A stretch of DNA of 55,345 nucleotides, taken from contig JACPAT010000030.1 in NCBI GenBank assembly GCA_016180655.1, positions 1 through 55,345 of the forward strand, in the 5' to 3' direction. The translations under genes and the position numbers were made by a program. How positions within the stretch are numbered: position 1 is the stretch's first letter; every line of letters starts with the position of its first letter. The stretch is from Candidatus Methylomirabilota bacterium (GTDB taxonomy: Bacteria > Methylomirabilota > Methylomirabilia > Methylomirabilales > 2-02-FULL-66-22). Shown one piece after another: positions 1 through 55,345 of this stretch. The notes under the pieces are model-generated. The model was given only the letters and a program-made list of their open reading frames with translations. It was not told the origin of the DNA and did no database searches.

Positions 1-84
1 CAGGATCCCGATGATCGCCACGACGATCAGGAGTTCGATCAGGGTGAAGCCTTTGGCCTTCTTGCGGAGCAGCAACGTTCGCAT
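1..84 (-). CDS. pilA: Type IV major pilin (PilA-like), N-terminal 28 codons only; the gene runs off the left edge
   Basis: The reverse complement of 1-84 reads MRTLLLRKKAKGFTLIELLIVVAIIGIL. This is a prepilin leader, a G|FTLIELL cleavage/N-methylation motif and a hydrophobic alpha1-N helix. AGGAGG lies 7 nt upstream of the ATG at 84. Confidence 0.9.
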   Translation of the reverse strand, partial: MRTLLLRKKAKGFTLIELLIVVAIIGIL

Positions 85-179
85 CGGGGTGCCTCCTTTC
101 TGAGATGAATCTGTGTGTCTTTTATCCCATCCTATACGCCTCCAGGCTTGGACCCCCGCCTGGACAAGCCGACGCCGAA

Positions 180-195
180 TGCAGCGGACATGCCA
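180..195 (-). promoter_or_regulatory. sigma-54 (-24/-12) promoter candidate for pilA
   Basis: The minus strand reads cTGGCATgtccgCTGCAtt, matching TGGCAC-N5-TTGCW with correct GG/GC spacing. It lies about 95 nt upstream of the pilA ATG. The sigma-54 activator PilR and the kinase PilS are encoded just upstream. Confidence 0.6.
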
Positions 196-367
196 GCGAC
201 GCGGCTGCCAATGTCAGCTTTTTCTGACGTGGAGGCGAGTCTTGAAAAATCAAGCGGTTACGTCAACGACCTTCCGTCCCATGTGCCGAATCTCCCCCGC
301 AGAAGTATCCTTCGAATCGATTTCCGAGTGAAAAACTTTTTCCCTCTGGTGACACTCTTCGCCAGTT

Positions 368-2623
368 TCATGGCCGACACGATTCCGGCCCGAGGATTGG
401 AGCGAATGCGATGAGCCACCCCTCCGCCCCGAACCGGAAATCCGTCTGGGCACACCTGGCGATCACCTGTCCGCGGGGCGTCTCCAGCTTCACCTCGTAG
501 CGGAGCGTCACCTGACGTTCGCCTCCGTGGAGAGAAGCGATCCCAGTGACGCGCGCCCAGTGGGGCTGGCCCCCCATACCCCACCAACTGTCGCCATCCC
601 CTGGTGGCGAGCGACGCAACTCGGGAACCAGGTATCGCATAGCGGCAGGCCAGCCGCCCTCGGCCAGGGCCGGCCAGAAGCTCTCGGCCGTCGCCTCGGG
701 CGAGGTCTGGCCGCGAGGGCCCTGCGTGGCGCAGATCCCGCGCGGGTCGGGCTGCGCAAGGTGCTCTGCCCGGTCGGCCATCAGCTGCTCCTGTGGCCGG
801 TCGCCGGACTCCGCGTGCCAGCGGGCGGCGATCCGGCTCAGGTGCGCCAACAGGTACCGATCCCCCGGGGCCAGGCAGCGGGCCTCTTCCGACAGGACCC
901 GCTCGGGGCTGAAGATTTCCACCGCCTGCTCGTATGACCAGCGGGCCTCCGCCGCTCTGCCCGCCCGATCCGCCGCCTCCACCAGCCCGGCGTAGAATCG
1001 AAGCTGGGAAAACGGGGCCCGATCCACCGCGCTCCGGAAGCGCGCCTCGGCCACGTCCCAGCGTCCGGCGGCGGCAGCCATCTCGCCGGCCAGATGCAGG
1101 CTGTTCGGATCCGAGGGGGCGATGCGTACCGCCCGTTCGGCGATCGCGACGGCGCCTTGCAGGTCGCGGGAGAGGAGCCGGACCCTGGCCAACCACTGGT
1201 GAGCGGAGAAACCGAGTGGATTCAATCGAAGCGCCCGGGTCAGCTCTCGCTCGGCGGACGCGGTGTCGCCCACCGAGAGGGCGAGGCGCCCCCAGGTGAC
1301 GAGAGTGGTCGCGTAATACCGGGAGAGGGCCAGGCCGCTGGCAGCGACCAGGAGCAGGATCAGGCACGCCCGCCACGCGCGCGCACGAGGAGCATGCCCG
1401 GAACGCTTTCCCCGGAGGTGCGCATTGGCCAGACCGAGGAGCGTCGCAGCCACCAGGGCGACGGCGGGGAAACTCCAGTCCAGATCCACCAGGCTGTGGA
1501 TCGCAAAGGCCACCAGGACGGCCAGCAGCGCCGCCAGGCGGCGCCGGAGGGGATCATCCTCCGACGACCGCGTGATGACGGAACCCAGCCGTCCCAGGAA
1601 ACCGCCGAGCGTGACCACCGCCAAGAGCCCGGCCGGGAGCCCATACTCGGCCGCCAGTTCCAGGTACAGGTTGTGGGGGTTCTCCCCGCTCACGTAGGGA
1701 ATGCGTTGATACTGGTTGAGGGCCACCGGGAATGCCCCGGGCCCGACGCCCCACCAGGGATGCTGGCGGACCATGGTCCACGTCCAGCGGAGGATCTGCC
1801 ATCGCCAGCGCAGCGAGGAATGCCCCGAGCCGCTGCCGTCCAGGCCGAAGCGATCCGGAAGGACTCCGCTCCCCGGACCGGACGCGGACAGCATCACCAG
1901 GGCCGCCAGCACGCCGATCCCTGCCAGAGCGAACCAGTGGCGCCGTGCCCACCAGACTTGGCGACGGCTGAGGGCCCACAGGCCGATGGTCACCCCGGCT
2001 GCGAGCACGGCGCCCCGTGACCGGGTGAGAAAAAGGCCCAGCATTGCCACGGCGCCGGCAAGCATGGCCGCGCCCCGGACCAGCGGACCGCGATGCATCT
2101 GTGCCGCTGCCAGGGCCGCCCCTCCCGTCAGGAGCAGGAAGCCGGCCATGGCGTTCGGGTAGCCGAAGGGGCCCGTGAGGTACCGGGCGTACAGCCCCAC
2201 CTCGCTTCCCTGATGAAGCCGGAGCATCCCGGCGCCCGCCACCAGGAGGCCGGAGGCAAGAATCGCGGTGAGCAGCGCGGCCTCCCCCCACGGCAACTCC
2301 CGCGCGCCGTGCGCCGCCAGCGTTCCCGCCAGCAGATAGGCGGAGAGCAGCAGCAGGCTCTGGACGGTTCGGTCCGGATAGATCGTCTGGAGCGCCGATC
2401 CAGCACCCAGGAGCCCGGCGAGCAGCAGGAGCGGGGACAGCTGCAGGAGGGGTCCCGATCCCCGCGGGAACAGCCCGGCGGCTGCCGCCAGGACAAGGAT
2501 GAGCACGAGGCTCACCAACCCGACGGGGCTGCGGCCGCCGCTGGCCCAGGGCAGGCCGATGAGGAGGCCGCACAGGAGGAGGATGGACAGGGGCAGGAAC
2601 CGGGGGGTGTCAGGAGTCGGCAT
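368..2623 (-). CDS. O-antigen-ligase-like (Wzy_C / PglL / TfpO-type) polytopic membrane protein with C-terminal TPR-like repeats
   Basis: This is ORF 368..2746 with the start moved to ATG 2623 (MPTPDTPRFLPLSILLL, first TM helix). It has many TM segments and Wzy_C-type motifs (LTRSRGA, WWGVGPGAF, ENPHNLYLELAAEYG). A long Ala/Arg-rich TPR-like C-terminal domain follows. Confidence 0.8.
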   Translation of the reverse strand: MPTPDTPRFLPLSILLLCGLLIGLPWASGGRSPVGLVSLVLILVLAAAAGLFPRGSGPLLQLSPLLLLAGLLGAGSALQTIYPDRTVQSLLLLSAYLLAGTLAAHGARELPWGEAALLTAILASGLLVAGAGMLRLHQGSEVGLYARYLTGPFGYPNAMAGFLLLTGGAALAAAQMHRGPLVRGAAMLAGAVAMLGLFLTRSRGAVLAAGVTIGLWALSRRQVWWARRHWFALAGIGVLAALVMLSASGPGSGVLPDRFGLDGSGSGHSSLRWRWQILRWTWTMVRQHPWWGVGPGAFPVALNQYQRIPYVSGENPHNLYLELAAEYGLPAGLLAVVTLGGFLGRLGSVITRSSEDDPLRRRLAALLAVLVAFAIHSLVDLDWSFPAVALVAATLLGLANAHLRGKRSGHAPRARAWRACLILLLVAASGLALSRYYATTLVTWGRLALSVGDTASAERELTRALRLNPLGFSAHQWLARVRLLSRDLQGAVAIAERAVRIAPSDPNSLHLAGEMAAAAGRWDVAEARFRSAVDRAPFSQLRFYAGLVEAADRAGRAAEARWSYEQAVEIFSPERVLSEEARCLAPGDRYLLAHLSRIAARWHAESGDRPQEQLMADRAEHLAQPDPRGICATQGPRGQTSPEATAESFWPALAEGGWPAAMRYLVPELRRSPPGDGDSWWGMGGQPHWARVTGIASLHGGERQVTLRYEVKLETPRGQVIARCAQTDFRFGAEGWLIAFAPILGPESCRP

Positions 2624-4010
2624 GGTCCCGGTCGCGGATCTGCCGGTCCAGGCCGTATTTCTTCGCCCGATAACGGAAGGAGCGGAAGTTGATCCCCAGC
2701 AGTTGGGCCGCCCTGGTCTGGATCCCCCCGGCCTTCTCCAGCGCATCCTTCATCAGGGCCTTCTCCAGGTCGGCCACGACCTGCTCCAGGTCCAGGCCTT
2801 CAGGCGGAACCTCCCAGCGGGGGCGCGGGGGCACGGGCGCAGGCTGGCAGATGCTGGGTGGGAGGTTCTCCACCTGCACCTCATCGGTCGTGGCCAAGGC
2901 CACGGCGCGTTCGATGGCGTTCTCCAGCTCTCGCACGTTCCCGGGCCAGGAATACGCCATGAGGACCTGCACGGCTTCCGGCGATATCTCCATCGCCGAT
3001 CGCCCGGCCTTGGCCGCGTAGAACCCCAGGAAATTTGTCGCCAGGACCAGGATGTCCTCCCGACGCTCTCGCAGCGGCGGGAGCTCCACGGGGATGACGT
3101 TCAACCGGTAGTAGAGATCTTCTCGGAAGCTCCCCTGCTGGATGAGCTGCGTCAGGTCCTTGTTGGTGGCCGCCATCATGCGGACATCCACCTCCATGTC
3201 CTCGGTGCCCCCCACGCGGCGGAAGATGTGGTCCTGGAGGAAGCGCAAGAGCTTCACCTGCAGCATCGGGCTCATCTCTGCAATCTCGTCCAGGAAGACG
3301 GTGCCGCCCCGGGCCACCTCCAGCAAGCCCGCCTTGTTCGCGGTGGCCCCCGTGAACGAGCCCTTGACGTGGCCGAACAGCTCGCTCTCCAAGAGTTCCT
3401 CCGGGATAGCCCCGCAGTTGATGGCCATGAAGGGCTTCCCGGCCCGAGGCGAGTTGCCATGGATGGTCCGCGCCACCAACTCCTTCCCCGTGCCGCTCTC
3501 GCCCGTGATCATGATCGTCGAATCCACGACCGCCACGCGGCTGATGAGCTTGTAGAGCTCCACCATCTTCGGGCTTTTCCCAATGATCCCTCGAAGGCCT
3601 GCCTCCTCCAGCCGGGGCGGGGCCGTCGGCTCGACTTGCGGGCGCCGCTCGACCCGGGCCAGCGCCCGCTGGATGACGAGCCGGATCTCGTCCACCTTGA
3701 ACGGCTTCGTGATGTAGTCGAAGGCCCCCTGTTTCATCGCCTGGATGGCCGAGTCCGAGGAGGCATAGGCGGTCACCATGATCACCGGCGTGTCCAGGCC
3801 GTGCTCGCGCAACCCGGCCAGGAGCCCCACCCCATCCCGCCGCGGCATCTTGATGTCCGAGATGACCAGATCCAGCTCGCGGCCGGTGGCCAGGGCCAGC
3901 CCGTCCTCGCCGTCCGCGGCCGTGGTGACCTGGTGACCATCCTTCTCCAGCAGGATGCGGAGGAACTCCCGCATGGCCTCCTCATCGTCCACCACGAGGA
4001 TCCGGCTCAC
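2610..4010 (-). CDS. pilR: sigma-54-dependent response regulator PilR (NtrC family)
   Basis: It has a REC domain (RILVVDDEE) and an AAA+ sigma-54 interaction domain (GESGTGKE, GSFTGA, ESELFGH). A C-terminal Fis-type HTH is present (TRAAQLLGINFRSFRYRAKKYGL). The start is set at GTG 4010 (GAGG 6 nt upstream) because the ATG at 4061 lies inside the (CAATGAC)4 repeat. Confidence 0.9.
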   Translation of the reverse strand: MSRILVVDDEEAMREFLRILLEKDGHQVTTAADGEDGLALATGRELDLVISDIKMPRRDGVGLLAGLREHGLDTPVIMVTAYASSDSAIQAMKQGAFDYITKPFKVDEIRLVIQRALARVERRPQVEPTAPPRLEEAGLRGIIGKSPKMVELYKLISRVAVVDSTIMITGESGTGKELVARTIHGNSPRAGKPFMAINCGAIPEELLESELFGHVKGSFTGATANKAGLLEVARGGTVFLDEIAEMSPMLQVKLLRFLQDHIFRRVGGTEDMEVDVRMMAATNKDLTQLIQQGSFREDLYYRLNVIPVELPPLRERREDILVLATNFLGFYAAKAGRSAMEISPEAVQVLMAYSWPGNVRELENAIERAVALATTDEVQVENLPPSICQPAPVPPRPRWEVPPEGLDLEQVVADLEKALMKDALEKAGGIQTRAAQLLGINFRSFRYRAKKYGLDRQIRDRDHADS

Positions 4011-4030
4011 GCTGCACCTCGGCCAAAAGG

Positions 4031-4061
4031 CAATGACCAATGACCAATGACCAATGACCAA
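4031..4061. repeat. Perfect heptamer array (CAATGAC)x4 plus CAA in the pilS-pilR spacer
   Basis: The sequence caatgac caatgac caatgac caatgac caa was read directly. It lies about 20 nt upstream of the proposed pilR start. Confidence 0.95.
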
Positions 4062-4066
4062 CTCCT

Positions 4067-4131
4067 GATGAAGCCGCCGGGTTCACCCCGGCGGAGAATC
4101 AGCCCGCGCCGCCCGAACCCCCGGCTTCATC
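4067..4131 (-). other. Nested GC-rich hairpins between pilS and pilR
   Basis: The outer stem pairs gatgaagccg (4067-4076) with cggcttcatc (4122-4131). It encloses an inner hairpin CCGCCGGG-ttcac-CCCGGCGG. Confidence 0.5.
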
Positions 4132-4158
4132 CCGGGGGCCAGTGACTGAGCTCCATGG

Positions 4159-6087
4159 CTACTTCCTGCTCTCCGCGCCGACCGTCACCGGCGCGCGGTG
4201 CAGCCAGATGCGGAAGGTGGTCCCGGTCCCCGGGCGGCTCTCCACCCCGATGCGGCCGTCCATGCTCTCGAGGAGCTTGCGCGCAATGGAGAGCCCCAGG
4301 CCGGTTCCCGAGGGTCGGGTCGTGTAGAACGGGTCGAAGATCCGTTCCAGCTCCTGCGGCGGGATTCCGCGACCCGTGTCGTGGAACACGATCTCCACCC
4401 ACTCACCGCCTGTCGGCGGTGTCGAGTAGTCAAGTGGTCGAGTAGTCAAATGGTCTTCTCGGCTCGAATCACCAGCTCTTCCGAATTGACCAATTGACGA
4501 ATTGACCAATTGGCCATCCCCCTCGGACGGCGATGTCAATTGGTCCATTGGTCGAGTAGTCAACTGGTCACTCTGCTTCGGAGCCTCGCCTTTCCCGAAT
4601 TGACCAATTGACGAGCTGACCGATTGACTCCCGTGCGGCGCAGGCCGCAGGGCAATGGTGAGGGTTCCCCCTTCGGACATGGCCTGCATCGCGTTGAGGC
4701 AGAGGTTCCACACGACCTGCCGGAGCTGATCCAGGTCGGCCAGGACATGCAGGTCCGGCTCCTCTTCCGTCAGGACCCAGGTCATCTCCGGATGGCGCTC
4801 ACTGCTCTTGGCGAGGAGGTGCAGCGTCTCGTCCAGCAGCGGGCGAAGCGGGCACGGGCGGAACAGCAGCGGTTGGGGCTTGGCAAAATCCAGGAACTGG
4901 CCGGTGATCAGCTTCAGGCGACTCGCCTCGCGCAGGATGATGTCCAGGAGCTGCCGCTGCGGTCCCGCGGGGGCAAGATCCTCGCGCAGGACCTCCACCG
5001 ATCCGCTGATCGCCGCCAGGGGATTGCGCACCTCGTGGGCGATGTTGGCCGCAAGCTGTCCCAGGGCGGCCAGGCGGTCTGCGCGGCGGAGGTGCTCTTC
5101 CACCCGCTTGCGCTCCGTGAGGTCCTGGAAGATGGCCACCAGGCCCACCGGCTCTCCCTCGGCCGCCCGCAGGGGAGAGCAGGCGATCCCGAGGGGGATC
5201 GGCCGGCCATCCCGTCGCTGGAGATACAGTTCCGTTGCCGGGGTCGCCAGGGGCGCCTCGGGCTGGGCGAAGAACTCGGCCAGGGCGGGGCAGGCCCCGA
5301 AGGGCGTCTCTTGCCAGGGTCGGTCCCGCAGGGCCTCGAAGTCGTAGCCGGTGATCTGTTCTGCGGCCGCATTGAAGGAGATGACCCGCCCTGCCAGGTC
5401 CAGGGTCAGGATCCCGCTGGGGATGTTGGCGACGATGGCCCAGTGCAGCGTCTGGAGGTTCCGGAGATCCAGTCCCCGCCGCTCCAGCTCCTGCCCGGCC
5501 TGCCTGAGGCGCTCCACCAGGTGGCTGCTGAGGATGGCCACGGCCAGGAAGGCGACCGCGTGGATCAGCACCTGGTAGACCGCGTATCCCGCGGGGCGGA
5601 GGGGGGCGAGGCCGCCCGCGAACTCCGCGGGGGGGAGGAGCCGCGTCCATTCCGCCGCCACCAGGATGCCGTACAGCCCGCCGCTGAGGATCGCCACCAG
5701 GAGGCTCCCCCGGCGCTCCAGCACGTTGGCGGCCCCGAAGATGACGAAGATGTACATGAAGGGGAAGGCAGAATCCAGGCCGCCGGTGAAGTGGACCAGC
5801 AGGCTCACCAGCCCCAGGTCCAAGCCCAATTGCACCAGCCCCTGGAACAGGAGATGCCGCTGGCTGCGGAGGGCCAGGGCGTAGACTAGGGAGAGGCCGA
5901 AGGTCAGGCCCAGCAGACCGTACAGCGGGGGGGTGGGAAAGGGCAGGCGCTCGTGCAGGTCCAGGGCGAAGGCCGAGCCCAGGAGGGCCGAGGCCAGGAG
6001 CAGCCGGATGCCCGTGAGCCACTTCAGCTTCTGGAGCATCCCGGGCGTCGCCCCGGCCGGGCGACGCGGCGCTTTCTCCCCGGGCAC
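4159..6087 (-). CDS. pilS: Sensor histidine kinase PilS, carrying a repeat-encoded insert in the ATPase domain
   Basis: It has an N-terminal multi-TM domain, a PAS region and an H-box (IAHEVRNPL). HATPase_c motifs are N box NLCLNAMQAM, G1 DTGRGI, F FDPFYTT and G2 GTGLGLS. The start is set at GTG 6087 with GGAGG 5 nt upstream. A ~75-aa insert lies between the N box and G1 (nt 4421-4628). Confidence 0.9.
   Translation of the reverse strand: MPGEKAPRRPAGATPGMLQKLKWLTGIRLLLASALLGSAFALDLHERLPFPTPPLYGLLGLTFGLSLVYALALRSQRHLLFQGLVQLGLDLGLVSLLVHFTGGLDSAFPFMYIFVIFGAANVLERRGSLLVAILSGGLYGILVAAEWTRLLPPAEFAGGLAPLRPAGYAVYQVLIHAVAFLAVAILSSHLVERLRQAGQELERRGLDLRNLQTLHWAIVANIPSGILTLDLAGRVISFNAAAEQITGYDFEALRDRPWQETPFGACPALAEFFAQPEAPLATPATELYLQRRDGRPIPLGIACSPLRAAEGEPVGLVAIFQDLTERKRVEEHLRRADRLAALGQLAANIAHEVRNPLAAISGSVEVLREDLAPAGPQRQLLDIILREASRLKLITGQFLDFAKPQPLLFRPCPLRPLLDETLHLLAKSSERHPEMTWVLTEEEPDLHVLADLDQLRQVVWNLCLNAMQAMSEGGTLTIALRPAPHGSQSVSSSIGQFGKGEAPKQSDQLTTRPMDQLTSPSEGDGQLVNSSIGQFGRAGDSSREDHLTTRPLDYSTPPTGGEWVEIVFHDTGRGIPPQELERIFDPFYTTRPSGTGLGLSIARKLLESMDGRIGVESRPGTGTTFRIWLHRAPVTVGAESRK
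4421..4513. repeat. Periodic-arm palindrome, GTCnnnnn family, copy 1 inside pilS
   Basis: The left arm is gtcgagta gtcaagtg gtcgagta gtcaaatg gtc. A 27-nt centre follows. The right arm is gaattgac caattgac gaattgac caattgg. Confidence 0.9.
4536..4628. repeat. Periodic-arm palindrome, GTCnnnnn family, copy 2 inside pilS
   Basis: The left arm is tcaattg gtccattg gtcgagta gtcaactg gtcac. A 25-nt centre follows. The right arm is gaattgac caattgac gagctgac cgattgac. Confidence 0.9.
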
Positions 6088-6109
6088 CGTCACCTCCAGA
6101 AAGGAAAAT

Positions 6110-6131
6110 GGGGGCCGCAGGCGCGGCCCCC
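6110..6131 (-). terminator. Terminator-like hairpin downstream of pilC
   Basis: GGGGGCCGC-aggc-GCGGCCCCC forms a 9-bp stem. On the minus strand it is followed by ATTTTCCTTTCT. It sits immediately upstream of the pilS RBS, so it may act as a partial terminator or stabiliser. Confidence 0.4.
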
Positions 6132-6154
6132 ACCTTTCCCGGGCCCTGTGTCGC

Positions 6155-7339
6155 CTACTTCCCCACGACCGAGACGAGCTTGAAGATGGGCAGGTACATG
6201 GCGATGACCACGCCCCCGATGATCACCCCCAGGAACACCATGAGCATGGGTTCCAGGAGCGAGGTCAGGTTGCCCACCGCCGTGTCGACCTCCTCGTCGT
6301 AGAAGTCGGCGATCTTGCCCAGCATGGCGTCCAGGGCGCCGGTCTGCTCGCCCACGGCGATCATCTGGACCACCATGGGCGGGAACACGCCGGAATCCTT
6401 CAGGGGCTCGGCGATGGTCTTGCCCTCGGAGATGGAGGACCGGGTCTTCAGGATCGCCGCCTCCACCACCTTGTTGCCCGCGGTGCGGGCGGTGATGTCC
6501 AGCCCGTCCAGGATGGCCACGCCGCTGCTGATCAGGGTCCCCAGGGTGCGCGTGAACTTGGCCACCGACACCTTCCGGATCAGGAGGCCGAAGACCGGGG
6601 CCTTGAGGAGGAGAGAGTCAATGGCCCACTTCCCGCCGCTGGTCCCGTACCACCACTTCAGGCCGACGATGCCGCCCACGATGGCCCCGATGCCCACCAG
6701 GAAGTACTGCCGGACGATCCGGGACATCTCCAGCACGATCTGGGTGGGCAGGGGCAGCGTGGCCCCGAAGCCCTCGAACATGGACTTGAAGGTCGGGATC
6801 ACGAAGACCAGCAGGAAGATCACCACCACCATCGGGTAGATCATGGCCGACTTGACCTTCTTCTTCAGGCCCATGGCCTTTTCCATGTACTGCGCCAGGC
6901 GGTTCAGGATCGTGTCCAGGATCCCGCCCGCCTCCCCCGCCTCCACCATGTTGGCGTACAGGGACGTAAAGACCTTCGGATGCAGCTTGAGCGCGGCGGC
7001 GAAGGTCAAGCCCCCCTCCACCGACTGCCGGATCTCCGTGAGCGCCTTCTTGAAGACCTTGTTCTCCTGCTGGGAGGCCAGGATCTCCAGGCACTGCACC
7101 AGCGGCAGCCCCGCGTCGATCATGGTGGCGAACTGCCGGGTGAAAACCACGATTTCCTTCTCGCCCACGCCACCCCCGAAGCCGGGGATGGTGATGTCCC
7201 GGGGCTTGGGCCGCACCGATGTGGCGATGATCTGTTGGGAGCGCAGCTTGGCCACCACGGCCTCGCGGTTGCCCGCGTCCATCTCGCCCGTGATGGTCTG
7301 CCCGCTGCGAGTGCGTCCGGTGTACACGAAGACCGGCAT
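6155..7339 (-). CDS. pilC: Type IV pilus platform protein PilC (GspF family)
   Basis: The sequence shows the duplicated GspF/T2SS-F architecture with TM helices. It is typical PilC throughout (FTRQFATMIDAGLPL..., FTRTLGTLISSGVAIL...). The start is set at ATG 7339 (MPVFVYTG) with GGAGAG upstream. Confidence 0.92.
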   Translation of the reverse strand: MPVFVYTGRTRSGQTITGEMDAGNREAVVAKLRSQQIIATSVRPKPRDITIPGFGGGVGEKEIVVFTRQFATMIDAGLPLVQCLEILASQQENKVFKKALTEIRQSVEGGLTFAAALKLHPKVFTSLYANMVEAGEAGGILDTILNRLAQYMEKAMGLKKKVKSAMIYPMVVVIFLLVFVIPTFKSMFEGFGATLPLPTQIVLEMSRIVRQYFLVGIGAIVGGIVGLKWWYGTSGGKWAIDSLLLKAPVFGLLIRKVSVAKFTRTLGTLISSGVAILDGLDITARTAGNKVVEAAILKTRSSISEGKTIAEPLKDSGVFPPMVVQMIAVGEQTGALDAMLGKIADFYDEEVDTAVGNLTSLLEPMLMVFLGVIIGGVVIAMYLPIFKLVSVVGK

Positions 7340-7400
7340 GCGCTCTCCTTCCATTATCGCGCCGGGTCACCAGACCCACGGCGCGTGGCCTTTCTCACCG

Positions 7401-7424
7401 GTTCGCCCCGACGTCGGGGCGAAC
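7401..7424. other. Perfect 24-nt palindrome between pilT and pilC
   Basis: gttcgccccgac|gtcggggcgaac is a 12+12 perfect inverted repeat. A second hairpin lies at about 7364-7386. Confidence 0.6.
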
Positions 7425-7436
7425 GGCGACTGGCCG

Positions 7437-8549
7437 TTAGCGTCGCGCCGCCAGGTTCGCCCCCGCGTGTGGAGACTGGCCGCTCTGGGCCCGCTGGATC
7501 ATCTGCTGCAGCTCGTCGAGCTGCGTGGAAGCCCCCAGCGCCTGCTCCATGGTGATATTCCGCCGGAGGTAGTGCTGGAGCAGCGATTCGTTCATGGTCT
7601 GCATGCCGGACTTCTCCTTGCCGGTCTGCATCGTGCTGTAGATCTGGTGCAGCTTGTCCTCGCGGATCAGGTTCCGGATGGCGGCGTTGGGCACCATGAT
7701 CTCCAGGACCAGGACGCGGCCCTGCCCGTTGGCCCGGCGCAGCAGCATCTGGCACAGCACCCCCTCCAGCACGAAGGAGAGCTGCGCCCGGATCTGGGCC
7801 TGCTGGTGGGGGGGGAAGACGTCAATGATGCGGTTGATGGTCTGCACGGCCGAATTCGTGTGGAGCGTGCCGAAGGTCAGGTGGCCGGTCTCGGCGGTGG
7901 TCAGGGCGGCCTCGATGGTCTCCAGGTCCCGCATCTCGCCGATCAACACCTTGTCCGGGTCCTGCCGGAGGACCGACTTCAGCGCCGCCTTGAAGGAGTA
8001 GGTATCGGCGTGCAGCTCGCGCTGGTTCACCACGCACTTCTTGTGCAGGTGCACATACTCGATGGGATCCTCGATGGTGACGATGTGCTCCGCCTTCTCG
8101 CGGTTGATCTTGTCGATCATGGTGGCCAGGGTCGTGGATTTGCCCGAGCCCGTGGGGCCCGTCACCAGGATGAGCCCCTTGGGCCGTTCGCACAGGTCCG
8201 CCACCACCTTGGGCAGCCCCAGCTCGTCGAAGTTGAGGATCTTGAAGGGGATCGTCCGGATGGCGACGGCGACAGCCCCCCGCTGCACGAAGATGTTGGC
8301 CCGGAAGCGGCTGAGCCCCTTCACGCCGAAGGAGAGATCCAGCTCCTTCTGCTCCTCGAACTTCTGCTTCTGCGCGTCGGTGAGGATGCTGTAGGCCATG
8401 GCCTTGGTCTCGGCCGGGGCGAGGGGCTGCGAGCCCACGGGCGTCAGGTGGCCGTGCAGGCGGATCATGGGGGGGATGCCGGTGGTGATGTGGAGGTCCG
8501 ACGCCCCCTTGTCGATCATCTCCTTCAGCAGCTCGTGCAGATTCGGCAT
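7437..8549 (-). CDS. pilT: Twitching-motility retraction ATPase PilT
   Basis: It has Walker A GPTGSGKST and PilT-type Asp/His boxes. The AIRNLIRE motif is present. The start is set at ATG 8549 (MPNLHELL). Confidence 0.93.
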   Translation of the reverse strand: MPNLHELLKEMIDKGASDLHITTGIPPMIRLHGHLTPVGSQPLAPAETKAMAYSILTDAQKQKFEEQKELDLSFGVKGLSRFRANIFVQRGAVAVAIRTIPFKILNFDELGLPKVVADLCERPKGLILVTGPTGSGKSTTLATMIDKINREKAEHIVTIEDPIEYVHLHKKCVVNQRELHADTYSFKAALKSVLRQDPDKVLIGEMRDLETIEAALTTAETGHLTFGTLHTNSAVQTINRIIDVFPPHQQAQIRAQLSFVLEGVLCQMLLRRANGQGRVLVLEIMVPNAAIRNLIREDKLHQIYSTMQTGKEKSGMQTMNESLLQHYLRRNITMEQALGASTQLDELQQMIQRAQSGQSPHAGANLAARR

Positions 8550-8579
8550 GCCGTGGATCTCCCGCAACGGGGTCTCGGG

Positions 8580-10283
8580 CTAGTGGCCCGTGGTCACTCG
8601 CAAGATCTCCTCGAGGGTGGTCACGCCTTCGCGGATCTTCCCCAATCCTGCCTCCCGCAGGGTCTTCATGCCGTTTTTCCGCCCCAGCTCGCGCAGCTCG
8701 ATGACCGAGGCCCCCTGGAGGATGGCCTCCTTGATGTTGTCCCGGATGAGCATGACCTCGTACAGGGCCACGCGGCCCTTGTAGCCGGTCTCGCTGCATG
8801 CCATACAGCCCTTGCCCTTCATCGGGATGAGGGTGGCGGCCTCCTCGGGGCTGAACCCGATGTTCACCAGGGCCTGTGCGGGGAGCGGCGTGGGCTCCTT
8901 GCACTGCTGGCACACGCGGCGCGCCAGGCGCTGGGCCAGGATCACGTTGGTCGAGGCGGACACCAGGAACGGCTCCACCCCCATGTTCAACAGGCGGCTG
9001 ATGGTGCTGGGGGCGTCGTTGGTGTGAAGCGTGGACAGCACCAGGTGTCCCGTGAGGGCGGCCTTGATGGCGATCTCGGCCGTCTCGTAGTCGCGGATCT
9101 CCCCCACCATGATGATGTCCGGGTCCTGCCGCAGGAAGGATCGCAGGGCCGCGGCGAAGTTCAGCCCGATCTCCGCCTTCATCTGGACCTGGTTGATCCC
9201 GGGGAGGTTGAACTCCACCGGGTCCTCGGCGGTCATGATGTTGGTCTCGGTGGTGTTCAGGCGGTTCAGGGCGGAGTAGAGGGTGGTCGTCTTCCCCGAT
9301 CCGGTCGGCCCCGTGACCAGGACCATGCCGTAGGGCAAGAGGAGCCCGCTCTCGAAGTCCGTCAGGGCCTGGGAGTCGAACCCCAGCTTGGTCATGTCCA
9401 GCTGGAGGTTCCCCTTGTCCAGCAGCCGCAGGACCACCTTCTCGCCGAAGAGGGTGGGCAGGGTGGAGACCCGGTAGTCCATCTCCTTGCCCCCCATCTT
9501 GATCTTGATGCGACCGTCCTGGGGCAGCCGCCGCTCCGCGATGTCGAGCTGCGCCATGATCTTGACGCGGGAGGTGATGGCGGCCTTGAGCCGGGTGGGG
9601 GGCTGCATGACCTCGTACAGGACGCCGTCAATGCGGTACCGGACCCGGAAGGACTTCTCGTACGGCTCGATGTGAATGTCCGAGGCCCCCTTCTTGATGG
9701 CGTCGGTCAGGATCAGGTTCACCAGCTTGACGACGGGGGCGTCCTCGGCGGCCTGCCCCAGCTCGGCCGCGTTGATGCTGTCCTCGCTTTCCTTGAGGGC
9801 TTCGACGTCCTTGTCGTCGAAGTTCTTCATGATGTCCTCGACCATGCCGGCCGAGTCGTAGTGCTTGTTGATGGCGTTCTTGATGGAGGTCTCCGCCGCC
9901 ACCACCGGCTCCACCTTGAAGCCGGTCATGAACTTGATGTCGTCAATGGCGAAGATGTTGCTGGGGTCCGCCATGGCGACGGTCAGGACGTTGCCGGTGC
10001 GGTTGATGGGGATCACCTGGTGCTTCTGGGCGATCTCCGAGGGGATCAGCTTGATGACGGTGGCGTCGATCTCGAAGTGGCCGAGGTTGATGGAGGGGAC
10101 CCCGTACTGCCGGCTGAGGAAGGAGGTGATGTCGTCTTCGCTGATGAAGCCCAGCTTGACGAGGTTGGTCCCGATCCGGCCCCCGGAGGTCTCCTGCTGC
10201 TGCAGGGCCTTCGTGAGCTGTTCCTTGCTGATCAGAGTCGCCTTGACGAGCATGTCGCCGAGGCGCGCCGCTCCTACAGCCAT
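8580..10283 (-). CDS. pilB: Type IV pilus assembly ATPase PilB (GspE family)
   Basis: It has an N-terminal T2SSE_N domain and Walker A GPTGSGKTT. A tetracysteine motif is present (CQQC...CMAC). GAGGGA lies upstream of the ATG. Confidence 0.93.
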   Translation of the reverse strand: MAVGAARLGDMLVKATLISKEQLTKALQQQETSGGRIGTNLVKLGFISEDDITSFLSRQYGVPSINLGHFEIDATVIKLIPSEIAQKHQVIPINRTGNVLTVAMADPSNIFAIDDIKFMTGFKVEPVVAAETSIKNAINKHYDSAGMVEDIMKNFDDKDVEALKESEDSINAAELGQAAEDAPVVKLVNLILTDAIKKGASDIHIEPYEKSFRVRYRIDGVLYEVMQPPTRLKAAITSRVKIMAQLDIAERRLPQDGRIKIKMGGKEMDYRVSTLPTLFGEKVVLRLLDKGNLQLDMTKLGFDSQALTDFESGLLLPYGMVLVTGPTGSGKTTTLYSALNRLNTTETNIMTAEDPVEFNLPGINQVQMKAEIGLNFAAALRSFLRQDPDIIMVGEIRDYETAEIAIKAALTGHLVLSTLHTNDAPSTISRLLNMGVEPFLVSASTNVILAQRLARRVCQQCKEPTPLPAQALVNIGFSPEEAATLIPMKGKGCMACSETGYKGRVALYEVMLIRDNIKEAILQGASVIELRELGRKNGMKTLREAGLGKIREGVTTLEEILRVTTGH

Positions 10284-10376
10284 CAGTTCCCTCGGGCCAT
10301 CCTTCCGCCCACCATGCGCACGGGAGCCATCATGTTACTGGTCCACCCCTGCTTGTCAAGGAAAAACTCCCCCCCA

Positions 10377-10652
10377 TCAGATCCCCGGGGCGTCCCGCAT
10401 CGCCTGAACCGGCGCGGGTTTACCCGTCCACGGCTTGAATGCCAGCCCCCCCTGATGAAGCCGCATGCAGAAACGGTTGCCGGCGCGGCAGCCGCGGGCC
10501 CGCGCGGCCGGGAGGAGGGGCATCTCCGGCGGGCTGGTGATCAGGTCCCACACGACCATCGGAGTGGAAAGGCTGGCATACTCGAAGCGTTGTGGATCGC
10601 CGGGCTGCAGGCCCACCGAGGTCGTACCGACCAGGAGCCGGATTTCGGCCAT
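10377..10652 (-). CDS. Hypothetical small protein (about 91 aa)
   Basis: This is the minus ORF MAEIRLLVGTTSVGLQPGDPQRFEY..., with strongly G/C-biased third positions like its neighbours. I recognise no family. The start is uncertain; an ATG at 10721 is also in frame. Confidence 0.4.
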   Translation of the reverse strand: MAEIRLLVGTTSVGLQPGDPQRFEYASLSTPMVVWDLITSPPEMPLLPAARARGCRAGNRFCMRLHQGGLAFKPWTGKPAPVQAMRDAPGI

Positions 10653-10728
10653 CTCGGTGGTCCGCCAATCAGAATGCAAGGCCTGGGCCGTGATCTGGCA
10701 CGCCGGAGATCGCGCCGCCATCGGATTG

Positions 10729-13545
10729 TCAGGCGATCCCCTCGGCGATGGCGTGCACCAGCGCCTGCCGGATGGCCTCCATGCGGTCCCCCTCCGCCAC
10801 CTTGCTCCCGTCCTTCTCGGTCACATAGAAGACATCCACGGCCTGGTCCACCTCCGTGGCGATTTTCGCCAGGGCCACATCCAGATCCATGTCCGAGAGC
10901 GTGCTGCTGATCACGTAGAGCAGCCCCAGACGGTCCGGCGCCCGGACGTCGATCACCGTGTACCGGTCCGACACCAGGCTGTCGAACTCCACCCGGGTCT
11001 GCATCTCCCTCGCCCCGGGGCTGGGCTTGGCGAGCAGATCTCGCCGGCGCGCCTTGATCAGGTCGCGCACCGCGACCTGGTCCAGGATGACTCCCTTCAG
11101 GTCGCGGGCGAAGCGATGCCAGACGGTCTCATCCTCGAGGGCGGCGCCGCGGCCGTCGCTCACCTGGAAGGTGCGGATCATGACCCCGTCCGCCCGGCTG
11201 AAGAGCTGGGCCGTCAGGATATTGATCCCGTTCGCCGTCAGGGTCCCGACCACCTTGGCGAAGCGGCCCGGCGCGCCCGGCGCGCACACCGAGACCTCCG
11301 AGTAGCCCGCCATGGGGTAAGCGTCCCAGCGGATCGCCACCGGCTCGCCGCGACGCACCTGCTCGATGAGCTGGAGGTGCTGCGCCACCTTGGTGCTGGA
11401 GGTGGTGAGGACGTATCGGCTGGGCATGAGGGTGAGGTGCTGCCGCACCACCTCGGCCCCGAACTCTCCTCCCAGCTCCGCCACCAGGGCTGCCCGCTGG
11501 GTGGCCGCCTTGCGGTGCTCCTCCTCGCCCTCGGGGACGCCGCGCGTGAGGATGGTGTGGGTCTTGATGAACAGCTCCCACAGGAGGGTCCCCTTCCAGT
11601 CGGTCCAGACCTGGGGGCCCACGGCGTTGATGTCCAGGTAGGTGAGGAGGTAGAGCATCTTCAGGAGGTCCTCGTCGCCCACCAGACGCGCGAAGTCGAT
11701 GATGAGGCGCTCGTCGTCCAGGTCCCGCCGTTCGGCGATGTGGGCCATGCTGAGGTGCTGGGCCACCAGGAACGTCACGCCCGCGATGTCGCTCTGCGCC
11801 AGGCCCATGCGGGTCAAGGCCGCCTCGGCGATGGCCACGCCGCGCTCCACGTGGCCGTGCCCCTCCCCCTTGCCGATGTCGTGGAAGAGGATCGCCTGTT
11901 TCAGCACCTCCGGCTTCTTCAGCTCGCCGGCGATCCGCCGGAACTCCTGGAGGCGGGGGTCGGTCGCCTCGGCGAGCGCTTCCAGGTAATCCAGCAGGAC
12001 GAAGGTGTGCTCGTCCACCGTGTACCGGTGGTAGTAATCGAACTGGACCAGGCAGGCCACCCGGGCGAACTCCGGGAGGTAGGCGGACAGCACCCCCAGC
12101 TGGTGCATCTGGCGCAGGGTGTCCGCCACGCCGCGCGGAGCCTTGAGGATGGCCAGGAAGAATCCCAGGGCCCGGTTCGAGCGCCGGAAGTCGTCGTCGA
12201 TCAACTCCAGGTTGCTCCGGACGGCCCCCTTGGCCTCGGGGCTCAGGTCGTAGCCCATCTCCTGGCAGTACCAGAAGATCTTGAGGAGCCGGATGGGGTC
12301 CTCCCGGAAGCAGTGGCGCTTCCCGGGCAGGATGTGGATCTGGCGGTTGAGCTCGGTGAACTCATCGCCGATGTCCCGGGCCCTCAACTTCTTCATCACG
12401 GCCTCCACATGGGAGCCGGGTCGGGCGACACAGCGCTCGATGAGGTGCCCCGAGAACTGGTGCAGCGCCCCGGCCCGGGTATAGTACTGTTGCATGAATC
12501 GCTCGACCCCGTAGGTCGCCTCGTCCCGGAATCCCAGGTTGGCCGCCACCGGGACCTGCAGGGAGAGGCTGAGCACGTCGCTCTTCCCCCCGTGCAGATA
12601 GTGCAGCTCGCTGCGCACGCGGAGGAGGAAATCCAGCGCCTGGAGGCACTGCGCCAGCTCCACGGGGGTGAGCAGGCCCAGCGCCGGCAGCGCCTTGAGG
12701 TTCTCCAGGCGATGCCGGGCGCGCGCCACCCAGAGCGCCGTGTGGAAATCCCGCAGCCCTCCCGGTCCCTCCTTGACGTTGGGCTCCTGCAGGTAGACGG
12801 AGCCCCCGTACTTGGTGTGCCGCTGGAGCTGTTCCCGCAGCTTGAGCTGGATGTACTGCTGGGCCCGCCGCCCCTGGAGGCTCCGCCACATCCGGTCCTG
12901 AAAACCGGTGAAGACGTCGGGGCGCCCGGCCAGGAAGCGCGCCTCCAGCATGGAGGTGCGGGCCGTGAGGTCGGCGTCCATCATCCGCATGGCGTCGTTC
13001 AGGGAGCGGCAGCTGTGGCCCACGCTGAAGCCCAGGTCCCACAGGAAGTACAGGACGTGATTCAGGGTCGCGGCCACGTACTCGTCCACGCGCCGGGGGT
13101 ACAGGAACATCACGTCCACGTCGGAGCCTGGGTTCAGCTCCCGCCGCCCGTAGCCGCCCAGCGCCACCAGGGCGCAGCCTTCGCTCGGCTCCCGGAGTGC
13201 CGGCGGCACGACCCCGTCGGCCAGCCGGAAGAGCTGGCACACCACGGCGTCAACCAGGTCCGCGTGGCGGGCCACGACCTCGAGTCCGCTCGCCCCGCCT
13301 CGGTGCGCCGCCTCGATGCCTACCCGTTCCTCGGCGATGAACCGCTTCACCGCGGGCAGCAGTGCCGCGCGCAGCGCCTCCCCGTCCCCCGCCGGGGCCG
13401 CCGGGGCCAGCCCCTCCAGGAGTGCCTGGAAGCGAAGTGCCACCTCCGTCTCGGGCCCGTAGGAAATGGTCCTGGCCGGGCCCCGGGCCGGGGCGGGCAC
13501 GCCCCAGCGGAAGAGACGGGACAGGGCACGGACGGGATCAGCCAT
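10729..13545 (-). CDS. glnD: Bifunctional [protein-PII] uridylyltransferase / uridylyl-removing enzyme GlnD
   Basis: The start is ATG 13545 (MADPVRALS). It has a nucleotidyltransferase motif (GGYGRRELNPGSDVDVMFLY) and an HD domain (FHDIGKGEGHGH). Two C-terminal ACT-like domains follow. The 1482-aa ORF in the track is an upstream in-frame extension. Confidence 0.92.
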   Translation of the reverse strand: MADPVRALSRLFRWGVPAPARGPARTISYGPETEVALRFQALLEGLAPAAPAGDGEALRAALLPAVKRFIAEERVGIEAAHRGGASGLEVVARHADLVDAVVCQLFRLADGVVPPALREPSEGCALVALGGYGRRELNPGSDVDVMFLYPRRVDEYVAATLNHVLYFLWDLGFSVGHSCRSLNDAMRMMDADLTARTSMLEARFLAGRPDVFTGFQDRMWRSLQGRRAQQYIQLKLREQLQRHTKYGGSVYLQEPNVKEGPGGLRDFHTALWVARARHRLENLKALPALGLLTPVELAQCLQALDFLLRVRSELHYLHGGKSDVLSLSLQVPVAANLGFRDEATYGVERFMQQYYTRAGALHQFSGHLIERCVARPGSHVEAVMKKLRARDIGDEFTELNRQIHILPGKRHCFREDPIRLLKIFWYCQEMGYDLSPEAKGAVRSNLELIDDDFRRSNRALGFFLAILKAPRGVADTLRQMHQLGVLSAYLPEFARVACLVQFDYYHRYTVDEHTFVLLDYLEALAEATDPRLQEFRRIAGELKKPEVLKQAILFHDIGKGEGHGHVERGVAIAEAALTRMGLAQSDIAGVTFLVAQHLSMAHIAERRDLDDERLIIDFARLVGDEDLLKMLYLLTYLDINAVGPQVWTDWKGTLLWELFIKTHTILTRGVPEGEEEHRKAATQRAALVAELGGEFGAEVVRQHLTLMPSRYVLTTSSTKVAQHLQLIEQVRRGEPVAIRWDAYPMAGYSEVSVCAPGAPGRFAKVVGTLTANGINILTAQLFSRADGVMIRTFQVSDGRGAALEDETVWHRFARDLKGVILDQVAVRDLIKARRRDLLAKPSPGAREMQTRVEFDSLVSDRYTVIDVRAPDRLGLLYVISSTLSDMDLDVALAKIATEVDQAVDVFYVTEKDGSKVAEGDRMEAIRQALVHAIAEGIA

Positions 13546-13615
13546 GCGTCTCCCCGACGTGCGTGCGGGGCAGACGAGCCTGTCGATCCGTGGCGCACGC
13601 TCTCCACATGTCGTG

Positions 13616-13644
13616 ACTATATCCAGCGGCCGTCCCGGGGTCAA
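13616..13644 (-). promoter_or_regulatory. sigma-70 promoter candidate for glnD
   Basis: The minus strand reads TTGACC-N17-TATAGT, with the -35 at 13644-13639 and the -10 at 13621-13616. It lies about 70 nt upstream of the glnD ATG. The -35 overlaps the stop codon of the upstream gene. Confidence 0.5.
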
Positions 13645-16289
13645 GCCGGGCCGCCCTCGCGCCGGCGGATGAGAACCGGGACCCTCACGGGATCGTCTCC
13701 CCCCGCGGCGGTGAAGGGCTGGAGCGGCGGTGCCTGCATGGCCACCTCCAGCTCGTATGGGCCGGGCTCCCGCGGGGCCAGAATGATCCACAGGAGGTCG
13801 AGGACCTGGCCCGGGAACACGTCCTGCGGGAGGGGCGTGAAGTCTGTGGAGGCCGGCTGCCCGTCCCGAAGCCAGCGGGCCCCCACGGTGAACTTTCCGA
13901 GATAGGATTGCGGGGTGGCCAGCCAGAGGGCACCCTGCCCGGCCCCCCAGATGCGCCACTCGGATCCATGGTCCGGCAGGTCCGCCGACGCCCACCAGAT
14001 GGTGAGGCCGCCCAGGCGGGCGAGGCGCCGGAGCGGCACGCCCCCGAAGGATCCGGCCGCACGTTCGCGCCAGACCCCGTCGCCCCGGTTGCGGAGGCGG
14101 ACCGCGACCTCCACGGCCGCTCCGGTGACGGCCTCGACCCTCGGCGGCCCGTGCCAGGAGACGTCGGCGCGCGGGTTCTCCCCGGCAGGGGAGACCCCCT
14201 CCAGGGTGATCGGGTGCTCGATCCGGAAGCCGGCTCCCTGTACATCCAACCGGTAGGCGCCCGGCGTCGCGGGGGTCTCCAGCGGAACCACCGTCGTGTA
14301 CCTCCGGCCGGTTGGCAGCACCGTGGGGAGAAACACCGGGACCTCGCGCGGCGGCAGCGCCGGCCCGGCGGCAGGCTTCCAGATCACGGTCACGGGCGGC
14401 CGGCCAATGGGGCCGGGATTGACCCAGGGACCACCCGACTGTTCCTCCAGGCGCAGTCCCACGTGGAACCGCTCCGCGGCGGGAAGGGTCGGGGGGAGCG
14501 CCAGCGTGGCCTGAAGGCTCGTCGAGCGCGACGCGGCGGGGGTGATCCGGAACAGGCGGAGCGCCGGTCCCGCCCGGAGCAGCTCGAGGTGCCGGGACCA
14601 GGGAGGGTCCTGGAGCCACAGCCGGCGGTCCGCGTCGTGCAGTTCGTCCAGGTGGATGACGAGGGTCCGGACGCCCAGCGCCTCCAGCGCGTCCAGCACC
14701 GGGTCGGAAAACCCCTGGCCGTTCACCAGCGCCGCCAGCTCGAAATACGAGCCCGGCCGGAATCCGGAGTAGCCGTTGACCATGGGGGCCCAGTGCCGGG
14801 TGCTCTGCAACATGCGGAGCGCCTCGGGAACGGGCTCGGATGGCGAGAAGGGAATCTCGAGAATTGCACCGCTGCGGGCTGCATCTGCCAGCCAGGATGA
14901 GACTGGCGCGTCCTCGTGGGGCGCCTGCACCCGCTGCAATCGGATGGGGGTGTGGACCGATTCCGCCGCAATGCCGGCCAGGAGCGCCGCCACCATTCCC
15001 GCCGCGACGATCACCCCGTCCGGCCGCCGCTGCCGGATCCATGTCAGGATGCGCGCCGTGCCCATGCCGGCGAGAACCGCCAGCGGGATCAGGGTGATCA
15101 GGAAGAAGCGCGCCGGCACCCGCATGCCCCGGAACCCGGGGATCCAGAGAAAGAGGGCGAGGTAGGGGAGGGGCCACTGGGCCGGCTCATCACCCCAGAG
15201 CAGGATGGGTCCCAGGGACAGCAGGGCGGCGAGGCCTCCTACCAGGAGATAGCCGCGAGGCAGCGTGGCGGGGTTCGTCCCCTCGGCTTTCCTGCCGCGT
15301 CGCCACGGGATCAGTCCGAGACCGGCCAGACCGAGCGGCACCAGGCCGACGAACAGGGTGGTCTCCCACGGGGCATACTGCCGGCGGAACCGGCGCGTCA
15401 GATTTCCGTAGAGCCGGTTGGTTTCGTCAGCCGCCAGGAAGCTCAACGGCTGCGCGCTGTAGCGGAGTTGATCCTCCAGCCCGCGTTCGTGTCCCCACTG
15501 GGCCTGGGAGCGGAGGTACGGAAGCGTCACGGGCAGGAAGAGGATCGTGCCGAGCAGGCCTGCGAGTGCCAGGTCGCGGAGGACCCGGACGGTCGGCAGC
15601 CGGTTCCGGTCGAGCCAGCCCCGCCAGAGGGCATACGGGACGAGCAGCACCGACAGCATGAGGCCGAGATAGGCGGAGCTCAGGAACTGGCACCAGACCG
15701 CCAGGACCGCGCCCGCCATGCGGGACATCCGCGGCTCGCGCAGCCATGCCTCCACCGCGAGAAAGGCGAGGGGGGCCCACCAGGCCGACAGGAGTTGCAG
15801 GTGGAAGAGGTGGGGAAACCGCACCGGGGCGAAGGCGTAGACGAATCCCGCCACCAGGGCAGGGAGCTTCTCGCCGGTGATGGACCGGACCAGCAGGGCC
15901 AGGCTGAGGCCGTTCAGGACGAAGGCCCCCAGCAGGGTCAGGTTATAGCCGAGGACGGGGTTTCCGGTGGCGGCGTACACCGGGGCGAAGAGCAGTTGGT
16001 TCCCCAACAGCGTGTCGGAGAACGCCAGCGCGTCCGGGGCCGGATAGAAGATGTTCCCCTGGAAGAGGCGCGTCGGGAAATGGGTCAGGGCGTGCAGCAC
16101 CCATGTGAGGATCCAGGCGTTCAGGGGGGAATCGGCCGTGGCGGCCGGGTTGCTGTGGGCGATCAGGTGATCGGTCAGGTGGCGGGCCAAGGGCCAGGTG
16201 AGGATGACGGCCGCGGTCGCGTAGACCCCGGTGGCTGGGAGCACCCAGCTCCAGTTCCGGGAGGATGTCATGCCGGCCGGCCGGGCCAT
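13641..16289 (-). CDS. Large polytopic membrane protein with a big C-terminal extracytoplasmic domain; possible GT-C-type (ArnT/PMT-like) glycosyltransferase
   Basis: This is ORF 13641..16355 with about 12 hydrophobic helices in the N-terminal 480 aa, followed by a soluble domain. The function is inferred from topology only. The start is set at ATG 16289 (GGAG 4 nt upstream). Confidence 0.6.
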   Translation of the reverse strand: MARPAGMTSSRNWSWVLPATGVYATAAVILTWPLARHLTDHLIAHSNPAATADSPLNAWILTWVLHALTHFPTRLFQGNIFYPAPDALAFSDTLLGNQLLFAPVYAATGNPVLGYNLTLLGAFVLNGLSLALLVRSITGEKLPALVAGFVYAFAPVRFPHLFHLQLLSAWWAPLAFLAVEAWLREPRMSRMAGAVLAVWCQFLSSAYLGLMLSVLLVPYALWRGWLDRNRLPTVRVLRDLALAGLLGTILFLPVTLPYLRSQAQWGHERGLEDQLRYSAQPLSFLAADETNRLYGNLTRRFRRQYAPWETTLFVGLVPLGLAGLGLIPWRRGRKAEGTNPATLPRGYLLVGGLAALLSLGPILLWGDEPAQWPLPYLALFLWIPGFRGMRVPARFFLITLIPLAVLAGMGTARILTWIRQRRPDGVIVAAGMVAALLAGIAAESVHTPIRLQRVQAPHEDAPVSSWLADAARSGAILEIPFSPSEPVPEALRMLQSTRHWAPMVNGYSGFRPGSYFELAALVNGQGFSDPVLDALEALGVRTLVIHLDELHDADRRLWLQDPPWSRHLELLRAGPALRLFRITPAASRSTSLQATLALPPTLPAAERFHVGLRLEEQSGGPWVNPGPIGRPPVTVIWKPAAGPALPPREVPVFLPTVLPTGRRYTTVVPLETPATPGAYRLDVQGAGFRIEHPITLEGVSPAGENPRADVSWHGPPRVEAVTGAAVEVAVRLRNRGDGVWRERAAGSFGGVPLRRLARLGGLTIWWASADLPDHGSEWRIWGAGQGALWLATPQSYLGKFTVGARWLRDGQPASTDFTPLPQDVFPGQVLDLLWIILAPREPGPYELEVAMQAPPLQPFTAAGGDDPVRVPVLIRRREGGPA

Positions 16290-16368
16290 TCGTCTCCAGG
16301 GGAGTGCAATCCCCCGTTCAGCCTCGGAGCGGCAGCCGCGCTCGTGGGCGACCAAGCAGGGGCGGGAA

Positions 16369-16788
16369 TCAATGCCCCCGCTCCCGCCGGAAGGCCAGGT
16401 AGTCCGCCAGGATCTTCACGTGATCGAACGCCAGGGGGGCGGGCGGCTCCGTCGCTCTCACCGTCCGCACGTCGCCCGCGTCGTCCCCGGCCTGGGGCGT
16501 CCCCTGCGCGCTCGCAATGAAGACGGTGCTCACCGTGTGGCCCCGCGGGTCCCGGGACGGATCCGAGTAGGTGTGCAACTGGCGGATGAGTTCGATGTCC
16601 AGCCCCGTCTCCTCCTTCGCCTCGCGCACCGCGGCCGCCTCCAGGCTCTCGCCGTATTCCACGAAGCCGCCGGGCAGGGCCCACCCGTGGGGGGGATTGC
16701 GACGGCGGATCAGGACGATCCGATCCCCCTCCACCTCGATGATGAGGTCCACGGCGAGTCTGGGAGTTCGGGGGGATTGCGGCTGCAT
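16369..16788 (-). CDS. NUDIX hydrolase
   Basis: The Nudix box [24 protein letters not shown] (GX5EX7REUXEEXGU) is present. AAGGA lies upstream of the ATG. Confidence 0.9.
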
Positions 16789-17032
16789 TGGGAGTTCCTT
16801 TGCGTGGCTGCGGGGAACACCATCGCCTTCACCCGTATCCTAGCGCGAGATTGACGCCGAGGCCAACGGATTATTCTCGCGCCCGGACCGCCGCGGATGG
16901 GGAGACGCTCCGCCTGGGGGAGCGGTCCAGGGTTCGCATCTCAGGGGGGTGGAACGACGAGACGGGGCGGGCCGGCGGCCCAGCGTCGGTTGGGTGCCCA
17001 GGGCGCCCGTTCCGGTGGTGGGGAGAAGTGCC

Positions 17033-18487
17033 TCAGTGTTTCGGAGCGCCAAGGCCGCCGCCGAACCCCGATGTGCCCGCCATGCCGAGGGCGTAGGCGC
17101 TCTCATTATGCTGGCTGAGGTCAAGGCCCGCGATCTCGTGCTCCTCTTCGACGCGGAGACCGATGGTCACATCCACGAGCTTGAGGAGGATCAGGGCGCC
17201 GATGAAGGCAAAGATCCAGGTTGCCAGGACAGCGATGGCCTGGACCCCAAGCAAGCCCGGGTTGCCGAAGAAGAGCCCGTTGTTGCCGGCGTCGTTCACC
17301 GCTTTGCTGGCGAAGAGGCCCGTGGCCAGCGCCCCCCAGGTCCCCCCGACGCCGTGCACCCCCACGACGTCCAGGGAGTCATCGTAGCCGAGCTTGGTCT
17401 TGACATTACAGGCGTTGTAGCACAGCACGCCCGCCACGCCGCCGATCACCACGGACGAGAGGGGTCCCACGAAGCCCGAGGCGGGCGTGATCGCCACCAG
17501 ACCGGCCACGGCACCCGAAGCGGCGCCGAGCACCGTCGGCTTGCCCCGTGCGAGCCACTCGGTGAACATCCAGGCGAGCGTGGCCGCCGCCGTGGCGATG
17601 TGGGTGACCACGAAGGCGCTGGTGGCCAGGGCGCCGGAGCTGAGCGCGCTCCCGGCGTTGAAGCCGAACCAGCCCACCCACAGCATGGCCGCCCCGGTGA
17701 CGGTCAGGGGAAGGTTGTGGGGCGGCATGGGCTCGGTGCCATAGCCGCGGCGCTTCCCAACGATGAGGGCGGCGGCCAGAGCCGATACGCCGGAGCTGAT
17801 GTGCACGACCGTTCCGCCGGCGAAGTCGAGGGCCCCCAGGTTCCGGAGCCACCCGCCCACCCCCCAGACCCAGTGGGCCAACGGGTCATAGATGAAGGTC
17901 GCCCAGAGCAGGGTGAAGACCAGGAACGCACTGAACTTCATCCGCTCCGCGAAGGCCCCGGTGATCAGGGCCGGCGTGATGATGGCGAACATGAGCTGGT
18001 AGATCATGAACGCCTGGTGGGGGATCGTCGCGGCGTAGTCCGGATACGGCTCGAGGCCCACGCCCCTCAGCCCGATCCACGACAAGTTGCCGAACAACCC
18101 GCCTACGTCAGGTCCGAAAGCAATGCTGTAGCCCCACAGGACCCACTGGATGCTGATCACCGCCATGATGATGAAGCTGTGCATGATGGTGCCCAGGACG
18201 TTGTGCCGGCGGACCATGCCCCCATAGAAGAGGGCCAGGCCCGGGGCCGTCATCATCAGGACCAGGGCAGCCGACGTTAACATCCAGGCGGTGTCGCCGC
18301 TGTCAATCTTTGCCTGTGGCGCCGCAGGTGCGGTCGCCGTGGGTTGGGGCGCCGCCGGAGCGGCCGTTGGGGCCGGGACTGCCCCCGGGGCCGGCGCCTG
18401 CTGGGCGGCGGAGGGCGCGGCCAGGATCCAGACGGTGACCAGCAGCACGAGGATCACGAGAAGCCAGGATCTGCATGGCAATCGCAT
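17033..18487 (-). CDS. amtB: Ammonium transporter (Amt family)
   Basis: It has a signal peptide followed by the Amt signature [26 protein letters not shown] and 11 TM helices. The start is set at ATG 18487 with GGGAGGG 7 nt upstream. Confidence 0.93.
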
Positions 18488-18758
18488 AACAGTTCCCTCC
18501 CTGATCATCATCTGTTTTCCGGGGCAGGGCGCAACGAAACGAAAAAGAGGAAGCCTGGAAGAACCGGTGCATCCCGCCGTGTGGTACTACGGAGAAAGCG
18601 ACCGTGCGCCGCGGCGCGGCACGCAAAGAACTCCCGCAAGCGGGGCGGCCGGCCGGGCGAGCCCAAGAAGTGGAGGTGGGGCGACATACACATCCCGGGG
18701 AAGTGAGCGTCTTTGCTCATAGCTGCGCCACGCTGCGCACGAGGTCTTGCCACTGCAA

Positions 18759-18774
18759 AGCATGCAGCGTGCCT
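18759..18774 (-). promoter_or_regulatory. sigma-54 promoter candidate for amtB
   Basis: The minus strand reads aGGCACgctgcATGCt, with correct GG-N10-GC spacing. It lies about 270 nt upstream of the amtB start. Confidence 0.35.
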
Positions 18775-18970
18775 GTCGGTCAGGATGGAGGCCTCTGGGC
18801 CGAAAACCGATCCCAAGGGCCGGATTTTACTGACGGGACGGGCGCACGGGGGCGGGGCGTTGTGGAGGTGAGGAGGCCTCAGTGTGCCTTTCGAGTAAGC
18901 AACTCCTCGAAGATGTGCCTATCCTTTGGGCGGAATGCGGTCGGTGGGGACCCGTGACGTTTGCGTGACC

Positions 18971-19618
18971 TTATGGGTGATGCAGGCGCGCCTCCGCGCG
19001 CTTGGCGAGGAGCGAGAGGGGATAGCTGAGGCAGAAATAGATGGCCGCGGCCACCAGGTAGATCTCGAAGGAACGGAAGGTCCGCTCGATTGTCTCCTGG
19101 GCCGCGCGGGTGAGTTCGAAGACGCCGATGATGGCGGCCAGCGACGTGTCCTTGATCAGGATCGTGCAGAGGCCGACGAAGGGTGGGAGCATCCGGCGGA
19201 TGGCCTGGGGGAAGACGACATGGCGCATGGTCTGAAGGCCGCTGAGTCCGGTGGAGCGGGCCGCCTCCGTCTGGCCGCGGGGGATGGACTGGATCCCGCC
19301 CCGGACGACCTCGGCCGTGTTCGCCATCATCCAGAGCGACATGGCCAGGACGGCGGCGGGGTAGGTGGGGATCTTCACCCCGATGGCGGGCAGCCCGAAA
19401 AAGATGAAGAAGATCTGGAGCAGCAGGGGGACGGCGCGGATGAATTCCACGGCCCAGCGGACCCCGCTCTGGAGCGGGGCCCACGGGACGAAGCGCAGCA
19501 GGCCGGCGAGCAGCCCGGCGGCCGTGCCCAGGACGATCACGGCCGCCGAGATCTCCACCGTGCTCACGGTGCCCCGCAGCAGGTACGGCAGGTTCTCTGC
19601 GACGACAGACACGTTCAT
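18971..19618 (-). CDS. Polar amino acid ABC transporter permease (His/Glu/Gln/Arg/opine family)
   Basis: It contains the EAA-loop region VVRGGIQSIPRGQTEAARSTGLSGLQTMRHVVFPQA. The start is set at ATG 19618 (MNVSVV). Confidence 0.9.
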   Translation of the reverse strand: MNVSVVAENLPYLLRGTVSTVEISAAVIVLGTAAGLLAGLLRFVPWAPLQSGVRWAVEFIRAVPLLLQIFFIFFGLPAIGVKIPTYPAAVLAMSLWMMANTAEVVRGGIQSIPRGQTEAARSTGLSGLQTMRHVVFPQAIRRMLPPFVGLCTILIKDTSLAAIIGVFELTRAAQETIERTFRSFEIYLVAAAIYFCLSYPLSLLAKRAEARLHHP

Positions 19619-19638
19619 ATCAAACCCGGGACCTGGAA

Positions 19639-19756
19639 CCGCAAATGAACGCAAATGGACGCGAATGTCAAAGGGCCAAACCTCCGGAGAAAAACTTCGG
19701 GATGCGACCTACACTCATTGGCGTTCATTTGCGTGTATTTGCGGTTGCATTGGCGG
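19639..19756. repeat. Periodic-arm palindrome, ATGAACGC ~10-mer family, filling a permease-permease spacer
   Basis: The left arm is cgcaaatgaa cgcaaatgga cgcgaatg. The centre contains hairpin CCGGAG-aaaaa-CTTCGG. The right arm is cattggcgttcatttgcgtgtatttgcggttgcattggcg. It is homologous to the element at 37733-37880. Confidence 0.85.
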
Positions 19757-19758
19757 TT

Positions 19759-20418
19759 TCATCGGCCTTTGAGCAGGGCGCGCTGTTCGGTCACGTTCAG
19801 AATCTTGGTCAAGGTGAGGACCAGGATCACGTAGAGCACGGCGGCCGCGCCGTAGATCTCGAAGGACCGGAAGTTGTTGAAGGAGATGTCGTTGGCGACG
19901 AACATGAGCTCCACCATGCCGATGGTGGAGACCAGGGAGGAGTTCTTCACCAGCGAGACCAGGTTGTTGCCCAGCGCGGGGAAGGCAATCCGGAGGGCCT
20001 GAGGGATGCTGACGTGGATCGCCTCCTGGAAAGGGGACAGCCCGGTGGAGCGGGCCGCCTCGTGCTGGCCCTTGGGAACGGCCTCGAGTCCGGCCCGGAA
20101 GATCTCCGTGTTGTAGGCCGCGGTGTAGAGGGTCAGGGCCGAGAGGCCGGAGAGAAAGGGGGAGAGCCTCAATCCGATCTGTGGCAGGCCGAAGTAGACG
20201 ATGAAGATCTGGATGAGCAGGGGGGTATTGCGGAACACCTCGACGTAGGCGCGGACCACACCGCGGACGAAGCGGCCGGGGATCTGGGAGACCAGGGCCA
20301 CGGCCATGCCCAGGCCCAGCGCCAGGAGCATGGCCGTGGCCGAGATGACGATGGTCAGGCCGGCGCCCTGGAGCAGATAGGGGAGCCCCTGCCAGATGGC
20401 CAGCCAGGAGAACGACAT
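19759..20418 (-). CDS. Polar amino acid ABC transporter permease
   Basis: It contains the EAA loop EIFRAGLEAVPKGQHEAARSTGLSPFQ. The start is set at ATG 20418 (MSFSWL). Confidence 0.9.
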   Translation of the reverse strand: MSFSWLAIWQGLPYLLQGAGLTIVISATAMLLALGLGMAVALVSQIPGRFVRGVVRAYVEVFRNTPLLIQIFIVYFGLPQIGLRLSPFLSGLSALTLYTAAYNTEIFRAGLEAVPKGQHEAARSTGLSPFQEAIHVSIPQALRIAFPALGNNLVSLVKNSSLVSTIGMVELMFVANDISFNNFRSFEIYGAAAVLYVILVLTLTKILNVTEQRALLKGR

Positions 20419-20422
20419 CGAG

Positions 20423-20493
20423 GGCAACTTGGCAAGTTGGCAACTGGGCAATCAGGCTGTTCTTCCCGGCTGCCTAATCGCCCAATTGCCGAG
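20423..20493. repeat. Periodic-arm palindrome, TGGCAA family
   Basis: The left arm is ggcaact tggcaag ttggcaac tgggcaatc. A GC-rich centre follows, then the right arm aatcgcccaattgccgag. An imperfect GC-rich hairpin follows at about 20498-20537. Confidence 0.8.
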
Positions 20494-20537
20494 CCGCCGC
20501 GTCGGGGAGACGAGCCGGAGGCTCGCCCTCCCGACGT

Positions 20538-21242
20538 TCAGGGGGTCAGGTCGCCCTTGCGCACGGCGATGCCGTAGGGCCGGGGGATGAACGGCTTGCC
20601 GACCGCCTTCATGTCCGGATTCTCCTTGGCCAGGGTCAGGATCAGGATGTCGTCCTGGGTGAAGGCATCGGCGCGCCCGCCCTTGACCGCCAGGACGGCC
20701 TCGGAGACCTTGCCATACTTCACCCGATTGGCCTTGGGGGCAAGCTGCTCAATGTCCTTGTCCTGGATGGCCCCCTGGATGACCGACACTGTCTTGCCGG
20801 CAAGGTCCTCGACGCCCTTAATGGGGCTCGCCTTGGGGACGAGAAGCAAGGAGCCGGAGAGGAAGTAGGGGTCGGAGAACTCGACCACCTGCTTCCGTTC
20901 CTCGGTCACGGTGACCGTGGCGATGATGATGTCAATCTTCCCGCTCTGGAGGAACGGGATGCGGTTACCAGAGGTGACCGCCACCAGCTCCACCTTGTTC
21001 TCGTCATCGAAGAGCGCCTTGGCGAAGAGGTGGGCGACGTCCACGTCGAAGCCAAGGTTCTTGCCGGCGCTGTCCACGTAGCCGAAGGGCGGGAAGTCGG
21101 TCTTCACGCCAGCAATGAGCTTCCCTCGCTTCTTCACGTCGTCCAGGGTGCCGGCCGCCGCCTGGCCCGCCAGGGCCAGGGCCAGCCACCCCATCAAAAC
21201 GAACAGAGCTTTTCGTCGAATCGTGCCCCATTGGCTGCGCAT
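20538..21242 (-). CDS. Polar amino acid ABC transporter periplasmic binding protein (second copy)
   Basis: It has a signal peptide and a family-3 SBP sequence (LIAGVKTDFPPFGYVD...). The start is set at ATG 21242 with GAGGAGGGG upstream. The longer ORF start is translated repeat. Confidence 0.9.
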   Translation of the reverse strand: MRSQWGTIRRKALFVLMGWLALALAGQAAAGTLDDVKKRGKLIAGVKTDFPPFGYVDSAGKNLGFDVDVAHLFAKALFDDENKVELVAVTSGNRIPFLQSGKIDIIIATVTVTEERKQVVEFSDPYFLSGSLLLVPKASPIKGVEDLAGKTVSVIQGAIQDKDIEQLAPKANRVKYGKVSEAVLAVKGGRADAFTQDDILILTLAKENPDMKAVGKPFIPRPYGIAVRKGDLTP

Positions 21243-21257
21243 GGTCCCCTCCTCTCT

Positions 21258-21344
21258 TGATTGTCGATTTGCGATTGTCGATTGACGATTGGCCGGAACC
21301 CCGGCAAGAATCGGAAATCGTAAATCGGCAATCGTCAATTCAAG
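21258..21344. repeat. Periodic-arm palindrome, CGATTnn / nnAATCG family
   Basis: The left arm is tgattg tcgattt gcgattg tcgattg acgattgg. The centre is CCGGaaccCCGG. The right arm is caagaatcg gaaatcg taaatcg gcaatcg tcaattc. The right arm contains the stop codon of the upstream permease. Confidence 0.9.
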
Positions 21345-22074
21345 CGGGCGCCTCGGCGGTCGCTGCCCGCAGGGCCGCACGGCGGGTCGGCGCCCGCTCC
21401 GGCGACATCTTCACCTCCAGCCACTGGCTGAAGCGGGACATGCTGTACGTGAAGATCCAGTAGACCACGGCGATGAAGAGATACATCTCGAAGGGCCGGA
21501 TCTCGCGCTGGCTGACCGTCTGGGCCGCCTTGGTGAGATCCATCATCCCGATGATGGAGGCCAGGGACGTGTCTTTGAAGAGGACGATGAACTGCGTGAC
21601 CAGCGAGGGGATCATGTTCCGGATGGCCTGGGGCAGGATGACGTGGACCATCATCTGGCGGTAGGACAGCCCACCGGCCGTGGCCGCCTCGACCTGGCCG
21701 CGGGGGACGGATTGAATCCCAGCGCGGACGATCTCCCCAAGGTAGGCCGCCTCGAAGACCACGAAGGCGGTCAACGCCACGGTGTACTCCGGCAGTCGCT
21801 GGCCGGTCATCTGCGGGATGAGAAACCAGAACCAGAAGATCACCATTACCAGGGGAACGCCTCGGAAGAACTCCACGTAGAGCACCGCGGGGTAATGGAT
21901 CCAGGGGCGGTGGGCCAGGCGGCAGAGACCAACGATGACCCCCAGGATGAACCCCAGGACGAGAGCCGGAATCGCGAGGCGGAGCGTCCCCCCGCCAAAG
22001 GCCCCGAACCCCATAAGGCCCTGGAGAATCAGGAACTTCCAGTTGGCGATGATGATGCCCCAGTCGAAGCTCAA
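21340..22074 (-). CDS. Polar amino acid ABC transporter permease (GltK/AapM-like)
   Basis: The TTG start at 22074 overlaps the TGA of the upstream permease (TTGA), with GGGAGGG 7 nt upstream. The EAA loop is EIVRAGIQSVPRGQVEAATAGGLSYRQ. Confidence 0.88.
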   Translation of the reverse strand: MSFDWGIIIANWKFLILQGLMGFGAFGGGTLRLAIPALVLGFILGVIVGLCRLAHRPWIHYPAVLYVEFFRGVPLVMVIFWFWFLIPQMTGQRLPEYTVALTAFVVFEAAYLGEIVRAGIQSVPRGQVEAATAGGLSYRQMMVHVILPQAIRNMIPSLVTQFIVLFKDTSLASIIGMMDLTKAAQTVSQREIRPFEMYLFIAVVYWIFTYSMSRFSQWLEVKMSPERAPTRRAALRAATAEAPA

Positions 22075-22820
22075 TGCTCGGCCCTCCCGACGCGGGCGAT
22101 CAGGCCCGGGATGCGGAAGTAGCGCTCCACCTGGCCCATGACGGACGCGATACCGAGGCACATGACCAGGTAGATCAGGGTGCCTGCCGTGAGTGCTTCG
22201 AACGCCTTGGCCGTGTACGTCTCGATCTGCCGGCTCATGAAGGTGAGTTCGGCCACGCCGATCGTAAGGGCCAGCGAGGAGTTCTTGAGGAGGTTCAACG
22301 ACTCGTTGGTGGCGGGCGGAACGATCAGGCGCAGGGCAATGGGGATGATGATCAGCCGATAGGCCTGCCCGACCGAGAGGCCGGTGGCAACGGAGGCCTC
22401 CAACAGCGTCTTGGGAATGGATTGGATTCCGGCCCGGATCACCTCGGACATCCGGGCCCCGTGATAGACGCTAAGACCCACCACGGCCGACCAGAACTCC
22501 GGCCCATGGAGGTTCAGCCAGTCCTGGGCGGTGCGTGGCAAGAACTGGGGGGCGCCGAAGTACCAGAAGAACAGCCACACCAGCAGTGGAACGTTCCGGA
22601 AGAACTCCACGTAAAAGGTAACCAGGGTCCGCAAGGGCCAGAACGGCACGGTGCGAAGAGCGCCCGACAGGATTCCCAGCACCCAGGCGACGATCCAGGC
22701 CAGGGTGGAGAGCCGAAGCGTGGTCCAGATCCCCTGGAGGAGCCACCGCCCGTTTTCTCCCGTCCAGAGGACGCTCCACTGGAAATCGTACTGGATCCCC
22801 AGGAATCCGGTGAGAGGCAT
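22071..22820 (-). CDS. Polar amino acid ABC transporter permease (GltJ/AapQ-like)
   Basis: It contains the EAA loop EVIRAGIQSIPKTLLEASVATGLSVGQ and multiple TM helices. Confidence 0.9.
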   Translation of the reverse strand: MPLTGFLGIQYDFQWSVLWTGENGRWLLQGIWTTLRLSTLAWIVAWVLGILSGALRTVPFWPLRTLVTFYVEFFRNVPLLVWLFFWYFGAPQFLPRTAQDWLNLHGPEFWSAVVGLSVYHGARMSEVIRAGIQSIPKTLLEASVATGLSVGQAYRLIIIPIALRLIVPPATNESLNLLKNSSLALTIGVAELTFMSRQIETYTAKAFEALTAGTLIYLVMCLGIASVMGQVERYFRIPGLIARVGRAEH

Positions 22821-22888
22821 ACGCCGGGATCACGCGGACCCCGAGAAGGCACGCCGGCCTGCCCGGGGTCCGCGCCATGAGGTGCAGG

Positions 22889-23746
22889 TTACTTGGGGAC
22901 CACCTGGTACGTCAGGAACCTCTTGACGTCGTCGGTTAGGGGGTAGGGCAGCTCGCCCTTGGGGCCGAACCACTTGTCGTAGAGCTTGAAGTACTCGCCG
23001 CCCTCGATGGCCTCCATCAGGGCGTTGTTCACCACCGCCCGGAAGTCGGAGTCATTTTTCCGCATGGCCATCCCGTATGGCTCGTAGCTGTAGAAGTCGC
23101 CCACGATCTTCCACTCGGCCGGGTTGGGGGCCTTGGCTTTGATCCCGGCGAGCTGGATGCCGTCGTTGGTGTAGGTGTCAACCCGCCCCTGGACCAGGGC
23201 CGTGAAACCTGCCGGCTGGTCCGGGAAGACCACGAGTTGGGCTTGGGGGACCCGTTCGCGGATGATCCGCTCGTTGGTCGAGCCCTGCTGGGCCCCCACG
23301 CGCTTCCCCGCGGTGTCCTGGATGCCCTTGATCGGGCTGCCCTCCTTCACCAGGAACTGGGCCCCCGTTACGAAGAAGGTGATGCTGAAGTCCACGCTGT
23401 CCCGCCGCGGCCGGGTGTCAGTCATGGTACCGGAGATCAGGTCCACCGCCATGCTGCTGAGGAGCGGGATCCGGGTGGCCGGGGCGCTCTCTTTCAGCTC
23501 GAACTTGACAGACTTGCCCAGCTTCTTCTCGATGTTCTTGTGCACAAGCTTTGCCAGGTCAACGGAGAAGCCGACCCACTCATTCTGCTTGTTGATATAG
23601 GCGAAGGGAGGTGAGCCAGTCCGGGCTCCCACGGTGAAGACCCCGGTCCGGTTGATCTTCTCCAGCGTGCTCTCGGCCGCCCAGCCGGTCACCGCCAGGC
23701 CGAGGACGACCACGGCCAAAAGTAGAACCCTCATTGCTGATCGCAT
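22889..23746 (-). CDS. Polar amino acid ABC transporter periplasmic binding protein (first copy)
   Basis: It has a signal peptide (MRSAMRVLLLAVVVLGLAVTGWA). The sequence is family-3 SBP (FTVGARTGSPPFAYINKQNEWVGFSVDL). Confidence 0.9.
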   Translation of the reverse strand: MRSAMRVLLLAVVVLGLAVTGWAAESTLEKINRTGVFTVGARTGSPPFAYINKQNEWVGFSVDLAKLVHKNIEKKLGKSVKFELKESAPATRIPLLSSMAVDLISGTMTDTRPRRDSVDFSITFFVTGAQFLVKEGSPIKGIQDTAGKRVGAQQGSTNERIIRERVPQAQLVVFPDQPAGFTALVQGRVDTYTNDGIQLAGIKAKAPNPAEWKIVGDFYSYEPYGMAMRKNDSDFRAVVNNALMEAIEGGEYFKLYDKWFGPKGELPYPLTDDVKRFLTYQVVPK

Positions 23747-23768
23747 GTCCTTCCTCCTCTCCTTTCAT

Positions 23769-23854
23769 CATTTTCGATTGACGATTGTCGATTGACGATT
23801 GGGCAGGACGTTCCGAGACAATCGGCAATCGCAAATCGAAAATCGCCAATCAGG
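23769..23854. repeat. Periodic-arm palindrome, CGATTnn / nnAATCG family
   Basis: The left arm is cattttcgattgacgattgtcgattgacgattggg and the right arm is caatcggcaatcgcaaatcgaaaatcgccaatcagg. It fills the whole ATPase-SBP spacer. Confidence 0.9.
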
Positions 23855-23855
23855 G

Positions 23856-24593
23856 TTAGTGTACCAAGATCTTGCTCAGGAAGGTGCGCGTCCGTTCCTC
23901 CTTGGGGTTGGCAAAGAACGCGTGCGGCGCCCCCTCCTCCACGATCCGGCCCTCGTCCATGAAAATGATCCGGTGGGACACCTTCTTGGCGAAGCCCATC
24001 TCGTGGGTCACCACGATCATGGTCATCCCCTCCCTGGCCAGGTTGACCATGACGTCCAGGACCTCGTTGATCATTTCCGGGTCCAGGGCCGAGGTGGGCT
24101 CGTCAAACAACATGATCTTGGGCTGCATGGCCAGGGCCCGGGCGATGGCCACTCGCTGCTGCTGGCCGCCGGAAAGCTGGGCCGGATAGTCGTCGGCCTT
24201 CTCGGGAATGCCGACCTTGGCCAGCAGATCCCTGGCGAGTCGTTCCGCCTCCTCCCGGGATTGCTTGCGGACCTTGACGGGGGCCAGGGTGATGTTCTGG
24301 CGCGCGGTCATGTGGGGATAGAGGTTGAACTGCTGAAAGACCATCCCGACCTCGGCCCGCAGCTTGGTGATGTCGGTGGCAGGATCGTTGAGGGGCATGC
24401 CGTCCACCACGATCTCGCCTTTCTGGATCGGCTCCAGCTTGTTGATGCACCGGATCAAGGTGCTCTTGCCGGAGCCGCTGGGGCCGCAGACTACCACGAC
24501 CTCCCCGGCCGCTATGTGCAAGTCTATATCCTTGAGGACGTGGAGGGGGCCGAACCACTTGTTCACGCCGCGGAACTGGATCACGAGGTGCAC
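23856..24593 (-). CDS. Polar amino acid ABC transporter ATP-binding protein (GlnQ/AapP-like)
   Basis: It has Walker [10 protein letters not shown], signature [15 protein letters not shown] and Walker [13 protein letters not shown]. Confidence 0.95.
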
Positions 24594-24626
24594 TCCCGTT
24601 CAATGAAATTTTGCATTGGCGTTCCG

Positions 24627-25379
24627 TTAGCCGCGATCCTTGTAGCAGCGCTGGCTGGGAGTGGCGGGCGGACGGTCCTGGCCCAGGGCCCAGCGAACGG
24701 CGGCCTGGGCCAGGATCCACGTGGGGTCAATGACCGGGACGGGCAGGTCCCCGTCCTGGAGGATCAAGGGCACCTCGGTGCAGCCGGCCAGGATGGCGTC
24801 GGCCCCCTGCTCTCGCAGGTGCTCTGCCGCCCCGCGGATGAGGCGGCGCGCGCGCTCCAGGGGCTCCCCGTGCTTGACGGCATAGATCGCCTCCATGACG
24901 GCGGAAGCCTGCACCGCCGGGTCGGGTCTCAGGATCGCAATGCCCCGCGGCTCGAAGTAGTGTTCGAACAGGCGGCTCTGGAGCGTCCCGGTGGTCGCCA
25001 GGAGTCCCAGGCGCCGAAGGCCCGGATATTCGCCCATCACGGCCGTCGCCGTCTCGCCGATCAGGTGCAGGATGGGGACGCTGACGGCCCGCTGCAGGGC
25101 GTCATAATAATGATGGGCCGTGACGCACGGGATGGTGATGAGGTCTGCCCCACCCTGGATCAGGACCTCGGCGCCAGCCACCAGGATGGGCAGGGGATCG
25201 GGGCCCCCGCCCCGGATGGCGGCCGTGCGATCCGGCACCTGGGGATTGCTGAAGATCAGGACCTTGAGATGGTCCTGGTCCGCCTTGGCGGGCGTGGCGC
25301 GGATGATCTTCTGGTAGAAGTCGGCCGTCGCCGCCGGACCCATCCCGCCCAGGACACCGATCATCTTGGGATTCACCAT
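24627..25379 (-). CDS. Aspartate/glutamate racemase family protein (aspartate racemase-like)
   Basis: The N-terminus is IGVLGGMGPAAT. Two catalytic Cys motifs are present (IPCVTAH and AGCTEVP). Confidence 0.85.
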   Translation of the reverse strand: MVNPKMIGVLGGMGPAATADFYQKIIRATPAKADQDHLKVLIFSNPQVPDRTAAIRGGGPDPLPILVAGAEVLIQGGADLITIPCVTAHHYYDALQRAVSVPILHLIGETATAVMGEYPGLRRLGLLATTGTLQSRLFEHYFEPRGIAILRPDPAVQASAVMEAIYAVKHGEPLERARRLIRGAAEHLREQGADAILAGCTEVPLILQDGDLPVPVIDPTWILAQAAVRWALGQDRPPATPSQRCYKDRG

Positions 25380-25387
25380 GATTTAAC

Positions 25388-25416
25388 CTTCTATCACTGG
25401 CCCCCAGTGGTGTCAA
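25388..25416 (-). promoter_or_regulatory. sigma-70 promoter candidate for the racemase/ABC operon (near-leaderless)
   Basis: The minus strand reads TTGACA-N17-TAGAAG with TG one nt upstream of the -10. The -10 ends only 8 nt before the ATG at 25379. Confidence 0.35.
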
Positions 25417-25589
25417 GGTTTCCGATCCCTTCTTGGTTTAACTCCCCCGGGTCGGCTCGATGCCTCAACCGCATTGCAGGGGAGGGACGTTGGAGGGGAT
25501 CCTTTTCCCTGAAAATGGCTTGACACGAGATCGCAGCGAGGGCAGTCTGCGCAGGGAGTCTGAATCTCGCACCCGGAGGGAGGTCGCTC

Positions 25590-25829
25590 ATGGAGGTCCT
25601 GAAAGCAGATCTGGTTCTCGACTGCAAGGGCGTGCTGTGCCCGATGCCTGTCATTCGAGTCTCGCAGGCGATCAAAACGATCGGCGTGGGCCAGATCCTG
25701 GAAGTGCAGACGACCGATCCGGGATCCCGCCCGGACATGGAGGCCTGGAGCAAGCAGACGGGCCACGAACTGCTGGCCAGCCAGGAAGGAAACCGTGTTT
25801 TCACCTTCTACGTGCGCCGAACCAAATGA
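25590..25829 (+). CDS. tusA: TusA/SirA-family sulfurtransferase
   Basis: This 79-aa protein carries the LDCKGVLCPMPV CPxP active-site motif. GGAGGGAGG lies upstream. Confidence 0.9.
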   Translation: MEVLKADLVLDCKGVLCPMPVIRVSQAIKTIGVGQILEVQTTDPGSRPDMEAWSKQTGHELLASQEGNRVFTFYVRRTK

Positions 25830-25876
25830 CCAATGCCAATGAACCAATTGGTCATTGAGAATGGTCATTGGTCATT
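25824..25876. repeat. Periodic-arm palindrome, CAATGAC / GTCATTG family
   Basis: aaatgac caatgcc aatgaac caatt|aattg gtcattg agaatg gtcattg gtcatt is centred on ccaattgg. The tusA TGA stop lies inside the left arm. Confidence 0.9.
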
Positions 25877-25890
25877 CTGAGGAGGCAGTG

Positions 25891-26466
25891 ATGGACCCGC
25901 AACTCAAGGCGTACATCGACCGCAAAGTGGATGAGGAGGTGGCGCGCCGGTTCAGGGAGCTGGGGCAGGAGGCTGTGAAACCCAACCGGATGGCCCTGGT
26001 CGCCTCCAAGGGGACCCTGGACATGGCCTACCCGCCCCTGATCCTGGCGACGACGGCCGCCAGCCTGGGATGGGAGGTGGGGATCTTCTTCACGTTTTAC
26101 GGGCTGGACATCCTCCACAAGGACCGGATGGACAGTCTGAAGGTCGGTCCGGTGGGAAATCCGGCCATGCCGCCACCCATCCAGAGCCTCCCGTTCCTGA
26201 AGGTGCCAAACATTGTGGGGGCGCTGCCCGGCATGACCGCCATGGCCACGGCGATGATGAAGAGCTGGATCGCCCGCGCAAAGCTGCCCACGATCCCCGA
26301 GCTGATGGACATCGCCAGGGAATGTGACGTCTCGCTCTTCGCCTGAGCGACGACCATGGGGCTGATGGGCATCAGCCAGGCCGAATTGATTGACGGGGCG
26401 AAGTGCGCGGGCGCCGCGACCTTCCTGGACTACGCGGTGGGGGCCAAGGTCTCTTTGTTCATCTAG
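25891..26466 (+). CDS. DsrE/DsrF/DrsH-like family protein with in-frame TGA (probable selenocysteine) at 26344-26346
   Basis: The start is ATG 25891 (GAGGAGG 5 nt upstream). The ORF-track protein stops at TGA 26344, but the same frame continues as ATTMGLMGISQAELIDG..GAATFLDYA..VSLFI to TAG 26464-26466. The TGA occupies the position of the conserved Cys in the family motif xAC(Q)M(S/T)MDxxGI. Confidence 0.7.
26360..26377 (+). promoter_or_regulatory. Bacterial SECIS-like hairpin
   Basis: GGCUGAU-GGGC-AUCAGCC forms a 7-bp stem with a G-rich tetraloop. It starts 13 nt after the UGA. The geometry resembles the E. coli fdhF SECIS apical stem with its GGUC loop. Confidence 0.5.
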
Positions 26467-26856
26467 CGGCTGTCGCGGCGCTCGTTCTTTGCGCGCTTCG
26501 ATCCGCATCCCGTGCGGGGGTCCGTGTTTCGCCGTTGCCCTCCCTGGGATCGACCTCAACGGTCCTCACCCCTGCAGCCGCCTCCCCGAGCGCATTGCCG
26601 TCCGAACCGCGCCTGACTCCCAGCGAGCCGGGCCTCCTCTCGCGCGCCAAGCTGCCCAGAGCGGCCTGGACGCTCTCCCCCGCGCCGGAGATGTGCCTCG
26701 GCTGGATCATGCTTCCCTCCCAGCAAACCAAGATTAAAATGGTAGGCTTTCAGCACATCCTGTATTATACGGGCGCTTCATGGTCGCCGACAGGGAGAGC
26801 GGCGCGCGTGCTGGCCTGGGCCGCCCGGGTGCGGCCCCTCAGGGGGAGGGAGGATC

Positions 26857-27984
26857 ATGAAACGCGTCATCTGGATCCCGGGGCTGGCGGTGGTGGTGGC
26901 AGCAATGGCGGCGGCATGTGCCGGCATGAGCGGATTCGGCGATGTGCCGACCACCTATGAGGTCTGGATCCCCGAACAGGGATACGACAAAATCATCATT
27001 TACACCGCCACGGAGGGAGACGGTGAGGTGACGATCGCCAAGTCGGGCGAGATCGCCCTGGCGCCGCCCGGACCGCAGCCCACGGTGGCCCCCCACATCC
27101 TGCTGTTCGGCCCGGGCTATAAGCGGGCCTACGTGGCGGGGGTGCGGGCCGGCGGCATGTTCGTGGTGGACGCAGAGCGGCGATCGGTGATCACCCGGAT
27201 CCCCACTGGCCGCACGGCCCACGCCGCCACCCCCTCGTGGGATGGCTCCCGCGTCTGGGTGGCCAACGTGGGGGACAACAACATCGTCGAGGTCCTGGCG
27301 CAGGGGGACACCTATACCAAGGGCCGGACCATCTCCACGGACCCGCGCCCCTCGTGCGCCTTCTGGTCCCGGGACGACAGCGCCTTCTGGGTGGTCACCG
27401 GCGGCCCCGGGAACGCGCCCCCGGACCAGGCCGGCACCATCACCGTGGTGGACGCCAAGGCGGGCCGGGTGAGCAAGGTCATCCAGCCCATCGGTCGGGA
27501 CGGGTGCGCGGTGGTGCCCAGCCACGACGAGAGGTGGCTCTACGGCAGCTCGCCCTCGCAGTTCACGGTGGCCGACGCGAAGACGGGCGAGATCGTCAAG
27601 CGGATCCGGCCCAGCGGTAAGGACGCTCACGGCTTCATGCCGACGCCCGACGGGAAGCACATCCTCCTCGCCGTGCGGCAGGCGGACGCGGTGGACGTGC
27701 TGGATGCCCGGACGCTCGAGCGGCTGAGCACGATCCCGGTGGGGAGCCGGCCGGATCTCTTCGACTTCAGCCCCAGCGGGCGCTATGCGTTCATCAGCCT
27801 GCGGGGCAAGGCGATCACCGGCGATCCGCACGCCCTGACGGGGCAAGAGAGTGGATTCGCCGTGCTGGACACGCGGACCTGGCGGGTGGTGGCCAAGGTG
27901 CGCGCCGAGGGCGAGAACTCGGACATTCACGGCATCGCGACCCGGCCCAGCGGCTTCTGGGACTGGTATCGGGCACGCCGCTAG
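26857..27984 (+). CDS. Secreted lipoprotein, beta-propeller (YVTN/YncE-like repeat) fold
   Basis: It has a signal peptide with a lipobox-like AAACAG. Repeated ~40-aa blades are visible (..AHAATPSWDGSRVWVANVGDNNIVEV.., ..GFMPTPDGKHILLAVRQADAVDVLD..). GGGAGGGAGG lies upstream. Confidence 0.75.
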   Translation: MKRVIWIPGLAVVVAAMAAACAGMSGFGDVPTTYEVWIPEQGYDKIIIYTATEGDGEVTIAKSGEIALAPPGPQPTVAPHILLFGPGYKRAYVAGVRAGGMFVVDAERRSVITRIPTGRTAHAATPSWDGSRVWVANVGDNNIVEVLAQGDTYTKGRTISTDPRPSCAFWSRDDSAFWVVTGGPGNAPPDQAGTITVVDAKAGRVSKVIQPIGRDGCAVVPSHDERWLYGSSPSQFTVADAKTGEIVKRIRPSGKDAHGFMPTPDGKHILLAVRQADAVDVLDARTLERLSTIPVGSRPDLFDFSPSGRYAFISLRGKAITGDPHALTGQESGFAVLDTRTWRVVAKVRAEGENSDIHGIATRPSGFWDWYRARR

Positions 27985-28212
27985 GAGACCGGGGGGACCC
28001 AAGGCCCCTCAGGGGCGCCCCCGGATTCCCCTCGGGGCAGAAGCAAGAGAGCCGACCGCCTCCCCGTTCCGATTCCGTGGTTCTCGCGAACCCGCACTTG
28101 ACCTGATCTCGCGTTCCGAGATATGAGTGGCAGGGCCTCGCCTGCACGCGGGGCACCTGCCTGTGCCATCTGACGGGATAGGCTGGCTCGGGAGACGGTC
28201 GGGGGACGCGGG

Positions 28213-28998
28213 ATGCTGATCACGGTCATCCTCTTCGCCTCGGGGGTGGGCATCGGCCTGCTGGGAACCCTCATCGGCGCCGGCGGGGGATGGATGGTCG
28301 TCCCCCTCCTCCTCCTCGGATTCCACTTCACGCCGCAGCAGGCCGTCGGCACGTCCCTGGCGGTCGTCTTCCTGAATGCCCTCTCGGGCAGCCTGGCGTA
28401 CATGCTGCAGGGCCGCGTGCTCTACACCATGGGCTTGGCCTTCGCCGCCGCCACCATTCCCGGGGCATTGCTCGGGGCGGGGCTGGTCCAGTTTCTCAGC
28501 TCGAAGTGGTTTTCCGTGTTGTTCGGTGGGTTCCTGCTGTGCGTGGCATTCTTCCTCCACCGCGGGCAACAGCTCCTGTTCGCGCAGGGCAGGAGAAGGG
28601 AGGTGACGAGGGCGGAGCTTCAATCCTTGCGAACCCCTGTGATGCGTCTGGGAATCCTCATCAGCTTCCTGGTGGGTATCCTCTCCAGCCTCTTCGGCGT
28701 CGGGGGCGGGATCATCCATGTGCCGTTCCTGATCGTGATGCTGGGGATCCCGGTCCACACCGCCACCGCCACCTCCCACTTCATCCTGGCCATCACGAGC
28801 CTCACCGGAAGCCTCATGTTTCTCCGCCAGGGCCAGATCCACCTGACCGCAGCGGCGAGCATGGGTCTGGGTGTCCTGATCGGGGCACAGGGGGGCGCAT
28901 CCCTCTCCACCCGCATGCGGGGGGAGCCCATTCGCCGCCTTCTGGCGGCGGCCCTGGCCATCTTCGCCCTCCGACTGATTCTCCGGTTCGTGTGGTGA
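28213..28998 (+). CDS. TauE/SafE (TSUP, DUF81) family anion exporter
   Basis: It has 8 predicted TM helices with the duplicated motif GxGGG (LIGAGGGWMVVPLL and LFGVGGGIIHVPFL). Confidence 0.88.
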   Translation: MLITVILFASGVGIGLLGTLIGAGGGWMVVPLLLLGFHFTPQQAVGTSLAVVFLNALSGSLAYMLQGRVLYTMGLAFAAATIPGALLGAGLVQFLSSKWFSVLFGGFLLCVAFFLHRGQQLLFAQGRRREVTRAELQSLRTPVMRLGILISFLVGILSSLFGVGGGIIHVPFLIVMLGIPVHTATATSHFILAITSLTGSLMFLRQGQIHLTAAASMGLGVLIGAQGGASLSTRMRGEPIRRLLAAALAIFALRLILRFVW

Positions 28999-29513
28999 TG
29001 CCGTTCGCTCCGGCTCTGAGACATCCGAGCGACGCTGGCGGGGTGGCAATGCCATGGAACAGGCTCGGGCAATCTCGCCGAGGGAGCGTCCGACGTCTCG
29101 CCGTTTCTCGATTCGAGGGATTCACGAATCAGGAGCAGGCAAGCGCTCTGCCTTGCTCCCGCGGCCGCGGGACGGGGCCTCGGCCTCCATGGCGCGCTGG
29201 CAAAGAGGGCAATTGGGGGAATGCAGACAGAGATTGAGGCATTTCCCGCACAAGCTCCCCGCGAAAGATCAAAAATGCCCCGGATTCTCCGGACACGCAT
29301 CTGCCGCCTACAAGGTCCCCTCCCGACCTAACTGATTGGATTCAAACGAAATGTAAGCTCCCGCGGGCGCTCTGTTCCCGTTGGGGGTAAGCCCCCAGGG
29401 GGAAATATGTCGTCTGGTATGCGGTTTGCTTCTTCCCCTCCTGGGAACGCGTGCAAGGTCTCATTTGTCCCCATACCCAGGCCCAACCATAGACAGCCTC
29501 AGGAGGTTACTCG

Positions 29514-29945
29514 ATGAAACTCACGCGTGGCGGTGAGTACGGAATCCGCGGGGTCCTCTATCTCGCGCACCAGGACAACGGGAAGGTTAGCATGCTGTCG
29601 GCGATCGCCAAGGCCCAAGATGTTCCCCCCCGGTTCCTGGCCAAGATCTTCCAGGCGCTGGCGAAGGCGGGAATTGTCAGGTCGCACCGGGGGGCCAAGG
29701 GCGGATTCTCCCTGGCTCGACCCGCTGCCGAGATCACGATCAAGGACGTGATCGAGGCCATCGAGGGTCCGGTCTACCTCAATGTGTGCCTGGTGGCTCC
29801 GGGCGAATGCAGCCGCGACAAGATCTGCCCCATGCACCGCGTCTGGGAAGAAGCACAAGCCAAGATGATGGGGGTCCTGGGGCAGACCAACTTTGCGGAC
29901 TTGGCCAAGGCCGAGCGCCAGGCCCAGTTGACAGCCGCTTCGTAA
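29514..29945 (+). CDS. Rrf2-family transcriptional regulator (IscR/NsrR-like, three-Cys cluster site)
   Basis: The N-terminus is MKLTRGGEYGIRGVLYLA. The wHTH is RFLAKIFQALAKAGIVRSHRGAKGGFSLAR. The Cys triad is C-x7-C-x5-C (NVCLVAPGECSRDKICPMH). Confidence 0.9.
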   Translation: MKLTRGGEYGIRGVLYLAHQDNGKVSMLSAIAKAQDVPPRFLAKIFQALAKAGIVRSHRGAKGGFSLARPAAEITIKDVIEAIEGPVYLNVCLVAPGECSRDKICPMHRVWEEAQAKMMGVLGQTNFADLAKAERQAQLTAAS

Positions 29946-29968
29946 CTCCGTCCCCCGGTCGGTCCGAA

Positions 29969-29986
29969 TCCCGCCGGAAGGCGGGA
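29969..29986 (+). terminator. Hairpin downstream of the Rrf2 gene (no U-tract)
   Basis: TCCCGCC-ggaa-GGCGGGA forms a 7-bp stem. A second 15-bp bulged hairpin lies at about 30003-30052. Confidence 0.3.
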
Positions 29987-30222
29987 CAGACTCCTACAAG
30001 GGGGCACCCGGCGAGGGATGGCAGACGAGCCCGACCCTCGCGGGTGCCCGCCCCCCGCTAACCCTCTCTCGCGAACCACACGCTTCCGTCTCCCATTGCC
30101 AGCTGTCGTAGGGGGCACCGGTTTCCCCGGGGATTCCTGACGGCTGCGTGAACGGGAGCGCGAGCGACACCGCATCAACCTCCTGCGCTTTCTTGCCGGA
30201 TCAAGTCGGGCTTCCAGGCCTG

Positions 30223-30251
30223 TTGCAATTCACTGCCCCATCGGCTATCAT
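30223..30251 (+). promoter_or_regulatory. sigma-70 promoter candidate for the radical-SAM/rng operon
   Basis: The sequence reads TTGCAA-N17-TATCAT. AAGGAG lies at 30262-30267 and the ATG at 30274. Confidence 0.45.
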
Positions 30252-30273
30252 GCCAACCGAAAAGGAGCGCTTT

Positions 30274-32988
30274 ATGCCAGCGGTCCTGGCGTCGTATAAA
30301 TCCGCAATCGCCGAATACATCCTGCCGTCCGTGACCAGGCCCTCCCGGTACATCGCGGGGGAATGGAACTCGGTGGGCAAGGACCCTGAGACGGCCGAGG
30401 TCCGGGTGGCCCTGGCGTTCCCCGATGCCTACGAGATCGGGATGTCGCACATGGGCCTCAAGATTCTGTACCAGATCCTGAACGCTCGCCCGGAGATCCT
30501 GGCGGAGCGAGCCTACGCCCCCTGGCTGGACGCCGAGGCGCTCTTCCGCCGCCACGGCATTCCCTTGTGCAGTCACGAATCGAGCCTCCCCCTGGGAAGC
30601 TTCGATATCCTGGGGTTCACCCTCCAGTACGAGTTGTCCTTCGCCACAATCCTCAACATGCTGGAGCTGGCGGGCATCCCCCTCTGCGCCTCCGACAGGG
30701 ACATCCGGCACCCGCTGGTGGTGGCCGGGGGGCCGGTCGCCTTCGCGCCGGAGCCGTTGGCGGACTTCATGGACGCCTTCCTCATCGGGGACGGCGAGGA
30801 GGCGACGCTGGAGCTGTGCGGGGTCGTCCGCGAATGGAAACGCGAGGGCGGGTCCCGCGAGGAACTGCTCCGCGCGGTGAAGGGGATTGCCGGGATGTAC
30901 GTCCCCGCCCTGCACCAGCCGGGCGAGGTCGTGCGGAAGCGGACCGCGCTGAAACTGGACGTCGTGGACTACGGCCAGTTCCCCGTCCCCTACATGGAGA
31001 TCGTCCACGACCGCGCCAACATCGAGGTGATGCGGGGCTGCGCGCAGGGCTGCCGCTTCTGCCAGGCCGGCTACATCTACCGGCCGATCCGCGAGCATTC
31101 CGCCCCGAGGATCCGGACCCTGGTGGACCAGGCGCTCCGGGGGACGGGGTATGAAGAAGTGTCGCTCTCTTCTCTCTCGATCGCCGACCTGTCGTGTCTC
31201 CGGGACCTGGTGCCGCCGCTCATGGCCAGCCTGATCCCGGACAAGACCTCCCTGAGTCTCCCGTCGCTGCGGGTCGAGGCCCTGAACCGCAACCCGGAGA
31301 TCGCCGCGGAGATCGGGAAGGTGAGAAAGACCGGGTTCACCATCGCGCCCGAGGCCGGCTCGGCCCGGTTGCGGAGGGTGATCAACAAGGAAGGATTCGA
31401 CGAGGAGCAGATCTTCACCGCGGTCCGGAACGCGGCCGGGGCCGGCTGGGAGTCGGTGAAGTTCTACTTCATGATCGGGCTCCCGACGGAGGAGCAGGCC
31501 GACCTGGACGAGCTGGTCCGCGTGGCCAAAGAGTCGGCGCGCATCGCCCGCCGGGAGAGTCCCCGAGGGTTCGGCCTGACGGTCAGCGTCGGCTCCTTCG
31601 TGCCCAAGCCGCATACCCCGTTCCAGTGGTTCGCGCAGGACCCGATGCCCATCCTCAAGGAGAAGCAGTCCTACCTGCGGGGGCGGCTGCGCGAGGCGCG
31701 GATCGATTTCAAGTGGCACCACGTCGAGTCGTCCTTCCTGGAAGCCGTGTTTACCCTGGGTGGCCGGGAGGTGGGTGCCGCCATCGCCCTGGGCCAGCAG
31801 CGTGGGTGCCGCTTTGACGGCTGGACGGAACAGCTCAAGTTCGACACCTGGATGGAGGCGCTGGAGGACGCAGGCGTCGATCCCTCCGCCATCGCCAACC
31901 GGCCGCGCGGCCTGGACGAGCCGCTGCCCTGGGACCACATCGACTGCGGGGTCTCCAGGCAGTTCCTGAAGCGGGAGCACAAGAAGGCGCTGCAGGTCAA
32001 GGGGACCCCGGACTGCCACGTGGGTCCCTGCAGCAACTGCGGCGAGGTCTGCGTCCCCAACTGGCGGACCTGGGCGCAGGAAGTCGGCATGATCGAAGTA
32101 GAGCCGCGAGCCGCGAGCCGCGAGCCGGGAGCCGAGAGCCACGAACCGGACACGGCGAGGCCCGAGGCACGACAGGCCATTGGTCAAGTGGTCAATCAGT
32201 CAATAAGTCTTGACGAATCGACCAATGGACCAGTTGACCACTCGACTCGGCGGAGCCGGGTACCCCCTGGGGGGGTGCCGGCCCGGCAGCCGGCCCAGAA
32301 GATCCGATTCGAATTCCAGAAGGTGGGCGAGCTCCGCTACCTCTCCCACCTGGAACTGATGCGGGCACTGCAGCGCGCCTTACGGCGCGCCGGCGTGCCG
32401 CTGGCCTACACGCAGGGCTTCAATCCCCAGCCGAAGGTCTCGGTGGCCCAGGCGCTGGCCGTGGGCGTGGAGGGCCTGCAGGAACTGGGGGAAGTGGAGC
32501 TCACCTCGCGGGTAGACCCGGCGGACCTGCTGGCGGGCTGGAACAGGCATCTGCCGCCCGAACTCAAGATTCTCCGGGCCTGGGAAGCCCCCCTGAACGA
32601 GCCGTCGCTTTCCACCGGGGTACGAGGTGCGTCGTATCAGATTCGGTTGCAGCCGAACGGCTGGGATTCCACCACCCTGGCCGCCCTCGGCACCGCCGGG
32701 GCCTGCGCCGACTTCCTGGCGCAGGGCCCCATCCCCGTCGAGGTATCCAAGAAAGGACAGACGGTGACCCTCGACGCGCGCCCCTTTGTCCAAGGATTCA
32801 CCGCCACGTCGGAGGGCGAGTCCCCCCAGTGGGAACTCACCCTCCGGGCCGGTCTGGGGGGCAGCGTCAAGCCCCAGGCGGTCATGCGGAGTTTCCTCGG
32901 ACGTTGGGTCCCCCCCGGCGAGCTGGATCGGATGATCTCGTCCCTGCGGATCACGCGGACGGCTCTCGCCCTCGAGGGCCAGGGGTAG
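30274..32988 (+). CDS. B12-binding-domain radical SAM protein fused to a DUF2344-type radical-SAM-linked domain
   Basis: The start is ATG 30274 (AAGGAG 6 nt upstream). A CX3CX2C motif is present (CAQGCRFCQAG). The C-terminal domain (RFEFQKVGELRYLSHLELMRALQRALRRAGVPLAYTQGFNP) is typical of the protein usually encoded next to rne/rng. The linker contains repeat-encoded sequence (32101-32246). Confidence 0.88.
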   Translation: MPAVLASYKSAIAEYILPSVTRPSRYIAGEWNSVGKDPETAEVRVALAFPDAYEIGMSHMGLKILYQILNARPEILAERAYAPWLDAEALFRRHGIPLCSHESSLPLGSFDILGFTLQYELSFATILNMLELAGIPLCASDRDIRHPLVVAGGPVAFAPEPLADFMDAFLIGDGEEATLELCGVVREWKREGGSREELLRAVKGIAGMYVPALHQPGEVVRKRTALKLDVVDYGQFPVPYMEIVHDRANIEVMRGCAQGCRFCQAGYIYRPIREHSAPRIRTLVDQALRGTGYEEVSLSSLSIADLSCLRDLVPPLMASLIPDKTSLSLPSLRVEALNRNPEIAAEIGKVRKTGFTIAPEAGSARLRRVINKEGFDEEQIFTAVRNAAGAGWESVKFYFMIGLPTEEQADLDELVRVAKESARIARRESPRGFGLTVSVGSFVPKPHTPFQWFAQDPMPILKEKQSYLRGRLREARIDFKWHHVESSFLEAVFTLGGREVGAAIALGQQRGCRFDGWTEQLKFDTWMEALEDAGVDPSAIANRPRGLDEPLPWDHIDCGVSRQFLKREHKKALQVKGTPDCHVGPCSNCGEVCVPNWRTWAQEVGMIEVEPRAASREPGAESHEPDTARPEARQAIGQVVNQSISLDESTNGPVDHSTRRSRVPPGGVPARQPAQKIRFEFQKVGELRYLSHLELMRALQRALRRAGVPLAYTQGFNPQPKVSVAQALAVGVEGLQELGEVELTSRVDPADLLAGWNRHLPPELKILRAWEAPLNEPSLSTGVRGASYQIRLQPNGWDSTTLAALGTAGACADFLAQGPIPVEVSKKGQTVTLDARPFVQGFTATSEGESPQWELTLRAGLGGSVKPQAVMRSFLGRWVPPGELDRMISSLRITRTALALEGQG
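32101..32149. repeat. GC-rich heptamer array (GAGCCGC-like)x7 inside the radical-SAM linker
   Basis: The seven units are gagccgc gagccgc gagccgc gagccgg gagccga gagccac gaaccgg. The array translates as EPRAASREPGAESHEP. Confidence 0.95.
32177..32246. repeat. Periodic-arm palindrome, GTCnnnnn family, in frame inside the radical-SAM fusion
   Basis: ccattggtc aagtggtc aatcagtc aataagtc | ttgacgaa tcgaccaa tggaccag ttgaccac tcgac translates as AIGQVVNQSISLDESTNGPVDHST. Confidence 0.9.
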
Positions 32989-33000
32989 GCCTCCCGAGTT

Positions 33001-33039
33001 CCCCGTCGGCCGTCCGGCTTCGGCGGACGCGCGACGGGG
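33001..33039 (+). other. 5'-leader hairpin overlapping the rng RBS
   Basis: The outer stem pairs CCCCGTCG with CGACGGGG and encloses an inner stem capped by C(UUCG)G. The 3' arm runs into GGGGAGG, the RBS of rng. Confidence 0.45.
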
Positions 33040-33056
33040 AGGTCGAGGTCTACCGA

Positions 33057-34607
33057 ATGAAACGCGAGATCATCGTCAACTCCTCCCTGGTCGAGACCCG
33101 GGTGGCCGTCGTCGAGGACGGCACCCTGGTCGAACTCCTGATCGACAACTCCCACAGCCAGAGCCTGGCGGGCAACATCTACAAGGGCCGGGTGCTGAAG
33201 ATCCTGCCGGGGATGCAGGCCGCCTTCGTGGACATCGGCCTGGCCCGGGATGCCTTCCTCTACGTCCGGGACATCTACGAGGAGATGGAGGACTACGAGC
33301 AGCTCCTGACCCTGAGCGGGGGGGATGGGGAGGGAGAGGCGCCGGACCAGGAGGAGCCGCCGCCGCGCCGCGGGAGCCAGCGCAACCGGCCGCGGCGGCC
33401 CGCCCATGCCTCCATCGAGGAGCTGATCCAGGAGGGCCAGGAGGTCCTGGTGCAGGTGGCCCGGGAGCCCCTGGGGACCAAGGGGGCCCGCATCACCTCG
33501 CACATCACCCTGCCGGGACGCTACCTGGTGTACATGCCGACCGAGTCCCACGTGGGCGTCTCGCGCAAGATCGAGAGCGAGGGCGAGCGATCCCGGCTCA
33601 AGCAGATCATCGAGGAGGTCAACGTCCCGCGGGAGGGGGTCATCGTCCGGACCGCTGGCATCGGCCGGTCCAAGGCGGAGATCCAGGCGGACTTCGAGTT
33701 CCTCCGCTCCACCTGGCGCCAGATCAAGTCCAAGGCCGAGACGGCCAAGGCCCCCGCCATGGTGCAGAAGGACCTGGATCTGATCTTCCGCATCTTCCGG
33801 GACCTGATCACGAAGGATGTGGCCCGCCTGGTGGTGGACTCGGCCGAGGAGTACGAGCGGTGCCTGGAGTACACGGAGACCCTGTTCCCCGAGATGCGCC
33901 AGTTGCTCTTCCTGTACACCGAGGACGAGCCGATCTTCAAGAGCTTCGGCATCGAGAAGGAGATCGAGAAGGCCCTGCGGAGCAAGGTCTGGCTCAAGTC
34001 CGGGGGATACCTGGTCATCGAGCAGACCGAGGCCCTGGTCTCGGTGGACATCAATACGGGGAAATACGTGGGCAAGCATGACTTCGAGGAAACCATCCTG
34101 AAGACCAACCGGGAGGCGGCGCGCGAGATCGCGCGCCAGGTGCGCCTGCGGGACCTGGGCGGGATCATCATCATCGACTTCATCGACATGGCCCGGCAGG
34201 AGAACCGGGACAAGGTGATGGCGGACCTCAAGGAGGCGCTGAAAGCCGATCGCTCGCCCACCAACGTCTCGTTGCTGTCGGAGCTGGGCCTGGTGGAGAT
34301 GACGCGGAAGCGGGTGCGGCAGGGGCTGAACCAATCGCTGAGCCAGACCTGCGCGGCCTGCGGCGGCCTGGGCTGGGTGCGGTCCACCGCCTCCATCGCC
34401 CACCAGGCGCTGCGCGAGGTGGAGTGGCGGATGGGCCGCAAGGGGCTGCCCCGGGTCAAGATCCGGGCCGCCCCCGACCTCACCGAGTGGATGAAGGCCG
34501 AGGAGGCGGAGATCCTCGAGCGCTTGCAACAAAGCCTGGGCGGCGAGATTGACCTCGCTCCCGAGGAGACCTATCCGCCCGGGAAGTACTCGCTGCTGGA
34601 GGGGTAA
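33057..34607 (+). CDS. rng: Ribonuclease G/E family endoribonuclease (Rng-like, no long scaffold tail)
   Basis: The start is ATG 33057 (MKREIIVN). It has an S1 domain (GNIYKGRVLKILPGMQAAFVDIG) and the catalytic core (VSVDINTGKYVG, IIIIDFIDM). A Zn-link CxxC is present (CAACGG). Confidence 0.92.
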   Translation: MKREIIVNSSLVETRVAVVEDGTLVELLIDNSHSQSLAGNIYKGRVLKILPGMQAAFVDIGLARDAFLYVRDIYEEMEDYEQLLTLSGGDGEGEAPDQEEPPPRRGSQRNRPRRPAHASIEELIQEGQEVLVQVAREPLGTKGARITSHITLPGRYLVYMPTESHVGVSRKIESEGERSRLKQIIEEVNVPREGVIVRTAGIGRSKAEIQADFEFLRSTWRQIKSKAETAKAPAMVQKDLDLIFRIFRDLITKDVARLVVDSAEEYERCLEYTETLFPEMRQLLFLYTEDEPIFKSFGIEKEIEKALRSKVWLKSGGYLVIEQTEALVSVDINTGKYVGKHDFEETILKTNREAAREIARQVRLRDLGGIIIIDFIDMARQENRDKVMADLKEALKADRSPTNVSLLSELGLVEMTRKRVRQGLNQSLSQTCAACGGLGWVRSTASIAHQALREVEWRMGRKGLPRVKIRAAPDLTEWMKAEEAEILERLQQSLGGEIDLAPEETYPPGKYSLLEG

Positions 34608-34612
34608 AGGCA

Positions 34613-34694
34613 GTCGACTAGTCAATTGGTCGAGTGGGCGAATAGTGGGGAGCCTCCGGGACCAATTGACGAGTTGACCATTTGACTATTCGAC
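34613..34694. repeat. Periodic-arm palindrome, GTCnnnnn family
   Basis: The left arm is gtcgacta gtcaattg gtcgagtg ggcgaata gtgg. The centre is GGAGcCTCC. The right arm is gaccaatt gacgagtt gaccattt gactattc gac. Confidence 0.9.
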
Positions 34695-34716
34695 ATCCAG
34701 GAGGGGCCGGAAAAGC

Positions 34717-34745
34717 TTGACACTCCCGGGGCCCCATGTTATAGA
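34717..34745 (+). promoter_or_regulatory. sigma-70 promoter candidate (extended -10) upstream of rplU
   Basis: TTGACA (34717-34722) is followed by N17 ending in TGt, then TATAGA (34740-34745). Confidence 0.55.
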
Positions 34746-34750
34746 AGACT

Positions 34751-34783
34751 CCCCGTCTCGGCGAGAGGCGGGGTCCTTTTTTT
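34751..34783 (+). terminator. Intrinsic-terminator-like hairpin plus T7 tract in the rplU leader
   Basis: CCCCGTCTC-ggcga-GAGGCGGGG forms 9 bp including one G-U pair. It is followed by tcc TTTTTTT (34777-34783). It sits between the predicted promoter and rplU. Confidence 0.55.
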
Positions 34784-34797
34784 GGGCTGTGCCCAAC

Positions 34798-34818
34798 GAT
34801 TTCGGATTTCGGATTTGC
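34798..34818. repeat. Single heptamer arm (GATTTCG)x3 in the rplU leader
   Basis: gatttcg gatttcg gatttgc was read directly. Confidence 0.85.
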
Positions 34819-34869
34819 TGACCGCTGACGCGGCGGCCGGAGCCCAGGGCTCAGACGGAGGGAGCATCC

Positions 34870-35181
34870 GTGTACGCCATCATCGAATCGGGTGGAAAAC
34901 AGTACCGGGTCGAGCCCGGGGCCGTCGTGGCGCTGGAGCGCATCCCGGGGGATGTGGGCAGTCAGGTGGAGCTGGATCGGGTTCTCATGGTCTCGGACGG
35001 AACCACGGTGAAGGTCGGGAAGCCCACCCTGTCCGGCGCGAAGGTGCTTTCGAAGATCGTGGCGCAGACCCGGGGCGAGAAGATCGACGTCTTCAAGTTC
35101 AAGAAGCGCAAGAAGTACCGCCGCAAGACGGGCCACCGCCAGGAGTTGACCCAGGTACGCATCGGCGAGATCATCGCGTAA
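34870..35181 (+). CDS. rplU: 50S ribosomal protein L21
   Basis: The sequence is [17 protein letters not shown]... with a GTG start and GGAGGGAG upstream. Confidence 0.95.
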
Positions 35182-35236
35182 CGGCGTGCCGCGTGCTGGG
35201 TGCCCCGGGTGCCCGGCATCTCGGACGGAGGCAAGC

Positions 35237-35491
35237 ATGGCACACAAGAAGGGCGTGGGCAGCTCCCGGAACGGCCGGGACAGCGCCGGCCGTCGGTTGG
35301 GGATGAAAGCCTCCGCCGGCCAGTCGGTCAGCGGGGGGAGCATCATCGTCCGGCAGCGCGGGACGAGGTTCAAACCCGGGAAGAACGTGGGCATCGGGGG
35401 GGATGACACGCTCTTCGCCAAGGTGGGCGGGACCGTCGTCATCGAGCACCGGGGCGGCAACCGATTCGTCTCCGTCACGCCGGCCGCCTAG
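35237..35491 (+). CDS. rpmA: 50S ribosomal protein L27
   Basis: The sequence is [22 protein letters not shown].., starting at ATG 35237. Confidence 0.95.
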
Positions 35492-35495
35492 ACCT

Positions 35496-37732
<2,237 letters not shown>

Positions 37733-37759
<27 letters not shown>

Positions 37760-37880
37760 ACGCAGATACGGATGGACCCGCAGGTGAACGCCAATGAACG
37801 CGAATTCTCAAGGACCGAAACTCCGCACTCCCATCGTCTGTGCCCAATGATCAGCGTTCATCTGCGTGTATCTGCGGTTC
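37733..37880. repeat. Periodic-arm palindrome, ATGAACGC ~10-mer family, spanning the proB-proA junction
   Basis: The left arm is cagatgaacg cagataaacg cagatacgg ... caggtgaacg ccaatgaacg cgaattc. The centre is tcaaggaccgaaactccgcac.. and the right arm is caatgatcagcgttcatctgcgtgtatctgcggttcc. The core is homologous to 19639-19756. Confidence 0.85.
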
Positions 37881-37896
37881 CCGTGAGGTTTTTTTC

Positions 37897-39159
37897 GTGA
37901 GCGGGTTTGATATCCGGGCCATGGCGTCCGCCGCCCGGGCGGCCAGCCAGGTGCTGGCCCGCGCCACCGGGGAGACCAAGAATGCGGCGCTCCGCGCCAT
38001 GGCGGCGGGGCTCCTGGATTCCCGCGAGCGCATCCTGGCCGCGAACGCCGAGGACGTGGCGGTGGCCCGGGCGGAGGCCCATCCCGGCGCGTTCGTGGAC
38101 CGCCTGACCCTGACGCCCCCGCGACTGGACGCGATGGCGCGGGGCCTCCGGCAGATCGCAGACCTGCCGGATCCCGTGGGCGAGATCACGGGGATGTGGC
38201 GGCGCCCCAACGACCTGCAGGTGGGGCGGATGCGGGTCCCCCTCGGCGTAATCGGGATCATCTACGAGTCGCGGCCGAACGTGACGGCCGACGCCGCCGG
38301 CCTCTGTCTGAAATCGGGCAACGCCGTCATCCTCCGCGGGGGGCGGGAGGCGCTCCGCACCAATGCCGCCATCGGCGGCATCCTGGCGGCGGCCGTGGCG
38401 TCGGCGGGTCTGCCGGAGGCCTCCCTGGCCGTGGTGCCGACGCCGGACCGGGCGGTGGTGAAGGAGATGCTCCTGCTCTCCGGCCTGATCGACCTGATCA
38501 TCCCGCGCGGCGGGGAGGAGTTGATCCGCATGGTGCGGGAGGGCTCCCACATCCCGGTCATCGCCCACGACAAGGGCCTGTGCCACACCTACGTGGATGC
38601 GGGGGCCGACCTCGGCATGGCGGCGGACATCGCCTACAACGCCAAGGTTGAGCGCCCCGGGGTTTGCAATGCCATGGAGACGCTCCTGGTCCACGCCGCG
38701 GTGGCCGAGGTCTTCCTGCCGGGCCTGGTCGCCCGCCTGCGGCAGGCCGGCGTGGAGGTGCGAGGCTGTCCGAAGACCCGGGCCCTGGCGCCGGGTGTCC
38801 AGCCCGCCACGGAGGCGGACTGGGACACGGAGTACCTCGACCTCGTTCTGTCCATCCGGGTGGTGGACTCCTTCGAGGAGGCGGTGGCCCACATCGCCCG
38901 GCACGGCTCGGGGCTGGCGGAGGCCATCGTCACGGCCGACCACGGCCGCGCCATGCGCTTCCTGCGCGAGGTGGATGCCGGCGCCGTGTTCGTGAACGCC
39001 TCGACGCGCTTCACCGACGGGTACGAATTCGGGATGGGCGCCGAGATGGGGATCAGCACGCAGAAGCTCCACGCGCGCGGCCCCATGGGCCTGGCCGAGC
39101 TGACCTGTCAGAAGTTCATCGTCCTGGGTGCGGGACAGATCCGCGACTCCCGGGGGTAA
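37897..39159 (+). CDS. proA: Gamma-glutamyl phosphate reductase ProA
   Basis: The sequence is ALDH-family. It includes the N-terminal KNAALRAMAAGL and the segment CNAMETLLVH with the catalytic Cys. The start is provisionally GTG 37897; ATG 37921 is also possible. The ORF-track start at 37840 is translated repeat. Confidence 0.9.
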   Translation: MSGFDIRAMASAARAASQVLARATGETKNAALRAMAAGLLDSRERILAANAEDVAVARAEAHPGAFVDRLTLTPPRLDAMARGLRQIADLPDPVGEITGMWRRPNDLQVGRMRVPLGVIGIIYESRPNVTADAAGLCLKSGNAVILRGGREALRTNAAIGGILAAAVASAGLPEASLAVVPTPDRAVVKEMLLLSGLIDLIIPRGGEELIRMVREGSHIPVIAHDKGLCHTYVDAGADLGMAADIAYNAKVERPGVCNAMETLLVHAAVAEVFLPGLVARLRQAGVEVRGCPKTRALAPGVQPATEADWDTEYLDLVLSIRVVDSFEEAVAHIARHGSGLAEAIVTADHGRAMRFLREVDAGAVFVNASTRFTDGYEFGMGAEMGISTQKLHARGPMGLAELTCQKFIVLGAGQIRDSRG

Positions 39160-39185
39160 TCCCCGGGTCCGGCCGCAGGAGCGCG

Positions 39186-39887
39186 ATGCGCCTCGGCATC
39201 ATGGGGGGGACATTCGATCCGATCCACCTGGGCCACCTGCGGGCGGCCGAGGAGATCTACTGGGCCTTCGGCCTGGACCGGATCATCTTCGTCCCGGCGG
39301 CCCGTCCGCCCCACAAGGAGGAGGCCGTGGCCGCCTCGGCGCTCCACCGGTACGAGATGGTCTCCCTGGCCACGGTCTTCACGCCGTATTTCACGGTCTC
39401 CTCCATCGAGCTGCAGCGACCGGGGACGTCCTACTCCGTGGAGACGGTCCGGGAATTCCAGAAGATGTCCGGGCCGGAGACGACGCTCTACTTCGTGGTG
39501 GGGGTGGACGCCTTCCTGGGGATGTCGGCCTGGCGGCAGGCGCGGGAGCTGCTCAGCCTGACCCGGGTCATCGTGACCGCGCGGCCAGGCTGGCGCCTCG
39601 ACGAGGTGGAGCGGCTGCTCACCCCCGAGCAGGGGAAGATCCTGGGGAACCCCACCTTCCGGTACCTGAAGATCGCCGACATCGATCCCGAGCGGGTGGA
39701 GCGGGAGTTCACGCCCCTCCAGGTCCTCCTGGTAGAGGTGGTGTCGCTGGACATCGCCTCCCGGGAGATCCGGCAGTTGGTGGAGGAGGGGCGGAGCATC
39801 CGCCACCTGGTGCCGGACACGGTGGCGGCCTACATGGCCAAGAACCGGCTGTACCAGCGGCCGCGACCCGGCCGCTCACGCGCCTAG
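39186..39887 (+). CDS. nadD: Nicotinate-nucleotide adenylyltransferase NadD
   Basis: The sequence is MRLGIMGGTFDPIHLGHL... with a (H/T)xGH motif and a C-terminal ISSTxxR-like SREIR. Confidence 0.92.
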   Translation: MRLGIMGGTFDPIHLGHLRAAEEIYWAFGLDRIIFVPAARPPHKEEAVAASALHRYEMVSLATVFTPYFTVSSIELQRPGTSYSVETVREFQKMSGPETTLYFVVGVDAFLGMSAWRQARELLSLTRVIVTARPGWRLDEVERLLTPEQGKILGNPTFRYLKIADIDPERVEREFTPLQVLLVEVVSLDIASREIRQLVEEGRSIRHLVPDTVAAYMAKNRLYQRPRPGRSRA

Positions 39888-40004
39888 GCAATCTGGCAAC
39901 TGGGCAATTTGGCAATCGGGAAGTCGGGTAACCTGGCAACTGGGCAATCGGGCAACCCCGCCATCGGCGGGGCAACCCGGAACTCCTGATTGCCGGATTG
40001 CCGG
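39887..40004. repeat. Periodic-arm palindrome, TGGCAA family (longest array)
   Basis: The left arm is ggcaatc tggcaac tgggcaat ttggcaatc gggaagtc gggtaacc tggcaac tgggcaatc gggcaacc. The centre is CCGCCatcGGCGG. The right arm is ggcaacccggaactcctgattgccggattgccgg. It starts at the nadD stop. Confidence 0.9.
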
Positions 40005-40026
40005 GGACCCAGCCGACCCTGGGCCC

Positions 40027-40452
40027 GTGGCCCGCCCCGCTCCGCCACGCGGTCCGGGGCGGAGTCGGCAGGGTGCGCCGAATTGCCACTCCGTTGGAGG
40101 GACTGCCATCGACTCGACCGAAGTCGTTAAGCTGGCGGCCGATGCCGCGGCGACGGTGAAACCCAGCTACCTGGCCATCCTGGACCTGCGCAGCCTGTGC
40201 ACCTTCACCGACTACTTCCTGATCGCCAGTGCCAACTCGGCGCGCCAGGTGCGGGCCATCGCAGAGCGTGTGGAGGAGCAACTCGCCAGGGCGAAGGTCC
40301 GGATGTCGCATCGCGAAGGGGTAGGCGAGGCGCAATGGATTTTGCTTGACTACCATAATGTCGTGGTTCATATTTTCGCCGACCAAACCCGGGCATTCTA
40401 CGATCTGGAGCGTCTCTGGGCGGATGCCCCGAAGCAGCAACTGGTCGGCTGA
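40027..40452 (+). CDS. rsfS: Ribosome silencing factor RsfS (iojap family)
   Basis: Matching segments include DLRSLCTFTDYFLIASANSARQVRAIAE and WILLDYHNVVVHIF. The start is uncertain: GTG 40027 is the only canonical in-frame start, but GGAGGG lies just before an ATC at about 40108. Confidence 0.8.
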   Translation: MARPAPPRGPGRSRQGAPNCHSVGGTAIDSTEVVKLAADAAATVKPSYLAILDLRSLCTFTDYFLIASANSARQVRAIAERVEEQLARAKVRMSHREGVGEAQWILLDYHNVVVHIFADQTRAFYDLERLWADAPKQQLVG

Positions 40453-40699
40453 CCGACCGGGGCCGATGGCCAGGGGAGGTGGATCCGGATGCTGTCCGGG
40501 AGGGCCGTCGAAGGTCCACGCATAATCAACCGAGCGACCGCGATGCCCGACAGGTACGGGGCGGACGCGCGGTGACCAACACCGACCTCGCGGAGGCACA
40601 GCGACCGCATCGCTTCCGCGAGGATTTGTATTCCCGGCTGGATTGACGGTCATCGCGCGGGCCGCCGCCCTGATCGCCCAGCCACGGGAGGGAACGAGG

Positions 40700-41065
40700 A
40701 TGCCGCTCAAGGGACCCAAGCTGGAGAAATTCAAGCAGCGCCTGCTGGCCAAGCGCAAAGAATTGATCAGCGAGGTCCGGGGGTCCAACGTCGGCAGCCT
40801 GGAGACCAGCACCGATGGGATCCAGGACATCGCCGATCAGGCCAGCAGCGCCTACACCAAGGAGTTCCTGCTCTCCATCGGGGATGCGGAACGCCGCATG
40901 CTCCGGCAGGTGGACGAGGCGCTGACCAAGATCCGCCAGGACACCTACGGCCGGTGCGAGTCGTGCGGCGAGATGATCAGCGAACGCCGCCTGGAAGCAT
41001 TGCCCTTCGCCAGGCTCTGCATCGCATGCCAGGAAGAGGAGGAGCGGGCGAAGGCCAGGAGCTGA
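40700..41065 (+). CDS. DksA/TraR-family C4 zinc-finger protein
   Basis: The start is ATG 40700 (MPLKGPKLEKF). It has a coiled-coil region followed by CESCGEMISERRLEALPFARLCIACQ. Confidence 0.88.
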   Translation: MPLKGPKLEKFKQRLLAKRKELISEVRGSNVGSLETSTDGIQDIADQASSAYTKEFLLSIGDAERRMLRQVDEALTKIRQDTYGRCESCGEMISERRLEALPFARLCIACQEEEERAKARS

Positions 41066-41216
41066 CCTCGCACGCCCCCCGCGTCGGGCCGCCCGATCCG
41101 CGGTGGCGGGTCCGGACCACCGGCGCGTTGGCTCTCGGGGATGCCGCGTGCACGGATCGAATGGCCGGCAGGCCCTTCCCCTCGGACCCAGGGATCGCGT
41201 CCGATCCCGTGCCTGC

Positions 41217-43844
41217 ATGTCGTCACCTTCCTCTCCGCATTCCCGAACATCCGGGGTTGTCCTCGACGCGATGACCCGCCTTCCGCTGGTTCCCGACATT
41301 CCGCACTCGTCTTCCCGTGAGCGTGGCACGGCAATCGTCCCCTGGCTCTGGCTCCAGGTGGGGACGCTGGTCGTCGCCCGCCGGGCGTGGGCCCAGGCGG
41401 AGGGCGCAGGACGCTCCCTCCTCGACGAACTGTGGCAACGACTGGCCGAGATCCAGCTGGTGGCCAACAATCCCGTGGTGCTGCAGTACGGGGCCTATGC
41501 GGTCGGGGGGATCGTGGTGCTGTGGGTCCTCTCGCGCCTGCCCCGGCTGCTGCGGCGGACGGGGGGAGGGGCGGTGGCAGCCCCCTCCCGGTCCCAGAAT
41601 CTCCGGGAGGCGCGGCGGGCTGCCCGTCGGGGCGATCCCGTGCAGGCGGGACGGTTCTTCGAGGCGGCCGAGGACTGGGAGAGCGCGGCCGAGTCATACG
41701 AGCGCGGGCGGGCCCTGGCGGATGCGGCCGGCGCCTGGGAGCGGCTGAACCAGACCGCCAAGGCGGCGCGACTGTACGAGCAGGCGAACGAGCCGTCCAA
41801 GGCGGCCGACCTGTTCCTCCGGCTCGGGAATCCTGCCCGGGCGGCCGGCCTGCTCCAGAAAGCCGGGCAGGAGGTCAAGGCCGCCGAGGCCTACGAGCGG
41901 GCCGGGGACCTGGAGCGGGCCGCGGGGCTGTACGCCAAGCACGAGGTCTTCGACCGGGCCGGGGAGCTCCTGGCCAGGCTGGGCCAGCAGGCGTCGGCGG
42001 CCGAGCTTTTCGAGCGCGCCCTGCGCCGGCTGGTCGTGCGCCAGGGGGTCGAGCTGTCCGCGGAGGCCACCCAGGCCCGGCAGGCCCTGGCGCGGCGCTG
42101 CGCCGAGCTCTACGTCCGAGGCCAACAGCCGGCCAAGGCGGCGGCGGTCCTGCGCGAGCACGGGTTGGAGCTGGACGCGGCGGAGTATTTCTGCCAGGCG
42201 GGCGACTGGGAGACCGGGCTGGACATCTTCCTCCGCCATCGGCAGTTCGATCGCGCCGCCGCGGCCTGTCAGGCCCAGGGGGCGGAGGACCGGCTTCACC
42301 TCGTGCAGGGGGAGCGCTTGGCGGCCGACGGGCGCGAGCGGGACGCCGCCCGCGAGTTCGAGGCCGGGCAGGCGTGGTGGCGGGCCGCGGAGATGTACGA
42401 GCGGGCCCGGGACTACGCCAAGGCGGCCCAGATGTACGGGCGCCACGGGGATGACGAGCGGGCCGCCGAGATGCACGCGGCCGCGGGAGAGCCCGCCCAG
42501 GCCGCGGCCGCGCTGGACCGGTTGGGGAAGCCGAAGGAGGCGGCCCGTTACTACCAGGAGGCGGGGGCGATCGAACAGGCGGCCAGGGCCCTGCAGGCGG
42601 CCGGCGACTTCTTCGGGGCGGGGTGCCTCTGGATGCAGGCCCAGGCCCCGGACGAGGCGGTGGCCCTCCTCCAGCAGGTGAGCCCGGAGTCCGAGCGGTA
42701 CCTGGAGGCCACGATCGCACTGGGGGACCTGTTCCTGGAGCGGCAGCTCTATGGCCCGGCCCGGGAGAAGTTCGAGAGGGCGGCCGCCCTGCGCGCCATC
42801 GCGCCGGACTTCATCCATCCCACCTACCAGCTCGCCGTGATCCACGAGCGGCAGGGAGACTTGCCGAAGGCCCTGGCCCTCTACGAGAAGGTGATGGCCG
42901 AGCAGCTCGGCTACCGGGACGTCCAGGCCCGGGTGGCCGATCTGCGGGAGCGCCTGGCCCAGGCGACCCCGGTCCTGCCCGGCGGAGAGGCGACGCAGGT
43001 CGTGGCCCCGCCCGCGCGCACGCGCTACCGCCTCATCCGGGAACTGGGCCGGGGGGGCATGGGGATCGTGTACCACGCGGAGGATGTGCTCCTGCAGCGC
43101 CCCGTGGCCTACAAGGTGCTGCCCGACGCCATCCGCGAGGATCCCAAGGCCCTGGAGTACTTCCTGCGCGAGGCGCGCATCGCCGCCTCCCTCCAGCATC
43201 CCAACATCGTCACGATCTACGACGCCGGGCAGGCGGCCGACGAGATCTACATCGCCATGGAGTACGTCGAGGGCCGCTCGCTCCAGGAGATCCTGGACCA
43301 GGTCCCGACCCTGCCCCTGCCGCAGGCCCTGGCGCTCTTCCGCCAGGCCTGTGTGGGCCTGGCCCACGCCCACGGGCAGAATGTCGTCCACCGCGACATC
43401 AAGCCGGCCAACATGATGATCACCCCGGGCGGCGTGGTGAAGCTCATGGACTTCGGCTTGGCGGCGGTGGTCACCGAGGCCATGGCCAAGGTGACCTCGG
43501 TGCGGGGTACTCCCTTCTACATGGCACCGGAGCAGATCCTGGGCGAGGAAATCTCGGCCCTGACGGATCAGTACGCCCTGGGCTGCACGCTCTACCACAT
43601 GGTGACGGGCCGGCCTCCCTTCGTCGAGGGGGACGTCCTGTACCATCACATCCACACGGCTCCCGTGTCCCCGCGCGAGCGGAATCCGCGGATCCCGGCC
43701 TGGCTGGACGCCATCCTGCTGCGGACCATGCTGAAGGATCGCACCCGACGCTTCCCCTCCGTGGGCGTCCTGCTCCAGGAGGTGGACCGCTGCCTGGCGG
43801 GGGCCCGCGGGAACGGGCCGCTGTCCGGGACGGTCACCCCCTGA
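41217..43844 (+). CDS. Ser/Thr protein kinase with N-terminal TM segment and long Ala-rich TPR-like repeat region
   Basis: The C-terminal Hanks kinase domain has GRGGMGIVY, VAYK, HRDIKPANM, DFG and GTPFYMAPE. Upstream are repeats of the type AAEAYERAGDLERAAGLYAK. The start is uncertain, with candidates from 41103 to 41271. Confidence 0.85.
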   Translation: MSSPSSPHSRTSGVVLDAMTRLPLVPDIPHSSSRERGTAIVPWLWLQVGTLVVARRAWAQAEGAGRSLLDELWQRLAEIQLVANNPVVLQYGAYAVGGIVVLWVLSRLPRLLRRTGGGAVAAPSRSQNLREARRAARRGDPVQAGRFFEAAEDWESAAESYERGRALADAAGAWERLNQTAKAARLYEQANEPSKAADLFLRLGNPARAAGLLQKAGQEVKAAEAYERAGDLERAAGLYAKHEVFDRAGELLARLGQQASAAELFERALRRLVVRQGVELSAEATQARQALARRCAELYVRGQQPAKAAAVLREHGLELDAAEYFCQAGDWETGLDIFLRHRQFDRAAAACQAQGAEDRLHLVQGERLAADGRERDAAREFEAGQAWWRAAEMYERARDYAKAAQMYGRHGDDERAAEMHAAAGEPAQAAAALDRLGKPKEAARYYQEAGAIEQAARALQAAGDFFGAGCLWMQAQAPDEAVALLQQVSPESERYLEATIALGDLFLERQLYGPAREKFERAAALRAIAPDFIHPTYQLAVIHERQGDLPKALALYEKVMAEQLGYRDVQARVADLRERLAQATPVLPGGEATQVVAPPARTRYRLIRELGRGGMGIVYHAEDVLLQRPVAYKVLPDAIREDPKALEYFLREARIAASLQHPNIVTIYDAGQAADEIYIAMEYVEGRSLQEILDQVPTLPLPQALALFRQACVGLAHAHGQNVVHRDIKPANMMITPGGVVKLMDFGLAAVVTEAMAKVTSVRGTPFYMAPEQILGEEISALTDQYALGCTLYHMVTGRPPFVEGDVLYHHIHTAPVSPRERNPRIPAWLDAILLRTMLKDRTRRFPSVGVLLQEVDRCLAGARGNGPLSGTVTP

Positions 43845-43853
43845 GGGGGGCCG

Positions 43854-44606
43854 GTGAGCCGCTTCGGCCCCCGCGACCTCCTGGCCGCCCTCCTCCATCT
43901 GGTCTTCCCCACCCCCTGCCACGTCTGCCGGCAGCCCCTGGCCCTCGACCACGTGAGTGGGCTGTGCGGGCGCTGCTGGGGCGCCCTGGAGCGCATGCCG
44001 GCGGAGGGCTGCCTGCGCTGCGGCTGGCCCTTTCCCGGCCCGGCCGGAGTTGGCGGAGCGGAGCGCCCCCTGTGCCAGCGCTGCCGGGAGACGCGGGACC
44101 ACTTCCGCACGGCGCGGGCGGCCCTGCGCTACCGGGACGAGGGGGTCGCCCGCGCCGCCATCCTGCTGGCGAAGCATGGTCGGCGCTTTTCCCTGTTGCG
44201 GCACCTGGCGGGGGTCCTGGCCGAGGACGCTCCCCGCCGCCTGTCCCTGACGGACTGGGATGGGCTGGTGCCGGTGCCGCTCCACTGGACGCGGCGCTGG
44301 CGGCGCGGATTCAACCAGGCCGAGGTGCTGGCGCGGGCCGTGGGACGGCGCCACGGGATCCCGGTGCTCAGGCGTGCGCTCCTCCGGGTGCGGGCCACGC
44401 CACCCCAGCAGGGCGACGTCGCGGCCCGCCGCAGGAACGTGGGCGACGCCTTCGTCGTGGCCAGCCCCTCCCGCGTGGCGGGTCGGCGCCTCCTGCTGGT
44501 GGACGACGTGTTCACCACGGGCGCCACCGCCGACGCCTGCGCGCGAATATTATTGCGGGCCGGTGCCGCCGATGTCGGTGTCCTCACCCTCGCCCGGGTG
44601 GAGTGA
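43854..44606 (+). CDS. comF: ComF-family protein (phosphoribosyltransferase domain, N-terminal Cys-rich zinc ribbon)
   Basis: The Cys-rich N-terminus is CHVCRQ...CGRCW...CLRCG. The PRT motif is LLLVDDVFTTGAT. It has a GTG start with GAGGGGGG upstream. Confidence 0.88.
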   Translation: MSRFGPRDLLAALLHLVFPTPCHVCRQPLALDHVSGLCGRCWGALERMPAEGCLRCGWPFPGPAGVGGAERPLCQRCRETRDHFRTARAALRYRDEGVARAAILLAKHGRRFSLLRHLAGVLAEDAPRRLSLTDWDGLVPVPLHWTRRWRRGFNQAEVLARAVGRRHGIPVLRRALLRVRATPPQQGDVAARRRNVGDAFVVASPSRVAGRRLLLVDDVFTTGATADACARILLRAGAADVGVLTLARVE

Positions 44607-44683
44607 CACGGGCGGCTCCGGCCCGCGACCTGCGGGCGGGCGCCATTGATGTCGGCGTCCCGACCCTGGCGCGGGTCGACTGA
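44554..44683 (+). repeat. Degenerate tandem duplication of the comF 3' end including the stop codon
   Basis: 44554-44606 (..LRAGAADVGVLTLARVE*) and 44631-44683 (..LRAGAIDVGVPTLARVD*) align without gaps over 53 nt. About three quarters of positions are identical. Confidence 0.75.
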
Positions 44684-44781
44684 CGGGCGCAGTCGCTCCC
44701 GGGTGGCCGCGGCCGCGCCCCCGAGGGGGCGGACGCATGTTCACCCTGCCGGACGAGCGGGAACTGCTGCCCCGTTACCCT

Positions 44782-45896
<1,115 letters not shown>

Positions 45897-46112
45897 CGGG
45901 ACGACGCAGGACGGGCCGGCCCCCGCTTGTCCGGGGATGACCGCCGTGTGACGGGAGGCGATCCCCGGGGACGCCCGGAGCGGGACGGTCCCGAGGCGGT
46001 CGCCTGGCCGCTTCGAGCGGGCCGGCGCGCCAGGCATGGCATTGCAGTTCCCCACGGATGATCGGAGGAGGGCGATCAGGACGTGGCGGGGACACCGAGC
46101 GGAGGTGTCAGC

Positions 46113-47303
46113 ATGGCAAAAGTCTCGATCGCCGATCTCGATCTCACGGGCAAGCGGGTCCTGATCCGCGTGGACTTCAACGTCCCGCTGGACGCGAAGC
46201 AGGAGGTGACCGACGCTACCCGGATCCGGGCGGCGCTTCCCACCATCCGCCATGCCCTGGGGCAAGGGGCCAAGGTCCTGCTGATCTCGCACCTGGGCCG
46301 GCCCAAGGGGAAGGTGGTCCCGAGCCTGAGCCTGGCGCCCGCGGCCGCGCGGCTGTCCCAGCTCTTGGGGCAGCCGGTGGCCATGGCGTCCGATTGCATG
46401 GGGGACGCGGTGAAGGCGGCCGTGGCCCGGCTCGGGCCGGGCCAGGCGCTGATGCTGGAGAACTGCCGCTTCCACGCCGGGGACGAGAAGAACGACGAGG
46501 CGATGGGGCGGGCCCTGGCGGCGCTATGCGATGTCTTCGTGAACGACGCCTTCGGCGCGGCGCACCGGGCCCACGCCTCCACGGTGGGGGTGACGAAGTT
46601 CGTGCCGACCTCCGCCTGCGGGTTCCTCATGGCCAAAGAGCTGGAGTATCTCGGACGCGCCGTGACGAATCCCGCCCGCCCCTTCGTGGCCGTCCTGGGA
46701 GGGGCCAAGGTCTCGGACAAGATCGGGGTGCTGAAGAACCTGGTGGCCAAGGTGGACGTACTGCTGGTGGGCGGCGGGATGGCCTACACCTTCCTGAAGG
46801 CGCAGGGGATGGAGGTCGGCGCGTCGCTCCTGGAGGCGGACAAGCTGGACGTGGCCCGGGCCATTCTGGACGAAGCGCGGGCCAAGGGCATCACCTTCCT
46901 GCTTCCCATGGACCACGTGGTCGCGGAGCGGGCGGAGGCCACGGCGGCGACGCGCCTGGCGGACAGCACCGCCATCCCGCCGGGCTGGATGGGGCTGGAC
47001 ATCGGTCCCAAGGCCCGCGAGGCCTTCACCAAGCTGATCCGGGGCGCCAAGACCGTGGTCTGGAACGGCCCCATGGGCGTCTTCGAGCTGGCCCCGTTCC
47101 GCGAGGGCACCTTCGCCGTGGCGCGCGCCATCGCGGCCTCGGGGGCCACCTCCATCGTGGGCGGGGGGGACTCGGTAGCCGCGGTGGCCCAGGCGGGGGT
47201 GGCGGACAAGATCAGCCACATCTCCACGGGCGGCGGCGCCTCGCTGGAGTTCCTGGAGGGGATCGAGCTGCCGGGGGTCGCGGCGCTGACGGACAAGCAC
47301 TGA
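46113..47303 (+). CDS. pgk: Phosphoglycerate kinase
   Basis: It contains [12 protein letters not shown] and ISHLGRPKG. The start is ATG 46113 with GGAGG upstream. Confidence 0.95.
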
Positions 47304-47306
47304 TCT

Positions 47307-47391
47307 GTCGAATGGTCGAGTGGTCAATACGTCAATTCGTCGTTACAGTCCGCAGGGACGAATGGACTGATTGACGATTTGACCAATTGAC
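47307..47391. repeat. Periodic-arm palindrome, GTCnnnnn family
   Basis: The left arm is gtcgaatg gtcgagtg gtcaatac gtcaattc gtcgttac agtc. The centre is cgcaggg. The right arm is acgaatg gactgatt gacgattt gaccaatt gac. It fills the pgk-tpiA spacer up to the tpiA RBS. Confidence 0.9.
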
Positions 47392-47402
47392 TGGGAGGAG
47401 CG

Positions 47403-48099
47403 ATGCGACTCCCGATGATGGCCGGCAACTGGAAGATGTACCGGACGGCCCGCGAGGCCGCGCAGGCGATCCGGACCCTGCGGGGCCTGGTGGCCGATGC
47501 GGCCGAGGTGGACGTGGTGGTCTGCCCCCCCTTCACGGCGCTGCCGGCCGCGCTGGAGGCGGCGTCGGGCTCGCGAATCGGCATCGGGGCCCAGGACTGC
47601 CACTGGGAGAAAGAAGGGGCCTACACCGGCGAGGTGGCGGTGCCGATGCTCGCCGACCTCGGGTGCAGCCACGTCATCGTGGGCCACTCGGAGCGCCGGC
47701 AGCTCTTCGGCGAGACCGACGCCACGGTGGATCGGAAGATCGAGGCCGTGCTGGCCCACGGGCTCGCCTGCATCGGCTGCCTGGGCGAGACGCTGCAGGA
47801 ACGGGAGGCGGGGCAGACGCTCCCGGTCCTGGAACGGCAGCTGCGGGGCGGATTCGCCCGGCACCTCCACTCGCCGCGCCTGGTGATCGCCTACGAGCCG
47901 GTCTGGGCCATCGGCACCGGGCGCACGGCGACGCCGGAGGAGGCCCAGGAGGCGCACGCCTTCCTCCGCGGGCTAGCGGCGGCCGTGGCGGGCCCGGACG
48001 TGGCCGCGGGCATCCGGATCCTATACGGACGGCGCGCTGGTGGGCGGGGCGAGCCTGGATCCGTCGTCCTTCGCCCGGATCGTGAATTTCCGCGGATAG
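47403..48099 (+). pseudogene. tpiA: Triosephosphate isomerase with an internal deletion and frameshift near 48027
   Basis: The frame from 47403 matches TIM up to ..AAGIRILYG (including NWKM, HSERR and AYEPVWAIGTG). The conserved C-terminus [23 protein letters not shown] is in the +1 frame (48028-48099). The segment equivalent to GSVxxxNAxELxxxxDI is absent. Confidence 0.8.
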
Positions 48100-48101
48100 A
48101 A

Positions 48102-48124
48102 GGGGGCCGAATCGTTCGGCCCCC
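48102..48124 (+). terminator. Perfect 10-bp hairpin just after the +1-frame tpiA stop
   Basis: The hairpin is GGGGGCCGAA-tcg-TTCGGCCCCC. It has no clear U-tract, so it may be a stabiliser or weak terminator. Confidence 0.4.
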
Positions 48125-48145
48125 TGGCATCAGTGGGGAGGTTGC

Positions 48146-48472
48146 ATGTACATCGCGCTCTCGATTCTTCATCTCCTGGTGACCCTGGGCCTGATCCTGA
48201 TCGTGCTGCTCCAGAGCGGCAAGGGGGCGGACATCGGCGCCGCCTTCGGCGGCGGCTCGAGCCAGACGGTCTTCGGGGGCCGCGGGGCCGCCACGTTCCT
48301 GTCGAAGCTGACCAGCGCCCTGGCCATCCTGTTCATGCTGACCTCGCTCACGCTGACCATCCTGGCCTCGCAGCGCGGGACCTCCACGGTCGTCGGCGAG
48401 GATCGCCCGAAGCCGGCGCCATCCACCCCGGCCGCCCCCGCCCCCGCCGTTCCGGGGCCCCAGAAGCCGTAG
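48146..48472 (+). CDS. secG: Preprotein translocase subunit SecG
   Basis: The sequence is MYIALSILHLLVTLGLILIVLLQSGKGADIGAAFGGGSSQTVFG.., with a second TM helix and a Pro/Ala tail. Confidence 0.92.
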   Translation: MYIALSILHLLVTLGLILIVLLQSGKGADIGAAFGGGSSQTVFGGRGAATFLSKLTSALAILFMLTSLTLTILASQRGTSTVVGEDRPKPAPSTPAAPAPAVPGPQKP

Positions 48473-50148
48473 TGACCGGATCGCGTCCGCCGCGCCCGAA
48501 GTCTCCGTCCGCGCCGGGGCTCCTCCCGCTCCTGGTGCTGTTCGCCCTGCTCCTCCTGGGCGCCTGCGCCCGCTCGGAGCCGGCCGCCGAGCCGGCCGCC
48601 GGGGAGGGGGGACCGGCCTACGGCGACACCCTCGTCGAGGCCTCCATCGGCGACATCAGCGGCCTCATCCCCAATATCACCAGCGACTCGGCCTCCCACG
48701 AGATCGGCAACCTGATCTACGCCAATCTGGTCCGCACCGACAAGGAGCTGCGGCTGGAGGGGGAACTGGCCGAGCGATGGGAGATCTCCCGGGACGAGCT
48801 GACCATCACCTTCCACCTCCGGAAAGGCGTCAAGTGGCACGACGGGGTGGAGGTCACCGCGGAGGACGTGGATTTCACCTATCGCTACATGATCGACCCC
48901 AGGACGCCGACGGCCTACGCCGAATCGTTCCGCCAGATCCGGCGCGCCGAGGTGGTGGATCGCTACACCTACCGGGTGACCTACGAGAAGCCGTATGCGC
49001 CGGGCCTCTTGTCCTGGGGCATCTGGATCCTCCCCCGCCACATCCTGGAGGCCCCCTGGAAGGCGGGGGTGGACCTCCGGACGACGCCGCAGAACCGCCA
49101 CCCCGTCGGCAGCGGCCCCTACCGGTTCCGGGAGTGGAAGACCGGGGAGAAGGTCGTCCTGGAGGCGAACCCCGACTACTTCGAGGGCCGCCCGTACATC
49201 AAGCGGGTCGTCTACCGGATCATCCCCGACCAGTCCACCATCTTCCTGGAGCTGAAGGCCAGGAACATCGACATGGCCGGCCTGTCGCCGATCCAGTACC
49301 GGCGGCAGACCGACTACCCGGCCTTCCGCAAGGGCTTCAACCGGTACCGGTACCTGGCCAACGCCTACGCCTACCTGGGATTCAACCTGCTGGACCCCCG
49401 CTTCCAGGACAAGCGCGTGCGCCAGGCGATGGCCTCCGCCATCAACAAGCCGGAGATCATCGAGGGGGTGCTTTTGGGCCTGGGTCGCCCGGCCGTGGGG
49501 CCCTACAAGCCGGGGACCTGGTGGTACAAGGAGAACGTGAAGACCTATCCCTTCGACCCGGAGCGGGCCAAGGCGTTGCTGGCCGAGGCGGGATGGAAGG
49601 ACACCGACGGGGACGGCCTCCTGGACAAGGATGGCCAGCCCTTCCGCTTCACCATCCGGACCAACCAGGGGAACCTGGTGCGGCAGCAGACGGCCGAGAT
49701 CGTCCAGCGGCGCCTCCGGGCCGTGGGGATCGACGTGCAGATCCACGTGGTGGAGTGGGCGGCCTTCATCAACACCTTCATCCGCAAGAAGAATTTCGAG
49801 GCCATCATCCTGGGCTGGGGCCTGGGCATGGACCCGGACCAGTACGACATCTGGCACTCCAGCAAGACGGGGCCGGACGAGTTGAACCACATCTCGTACA
49901 AGAACCCCAAGGTGGACGCCCTGCTGGAGGCCGGGCGGCGGACCTTCGACGAGGCGAAGCGCAAGGCCATCTACGGGGAACTCCAGGACGTCCTGGCGGA
50001 GGAGCAGCCGGTGGTCTTCCTGTACGTCCCGGACGCCTTGCCCGTGGTCTCCGCCCGGGTATGGGGGGTCGAGCCCGCCCCGGCCGGGATCAGCTACAAC
50101 TTCACCAAGTGGTACGTGCCCGCGAACCTGCAGCGGTACACGCGCTGA
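48472..50148 (+). CDS. ABC transporter substrate-binding lipoprotein, family 5 (peptide/nickel, OppA/DppA-like)
   Basis: The GTG start at 48472 overlaps the secG TAG by 1 nt. It has a lipobox LLLGAC. The body is family-5 SBP (WHDGVEVTAEDVDFTYRY.., NPDYFEGRPYIKRVVYRIIPD). Confidence 0.9.
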   Translation: MTGSRPPRPKSPSAPGLLPLLVLFALLLLGACARSEPAAEPAAGEGGPAYGDTLVEASIGDISGLIPNITSDSASHEIGNLIYANLVRTDKELRLEGELAERWEISRDELTITFHLRKGVKWHDGVEVTAEDVDFTYRYMIDPRTPTAYAESFRQIRRAEVVDRYTYRVTYEKPYAPGLLSWGIWILPRHILEAPWKAGVDLRTTPQNRHPVGSGPYRFREWKTGEKVVLEANPDYFEGRPYIKRVVYRIIPDQSTIFLELKARNIDMAGLSPIQYRRQTDYPAFRKGFNRYRYLANAYAYLGFNLLDPRFQDKRVRQAMASAINKPEIIEGVLLGLGRPAVGPYKPGTWWYKENVKTYPFDPERAKALLAEAGWKDTDGDGLLDKDGQPFRFTIRTNQGNLVRQQTAEIVQRRLRAVGIDVQIHVVEWAAFINTFIRKKNFEAIILGWGLGMDPDQYDIWHSSKTGPDELNHISYKNPKVDALLEAGRRTFDEAKRKAIYGELQDVLAEEQPVVFLYVPDALPVVSARVWGVEPAPAGISYNFTKWYVPANLQRYTR

Positions 50149-50165
50149 GTGTTTGATTTCATAGG

Positions 50166-50322
50166 TTCGTGTCGCGTTGGCCGCGACCAACCCGACACGA
50201 ATCGCCCTTGAGAACGGTTGTACCCGTCGCACAACCAGTGATGGCTTGGTTGAGTCGTTTCCCAAGACAACATTGAACGCATTCATCAAGGGCGATCCGT
50301 ATCGGGTAAGACCCGATGCGGA
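50166..50322 (+). other. Multi-helix structured spacer between the binding-protein and permease genes
   Basis: Hairpin 50166-50201 is TTCGTGTCG..GTTGG-ccgcga-CCAAC..CGACACGAA. A 10-bp closing stem pairs TCGCCCTTGA (50202-50211) with TCAAGGGCGA (50286-50295) and encloses two inner hairpins (GGTTGT/ACAACC and CTTGG/CCAAG). A further hairpin lies at 50296-50322 (TCCG.ATCGGG-taaga-CCCGAT.CGGA). Confidence 0.6.
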
Positions 50323-50351
50323 CTTCTGAAATCAAGCACTGAGGACGGCCC

Positions 50352-51341
50352 ATGCTGACCTACCTGATCCGGCGCCTGCTCATCTCCATCCCGCTCCTCC
50401 TGGGGATCCTGTGCCTGTCCTTCCTCATGCTGAAGCTGGCGCCGGGCGAACCGGGCGTCATCCAGCAGGACCTTCAGGCGCGGGCCACGGGCGCCCAGCG
50501 AGAGACCCTGCGCCAACTGTACGGCCTGGACAAACCGATCTACGTGCAGTTCGGGCGCTGGCTGTGGCGGGTCATCCGCCTGGACTTCGGACGGTCCTAC
50601 AGCCCTGACGGGCGCGCGGCGCTGGACAAGATCGCCGAGCGGATCCCCATCACGTTGGGGCTGAACGTCCTGGAACTGCTCATCATCTTCTCCGTCGCCG
50701 TGCCACTGGGCATTCTCTCCGCGACCCGCCAGTACTCCGCCTTCGACAAGTCCATGACGCTGTTCGTGTTCGTCGGGTTCGCCACGCCGGACTTCTGGCT
50801 CGCGCTGCTCATGATGATCCTGTTCGGCGTGCAACTGGGCTGGCTGCCCATGTCGGGCCTCCGGTCCCTGAACTTCGAGTACCTGGATTTCTGGGCGCAG
50901 GTCTGGGACATCCTCTCGCATCTCCTCTTGCCCGTTCTGGTGGCCTCCTTCGGGGGCCTGGCGTACCTGTCGCGCCTGATGCGGGGAAGCCTCCTGGAGG
51001 TCGTCCGCCAGGACTACATCCGCACGGCGCGGGCCAAGGGCCTGCCCGAGGGGGACGTGATCTACAAGCATGCGGTGCGCAACGCGGTCATCCCCGTGGT
51101 CACGCTCTTGGGGATGATGCTCCCGGGCCTCCTCGGCGGCAGCGTGTTCATCGAGACGGTGTTCGCCATCCCCGGCATGGGGCAGCTTTTCGTCCAGAGC
51201 GCCTTCTCCCGGGACGAGCCGGTGCTCATGGCCCTGATCGTCATCGGGGCCAGCCTGTCGCTCCTGGGCAACATCCTGGCCGACGTCTCCTATGGCCTGG
51301 TGGACCCGCGGATCCGGGTTTCCGGACGGGAGGCGCGCTAG
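50352..51341 (+). CDS. ABC transporter permease (DppB/OppB-like)
   Basis: The N-terminus is MLTYLIRRLLISIPLLLGI. The EAA region is DYIRTARAKGLPEGDVIYKHAVRNA. Confidence 0.93.
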   Translation: MLTYLIRRLLISIPLLLGILCLSFLMLKLAPGEPGVIQQDLQARATGAQRETLRQLYGLDKPIYVQFGRWLWRVIRLDFGRSYSPDGRAALDKIAERIPITLGLNVLELLIIFSVAVPLGILSATRQYSAFDKSMTLFVFVGFATPDFWLALLMMILFGVQLGWLPMSGLRSLNFEYLDFWAQVWDILSHLLLPVLVASFGGLAYLSRLMRGSLLEVVRQDYIRTARAKGLPEGDVIYKHAVRNAVIPVVTLLGMMLPGLLGGSVFIETVFAIPGMGQLFVQSAFSRDEPVLMALIVIGASLSLLGNILADVSYGLVDPRIRVSGREAR

Positions 51342-51342
51342 C

Positions 51343-52254
51343 GTGTCGGGATTCAGGAGAGTCAAGGGGACCGGGCAGATCCTGGAGGAGGGGATCCCGT
51401 CCACGGGACGCCCGGCGCTCCGGCGAGGCTTCTTCTGGCGGCAATTCCGCAGGAACCAACTGGCGGTCTGCGGCGGGGCCGTGGTTCTGGTCATGACGGT
51501 CGCCGCCCTGCTCGCCTCGGTGCTGGCCCCCTACGATCCCGGCGCCTACGACGTGACGCAGATCCTGATGCCGCCCGGCCCGGCCCACTGGCTGGGGACC
51601 GACCAGATCGGCCGCGACGTCCTGAGCCGGATGCTGTTCGGGGCGCGCATCTCCATGGCGGTGGGGTTCGTCTCCGTCGGGATCGCCGTGGTGGTGGGGA
51701 CGCTCTTCGGCACGGTGGCGGCCTATTACGGGGGCCGGGTGGACGAGGTGCTCATGCGATTTGTGGACCTCATGCTCAACTTCCCGCGCCTGTTCCTCCT
51801 GCTCACCCTGATCGCCTTGTTGCGCCCCAGCATCTGGGTCATCATGGCCGTCATCGGACTCACCGGGTGGATGGGCCTCGCCCGGCTGGTCCGGGGCGAG
51901 ATCCTGAGCCTGAAGGAGCGGGAGTTCGTCCTGAGCGCCCGCGCCCTGGGTGCGCGCGATCCCCGGATCATGTTCCGCCACATCCTCCCCAATGCCCTGG
52001 TCCCCGTCCTGGTCTCCGCCACGCTGGGGGTGGCCGGCGCCATCCTGGCCGAGTCGGGCCTCTCCTTCCTTGGCCTGGGGGTGCAGCCGCCGACGCCGAG
52101 CTGGGGGAACATCCTCATCGAGGGGAAGGCCAACATCGAGATCGCCTGGTGGCTCTCGGTCTTCCCCGGTCTGGCCATCCTGCTGACGGTCCTGGCCTAC
52201 AACCTCCTGGGCGAAGGACTGCGGGACGCGCTGGATCCCCGCCTGCGACAATAA
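51343..52254 (+). CDS. ABC transporter permease (DppC/OppC-like)
   Basis: The GTG start at 51343 lies 1 nt after the upstream TAG, with GGGAGG upstream. It contains HWLGTDQIGRDVLSRMLFGAR and the EAA region EFVLSARALGARDPRIMFRHILPNA. Confidence 0.92.
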   Translation: MSGFRRVKGTGQILEEGIPSTGRPALRRGFFWRQFRRNQLAVCGGAVVLVMTVAALLASVLAPYDPGAYDVTQILMPPGPAHWLGTDQIGRDVLSRMLFGARISMAVGFVSVGIAVVVGTLFGTVAAYYGGRVDEVLMRFVDLMLNFPRLFLLLTLIALLRPSIWVIMAVIGLTGWMGLARLVRGEILSLKEREFVLSARALGARDPRIMFRHILPNALVPVLVSATLGVAGAILAESGLSFLGLGVQPPTPSWGNILIEGKANIEIAWWLSVFPGLAILLTVLAYNLLGEGLRDALDPRLRQ

Positions 52255-52361
52255 TTGTCCGATTTGCGATTTGGGATTGTGGATTTTCGATTTCCGGACG
52301 GGACCCCGCGGTTTCCACGGGCAGTCGGCAATCGGCGATCGTCAATCGAAAATCGACAATC
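52255..52361. repeat. Periodic-arm palindrome, CGATTnn / nnAATCG family, between convergent genes
   Basis: The left arm is ttgtccgatttgcgatttgggattgtggattttcgatttccgg and a GC-rich centre follows. The right arm is agtcggcaatcggcgatcgtcaatcgaaaatcgacaatc. Confidence 0.9.
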
Positions 52362-53339
52362 TCATGCGCGTCGATTGACCACGGCGATGCCGGCGGCCAC
52401 CAGGACGAGTCCGGCCACCAGCCCGGGCGTGATCGGATCACCCAGGAGGATTCGGCTCAGCAGGACCCCGGAAATCGGCGTGAGGAAGATGAAGGCGGAG
52501 AGCTGGCCGACCTGGAGCCGCCGCAGGAGCGTGGTCCAGGCCACGAAGGTGAGCCCGGCGATCAGGGACCCGTGATAGAGAAAGGCCAGGGCGATCCGGA
52601 CATCCACGTAGAAGACCAGCCGGGGCTCGAAGAGCCAGTTGGCCAGGAAGAACCAGGGCAGGGCGATGAGCATCTGGTACAGCGTCAGGACGAAGGGCTC
52701 CGTCCGGGAGACCAGGTGCTTCATGTAGATGCTCTGGAGGGCCCACCCGACCGCTGCCACCGAGACCAGGCCGTCTCCCAGGAGCGTCCCCCAGTTTCCC
52801 CCGCCCAGGCGCTCGCCGAAGACCACCAGCAGCCCCATGAACGAGAGCAGGATCCCGCCGGCGCGGGTGGGCGTCAGGCGCTCCCCGGGCACCAGGAAGT
52901 GGGCCAGGAGGACGGTATATACCGGCTGGGTGAACATGAAGACGGCGGACCGGCTGGCGGAGGTGAGATTCAGCCCGAGGAAAAAGACACCATGCTGCAC
53001 GACGAACAGCGCACCCAGGGCCAGGAGGTGCGGCCACAGGCCCGGTTCCACGGTGAGGGACACCCGGCGAACCCGCGCGAAGAGGACGATGGAGAGGCTG
53101 GCCAGCAGGAACCGAAACCCGCCGGTCGCCAGGGGCGGCACGCCCTGGAGTCCAACCTTCATGGCCACCATGTTCCCGCCCCAGAGAGTGCACAGGAACA
53201 GGATGAACGCGACGGTTCTCCAGGAGGGAGGCGCCCCCCCGAGATCCCTCGGGGTGCCCGGTCCGGCGGATCGTCTGCCGCCCCCTGCTCCCTGTGGATC
53301 CCATCTGCCTCCCTCGTCGCCCGCGGTGGCAAGGCCCAT
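52362..53339 (-). CDS. EamA/DMT-family transporter
   Basis: It has ten hydrophobic helices in two EamA repeats (FILFLCTLWGGNMVAMK.., ..FIFLTPISGVLLSRILLGD). The only in-frame start is ATG 53339, which gives a Gly/Arg-rich 40-aa N-terminus. Confidence 0.85.
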   Translation of the reverse strand: MGLATAGDEGGRWDPQGAGGGRRSAGPGTPRDLGGAPPSWRTVAFILFLCTLWGGNMVAMKVGLQGVPPLATGGFRFLLASLSIVLFARVRRVSLTVEPGLWPHLLALGALFVVQHGVFFLGLNLTSASRSAVFMFTQPVYTVLLAHFLVPGERLTPTRAGGILLSFMGLLVVFGERLGGGNWGTLLGDGLVSVAAVGWALQSIYMKHLVSRTEPFVLTLYQMLIALPWFFLANWLFEPRLVFYVDVRIALAFLYHGSLIAGLTFVAWTTLLRRLQVGQLSAFIFLTPISGVLLSRILLGDPITPGLVAGLVLVAAGIAVVNRRA

Positions 53340-53341
53340 GA

Positions 53342-53530
53342 CTAGAAGCCGCTCTTCGGTTCATACCACATGGCGACCAGCACACTCTCTTCGCGCGTCG
53401 TCTGGTTGGGGTAGACGTGAACGTCCCGCTGGATGGTCACCAGCTTCGGGTTGGCCCTCAGCCACTGATTGATCTCCCCCTCCAGGTGGGCGAGATCCAC
53501 CAGCTTCTCGTCGAACAGCTTGATCTGCAC
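53342..53530 (-). CDS. Small conserved-looking hypothetical protein (62 aa), translationally coupled to the EamA gene
   Basis: It has a GTG start with GGAAGGAGG 6 nt upstream. Its stop lies 2 nt before the EamA ATG. The sequence MQIKLFDEKLVDLAHLEGEINQWL... is loosely reminiscent of Cse60/YteV-type small proteins, from memory only. Confidence 0.6.
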   Translation of the reverse strand: MQIKLFDEKLVDLAHLEGEINQWLRANPKLVTIQRDVHVYPNQTTREESVLVAMWYEPKSGF

Positions 53531-53755
53531 GTGAGACCTCCTTCCCGGTTGTCCCGTCAGGTCCAGGGCCAGGCCACGCGGCGTGGAAGCCTAGGGGGAT
53601 CGCCAACGGCGCGTCAAGGGGTTTTTCCGGGGGCTTCGGAATGGTCGAAAGGCGGGGCGTGGGGGCTTTCCCCGGCCGCGATGCCTGAGGGCAGGAGGTT
53701 CATCCATGTGCTTTCGTGTTGACTTCTGTTTGAATCTGTGAGCGAATGGCACCGC

Positions 53756-53783
53756 GCACATCGCCCCGGCCGGGGCGATGTGC
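53756..53783. other. Perfect 28-nt palindrome in the leader of the mutarotase-like gene
   Basis: gcacatcgccccgg|ccggggcgatgtgc is a 14+14 perfect inverted repeat. It lies between a TTGACT box (53719-53724) and the RBS at 53803. Confidence 0.7.
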
Positions 53784-53811
53784 AGGGGGACGCGGATGCC
53801 TGGAGGAGCGG

Positions 53812-54855
53812 ATGGCGGCCGCCCGGATTGACCCACACTGGCGCTACCACGACCTGCGGGCCATCCTGCTGGAGAATGCCCGCCTGCGCCTCACCATCCT
53901 GCCCGAGGTCGGGGCGAAGATCTCCGATTTCATCTGCAAGCGCTCCGACCGGAACCTGCTGTGGCAGAACCCCCGGCTGGCGCCTCGCCTGCCCGCCTTC
54001 GGCGGCAATTTCGACGACTGGTGGAGCGGGGGCTGGGACGAGGTCTTCCCCACCTGCGACATCAGCACCTACCAGGGTGAAACCTACCCCTACCTGGGGG
54101 AACTCTGGTCGCTTCCCTGGGCCTGGGAGGTCGAGGAGGCCGGCCCGTCCGCCGTCAGGCTGTATCTCACGCGGACGACGATTATCGCAACGGCACGGAT
54201 GGAGAAGTGGATTCGCCTGGAAGCGGACGAACCGGTCGTCCGCTTCCGGCACCGGCTGACCAACCTCGGGACCCGGCCCATGGATTTCGTGTGGGGGATC
54301 CACCCCTGCTTTCGCATCGAGGCGGGCTACCGGATTGACGCTCCGGCCCGGGTCGGGGTCATCGGCCACACGGCGACAGCCCCCTTCGGACCGGTGGGGA
54401 CGACGTACCCGTGGCCGAACCCCGACATCTGCACCGTTCCGCGGACGACCCAGGGCTGGTGCGAGGGGCACTACGCGACCGAAATGACCGACGGGTGGGT
54501 CGCCCTGACGGACCCGAAGGCCGAGGTGGGGATCGGCCTCGTCTTTCCGCGTGACGTGTTCCCGGTCCTGTGGTGCTGGATGGTCTATGGCGGGTGGCGC
54601 GGCCACTACCATGCGGCGCTGGAGCCCTGGACGGGCTGGCCGCACCAACTGGACAAGGCGGTAGCGGCGGGACGACACCGGACCCTGGCGCCGGGTGAAT
54701 CGCTCGAGTGCGAGACCATGGCGGTTGTTTATAGCGGGGTGCATGCGAGACCATGGCGGTTGTTTATAGCGGGGTGCAATCTGTCACCTCGATCGGGTGG
54801 GACGGCCATGTTCGTGGGTGACGGTGAAACCGCAAATGCACGCAATGTACCTTGA
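53812..54855 (+). CDS. Aldose-1-epimerase (galactose mutarotase)-like fold protein, with the 3' end frameshifted by a 35-bp tandem duplication
   Basis: The start is ATG 53812 (GGAGGAG upstream). The function is a low-confidence guess from overall beta-rich sequence character and the adjacent sugar-type ABC ATPase. Without the duplicated copy the frame ends ..MAVVYSGVQSVTSIGWDGHVRG* at 54819-54821. Confidence 0.6.
   Translation: MAAARIDPHWRYHDLRAILLENARLRLTILPEVGAKISDFICKRSDRNLLWQNPRLAPRLPAFGGNFDDWWSGGWDEVFPTCDISTYQGETYPYLGELWSLPWAWEVEEAGPSAVRLYLTRTTIIATARMEKWIRLEADEPVVRFRHRLTNLGTRPMDFVWGIHPCFRIEAGYRIDAPARVGVIGHTATAPFGPVGTTYPWPNPDICTVPRTTQGWCEGHYATEMTDGWVALTDPKAEVGIGLVFPRDVFPVLWCWMVYGGWRGHYHAALEPWTGWPHQLDKAVAAGRHRTLAPGESLECETMAVVYSGVHARPWRLFIAGCNLSPRSGGTAMFVGDGETANARNVP
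54709..54778 (+). repeat. Perfect 35-bp direct tandem duplication
   Basis: tgcgagaccatggcggttgtttatagcggggtgca occurs at 54709-54743 and again at 54744-54778. The two copies are identical. Confidence 0.97.
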
Positions 54856-55113
54856 CACCGAAGAAACGGCCGGGTCCCGCATTATTCTGACTCCATCGCC
54901 GTATGGCCACCCCGCGCAGCCGCACCGAGCGGCGTCATGTGTCCGGGGCCGCCCGTGTGATCCCGCGCCAGTCCCGTGGCTCATCTGTTCCTCCGCCACG
55001 GGTCCTTGGAGCGGTTTCGTCTAGATACCATTCCATCGGCTGCGGCATGCTCCTGCCGCTGTCGGCGATCCCCTGCGCCCTCTCGTGAGAGCGCCGAACG
55101 ACGGGGGAGGACG

Positions 55114-55345
55114 GGTGGGCTACGTCGAGCTGAAGGGCCTGAACAAGAGCTTCGCTGGCAAGCCCGCGGTGCGGGATTTTGGGCTGAGCATGGAGAAGGG
55201 TGAGTTCGTTTCGCTCCTGGGCCCCTCCGGCTGCGGCAAGAGCACGACCCTGCGGATGATCGCCGGGTTCGAGGATCCCGACTCGGGCGAGGTCTGGCTC
55301 GGCGAGCAGAACGTGCTGGATCTGCCGCCGAACCGGCGCGGGATG
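55114..55345 (+). CDS. ABC transporter ATP-binding protein (MalK/UgpC/PotA-type), 5' part; runs off the right edge
   Basis: It has a GTG start with GGGGGAGGA upstream. My own translation reads [67 protein letters not shown].., with Walker [10 protein letters not shown]. Confidence 0.85.

Follow-up and report, generated by a model that had tools for sequence, protein, structure and literature searches.

Hairpins of the STRR or heptamer simple-sequence-repeat (SSR) type, known since 1990, abound in several phyla, and their function has never been settled. The STRR literature reportedly includes Mazel 1990 and Vioque 1997. In cyanobacteria, STRR heptamer hairpins sit between the co-transcribed genes hupS and hupL, where they were proposed to increase transcript stability or to give translational coupling (PMC2670836). 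The GGGAATC arrays of Xanthomonas are about 90% intergenic and lie mostly in the gaps between co-directional ORFs (Rehm et al. 2015, PMC4692102). They are mostly transcribed, stand about 28 nt from the upstream ORF and prefer four units, and 70-75 cases among about 185 arrays consist of two close convergent arrays capable of forming a stem-loop. Orthologous junctions retain the repeat while its length and sequence vary, and the G-tract-rich units were interpreted as G-quadruplex formers (PMC4692102). Direct heptamers of TAACTGA occur in marine Beggiatoaceae, cyanobacteria and Bacteroidetes (MacGregor 2015, PMC4679880); they lie a few nt from start codons, many of which lack a canonical ribosome-binding site, are found in ribosomal-protein operons among other places, and were proposed to have a translational role.

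The stretch of DNA analysed here (the window, 55,345 nt) comes from an uncultured Methylomirabilota-like bacterium and contains about fifteen elements able to form hairpins, with short tandem repeats as their arms. These elements are very probably STRR-type (long simple-sequence-repeat) hairpins of one Methylomirabilota sub-lineage. Their architecture is not new; it is of a known kind, with a function that is unsettled in cyanobacteria and Xanthomonas too. A preliminary description of the window had singled out the arm-level periodicity as odd; a claim that it is unprecedented falls to the cyanobacterial STRR (PMC2670836) and the Xanthomonas GGGAATC arrays (PMC4692102).

Tandem-repeat arms in the window

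Tandem Repeats Finder (TRF) detected arrays of period 7, 8 or 10, together with 14-/16-nt super-periods, at every position where the preliminary description had placed AT-richer 7-, 8- and 10-nt arrays, and a separate periodicity scan of the window recovered the same set. By a strict count there were 13 AT-richer arrays, against 0 in 100 shuffles that preserved local composition. The five unit families and the GC-rich centres were likewise recovered, the motifs being GATT/AATC, GTC/GAC, GGCAA and GCAAATGAAC. In the usual layout a left array is followed by a GC-rich centre and a reverse-complement array, with arms of about 4-5 units in most elements. The longest inverted repeats of the window are elements I1-I5, I7, I8, I14, I16 and I18, and each element folds well below shuffled sequence (z -2.5 to -6.8). 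The elements had all been called palindromes, which holds for 14 of 16, whereas 4031-4061 and 34798-34818 are one-armed direct arrays. The elements are as follows.

4031..4061, unstranded: one-armed direct array, (CAATGAC) x4.4 (100% matches in TRF), in the gap between the stop of a pilS-like kinase and the start of an NtrC-type regulator (genes on the minus strand, assigned by Pfam), about 20 nt upstream of the regulator start; no inverted partner was found by the inverted-repeat search of the window
4421..4513, minus strand: octamer family, copy 1, GTCnnnnn x4, centre, nnnnnGAC x4; in frame within the ATP-lid loop of HATPase_c in a PilS-like histidine kinase, whose HATPase_c domain is split into two stretches by Pfam
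4536..4628, minus strand: octamer family, copy 2 (I3), translated in frame; duplicated in tandem with copy 1 at a distance of about 114-115 nt
19639..19756, unstranded: 10-mer family, CGCAAATGAA units followed by TTCATTTGCG units, between two ABC permease genes (minus strand), 2 nt past the upstream stop codon; z = -6.3; I2, with 34-nt arms 85% complementary; homologous to the 37733 element
20423..20493, unstranded: octamer, GGCAAnnn then nnnTTGCC, in the gap between a solute-binding-protein gene and a permease gene (minus strand)
21258..21344, unstranded: heptamer, GATTnnC x5, centre CCGGAACCCCGG, GnnAATC x5; z = -6.8; includes the upstream permease TGA and ends 15 nt ahead of a solute-binding-protein ATG
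23769..23854, unstranded: heptamer, CGATTGn x5 then nCAATCG x5, in the gap that runs from an ABC ATPase stop, 1 nt distant, to the ribosome-binding site of a solute-binding-protein gene; I5, with 25-nt arms 88% complementary; partial orthologue in locus L101
25824..25876, plus strand: heptamer, CAATGAC then GTCATTG; includes the tusA-like TGA and ends 14 nt ahead of a DsrE-like ATG
32177..32246, plus strand: octamer family (I7), in frame in a radical-SAM/DUF2344 domain linker
34613..34694, plus strand: octamer family (I16), 5 nt past the RNase G stop and upstream of the rplU promoter
34798..34818, plus strand: one-armed (GATTTCG) x2.7 in the 5' leader of rplU, past its terminator
35496..35574, plus strand: heptamer element filling the rpmA-obg gap; two ATTTCGG units, the first 5 nt past the rpmA stop, centre CACCCTGTGGGTG, and a right arm of four AAATCCn units reaching into the obg ATG; a Shine-Dalgarno sequence is lacking
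37733..37880, plus strand: 10-mer family (I1, I4) between proB and proA; the left arm encodes the proB C-terminus and includes the proB TAA, and the right arm ends 14 nt ahead of the proA GTG
39887..40004, plus strand: octamer, GGCAAnnn x9, centre CCGCCATCGGCGG, ATTGCCGG x2; begins at the nadD TAG
47307..47391, plus strand: octamer family in the pgk-tpiA gap; z = -6.8; 3 nt past the pgk stop, with the tpiA ribosome-binding site and ATG following after 11 nt
52255..52361, unstranded: heptamer (I8), CGATTTn x5, long GC-rich centre, GnCAATC x6, filling the gap of two convergent genes

Co-directional gaps and tolerant protein loops harbour most elements, and the one divergent gap of the window holds none. 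The upstream stop codon is in most cases inside the element or 0-5 nt from it, and the downstream end stands just ahead of the next ribosome-binding site. The reported overlaps with the tusA TGA, the proB TAA, a permease TGA and the obg ATG were all present, as were the three in-frame intragenic copies (4421..4513, 4536..4628 and 32177..32246). In this respect the kinase and radical-SAM copies resemble the Rickettsia RPEs, which are likewise located in frame within genes. The statement that most short gaps are filled proved too strong: on a rough reading, about half of the co-directional gaps of at least 60 nt contain an element, and the remainder hold ordinary GC-rich hairpins. A GC-rich (GAGCCGC) x6.9 array occupies 32101-32148, ahead of the element at 32177..32246.

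As in STRR and other long SSRs, whose units of 5-11 nt stand head to tail with three or more per array, the window units form tandem arrays far above chance, and convergent complementary arrays are able to form a stem-loop. Within this 55-kb sample the arrays are biased to non-coding co-directional gaps near the upstream ORF, and their abundance is sporadic and lineage-specific, with length and sequence varying at orthologous junctions.

Relation to known repeats

Like the cyanobacterial STRR, the window elements use tandem units of ~7 nt as both hairpin arms between genes that are, or probably are, co-transcribed, are abundant in particular lineages and have the same proposed functions (stability, coupling). 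They differ in phylum, in GC content (the host genome has 68% GC), in unit length (7, 8 or 10 nt) and in comprising at least five motif families; moreover, some window copies are translated in frame inside genes, and one shows measurable purifying selection. The unit CAATGAC/GTCATTG presumably equals the Calothrix STRR2 unit TTGGTCA read in another phase. Among the Xanthomonas GGGAATC and Nostoc GGGGAYT repeats (PMC4692102), the former have a GC-rich host and convergent pairs, as in the window. The Xanthomonas unit rotated to AATCGGG resembles the window AATCGnn family, though in the opposite arm. Unlike the Xanthomonas units, most window units have no G-tracts, yet the architecture and the 4-5-unit arms are the same, which argues against the G-quadruplex as the common denominator. 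The TAACTGA arrays are comparable to the rpmA-obg element and to the one-armed arrays at 4031 and 34798; nearly all of them are one-armed with a single motif, whereas the window has mostly inverted pairs and several motifs.

According to PMC3116915, PMC2817692 and PMC8266576, REP/BIME/REPIN sequences resemble the window elements as ~100-nt extragenic, hairpin-forming inverted pairs in operon gaps, and the tandem alternation of BIME is matched at 4421-4628. A REP is a 20-40-nt imperfect palindrome with a GTAG-type head, conserved across hundreds of copies and associated with a RAYT (TnpA-REP) transposase gene, whereas the window arms are tandem arrays sharing just a 3-5-nt core, and REP/BIME/REPIN were rejected on this last ground. 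PMC2649163, PMC2229807 and PMC10969869 likewise present Correia (CREE), ERIC and Rickettsia RPE as 100-150-nt transcribed fold-back elements of operons, similar to those of the window. RNase III can bind CREE hairpins, which are cleaved or protected, and thereby changes the expression of neighbouring genes; small mobile repeats of MITE type are both intragenic and intergenic. Unlike the window elements, the Correia, ERIC and RPE families are marked by a conserved consensus, by terminal inverted repeats and by target duplications, and they lack periodic arms.

A CRISPR array was rejected because the units are 7-10 nt long, contiguous and without spacers, as opposed to CRISPR repeats of 24-48 nt with spacers. 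Rfam gave no match at gathering thresholds and nothing relevant at E <= 1. The earlier exclusion of CRISPR and REP/BIME was borne out. Intrinsic terminators were also rejected: the scan matches the rplU leader and not the elements, the sole overlap being a weak 5-bp site at 37873-37885.

Conservation and change among relatives

The elements are real and lineage-specific. Three NCBI MAGs and two Logan assemblies, all 99.2-99.9% identical to the window, contain them without any unit-number indel. Over ten additional contigs (NCBI, JGI and ENA) carry diverged versions at the corresponding junctions. Repeats are a known source of misassembly, and nothing else was found in favour of a short-read assembly or binning artefact. 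Because the five independent assemblies match base for base, that explanation is refuted, its probability being practically nil, and the elements are genuine, as had been supposed. They are present in relatives with at least 83% Obg identity and not in relatives at 77-78%. Among window-clade loci that span 4.7 kb or more, most have 2.3-5.6 elements per 10 kb (L087, L088 and L090 have 0-1.4). In 80 obg loci from other species the density is 0.28 per 10 kb, and in the GC-rich subset of these it is 0.17. At least ten relatives share the gene order of the window.

Comparison of these loci shows that elements change by gain and loss of units in situ, by whole-element duplication and by nested insertions at the centre, and that the 10-mer family additionally changes by dispersal to other loci. 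At the nadD-rsfS junction, with the same flanks, the left arm has 9 units in the window, 6 in L087 (a site of 6+4 units) and 2 in L101. A protein alignment of PilS-like kinase homologues revealed 0, 1 or 2 copies of the encoded peptide in the loop. The L095 orthologue of 25824..25876 carries a 38-nt insertion at its centre, and small GC-rich palindromes are nested in element centres. Relatives differ at the proB-proA junction in presence and in unit family: the window element has orthologues in L095 and L099 and a remnant in L096, and is absent from L088, L097 and L098. Orthologues of the radical-SAM linker element (32177..32246) were found in L086 and L095. The array at 34798..34818 differs in unit number among relatives and is missing in L088 and L090. 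The rng-rplU element (34613..34694) has orthologues in L086, L087 and L090, and is decayed in L088, L096 and L098; among the orthologues core identity is 92-96%, and the variable positions are 53-72% identical, about the level of 4-fold sites. Since several orthologous elements decayed or were lost without replacement, many copies may be dispensable. No unit indels were seen among near-identical strains, and the arrays are therefore not hypermutable switches. The suggested slippage is supported by the 2, 6 and 9 units at one orthologous site, the stability among near-identical strains notwithstanding.

Replication slippage and template switching might generate and reshape periodic palindromes in AT-richer spacers as a neutral or selfish by-product without function, which would persist since a fold-back insert hardly disturbs an operon or a surface loop. 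Such an origin would account for the differences in unit number and in presence, for unlike unit families at one junction (proB-proA), for decayed copies and for the tolerance of in-frame copies in a kinase loop and a domain linker. The roughly neutral drift of variable positions fits it as well, as does the lack of covariation and strand asymmetry described below, and polymerase slippage was invoked for the heptamer excess of other genomes (Mrazek 2007, as related in PMC4679880). We nevertheless consider it unlikely, because the periodic cores are kept while neighbouring positions drift, near-identical strains have no unit indels, and the conservation of the rpmA-obg element resembles that of coding sequence under constraint. 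Arm size is also alike across elements (mostly ~4-5 units) rather than free-running, and Xanthomonas likewise prefers four.

Dispersal of the 10-mer family raises the question whether the elements are MITE- or REPIN-like, non-autonomous and mobilized in trans by a transposase whose gene lies elsewhere in the genome. This family occurs at three unrelated loci (two in the window, in opposite orientation relative to transcription, and L099:4870), and two of its copies share the non-periodic centre; its dispersed copies are homologous over their whole length. Octamer-family copies have a common 4+4 layout with some unit-specific similarity, one insertion is polymorphic within a gene, and GC-rich mini-palindromes are nested at centres, all of which would suit a mobile element. 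On the other hand, the aligned octamer-family flanks have neither target-site duplications nor conserved termini, and the centres of most family members are unrelated, for which reasons a MITE of the Correia, ERIC or RPE type was rejected. The arms are not individually palindromic, unlike those of REPs, growth from 2 to 9 units in place requires no transposition, and Pfam scans found no transposase among the window genes. We therefore give mobility in trans very little probability.

Arm pairing, the rpmA-obg element and possible function

The cores of 3-5 nt yield a stem of ~30 bp in which short helices are broken by regular mismatches. In register 77% of the cells are paired, as against 13-44% once the arms are slid, and octamer positions 6 and 8 are systematic mismatches. 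Only the core of each unit is kept, and arm complementarity stems solely from it. The observed unit order folds no better than permuted orders (Fisher p = 0.46), and paralogues show no covariation (77.2% paired vs 76.5% in shuffles); pairing beyond the core is thus not maintained. Sense folding was better in 6 elements and antisense in 7. Because sense folds no better than antisense, there is no G-U signature of selection on the RNA.

TRAP and HutP recognize short motifs (NAG triplets) spaced 5-7 nt on an mRNA leader by means of a ring-shaped protein. The window arrays might similarly be binding sites for an oligomeric protein on RNA (in the manner of TRAP, HutP, CsrA, S1 or Csp) or on double-stranded DNA, the periodic core being the recognised motif and the inverted arrangement secondary. 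This would fit the conservation of a fixed-spacing core alone, with positions between cores that neither pair nor covary, and the one-armed arrays in 5' leaders (4031, 34798 and L099:4870). Arrays of (AAAATCY)n, moreover, abut the obg ATG both in the window clade and in an unrelated Acidobacteriota MAG, and similar proposals were made for TAACTGA repeats (PMC4679880) and Nostoc heptamers (bioRxiv 10.1101/2022.06.06.494920). However, TRAP and HutP arrays are single-stranded and one-armed, whereas those of the window have other motifs and carry a complementary arm, which would be needless for a single-strand binder. Five motifs would call for several proteins, the three different periods (7, 8 and 10) make a single partner less economical, and the window yielded no candidate protein. 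Such an array of protein sites appears improbable to us.

The rpmA-obg element is far more conserved than synonymous sites, and this comparison points to strong purifying selection. The 46 nt ahead of the obg ATG are identical to the window by 98% in L087, 89% in L096, 80% in L099 and 83% in L101, whereas 4-fold sites of the flanking genes reach 52-73% in the same comparison (L087, L096 and L099) and the adjoining coding DNA is just 83-85% identical in L087. Over the whole gap, identity is 0.79-0.90 among the closest relatives of type A and 0.81-0.83 among those of type B, compared with 0.45-0.87 at obg 4-fold sites. The two arms switch motif jointly between lineages and 3 of 7 RNAalifold pairs are compensatory, although this covariation is a motif switch between two lineage types that represents few independent events, and at -3 kcal/mol the RNAalifold energy is weak. 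The obg AUG is predicted to be paired, with a probability of about 1 in L081 and L086, its predicted partner being the segment directly after the rpmA stop. According to this folding model, the element would sequester the obg start codon. The obg gene has no Shine-Dalgarno sequence in relatives without the element, too.

We presume that the elements are transcribed and folded. The chances are about even, in our estimate, that the STRR-type hairpins are transcribed within operons and that some of them serve translational coupling or mRNA stability, while an RNA-level function of the elements can be put forward only tentatively, at slightly less than even chances. In the operon mRNA the arms would pair and fold the insert away, so that the upstream stop codon and the downstream start would be juxtaposed at the stem base. 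At obg, and wherever else the stem includes the start region, ribosomes that terminate on the upstream gene might melt the stop-proximal arm and free the start, which would amount to translational coupling. The stem-loops of other junctions might act as 3' or 5' RNase barriers and lead to unequal amounts of operon products, for example around solute-binding-protein genes. In most elements the ribosome-binding site lies outside the stem, which counts against such an RNA-level role, as do the opposite orientation of the two 10-mer copies relative to transcription, the lack of strand asymmetry and of covariation among paralogues, the missing Shine-Dalgarno sequence of obg in relatives without the element too, and the decay or loss of several orthologous elements. 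The earlier idea that hairpins set expression within operons gains partial, indirect support from one junction, through the conservation, the joint motif change and the predicted start sequestration at rpmA-obg.

A broader model, to which we assign a low probability, is that a dedicated factor or the terminating ribosome reads the periodic cores and that repeat hairpins form a cross-phylum device for coupling or gating translation. The device would recur in the window clade, cyanobacteria, Xanthomonas, a Clostridiales MAG, Anaerolineae and an Acidobacteriota MAG, and the (AAAUCY)n leader of obg in two phyla would then be its first conserved instance.

For the annotation of MAGs, the elements matter in that they give rise to false N-terminal extensions of ORFs and place translated inserts within real proteins. 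The non-G-rich units with Xanthomonas-like arms of 4-5 units weaken the G-quadruplex reading of the Xanthomonas repeats. The clade itself is a useful comparative series, in which slippage, whole-element duplication and decay are visible at single junctions. The series includes one element under clear purifying selection, with stop and start codons predicted at one stem base, and this geometry makes the idea of translational coupling from cyanobacteria concretely testable.

Periodic arrays and their anatomy

Tandem Repeats Finder detected arrays of period 7, 8 and 10, together with 14- and 16-nt super-periods, at all coordinates listed in the preliminary description, and an independent autocorrelation scan of the window recovered the same set. 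When a strict array was defined by at least three units, at least 80% self-identity and a GC content at least 8 points under the window mean (68%), 13 were counted in the window and none in 100 shuffles that kept local composition. The array population is confirmed as real and well beyond chance. Inspection of the sequences revealed a left array and a right array, the latter made of the reverse-complement unit, on either side of a GC-rich centre that spans 2-50 nt and in many cases is itself a small palindrome. No inverted repeats in the window are longer than these elements, and all of their folds lie well under those of shuffled sequence (z -2.5 to -6.8). The elements are thus shown to be SSR-like arrays in inverted pairs. 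Most of the palindromes first listed have this layout, while two are one-armed; the five unit families stand as they were described.

One-armed arrays and unit families of the window
4031-4061: one-armed direct array
34798-34818: one-armed direct array
Unit family 1: GTCnnnnn, then nnnnnGAC
Unit family 2: CAATGAC, then GTCATTG
Unit family 3: GATTnnC or ATTTCGG, then AATC-type units
Unit family 4: GGCAAnnn, then TTGCC-type units
Unit family 5: 10-mer of GCAAATGAAC type

Three repeats of other kinds were also observed. A GC-rich heptamer array, (GAGCCGC) x6.9, lies at 32101-32148 and is translated in-frame in the radical-SAM/DUF2344 linker, directly 5' of the octamer element; the corresponding site in the relative L095 carries (CAGAGCC)n. 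A perfect 35-nt tandem duplication (54709-54778, 2.0 copies, 100% identity) occupies the 3' end of the ORF ending at 54855. A long non-periodic inverted repeat (50190-50307, 22-nt arms, 91% complementary, 74-nt loop) is situated in AT-richer DNA separating the SBP_5 gene from its permease gene, and is a different kind of intercistronic hairpin.

Searches at Rfam gathering thresholds and at E <= 1 returned nothing relevant, and neither tRNA nor tmRNA was found. The elements do not qualify as intrinsic terminators in a terminator scan, nor do the TTGAC units score as promoters in a promoter scan. CRISPR, REP/BIME and a MITE with target duplication were rejected on anatomy, which for CRISPR and REP/BIME agrees with the preliminary description.

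The exact window Obg protein was found on three NCBI MAG contigs and in two Logan assemblies. Across the elements their DNA matches the window at 99.2-99.9% identity, and no element shows a unit-number indel. The elements are therefore not assembly artefacts, since five independent assemblies carry them, nor are they hypermutable on this time scale, which rules out phase-variation loci. Segments of 84, 100 and 198 nt (30321-30404, 41522-41620 and 45912-46108) are missing from the near-identical contig L081 (otherwise 99.5-99.9% identical); two of them fall within ORFs, the third in the gap-pgk spacer, none is a periodic element, and they are strain deletions or assembly differences. In a second near-identical contig, L082, 6 of 38 differences from the window fall in the 70-nt intragenic octamer element (32198-32241). 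Several match the sequence of L095, and the cluster resembles the outcome of allele exchange more than that of point mutation.

Window Obg is 77% identical to that of an NCBI MAG labelled candidate division NC10, and closer NCBI homologues are named Methylomirabilota or NC10. We compared the obg neighbourhood in relatives at 95, 89, 89, 88, 86, 85, 85, 83 and 78% Obg identity and in six metagenome contigs. Arrays were found in relatives down to 83% Obg identity and in none at 78% and 77%, being absent at 78% though gene order is kept. Across 80 obg loci of other species, array density is about ten times lower.

Position within operons and pairing between the arms

On the Pfam gene map of the window, the minus strand carries an amino-acid ABC transporter operon in the order racemase, ATPase, solute-binding protein (SBP), permease, permease, SBP, permease, permease. 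Each SBP gene is preceded by an element, the second is also followed by one, and another sits between the final two permease genes. On the plus strand one element separates tusA from dsrE, and another lies in the linker of the radical-SAM/DUF2344 gene that follows. Then come RNase G-element-promoter-rplU-rpmA-element-obg-proB-element-proA-nadD-element-rsfS and pgk-element-tpiA. In most cases an element begins 0-5 nt past the upstream stop codon or contains it, the tusA TGA, the proB TAA and a permease TGA all being found inside as had been claimed. Most elements end just 5' of the next ribosome-binding site, and at obg the element reaches into the ATG. The statement that most short gaps are filled was too strong, because on a rough reading only about half of the co-directional gaps of at least 60 nt carry an element; ordinary GC-rich hairpins occupy the rest.

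Further observations concern this gene cluster. A conserved rplU leader (34700-34790) consists of a TTGACA/TATAGA-type promoter, a terminator-like hairpin CCCCGTCTCGGCGAGAGGCGGGG and a T7 run 5' of rplU. It recurs in L081-L083, L086-L088 and L090-L095, has no Rfam match and looks like an L21-type ribosomal-protein attenuator. A metagenome scan with the leader pattern gave 6 loci only, too few for a covariance model. At 40120-40160 and in orthologues, a conserved GGAGGnACTGCCAT(A/C)GACTC precedes the RsfS domain, which suggests a non-canonical rsfS start codon, ATA or ATC, preceded by a strong ribosome-binding site. In the relative L087, an insert of about 1.1 kb with two small ORFs (7860-9000) separates the rplU promoter from the rng-proximal octamer element, with a stray CAAGTTTGACCAGTTGAC fragment at its far side.

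The preliminary description had proposed to compare arm complementarity with that of shuffled arrays. Among seven aligned octamer-family copies, 77% of cells pair in register, compared with 13-44% after the partner has been shifted by 1-3 columns; octamer positions 6 and 8 show systematic mismatches. Shuffled partners pair at 76.5%, and therefore these seven copies show no element-specific covariation beyond column composition. Permuting the units of one arm gave equally good folds (Fisher p = 0.46, 14 elements), which rules out unit-by-unit palindromes. A search for G-U pairs favoured on the transcribed strand found no asymmetry between sense and antisense folding (6 versus 7). Hence the register, permutation and strand tests together place the hairpin potential in a conserved 3-5-nt core per unit (GTC/GAC, GATT/AATC etc.) facing its complement, and not in unit-by-unit palindromy. 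The predicted stem is of about 30 bp, with short helices and regular internal mismatches.

Change and constraint at orthologous junctions

Comparison of orthologous junctions revealed both the presence/absence and the unit-number variation that the preliminary description had proposed to look for. At the nadD stop, between identical flanks, the array has 9+2 units in the window, 6+4 in L087 and 2 in the relative L101 (TAG GCAATCT GGCAACCCCGCC). These differences are attributable to unit slippage, and the 2, 6 and 9 left-arm units bear out the suggestion of slippage-prone elements. In the proB-proA gap, the window, L095 and L099 have the 10-mer family and L096 a remnant of it, L087 and L101 have a CCAATGA heptamer array instead, and L088, L097 and L098 have nothing. 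L088, L096 and L098 carry decayed copies of the rng-rplU element. Nested centre insertions occur at rpmA-obg (CACCCTGTGGGTGCC, window lineage only) and in the tusA-dsrE element of L095 (38 nt). The ATP-lid loop of the window kinase carries two inserts, its homologues P0121-P0123 one of about 33 residues, and P0140, P0150 and P0238 none; the two window copies are evidently a whole-element duplication. The 10-mer copies at 19639 and 37733, which lie in opposite orientation, can be aligned across both arms and part of the centre, and a third, one-armed copy at another locus of L099 indicates that the family is dispersed. Taken across lineages, the comparison shows that the elements lengthen and shorten where they stand, undergo duplication, at times disperse and are tolerated in-frame in protein loops. 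A GC-rich palindrome family, CCTGCCTGCCGCGCC...GGCGCAGGCAGG, was also seen inside or adjoining periodic arrays at two loci of L087 (5282-5312 and 9108-9140), with a variant in the L101 proB-proA gap; a search of the window found it not above chance.

The view of every copy as a selected RNA structure is weakened because folding shows no strand asymmetry, paralogues do not covary, the two 10-mer copies are opposite in orientation and copies have been lost. For the bulk of the population, a by-product tolerated by the host is a serious rival explanation. Against this stands the conservation of particular parts. Between orthologues of the rng-rplU element, identity is 92-96% in the GTC/GAC cores and 53-72% at the remaining positions, the latter being about the level of flanking-gene 4-fold sites; a protein may read the periodic cores.

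A heptamer element fills the rpmA-obg gap and abuts the ATG in every relative with at least 83% Obg identity. The 46 nt 5' of the obg ATG are 98, 89, 83 and 80% identical to the window in L087, L096, L101 and L099, respectively, and flanking-gene 4-fold sites are 52-73% identical in L087, L096 and L099. Recombination was ruled out as the cause, because directly adjacent coding DNA is only 83-85% identical in L087. Two lineage types, A and B, were distinguished. Whole-gap identity is 0.79-0.90 for the closest type-A relatives, 0.81-0.83 within type B and about 0.5-0.6 between types, with obg 4-fold identity of 0.45-0.87 for the same pairs. Between types both arms swap motif together, ATTTCGG with CCGAAAT versus GTCGATTGTGG with CCCACATCGAC, and this joint switch gives 3 compensatory pairs of 7 (RNAalifold). 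Comparison of orthologues shows the signature of constraint on the periodic cores and on at least one whole element. In the predicted minimum-energy fold of the window lineage and L086, the 11 nt after the rpmA stop would pair with AAAUCCGAAAU, a stretch that takes in A and U of the start codon of obg, at a computed pairing probability of about 1. A Shine-Dalgarno sequence is lacking at obg.

Known relatives and possible roles

We take the CAATGAC/GTCATTG unit of the window to be a rotation of the Calothrix STRR2 unit TTGGTCA. Arms made of tandem units, at first regarded as the odd part, are already documented. Cyanobacterial repeats of 7 bp, known as STRR (short tandemly repeated repetitive), fold into a hairpin loop between the hupS and hupL genes of several species; what they do is unknown, with raised transcript stability or translational coupling proposed (PMC2670836). 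Xanthomonas campestris and X. axonopodis each have about 185 GGGAATC-type arrays, two of which lie close by and convergent in 70-75 cases. About 90% are intergenic, around 28 nt from the upstream ORF, with four units preferred; they vary at orthologous junctions and most are transcribed (PMC4692102). Heptamer arrays adjoining start codons are reported from Beggiatoaceae (PMC4679880) and Nostoc (bioRxiv 10.1101/2022.06.06.494920), and an excess of 5-11-nt SSRs in scattered genomes is traced, in the summary in PMC4679880, to Mrazek 2007. Our literature search found no report of such elements for Methylomirabilota. The kind of element is thus known, and what is new is its occurrence in this phylum, with octamer and decamer units besides heptamers.

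Similar arrays were noticed elsewhere. In L066, an Acidobacteriota MAG (3620-3710 and 4085-4191), (AAAATCY) x4.7 directly adjoins the obg ATG, two GATTnnn units stand about 50 nt upstream, and another 500 nt upstream there is an inverted (GATTTTA)/(AATCGAA) pair; motif and position are as in the rpmA-obg element of the window clade, yet the phylum is different. L075, a Clostridiales MAG, has heptamer arrays at 3802-3896, 5487-5625, 12146 and 16411, one just upstream of obg, in the layout (GTTGACA)n, GTCCCGAAGGGAC, (TGTCAAC)n. Paired arrays of the same architecture lie near obg in L075 and L044 (Anaerolineae, 50-115), as they do in L066; L018 has a single array at 2913. Therefore the phenomenon recurs in unrelated genomes.

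The function of repeat hairpins is unsettled, here as elsewhere, and the earlier interpretation, hairpins that set expression within operons or a slippage-prone element, is partly supported. We propose that the elements would be transcribed within operon mRNAs and fold back, which would take the insert out of the linear path so that the upstream stop and the downstream start meet at the foot of the stem. Hairpins of the Correia and REP kinds reportedly serve as RNase barriers or sites of processing that set unequal product levels (for Correia and other palindromic MITEs, PMC2649163, PMC2229807, PMC10969869). By analogy, the stem-loops that flank the SBP genes or follow rpmA and pgk may act likewise and lead to unequal product levels. 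In the case of rpmA-obg, the stop-proximal arm would be covered by the terminating ribosome and the region of the start thereby freed, which would amount to translational coupling. The added value of the present analysis lies in the comparative evidence for selection and in the stop/start geometry at rpmA-obg, and the coupling hypothesis is therefore directly testable.

Follow-up and report, generated by a model that had tools for sequence, protein, structure and literature searches.

A sensor kinase gene of the pilS type carries ~80 codons of palindromic repeat DNA within the part encoding its ATPase domain, in frame and without any interruption of the ORF. The gene lies in a 55,345-nucleotide stretch of Methylomirabilota (NC10) DNA, which was analyzed as a whole (the window). 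Most plausibly, with a probability of about 0.6, the insert is comparable with the Rickettsia palindromic elements (RPEs), that is, a member of a dispersed hairpin family that is tolerated as a loop by the protein and evolves as repeat DNA. As such, it adds a new case of "selfish DNA inside a working gene" and is not a proven genetic switch.

Location and architecture of the insert in pilS

The pilS ORF (4159..6093, minus strand) is uninterrupted over 644 aa and encodes 6TM_PilS, PAS, HisKA, and a split HATPase_c domain. All kinase motifs are present, including the F and G2 boxes; the H box is located at 5017-5037, the N box (NLCLNAMQAM) of HATPase_c at 4678..4707, and its G1 box (DTGRGI) at 4363..4380 (all minus strand). 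The assignment as PilS is based on these domains and on the adjoining genes for the sigma-54 regulator PilR and for PilBTC; the synteny pilB-pilT-pilC-pilS-pilR-Wzy_C is kept on the contigs of orthologues, which also carry the JGI name PilS. The insert (4405..4644, minus strand; aa 484-563) is situated after the N box and ahead of the G1 box, flanked by the β-strands aa 476-484 and aa 565-572, and Pfam recognizes HATPase_c in two stretches, the second of which (aa 563-633) corresponds to profile positions 35-109. In ZraS (9jfj), the closest solved kinase, a one-residue turn takes the place of the insert, the flanks of which correspond to chain positions 161 and 163. An earlier note, made from the sequence alone, had proposed that repeat DNA is translated here at a position where kinases normally have a short turn, which is borne out by the split domain and by ZraS. 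The translation and coordinates given there were right to within a few bases, but the length of 75 aa was not (∼80 aa). Whether the segment forms a surface loop, a question also raised there, was addressed with an AlphaFold2 model, in which pLDDT was <50 at aa 493-561 and >90 in the flanks; the insert is thus predicted to be a disordered surface loop between two confident β-strands. Peptides that its translation would yield include SSIGQFGK and LTTRPLDYSTPPTGGEWVEIVFHDTGR. The GC content across the repeat region is 0.51-0.55, compared with ∼0.65-0.75 in its surroundings.

The insert comprises two modules of ∼37-39 codons, each consisting of two arms with 8-nt periodicity that flank a loop of ∼27 nt (all features on the minus strand). 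Module 1 (4516..4632; aa 488-526, GSQSVSSSIGQFGKGEAPKQSDQLTTRPMDQLTSPSEGD) is common to the closest single-module alleles, and module 2 (4405..4515; aa 527-563, GQLVNSSIGQFGRAGDSSREDHLTTRPLDYSTPPTGG) is the 37-codon segment missing from them. The upstream arm of module 1 (4597..4628) contains four 8-nt units of the type GTCAAnnG (sense strand) and its downstream arm (4535..4569) four of the type nAnTnGAC, with a CGA codon at the position where the perfect repeat would have TGA. The upstream arm of module 2 (4483..4512) contains the only perfect direct repeat within the insert (16 nt × 1.9; 4482-4512 in TRF, period 16, 100% matches), and its downstream arm (4421..4455) alternates between GACTACTC and GACCAnTT units (TRF period 16, 2.2 copies). 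In total, TRF reported period-8/16 arrays at 4421-4455, 4482-4516, 4535-4570, and 4598-4628. A repeat search identified a direct repeat of 110 nt (4403-4512 and 4517-4626; 73% identical, spacing 114 nt) and, between the arms of the two modules, four in all, numerous pairs in inverted orientation. Autocorrelation over 4405-4644 was 0.48 at lag 8 (z = 8.2 versus shuffles), and z was 5.9 at lag 16. Both modules are open in just one of the six frames, and the chance that 80 codons with the composition of the insert stay open is 0.03.

Age and variation of the insert

The insertion is not recent; one module dates back to the ancestor of nearly the entire PilS clade of Methylomirabilota. Nearly all of 120 orthologues (58-99% identity) have 26-45 extra residues at the site, often exactly 38 even where the sequence has decayed; in deeper Methylomirabilota lineages, the module has become an Ala/Pro/Gly-rich linker. 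Outgroups have a short turn there, with 2-20 residues in their PilS and in other kinases with WNLCLNA, the outgroups being distant PilS-like kinases (25-45% identity) among the matches listed (contig scan and PilS alignment; the motifs IAHE[VI]RNPL and WNLCLNAxQ are generic). Orthologues sharing the segment also show DNA periodicity and carry one module of ∼38 aa, which disposes of the concern in the earlier note that the same ∼75-aa segment might be conserved without any periodicity. Most lineages have retained the segment, although its deletion should be easy. Together, the lasting AT-rich codons and the length of ∼38 aa exceed, over such deep divergence, what simple neutrality would predict and could mean that the nucleic acid or the loop is under selection.

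The view that two tandem copies were inserted into the gene is correct as far as the in-frame repeat is concerned, but not with regard to a recent insertion. The two modules share 71% DNA identity, whereas module 1 and its orthologue, the single module of L212, share 92%, on which grounds a recent tandem duplication was rejected; module 2 is 75% identical to the module of L085. Modules 1 and 2 have diverged as much as modules from different lineages. Their number is nevertheless variable between close relatives: alleles that are ≥90% identical carry one, two, or three modules. One- and two-module alleles exist side by side in the cluster of the window itself, and another cluster contains alleles with one, two, and three modules as well as a recombinant (P0143). 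Compared with L212, the gene of which is 93% identical, the indel in the window measures exactly 37 codons, with a short direct repeat (ACAYCGCCG) at the junctions. Deletions of 8 aa within arms (three units, 24 nt) are also present. An aberrant arm in L206 was considered as a compensated frameshift; however, it looks like a replacement by unrelated GC-rich sequence and, therefore, provides no evidence for slippage.

Within the ORF, the insert differs from the rest of the gene in several respects. Amino acid identity between orthologues is 0.36-0.67 in the insert versus 0.75-0.93 in the rest of PilS, GC3 is 0.51-0.65 versus 0.79-0.93 elsewhere, and glutamine is encoded by CAA in 26 of 35 cases, versus 19 of 150 elsewhere. 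The frequency at which the same amino acid is encoded by the same codon is virtually the same in the insert (0.61) and in the rest (0.60), which is by itself uninformative because the strong GC3 bias inflates codon sharing outside the insert; what is informative is the identity of the shared codons. Other lineages contain perfect arms of variant sequence, namely (GGGCAATT)x4, (CGCTCGAC)x4, and (CACTCGAC)x4, and in module 3 of L213 two arms are perfect yet non-complementary. Since AT-rich, repeat-derived codons have been kept and arms have been homogenized to new 8-mers, the DNA of the insert still behaves as repeat DNA.

The following sequence of events would account for these observations. 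A repeat of the dispersed family, with about four 8-nt units in each of its two arms and a loop of ∼27 nt, may have inserted in the common ancestor of the PilS clade into the codons for the β-hairpin turn that separates the N box of the catalytic domain from its G1 box. It would have been tolerated because this turn is exposed to solvent and because the copy is open in one frame; translated as a disordered loop of ∼38 residues, it would leave the kinase intact, with an effect on its function that is presumed to be neutral or nearly so. Subsequently, arms would be homogenized via slippage, unequal exchange, or gene conversion, and the direct repeats would cause whole modules (one, two, or three) and three-unit (24-nt) blocks to be gained and lost, whereas all frame-breaking variants would be removed by purifying selection on PilS. 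The second module of the window may be old or may have been gained by unequal recombination with a diverged allele. The history of the pilS insert can be traced from insertion through decay in some lineages and maintenance at the DNA level in others to the present polymorphism of one to three modules, which provides a natural series for studying how much disordered sequence the β-hairpin of a Bergerat-fold kinase tolerates and how protein segments are born from repeat DNA.

The palindrome family in the window and its relation to known elements

The proposal that the palindrome belongs to a dispersed family was confirmed by further copies. The 16-mer GAATTGACCAATTGAC, allowing ≤3 mismatches, has 16 matches at five loci in the 55-kb window, where 0.08 would be expected. 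One copy (32172..32250, plus strand) is read in frame (AIGQVVNQSISLDESTNGPVDHST) within the linker of a radical-SAM/DUF2344 fusion ORF (30148..32988) and is kept in orthologues of that ORF. Two others are intergenic (34613..34695, hairpin z = −3.95, and 47306..47392, hairpin z = −5.75) and contain stops in all six frames, whereas the coding copies are open in one of six; the arm units of the intergenic copies are, by direct reading, those of the pilS copies. Thus, as is the case for RPEs, the family is dispersed in multiple copies, palindromic with a hairpin, and found in frame within two unrelated intact genes (pilS and the radical-SAM/DUF2344 gene), at sites compatible with the protein fold (the AlphaFold2 loop in PilS and an interdomain linker for the second copy). 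Decay in other lineages seems to have affected the copies in pilS and in the radical-SAM linker jointly. A further array, of (CAATGAC)x4.4 heptamers, is located just upstream of the pilR start (4031..4061).

No flanking direct repeat or target-site duplication was recognized by direct reading at 32172-32250, 34613-34695, or 47306-47392, where inverted arms are present; the pilS site is too old to be informative in this respect. No transposase was identified in the 55-kb window or in the flanks of orthologous loci, the whole window had no match to any Rfam family, and a literature search for descriptions of repeats in Methylomirabilis/NC10 yielded nothing relevant. The insert (79 aa) had no match among 1.84 billion representatives, which, for such a short low-complexity query, is uninformative on other carrier proteins. 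Periodic-arm hairpins constitute a dense, previously undescribed class of elements that fills intergenic spacers in the genome of the window, and their densities, obtained from a TRF-based census, are lower bounds because TRF under-detects degenerate elements. For annotators and structure modelers, this means that variable, low-complexity inserts derived from repeats are to be expected in Methylomirabilota proteins.

To our knowledge, the textbook case of palindromes colonizing genes in frame is limited to Rickettsia. The window extends it to an uncultured soil and groundwater phylum and to an element of different structure, the arms of which consist of tandem 8-nt units. RPEs are dispersed palindromes found both between genes and in frame within functional genes (Ogata et al, 2000 Science; 2002 Genome Res; as summarized in PMC10969869 and PMC3733652). 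The present family resembles them in combining intergenic copies with in-frame copies in unrelated, apparently functional genes, in the encoded peptide occupying a fold-compatible spot (here, a predicted disordered surface loop), and in the persistence of copies across species. The analogy drawn to them in the earlier note is, therefore, a fair one in functional terms, the more so since a second ORF of the window also carries an in-frame copy. However, the host belongs to Methylomirabilota/NC10 and not to Rickettsiales, so that homology to the RPE-1 to RPE-10 consensus sequences would not be expected, the pilS module is shorter (∼111-117 nt versus ∼150 bp), its arms are composed of tandem 8-nt units, which is not how RPEs are described, and it varies between one and three copies at a single site with arms homogenized in situ.

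The same paired tandem-repeat architecture is found in Geobacter metallireducens, where elements of classes 1-3 carry four tandem octanucleotides (or five heptanucleotides) on one strand and, beyond a spacer that varies, an identical array on the other (Aklujkar et al, 2009; PMC2700814). These arrays are multicopy and mostly intergenic, with a related family of 4 × heptanucleotides also inside genes, and were interpreted, without experiments, as sites for IHF/HU or global regulators (PMC2700814). In contrast to the family described here, their units are GTTGCTYN and MTYCTGA, and not of the GTCAATTG type, and neither an in-frame coding role nor module polymorphism was described (PMC2700814). 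REPs, ERIC, and other MITEs are likewise short palindromes, mainly extragenic, which sometimes reside within coding regions without inactivating the gene (Di Nocera et al, 2013; PMC3733652); Delihas (2007), as cited in PMC10969869, is a precedent for intragenic MITEs. REPs, however, are only 20-40 bp long, have GTAG/CGTC heads, and are often linked to RAYT transposases, whereas the pilS-family element has ∼90-115 nt and periodic arms. MITEs have terminal inverted repeats and target-site duplications; here, inverted periodic arms are present and no target-site duplication was seen at the copies read.

Alternative readings of the insert

The earlier note had also suggested that gain or loss of 8-nt units shifts the frame of pilS and thereby switches piliation. 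Such a contingency locus, in which slippage of one or two units would turn pilin regulation heritably ON or OFF, as in simple-sequence repeats that make surface-structure genes phase-variable, is improbable. The unit is indeed not divisible by three, it is part of a gene controlling a surface organelle, the neighboring heptamer array has one unit more in the window than in L212, despite 93% identity across pilS, and arms of four identical units are most simply explained by loss or gain of single units via frameshifted intermediates. However, gene conversion from intergenic copies can also homogenize arms, and length variants among ∼180 proteins are without exception in frame (whole modules or 24 nt, i.e., three units). 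An ORF-independent DNA scan of metagenome contigs with an N-box pattern, which retrieved mostly another kinase family with WNLCLNA, yielded 13 PilS-type alleles, all of which were in frame (13/13; frameshifted, 0/13), a small, assembly-based sample with too few alleles to judge frameshifts properly. OFF alleles were not observed, which speaks against the switch, with the qualification that out-of-frame variants are possibly under-sampled among alleles that are ORF-called or assembled. Moreover, the tracts in pilS are very short and imperfect, the longest perfect one in the window being 2 × 16 nt (16 nt × 1.9), whereas those of known contingency loci are far longer, and the repeat sits within the 3′ third of the gene. 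A broader proposal is that the palindromes with periodic arms act as one system across the genome, the DNA of which is actively maintained, either through frequent ectopic gene conversion or through a trans-acting factor recognizing 8-mer arrays, and that turnover of units and modules in pilS heritably tunes the piliation kinase or reversibly switches it ON and OFF. This is unlikely; if true, it would keep ORF-embedded copies "alive" over long evolutionary times and explain the persistence of AT-rich codons in crown lineages, the apparent joint decay at pilS and radical-SAM, and the perfect arms inside the ORF.

Rather doubtful, too, is a cis-acting element, in which selection would act on the hairpin or 8-mer array as RNA or DNA, for instance to stabilize the pilS-pilR mRNA, to pause translation, or to provide an array for protein binding, with the peptide as a by-product. 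The persistence of AT-ending rare codons and low GC3 in inserts whose peptides have dropped to 36-67% identity would be in line with this idea, as would the significantly stable folding of the insert RNA, with z = −4.8 for the window, −7.1 for L003, and −4.6 for L085, and the proposal of IHF/HU sites for arrays of the same architecture in G. metallireducens (PMC2700814). On the other hand, hairpin potential is gone in L084 (+1.3), L086 (−0.4), and L087 (−1.1), despite their periodic arms, the perfect arms in module 3 of L213 cannot pair, single coding modules fold more weakly (z of −1.6 to −2.8) than intergenic copies (−4 to −5.8), and no Rfam match exists. Selection might, alternatively, act on the protein, with the loop of ∼38 aa serving as a disordered linker or docking segment and the DNA periodicity being a historical trace, to which only a low probability is given. 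Retention of the segment in nearly all 120 orthologues, often at exactly 38 aa despite decay, and the recurrence of the motifs IGQLG and LTNRPIDQST would fit. However, these motifs are exactly what the 8-nt repeat encodes, disorder is predicted for the loop, its amino acid identity reaches about half the value found in the rest of PilS, its copy number varies from one to three among close strains, and P0106, P0088, P0119, and P0120 are otherwise intact kinases with only 7-15 residues at this position. Finally, an assembly chimera, or a repeat collapsed or expanded during metagenome assembly, an objection anticipated in the earlier note, can be practically dismissed. Although repeats of ∼110 nt can mis-assemble from short reads and the window is a contig of a MAG, neither the ORF nor any of its motifs is disrupted, and the modules are no copies that could be collapsed or expanded because they are 29% diverged. 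The identical two-module allele is present in five separate NC10 deposits (P0001, P0121, P0122, P0123, which is the window, and P0129), on contigs of 2.6, 5.5, 13.8, 26.5, and 55.3 kb.

Palindromic modules within the catalytic domain of PilS

The pilS sensor kinase ORF (4159..6093, minus strand; 644 aa) encodes a 6TM_PilS membrane domain, PAS, HisKA, and HATPase_c. Its host belongs to candidate division NC10/Methylomirabilota, the window corresponding to the MBI2113899.1 contig, and the order pilT-pilC-pilS-pilR-Wzy_C was conserved in all orthologous contigs examined. Over 4405-4644, GC content fell to 0.51-0.55 relative to the neighbouring DNA, lag-8 autocorrelation was 0.48 (z = 8.2), and TRF identified four period-8/16 arrays; a repeat search returned two direct copies of 110 nt that are 73% identical at a spacing of 114 nt, along with numerous inverted pairs. 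The palindromic insert described in the earlier note is real and correctly located. The ORF stays open across both modules, and the H, N, G1, F, and G2 motifs are all intact. Module 1 occupies 4516-4632 (minus strand; aa 488-526) and module 2 4405-4515 (minus strand; aa 527-563), each made up, in gene sense, of ∼4 GTCAATTG-like units, a ∼27-nt loop, and ∼4 CAATTGAC-like units. Only one of the six frames is open in both modules, and the probability of 80 codons staying open by chance at the composition of the insert is 0.03. A perfect (CAATTGAC)n arm is predicted to place TGA in all frames; direct reading of the coding copies found CGA or GGA at that position, giving the recurrent peptide ...TN(R/G)P....

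Pfam split the HATPase_c match in two, the second piece covering aa 563-633 (profile positions 35-109). PilS aligns on either side of the insert with ZraS (9jfj), the closest solved kinase, in which the insert falls between chain residues 161 and 163; thus, ∼78 residues stand in place of a one-residue turn. Distant PilS homologues and other kinases sharing the WNLCLNA N box have 2-20 residues there, which agrees with the short turn that the earlier note had expected. Alignment of orthologues, as it had suggested, bounded the insert between the N box and the G1 box, nearly all orthologues having one module. In an AlphaFold2 model (93 orthologues), pLDDT was >90 for strands 476-484 and 565-572 but <50 for 493-561, and the insert is predicted to be a disordered excursion off the β-hairpin turn.

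Age and variation of the insert

Nearly all of 120 orthologues (58-99% identity) carry one module at the site (e.g., SQLVNSSIGQLGRTE..GDQLTNRPIDQST), and basal lineages of a neighbour-joining tree rooted on distant PilS have a segment rich in Ala, Pro, and Gly that in many cases has kept a length of exactly 38 aa, which together indicate that the insertion is older than the radiation of the PilS clade. Since then, some lineages have seen the insert decay and a few have trimmed it, just 7-15 residues being present in P0106, P0088, P0119, and P0120. Orthologue DNA kept the 8-nt periodicity in lineages whose insert peptide is recognisable, so that the alternative of a conserved protein segment devoid of DNA periodicity was not borne out. 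At the DNA level, the insert is still evolving in the manner of a repeat. It retains repeat-derived, AT-ending codons although its peptide is poorly conserved (identity 0.36-0.67, versus 0.75-0.93 for the rest of PilS). GC3 was 0.51-0.65 (up to 0.71-0.77 in decayed lineages), compared with ∼0.87 for the genome; glutamine was encoded by CAA in 26/35 insert codons versus 19/150 elsewhere, and leucine mostly by TTG.

Modules were compared among alleles within 90%-identity clusters. That of the window contains two-module alleles (in five separate assemblies) as well as single-module ones, and another contains one-, two-, and three-module alleles together. L212, the locus of a close relative, shares 93% identity with the window over pilS but is exactly 37 codons shorter there, and the junctions of this difference fall at a short ACAYCGCCG direct repeat. 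Its module matches module 1 at 92% identity, modules 1 and 2 are mutually 71% identical, and module 2 is as near to modules of other lineages (75% for locus L085). A fresh duplication as the source of module 2 was rejected on these identities; either this two-module allele is old, and was later lost in relatives, or it results from unequal recombination in which diverged alleles took part. The two tandem copies described originally stand as modules, but they are not a recent insertion, one module being ancestral to almost all of the Methylomirabilota PilS clade. In the cluster with three-module alleles, the recombinant P0143 combines the left arm of module 1 with the loop of module 2, its right arm being short by 8 aa, and several lineages lack exactly 8 aa (24 nt, 3 units) in one arm. 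Arms were perfectly homogenised to (GGGCAATT)x4 in loci L003 and L213, to (CGCTCGAC)x4 in L084, and, in module 3 of L213, to (CACTCGAC)x4. This homogenisation ignores complementarity to the partner arm, and hairpin stability was lost in lineages with arms of new units (e.g., z = +1.3 for L084). Such four-unit arms within an ORF could have arisen via frameshifted intermediates or by gene conversion from intergenic copies. The spacer that separates the pilS stop from the start of pilR (probably GTG near 4005) contains a (CAATGAC)x4.4 heptamer array (4031-4061) with one unit fewer in L212, where this spacer also differs by a large indel; unit slippage thus occurs in these genomes.

Dispersed copies in the window

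PilS is not the only protein whose gene the dispersed repeat family has entered. The arm motif had 16 matches at five loci in the window, compared with 0.08 expected. Two copies of the same family, at 34613-34695 (hairpin z = -3.95) and 47306-47392 (z = -5.75), occupy intergenic spacers and have stops in 6/6 frames. A further copy of this 8-nt-period palindrome (32172-32250, translated in frame as AIGQVVNQSISLDESTNGPVDHST) lies within the ORF 30148..32988 (plus strand), in the linker that joins the radical-SAM half (Radical_SAM_N2 and Radical_SAM) of a 946-aa protein to its DUF2344 half. The translated element is present in many orthologues at 78-93% identity; in deeper lineages, the linker is plain (48-58 aa). 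Inverted arms of the kind expected in a MITE are present, but no target-site duplication was seen on direct reading of these three copies, and Rfam returned no family at gathering score, the palindrome family included, for the whole window (1-55345).

Linker length among orthologues ranges from 48 to 150 aa, with repeated EPRAESREP-like peptides, and a (GAGCCGC)x6.9 heptamer array (32101-32148), also translated (EPRAASREPGAESHEP), adjoins the palindrome on its upstream side. The PilS insert of the P0051/P0052/P0034 lineages is GQSGTPATGQPGA...PECQ, each residue of which matches the outcome expected from AT-to-GC changes in GQLVNSSIGQLG. Similar SGTQ...PEC peptides were found in the radical-SAM linker of P0210/P0194/P0231/P0208, apparently from the same genome as the PilS one; on this protein-level evidence, both embedded copies may decay in parallel within a lineage.

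Explanations and related repeats

The reading we favour (probability about 0.6) is that a selfish or neutral palindromic repeat would have entered a surface turn of PilS, where it was tolerated and read as a disordered loop, and that its recombination and homogenisation would continue, limited by PilS staying in frame. An RNA or DNA element acting in cis from within the ORF could account for the retained repeat-derived codons, but is unlikely considering the loss of arm complementarity. Slightly less probable again is a disordered segment selected as protein, since long retention and conserved length are set against rapid divergence in sequence, variable copy number, and its absence from some lineages. 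We give the same low credence to the frameshift switch of pilS proposed in the earlier note. Its arithmetic is sound (8 and 16 nt are not divisible by 3), and the homogenised four-unit arms could reflect passage via frameshifted intermediates. However, all 13 PilS-type alleles in an ORF-independent DNA scan were in frame, as were all protein-level length variants among orthologues and close alleles, and the longest perfect tract in the window's pilS is 16 nt x 1.9. The switch is attractive yet unsupported. An assembly chimera is excluded because the two-module allele occurs in five independent assemblies and its modules are 29% diverged.

The palindromic repeat in pilS most closely matches, in function, the Rickettsia palindromic elements (RPEs) cited as precedent, which, as summarised in PMC10969869 and PMC3733652 (Ogata 2000/2002), are in-frame, fold-compatible, and multicopy; here, too, a second gene carries an in-frame copy. 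Intragenic REPs and ERIC are similar as well. The closest described architecture is that of the paired four-octamer/five-heptamer sites of Geobacter metallireducens, for which roles as IHF/HU or global-regulator sites and as IS targets were suggested without experimental work (PMC2700814). Because the phylum differs and there is no sequence link, the pilS repeat is not an RPE family member; its best place is among RPE-like palindromic repeats read in frame. Membership among the MITEs or the REP/RAYT elements would be tentative at best. No description of periodic-arm repeat elements was found in the NC10 literature. New relative to known repeats are the periodic 8-nt arms, the ancient origin followed by decay in some lineages and maintenance in others, and the one-to-three-module polymorphism within a kinase catalytic domain.

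A genome-wide class of periodic-arm hairpins forms the background to this finding. About 12 further hairpins in the window, almost all intergenic, have arms of tandem 7-, 8-, or 10-nt units of locus-specific sequence (e.g., CGATTGA, GATTGTC, AAATCCG, CGCAAATGAA, and GGCAACTG), and they take up most of its short intergenic spacers. They include 19640-19743, 21259-21339, 23770-23851, 25825-25876, 35497-35573, 37743-37805, 39895-40004, and 52260-52361, all intergenic, alongside a single tandem array (20423-20451). In their predicted stems (z -2.5 to -4.6), helices of 5-6 bp recur periodically with small internal loops in between, and none matched Rfam. Similar hairpins occur in outgroup loci of Acidobacteriota, Thermoanaerobaculia, Geobacteraceae, and others (L006 9834-9915; L020 1615-1689 and 11358-11500; L041 13060-13153; L017 15-125; L052 1035-1155; L013 19620-19686), at roughly 10-fold lower density in the three named groups; the architecture is thus widespread. 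One of these heptamer-/octamer-arm hairpins lies directly upstream of an acidobacterial pilS. Two other repeats were observed in the window: a 39-nt period repeat (42380-42477; 2.5 copies, 66% match) inside the large ORF 40977..43844, which is probably a repeated protein motif, and, close to the right end, a perfect 35-nt tandem duplication (54709-54778; TGCGAGACCATGGCGGTTGTTTATAGCGGGGTGCA x2.0, 100% match).

Follow-up and report, generated by a model that had tools for sequence, protein, structure and literature searches.

A probable selenocysteine-containing DsrE2-type sulfur carrier encoded next to tusA in a candidate division NC10 bacterium

Does an in-frame UGA near the end of a DsrE-family gene stop translation, or does it encode selenocysteine (Sec)? 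The question arises in a 55,345-bp contig of a metagenome-assembled genome (MAG) from an uncultured bacterium of candidate division NC10. The contig was analyzed over its entire length and is called the window below. On the forward strand, a Shine-Dalgarno sequence, AGGAGG (25880 to 25885), is seen directly upstream of an ATG start codon at 25891. The open reading frame (ORF) from 25891 to 26343 closes with the residues ECDVSLFA and is followed by a TGA at 26344 to 26346. The same frame then continues for 39 codons, ATTMGLMGISQAELIDGAKCAGAATFLDYAVGAKVSLFI, up to a TAG at 26464 to 26466. A preliminary description of this DNA had noted this arrangement and proposed a full-length protein of about 191 residues. 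Its coordinates were all confirmed, and the read-through product of 25891 to 26466 has 191 amino acids (151 codons, the proposed Sec codon, and 39 further codons before the stop). We consider it very likely, judging from the sequence and its relatives, that 25891 to 26466 is one gene for a 191-residue DsrE2-type sulfur carrier, in which UGA codon 152 is decoded as Sec.

Read through the TGA, the protein matched Pfam family DrsE_2 (PF13686) over profile positions 3 to 156 of 156, with an E value of 7.6e-44 and 149.8 bits against a cut-off of 25 bits. The match is unbroken across the TGA. The truncated ORF reaches only profile position 117, and the tail covers positions 117 to 156. The tail completes the profile, in keeping with the earlier proposal that the 39-residue continuation is the normal C terminus of the family. 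The NCBIfam DsrE2 model (NF047629) was also matched in full length, over profile positions 4 to 159 of 159, and the score of 170.2 bits is below the equivalog cut-off of 210. By these profiles, the protein is a DrsE_2 member that is DsrE2-like, and it is not a certified DsrE2 equivalog. A third profile, PF02635, was matched by residues 131 to 181 only, at 23.9 bits, which is barely above its cut-off of 22.7 bits.

The TGA falls in the alignment column of Cys152, which is invariant in 30 full-length homologues. These homologues have the motif FAC[AGST]TTMG, and the truncated forms end in FA or YA. Among the top 120 homologue clusters, 20 motif-matched sequences end exactly one residue before the Cys152 column. 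The residues of the window protein from the TGA onward are U-A-T-T-M-G, so that position +3 is not a Cys. The first Cys past the TGA comes 20 residues later and is not conserved in distant homologues. In the alignment, the structurally characterized relatives 2QS7, 3PNX, and 3MC3 place their conserved Cys at the TGA column. Both the profile match and the homologues uphold the claim that, in this PF13686 protein, the TGA stands in for the conserved active-site Cys. Where the position is a catalytic cysteine, alternation between TGA and Cys codons is the classic selenoprotein signature (PMC12013277).

For the structural context, we used an AF2 model of P0001, a Cys-containing orthologue that is 89% identical to the window's own protein (pLDDT of 80.7). 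Foldseek matched this model to 2QS7 with a TM score of 0.84 and to 3PNX and 3MC3 with TM scores of 0.82. The best match in both sequence (E = 1e-14) and structure was 2QS7. In the model, C152 is at the end of the strand formed by residues 148 to 152 and at the start of the helix formed by residues 153 to 159. The model has the DsrE α/β fold and places the conserved Cys where a strand passes into a helix.

The TGA, together with a conserved in-frame tail, is present in nine distinct sequences of DNA obtained from different metagenomes or MAGs. Their proteins are 77 to 89% identical to that of the window. Cys-containing orthologues, which the preliminary description had proposed to look for, also exist, including syntenic ones more than 80% identical that have TGT or TGC at the TGA position. 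The Cys152 codon is TGC or TGT at 61 of 63 motif-matched metagenome loci, and TGT or TGC is present at all of the distant ones. In a search of genome contigs, from which the window's own species is absent, the only matches were distant Cys forms with no more than 70% identity. Within a single shallow clade, TGA forms and Cys forms are intermixed.

The sequence downstream of the TGA behaves as coding sequence. Its dN/dS is 0.114 versus 0.108 for the upstream domain, and purifying selection on the tail matches that on this domain. The tail can be read without a stop in its own frame, but the +1 frame is interrupted by stops in every copy and the +2 frame in some of them. All relatives stop at the same codon position as the window, with TAG, TAA, or TGA, and homology among them ceases immediately beyond this final stop codon. 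The extension has a GC3 of 0.92, and dsrE2 is the only one of the 40 window genes with a coding-like extension past a TGA that is not simply the next gene. Two of the prospects that the preliminary description had raised against a Sec codon were not borne out. The first was that orthologues terminate at the TGA and that what follows is unrelated; we found the downstream sequence to be conserved under purifying selection. The second was that resequencing would give TGC or TGT; the same TGA is present in at least eight independent runs or assemblies.

A candidate bacterial SECIS (bSECIS) hairpin, GGCUGAU-GGGC-AUCAGCC, is located at 26360 to 26377 on the forward strand. Its arms are at 26360 to 26366 and 26371 to 26377, and its apical loop is at 26367 to 26370. 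We found it just as first described, with a 7-bp stem and a GGGC loop, starting 13 nt past the UGA. The 4-nt loop begins with GG at a spacing of 20 nt from the UGA, and the calculated ΔG is -9.1 kcal/mol. In a simple implementation of the four published bSECIS criteria, the hairpin passed all of them, in agreement with the initial view that it is SECIS-like. By itself, the hairpin is weak evidence, and its significance comes from conservation across genomes. At this GC content (68%), 14% of the 1283 TGA trinucleotides in the window pass the same criteria by chance, as do 2 of 21 genuine TGA stops, and a palindrome is partly favored by the amino acid context, L-M-G-I-S, with its GC-rich codons. 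The folding of a 71-nt segment did not differ significantly from that of shuffled sequences (z = 0.48), in a test unsuited to so short a hairpin in such GC-rich sequence. Rfam at gathering thresholds had no match in the window, which is uninformative because Rfam lacks a general bacterial SECIS model.

The comparison across genomes was more telling. A 26-nt block at 26353 to 26378 on the forward strand, ACCATGGGGCTGATGGGCATCAGCCA, is nucleotide-invariant in all TGA-form relatives. Codons +3 to +10 have zero synonymous differences in 36 pairs of TGA-form sequences. All five degenerate codons in the hairpin block are invariant, versus 4 of 65 elsewhere in the gene (Fisher p = 1e-5). All 9 of the 9 TGA forms have an identical hairpin, whereas four of the six Cys forms that encode the same peptide have changes in it (p = 0.011), which in two of these four destroy the stem. 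Therefore, the hairpin is conserved specifically in the TGA forms, with some Cys forms (L087 and L179) retaining it unchanged. There is no covariation within the hairpin, as all TGA forms are identical there. A bulged U or an extended lower helix is not conserved, and the lower-stem pairing of the window is lost in relatives.

We then considered the Sec-decoding context. Pfam scans, which included 30 further ORFs, and ARAGORN found no selA, selB, selC, or selD in the window, which is the entire contig. ARAGORN found no tRNA-Sec, and no tRNA of any kind, in the window or in 11 related loci. Therefore, genomic support for the Sec machinery comes from reports at the phylum level only. Sec use has been reported for the Methylomirabilota, including a MAG with 63 predicted selenoprotein genes and Sec-type hydrogenases. 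Our literature search on Methylomirabilis or Rokubacteria together with selenocysteine found nothing specific. A TGA read-through scan of about 150 kb of the window and its relatives yielded only dsrE2 and no second selenoprotein gene. Two other candidates in that scan were dismissed, one being an adjacent gene in the same frame and the other an antisense artifact. TGA is the ordinary stop for 22 of the 40 window genes, which lack conserved extensions, and a reassignment of TGA was rejected on this basis.

We also identified the neighboring genes, all of which are on the forward strand. The preliminary description had the gene directly following tusA, and indeed tusA (25590 to 25829) lies 61 nt upstream. 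Its product matches PF01206 (E = 1.7e-20), has a CPMP active-site motif, and ends at an ordinary TGA stop. TusA is its best NCBIfam match, below the cut-off, and NCBI names it "sulfurtransferase TusA family protein" (MBI2113916.1). In relatives with flanking sequence, tusA adjoins dsrE2 or lies within two genes of it. Downstream of dsrE2 are a YncE-like β-propeller gene (26857 to 27984), with weak Pfam matches to Cytochrom_D1 and YNCE, and a gene for a TauE/SafE-family membrane protein of the sulfite-exporter family (28213 to 28998; PF01925, E = 3.1e-49). The YncE-like gene adjoins dsrE2 in L004, L006, L087 to L091, and L167 to L169, at 80 to 90% identity. The TauE/SafE gene is syntenic in L004 and L006 and is part of a conserved module. 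There are no sHdr genes in the window. In one TGA-form relative (L172), the gene is followed directly by a second dsrE gene and sHdr-like genes. By its family and gene context, the protein is classed as a TusA-partnered carrier of the DsrE2 type (PF13686).

We suggest the following scenario. When the ribosome reaches the UGA, the hairpin 13 to 31 nt downstream would serve as the bacterial SECIS element. It would be recognized by SelB and would recruit SelB-GTP-Sec-tRNA(Sec), so that Sec is inserted instead of termination. Translation would then add the rest of the fold, two helices and two strands, before ending at the TAG at 26464. The Sec would occupy the site of the single sulfur-binding cysteine of the DsrE family, at the strand/helix junction. 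There it may hold sulfane sulfur as a selenosulfide (Se-S), which would be exchanged with the CPxP cysteine of the co-encoded TusA.

The cargo could also be selenium. YedF is a fusion of a TusA-like and a DsrE-like protein and is statistically linked to SelD. The tusA-dsrE2(Sec) pair might be a two-gene counterpart of YedF that traffics selenium, as a Se-Se or Se-S adduct on Sec, and is not a sulfur relay. We regard this as unlikely. If it were true, the means by which bacteria deliver selenium within their cells would become directly testable. The phylum in which this possibility is set has an exceptionally large selenoproteome.

An alternative without Sec is that the UGA is read through by a near-cognate or suppressor tRNA that inserts Cys, Trp, or Gly, possibly stimulated by the hairpin. 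Selection on the tail and conservation of the hairpin require continued translation only, with any residue at codon 152, and the window contig yielded no Sec machinery. However, the TGA alternates specifically with Cys codons at the catalytic cysteine, and the hairpin fits the geometry of a SelB-type SECIS, including GG as the first two nucleotides of the loop. Moreover, TGA terminates 22 of 40 window genes that have no conserved extension, and the phylum is reported to be an extensive user of Sec. We consider such read-through improbable.

In another alternative, translation really does terminate at the TGA and the gene is divided, giving a 151-residue N-terminal fragment and possibly a 36-residue peptide from an ATG at 26356 that reassembles with it. 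Gene callers do output ORFs of 151 and 36 amino acids at every TGA-form locus, the 36-residue piece matches DrsE_2 weakly in most of them, and a two-piece protein would also show selection on the tail. However, such a split would remove precisely the single catalytic residue that is invariant and would break the protein at a strand/helix junction within the core fold. No Shine-Dalgarno sequence precedes the internal ATG, but GGAGG is present at all three neighboring genes, where the sites of tusA and yncE are comparable to that of dsrE2. The three codons A-T-T between the TGA and this ATG are conserved in frame, and the hairpin would occlude the putative start region. The absence of a Shine-Dalgarno sequence and the break inside the core fold led us to reject two polypeptides, a highly improbable outcome.

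Finally, a pseudogene or an assembly or sequencing error, in which a Cys codon was degraded, is scarcely credible and effectively refuted: TGT or TGC is one base change from TGA, and the lack of an NCBI protein record for dsrE2 between MBI2113916.1 and MBI2113917.1 fits a pseudogene flag, but an identical TGA recurs in nine diverged sequences and in at least eight independent runs or assemblies, the tail is selected like the rest of the gene, and no copy has a frameshift or an additional stop.

Sec decoding of one continuous gene, our preferred reading, has consequences for annotation. In many MAGs of the NC10 type or labeled "Deltaproteobacteria," the gene is split into the 151- and 36-residue pieces or dropped by NCBI. 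Of the top 120 homologue clusters, at least 20 contain proteins cut short at the TGA, and a dedicated model would repair them. A Sec-containing DsrE2-type protein would also fit the reported selenoprotein richness of the Methylomirabilota. DsrE2 proteins are widespread partners of TusA, and a natural Sec variant argues that their conserved cysteine is a working nucleophile. The pairs of Sec and Cys orthologues, with over 80% identity and the same synteny, are ready material for comparing reactivity. The interleaving of TGA and Cys forms, together with decay of the hairpin in some Cys forms, makes this a clean small case of switching between Sec and Cys.

The gene probably represents a new selenoprotein subfamily that uses a standard recoding mechanism. 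A 2026 catalogue of 119 selenoprotein families does not include a PF13686/DsrE2-type family, and the candidates of Deng et al. 2026 (Cell Rep) may include the gene. We put the chance that this DsrE2-type gene is a selenoprotein subfamily absent from the 119-family catalogue at somewhat better than even. Under the rule that the catalogue itself applies, proteins that differ in domain or in Sec motif count as separate subfamilies. Following this rule, a DsrE2/DrsE_2-type entry would be added to the list of prokaryotic selenoproteins.

The nearest catalogued selenoprotein is the "DsrE-like protein," a PF02635 protein with a UxxC motif found in Desulfovibrio vulgaris and the Sargasso Sea (Kryukov & Gladyshev 2004, Zhang et al. 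2005). It shares with the window protein the DsrE superfamily fold, the TGA/Cys pair, and a downstream bSECIS-like hairpin, and in both cases Sec is predicted only. However, the window protein belongs to PF13686, has FA-U-ATTMG, and lacks the UxxC redox pair. It is also linked to tusA, DsrE2-like by NCBIfam, and found in NC10-type bacteria. Thus, the statement in the preliminary description that Cys-to-Sec replacement had been reported for DsrE-like families holds for the PF02635 UxxC family and not for the PF13686/DsrE2 type.

The hairpin can reasonably be likened in geometry to the SECIS of E. coli fdhF. As in the fdhF-type or consensus bSECIS (Zhang & Gladyshev 2005), it lies within the coding region just past the UGA, and its parameters are within the published ranges. 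Unlike the fdhF type, it has no conserved bulged U or extended lower helix.

Among carriers, the DsrE2/DsrE2B proteins (NF047629), such as Mcup_0682, SSO1126 (PDB 2QS7), and Alvin_2601, resemble the window protein in three respects: an ACxTTM motif, the position of the conserved Cys, and a neighboring tusA gene. Those described have Cys where the window protein has UGA/Sec. The window protein also has a 31-residue N-terminal helix and an insertion of about 25 residues (residues 88 to 114, modeled with low confidence), both absent in 2QS7. [quoted passage not shown] In DsrE3A and DsrE3C, sulfur binding has been proven for the cysteine at the aligned position (Liu et al. 2014; Tanabe et al. 2024). 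The relay of TusA with DsrE3A, DsrE3B, or DsrE3C described in these papers uses the same fold as the window protein, and its single conserved cysteine has been proven to bind persulfide or thiosulfonate and to hand it to TusA. That relay feeds sHdr, whereas the conserved neighbors in the window are the YncE-like β-propeller and TauE, with no sHdr. Neither Liu et al. 2014 nor Tanabe et al. 2024 describes a Sec variant of any DsrE3 protein. The rhodanese-like selenoproteins (forms 1 to 5 of the prokaryotic catalogue) have a rhodanese fold unrelated to the DsrE fold of the window protein. However, they too are sulfurtransferases in which Sec takes the place of a persulfide-carrying Cys, and they were predicted by the same Cys/TGA logic.

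The dsrE2 gene starts at ATG 25891 (forward strand), 3' of a strong AGGAGG ribosome-binding site, and its open reading frame runs for 151 residues (ending ECDVSLFA) to the TGA at 26344-26346. Beyond the TGA, the same frame continues for 39 codons (ATTMGLMGISQAELIDGAKCAGAATFLDYAVGAKVSLFI) to a terminal TAG at 26464-26466. A hairpin with a perfect 7-bp stem and a GGGC tetraloop (26360-26377) begins 13 nt past the UGA. The gene tusA (25590-25829; PF01206, CPMP motif) lies 61 nt 5' of dsrE2. The ORF end, the continuation, the TAG, the hairpin, and the tusA neighbor are thus exactly as the preliminary description gives them. The best family of the dsrE2 product is Pfam DrsE_2 (PF13686). The read-through product matches profile positions 3 to 156 of 156 (E = 7.6e-44), whereas the ORF stopped at the TGA reaches only position 117. 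The nearest NCBIfam model, sulfur carrier DsrE2, also aligns end-to-end (positions 4 to 159 of 159; 170 bits against a 210-bit cutoff). The PF13686 match runs unbroken over the TGA, and the 39 codons are, as had been proposed, the normal C terminus of the family. In GC3 gene calling, dsrE2 was the only one of 40 window genes with a coding-like extension past a TGA (GC3 0.92) other than the next gene. A symmetric scan for other TGA read-through genes, over about 150 kb of the window and related loci, picked up this site again in the relatives but no other convincing case.

A search of 5.8 billion proteins returned homologues in two length classes, 191 to 198 aa (100% query coverage) and 151 to 155 aa (exactly 79%). 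When aligned, the full-length forms all read (F/Y)A-C-(A/G/S/T)-TTMG, and the short forms all stop at (F/Y)A, one residue before the cysteine. Cys152 is invariant among 30 full-length homologues, and the conserved cysteine of three solved relatives, 2QS7 (SSO1126), 3PNX, and 3MC3 (SSO1125), falls in the TGA column. These results uphold the claim that TGA stands in place of the active-site cysteine. According to the literature, all DsrE-type proteins conserve the cysteine of that column, which binds sulfur in the active site; this role is proven for DsrE3A and DsrE3C.

At the DNA level, nine distinct relatives have TGA at codon 152, and in each of them a conserved tail of 39 codons leads to a stop at the matching position. 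These TGA forms are the window and the related loci L004, L006, L089, L091, L167, L168, L169, and L172; protein identity to the window product is 77 to 89%. The window's own TGA allele was seen again in at least eight independent sequencing runs or assemblies, which answers the concern that resequencing might show TGC or TGT. Cys-containing orthologues were also found: L087/L088, L090, and L179 to L184 belong to the same clade, are >80% identical, and have TGT or TGC. As far as each contig reaches, the gene order in L087, L088, and L090 is that of Sec-form L004, namely, racemase (opposite strand), dsrE2, yncE, tusA, and tauE. Therefore, these three are orthologues, not paralogues. In a neighbor-joining tree, all-Cys outgroups fall outside an inner clade of mostly TGA forms with Cys forms interspersed. 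Distant motif-matched loci all have TGC or TGT; codon 152 in 63 motif-matched metagenome loci was TGC in 47, TGT in 14, and TGA in 2.

Sequence comparison indicates that the tail is translated. Pairwise dN/dS was 0.114 in the tail and 0.108 in the upstream domain; without the hairpin codons, the tail had a dS of 1.17 and a dN/dS of 0.094. Stops occur in the +1 frame of every copy and in the +2 frame of some, and sequence similarity disappears directly past the terminal stop. Orthologues thus do not end at the TGA with unrelated sequence beyond it. The tail might instead be initiated separately, at the internal ATG 26356, giving a two-piece protein. However, no Shine-Dalgarno sequence precedes this ATG, unlike the GGAGG at tusA, dsrE2, and yncE, so separate initiation is unlikely. 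Moreover, a two-piece protein would miss exactly the invariant catalytic residue, and the break would fall at a predicted strand/helix junction in the fold core. The reading of dsrE2 as a pseudogene is excluded by the dN/dS values, the off-frame stops, and the end of similarity at the terminal stop. Reassignment of TGA was rejected because 22 of the 40 window genes, tusA included, terminate with it.

For the proposed selenocysteine at codon 152, the hairpin is a candidate bSECIS (loop, 4 nt; stem, 7 bp; spacing, 20 nt; -9.1 kcal/mol), and these values all lie within the published bSECIS ranges. The structure alone is weak evidence, because the published constraints are permissive in a 68% GC genome: in our simple implementation of them, 14% of the 1,283 TGA trinucleotides in the window passed, as did 2 of the 21 genuine stops of this type. 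The hairpin offers no covariation signal. Codons +3 to +10 (T-M-G-L-M-G-I-S) had zero synonymous differences in all 36 pairs of the nine TGA forms, compared with typical values of 0.4 to 0.6 elsewhere in the gene. Degenerate codons were nucleotide invariant in 5 of 5 cases inside the hairpin and 4 of 65 outside (Fisher P = 1e-5, ignoring shared ancestry). The hairpin was altered in four of six distinct Cys-form orthologues encoding TTMGLMGI and in none of the nine TGA forms (P = 0.011, likewise ignoring shared ancestry). Two have a loop change, GGC to GGG; in L183 and L184, synonymous Gly and Leu changes and a Ser-to-Gln replacement destroy the stem. In Cys forms at greater distance, where Leu is replaced by Val and Ser by Lys/Arg, the hairpin cannot form at all. 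Since the hairpin is invariant in TGA forms and has drifted in most same-peptide Cys forms, this comparison is strong evidence that constraint on the nucleotides goes with the TGA, the pattern that a SECIS should show. The hairpin is intact in some Cys forms (L087 and L179), which may be recent Sec-to-Cys reversions or a preadapted ancestral state.

The window, a whole contig of 55,345 bp, contains no tRNA and no Rfam match, and it encodes no SelA, SelB, or SelD. It encodes pilus/T2SS genes, GlnD, Amt, ABC transporters, a racemase, the tusA-dsrE2-yncE-tauE module, Rrf2, a radical-SAM protein, RNase G, L21, Obg, ProB/ProA, RsfS, DksA, a Ser/Thr kinase, GAPDH/PGK/TIM, and an Opp system. NCBI labels the MAG candidate division NC10. 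There is phylum-level support for Sec use: a 2026 review describes a MAG from Methylomirabilota for which 63 selenoprotein genes were predicted, and a 2026 study reports Sec-type group 4 hydrogenases in Methylomirabilota.

The AlphaFold2 model of P0001, a Cys-form orthologue 89% identical to the window protein, has a pLDDT of 80.7 (core, >90). Its best structural match is 2QS7 (TM 0.84), assigned to DsrE2B in the literature, followed by 3PNX, 3MC3 (DsrE3A), YchN, DsrEFH, and TusBCD. In the model, residue 152 is predicted to end strand 148-152 and to begin helix 153-159, and the tail would add two helices (153-159 and 175-183) and two strands (171-173 and 187-190). Structure 2QS7 lacks the N-terminal helix (residues 3 to 29) and a low-confidence loop (residues 88 to 114). 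Residues 1 to 31 (25891-25983) include this amphipathic helix, which is outside the Pfam model and missing in 165-aa Rokubacteria homologues; the loop (26152-26232) is Pro-rich and hydrophobic. Both segments may be membrane or partner interaction sites.

The conserved clade neighborhood consists of tusA, dsrE2 (in its Sec or Cys form), and genes for a 7-bladed YncE-like beta-propeller, which has a lipoprotein-like signal peptide, and for a membrane protein of the TauE/SafE type. This four-gene module occurs in the window (25590-28998) and in L004, L006, L087 to L091, and L167 to L169, with tusA placed ahead of dsrE2 in some and behind yncE in others. Across the clade, the propeller shows 80 to 90% identity, and its gene is the one most tightly linked to dsrE2. 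After the module, L004 (13656-18158) and L006 (14383-18913) encode a 518-aa 4Fe-4S/NrfD fusion and a 945- to 956-aa molybdopterin oxidoreductase resembling polysulfide, thiosulfate, or tetrathionate reductase. The window lacks both, and Rrf2 and the radical-SAM gene directly follow TauE. In L006 (GCA_040961535.1), a DDE transposase (DUF4372 plus DDE_Tnp_1; 11029-12198) lies between dsrE2 and the yncE-like gene, whose call is shortened to 318 aa. In L172 (86-6541), TGA-form dsrE2 is directly 5' of a second dsrE gene (133 aa, PF02635), with two CCG-domain/4Fe-4S proteins, a Pyr_redox_2 flavoprotein, and ETF. This sHdr-like sulfur-oxidation cluster links Sec-form dsrE2 to an sHdr-like pathway in at least one lineage.

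A heptamer-based motif, ATTGGTC/ATTGGTCATT, occurs 11 times in the window (≤1 mismatch; 0.94 expected), with sites at 25825-25876, 4031-4062, and 4484-4608. Between tusA and dsrE2 it forms inverted repeats (AATGACCAAT/ATTGGTCATT), and at the 5' end of a sigma-54 activator ORF it makes up a perfect tandem of 4.4 copies. In L006, L089, and L091 it also lies just 5' of the ribosome-binding site of dsrE2, and in L091 and L167 it follows the stop of this gene closely. The motif may serve as an operator or be an intergenic repeat specific to the lineage. Several short tandem arrays with a 7-nt period (units GATTGTC, CGATTGA, AAATCCC, GGCAATC, and CAATGAC; about four to six copies each) lie at 21259-21291, 23770-23801, 35542-35573, 52320-52361, and also 4031-4061. 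They are AT-richer than the 68% GC contig, are found within intergenic regions or next to them, in many cases not far from a gene start, and resemble heptamer repeat families of other phyla. The DUF4432 gene (53746-54855) contains, inside its 3' end, a perfect 35-nt direct duplication (54709-54778; 2.0 copies, 100% match) that may be recent or an assembly artifact.

Family match, fold match, and gene neighborhoods point to cytoplasmic sulfur trafficking. Sec would be inserted at UGA152 in a SelB-dependent manner, directed by the hairpin. The selenolate would attack sulfane sulfur, and the resulting selenosulfide would be exchanged with Cys17 of TusA, in its CPMP motif. Compared with cysteine, selenocysteine has a lower pKa and is a stronger nucleophile and a better leaving group, which would speed both loading and unloading.

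The NCBI accessions of TusA (MBI2113916.1) and YncE (MBI2113917.1) are consecutive, and dsrE2 between them is without a protein record, presumably flagged for its internal stop. A sister NCBI assembly has no gene call upstream of yncE. In our judgment, dsrE2 is very probably a real selenoprotein gene, of use for annotation, for selenoproteome lists, and as a probe of DsrE2 chemistry supplied by nature. Selenoprotein catalogues have included a "DsrE-like protein" family since 2004-2005, from D. vulgaris and the Sargasso Sea. However, that family is PF02635 with a UxxC motif, whereas the window protein scores far higher with PF13686 than with PF02635 and has the motif U-A-T-T. The earlier statement that Cys-to-Sec replacement has been reported for DsrE-like families thus holds for the PF02635/UxxC family but not for the PF13686 type. 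No PF13686, DsrE2, or TusA-linked entry appears among the 119 families and subfamilies inventoried in 2026, where differing motifs make separate subfamilies, or in the deep-Sep and BSepDB papers; the Deng et al. groundwater survey, outside this comparison, may have flagged dsrE2. We lean toward a selenoprotein subfamily that is not yet catalogued, a DsrE2-type carrier that contains Sec and has TusA as its partner. It would not be a new kind of system, because the recoding mechanism is textbook.
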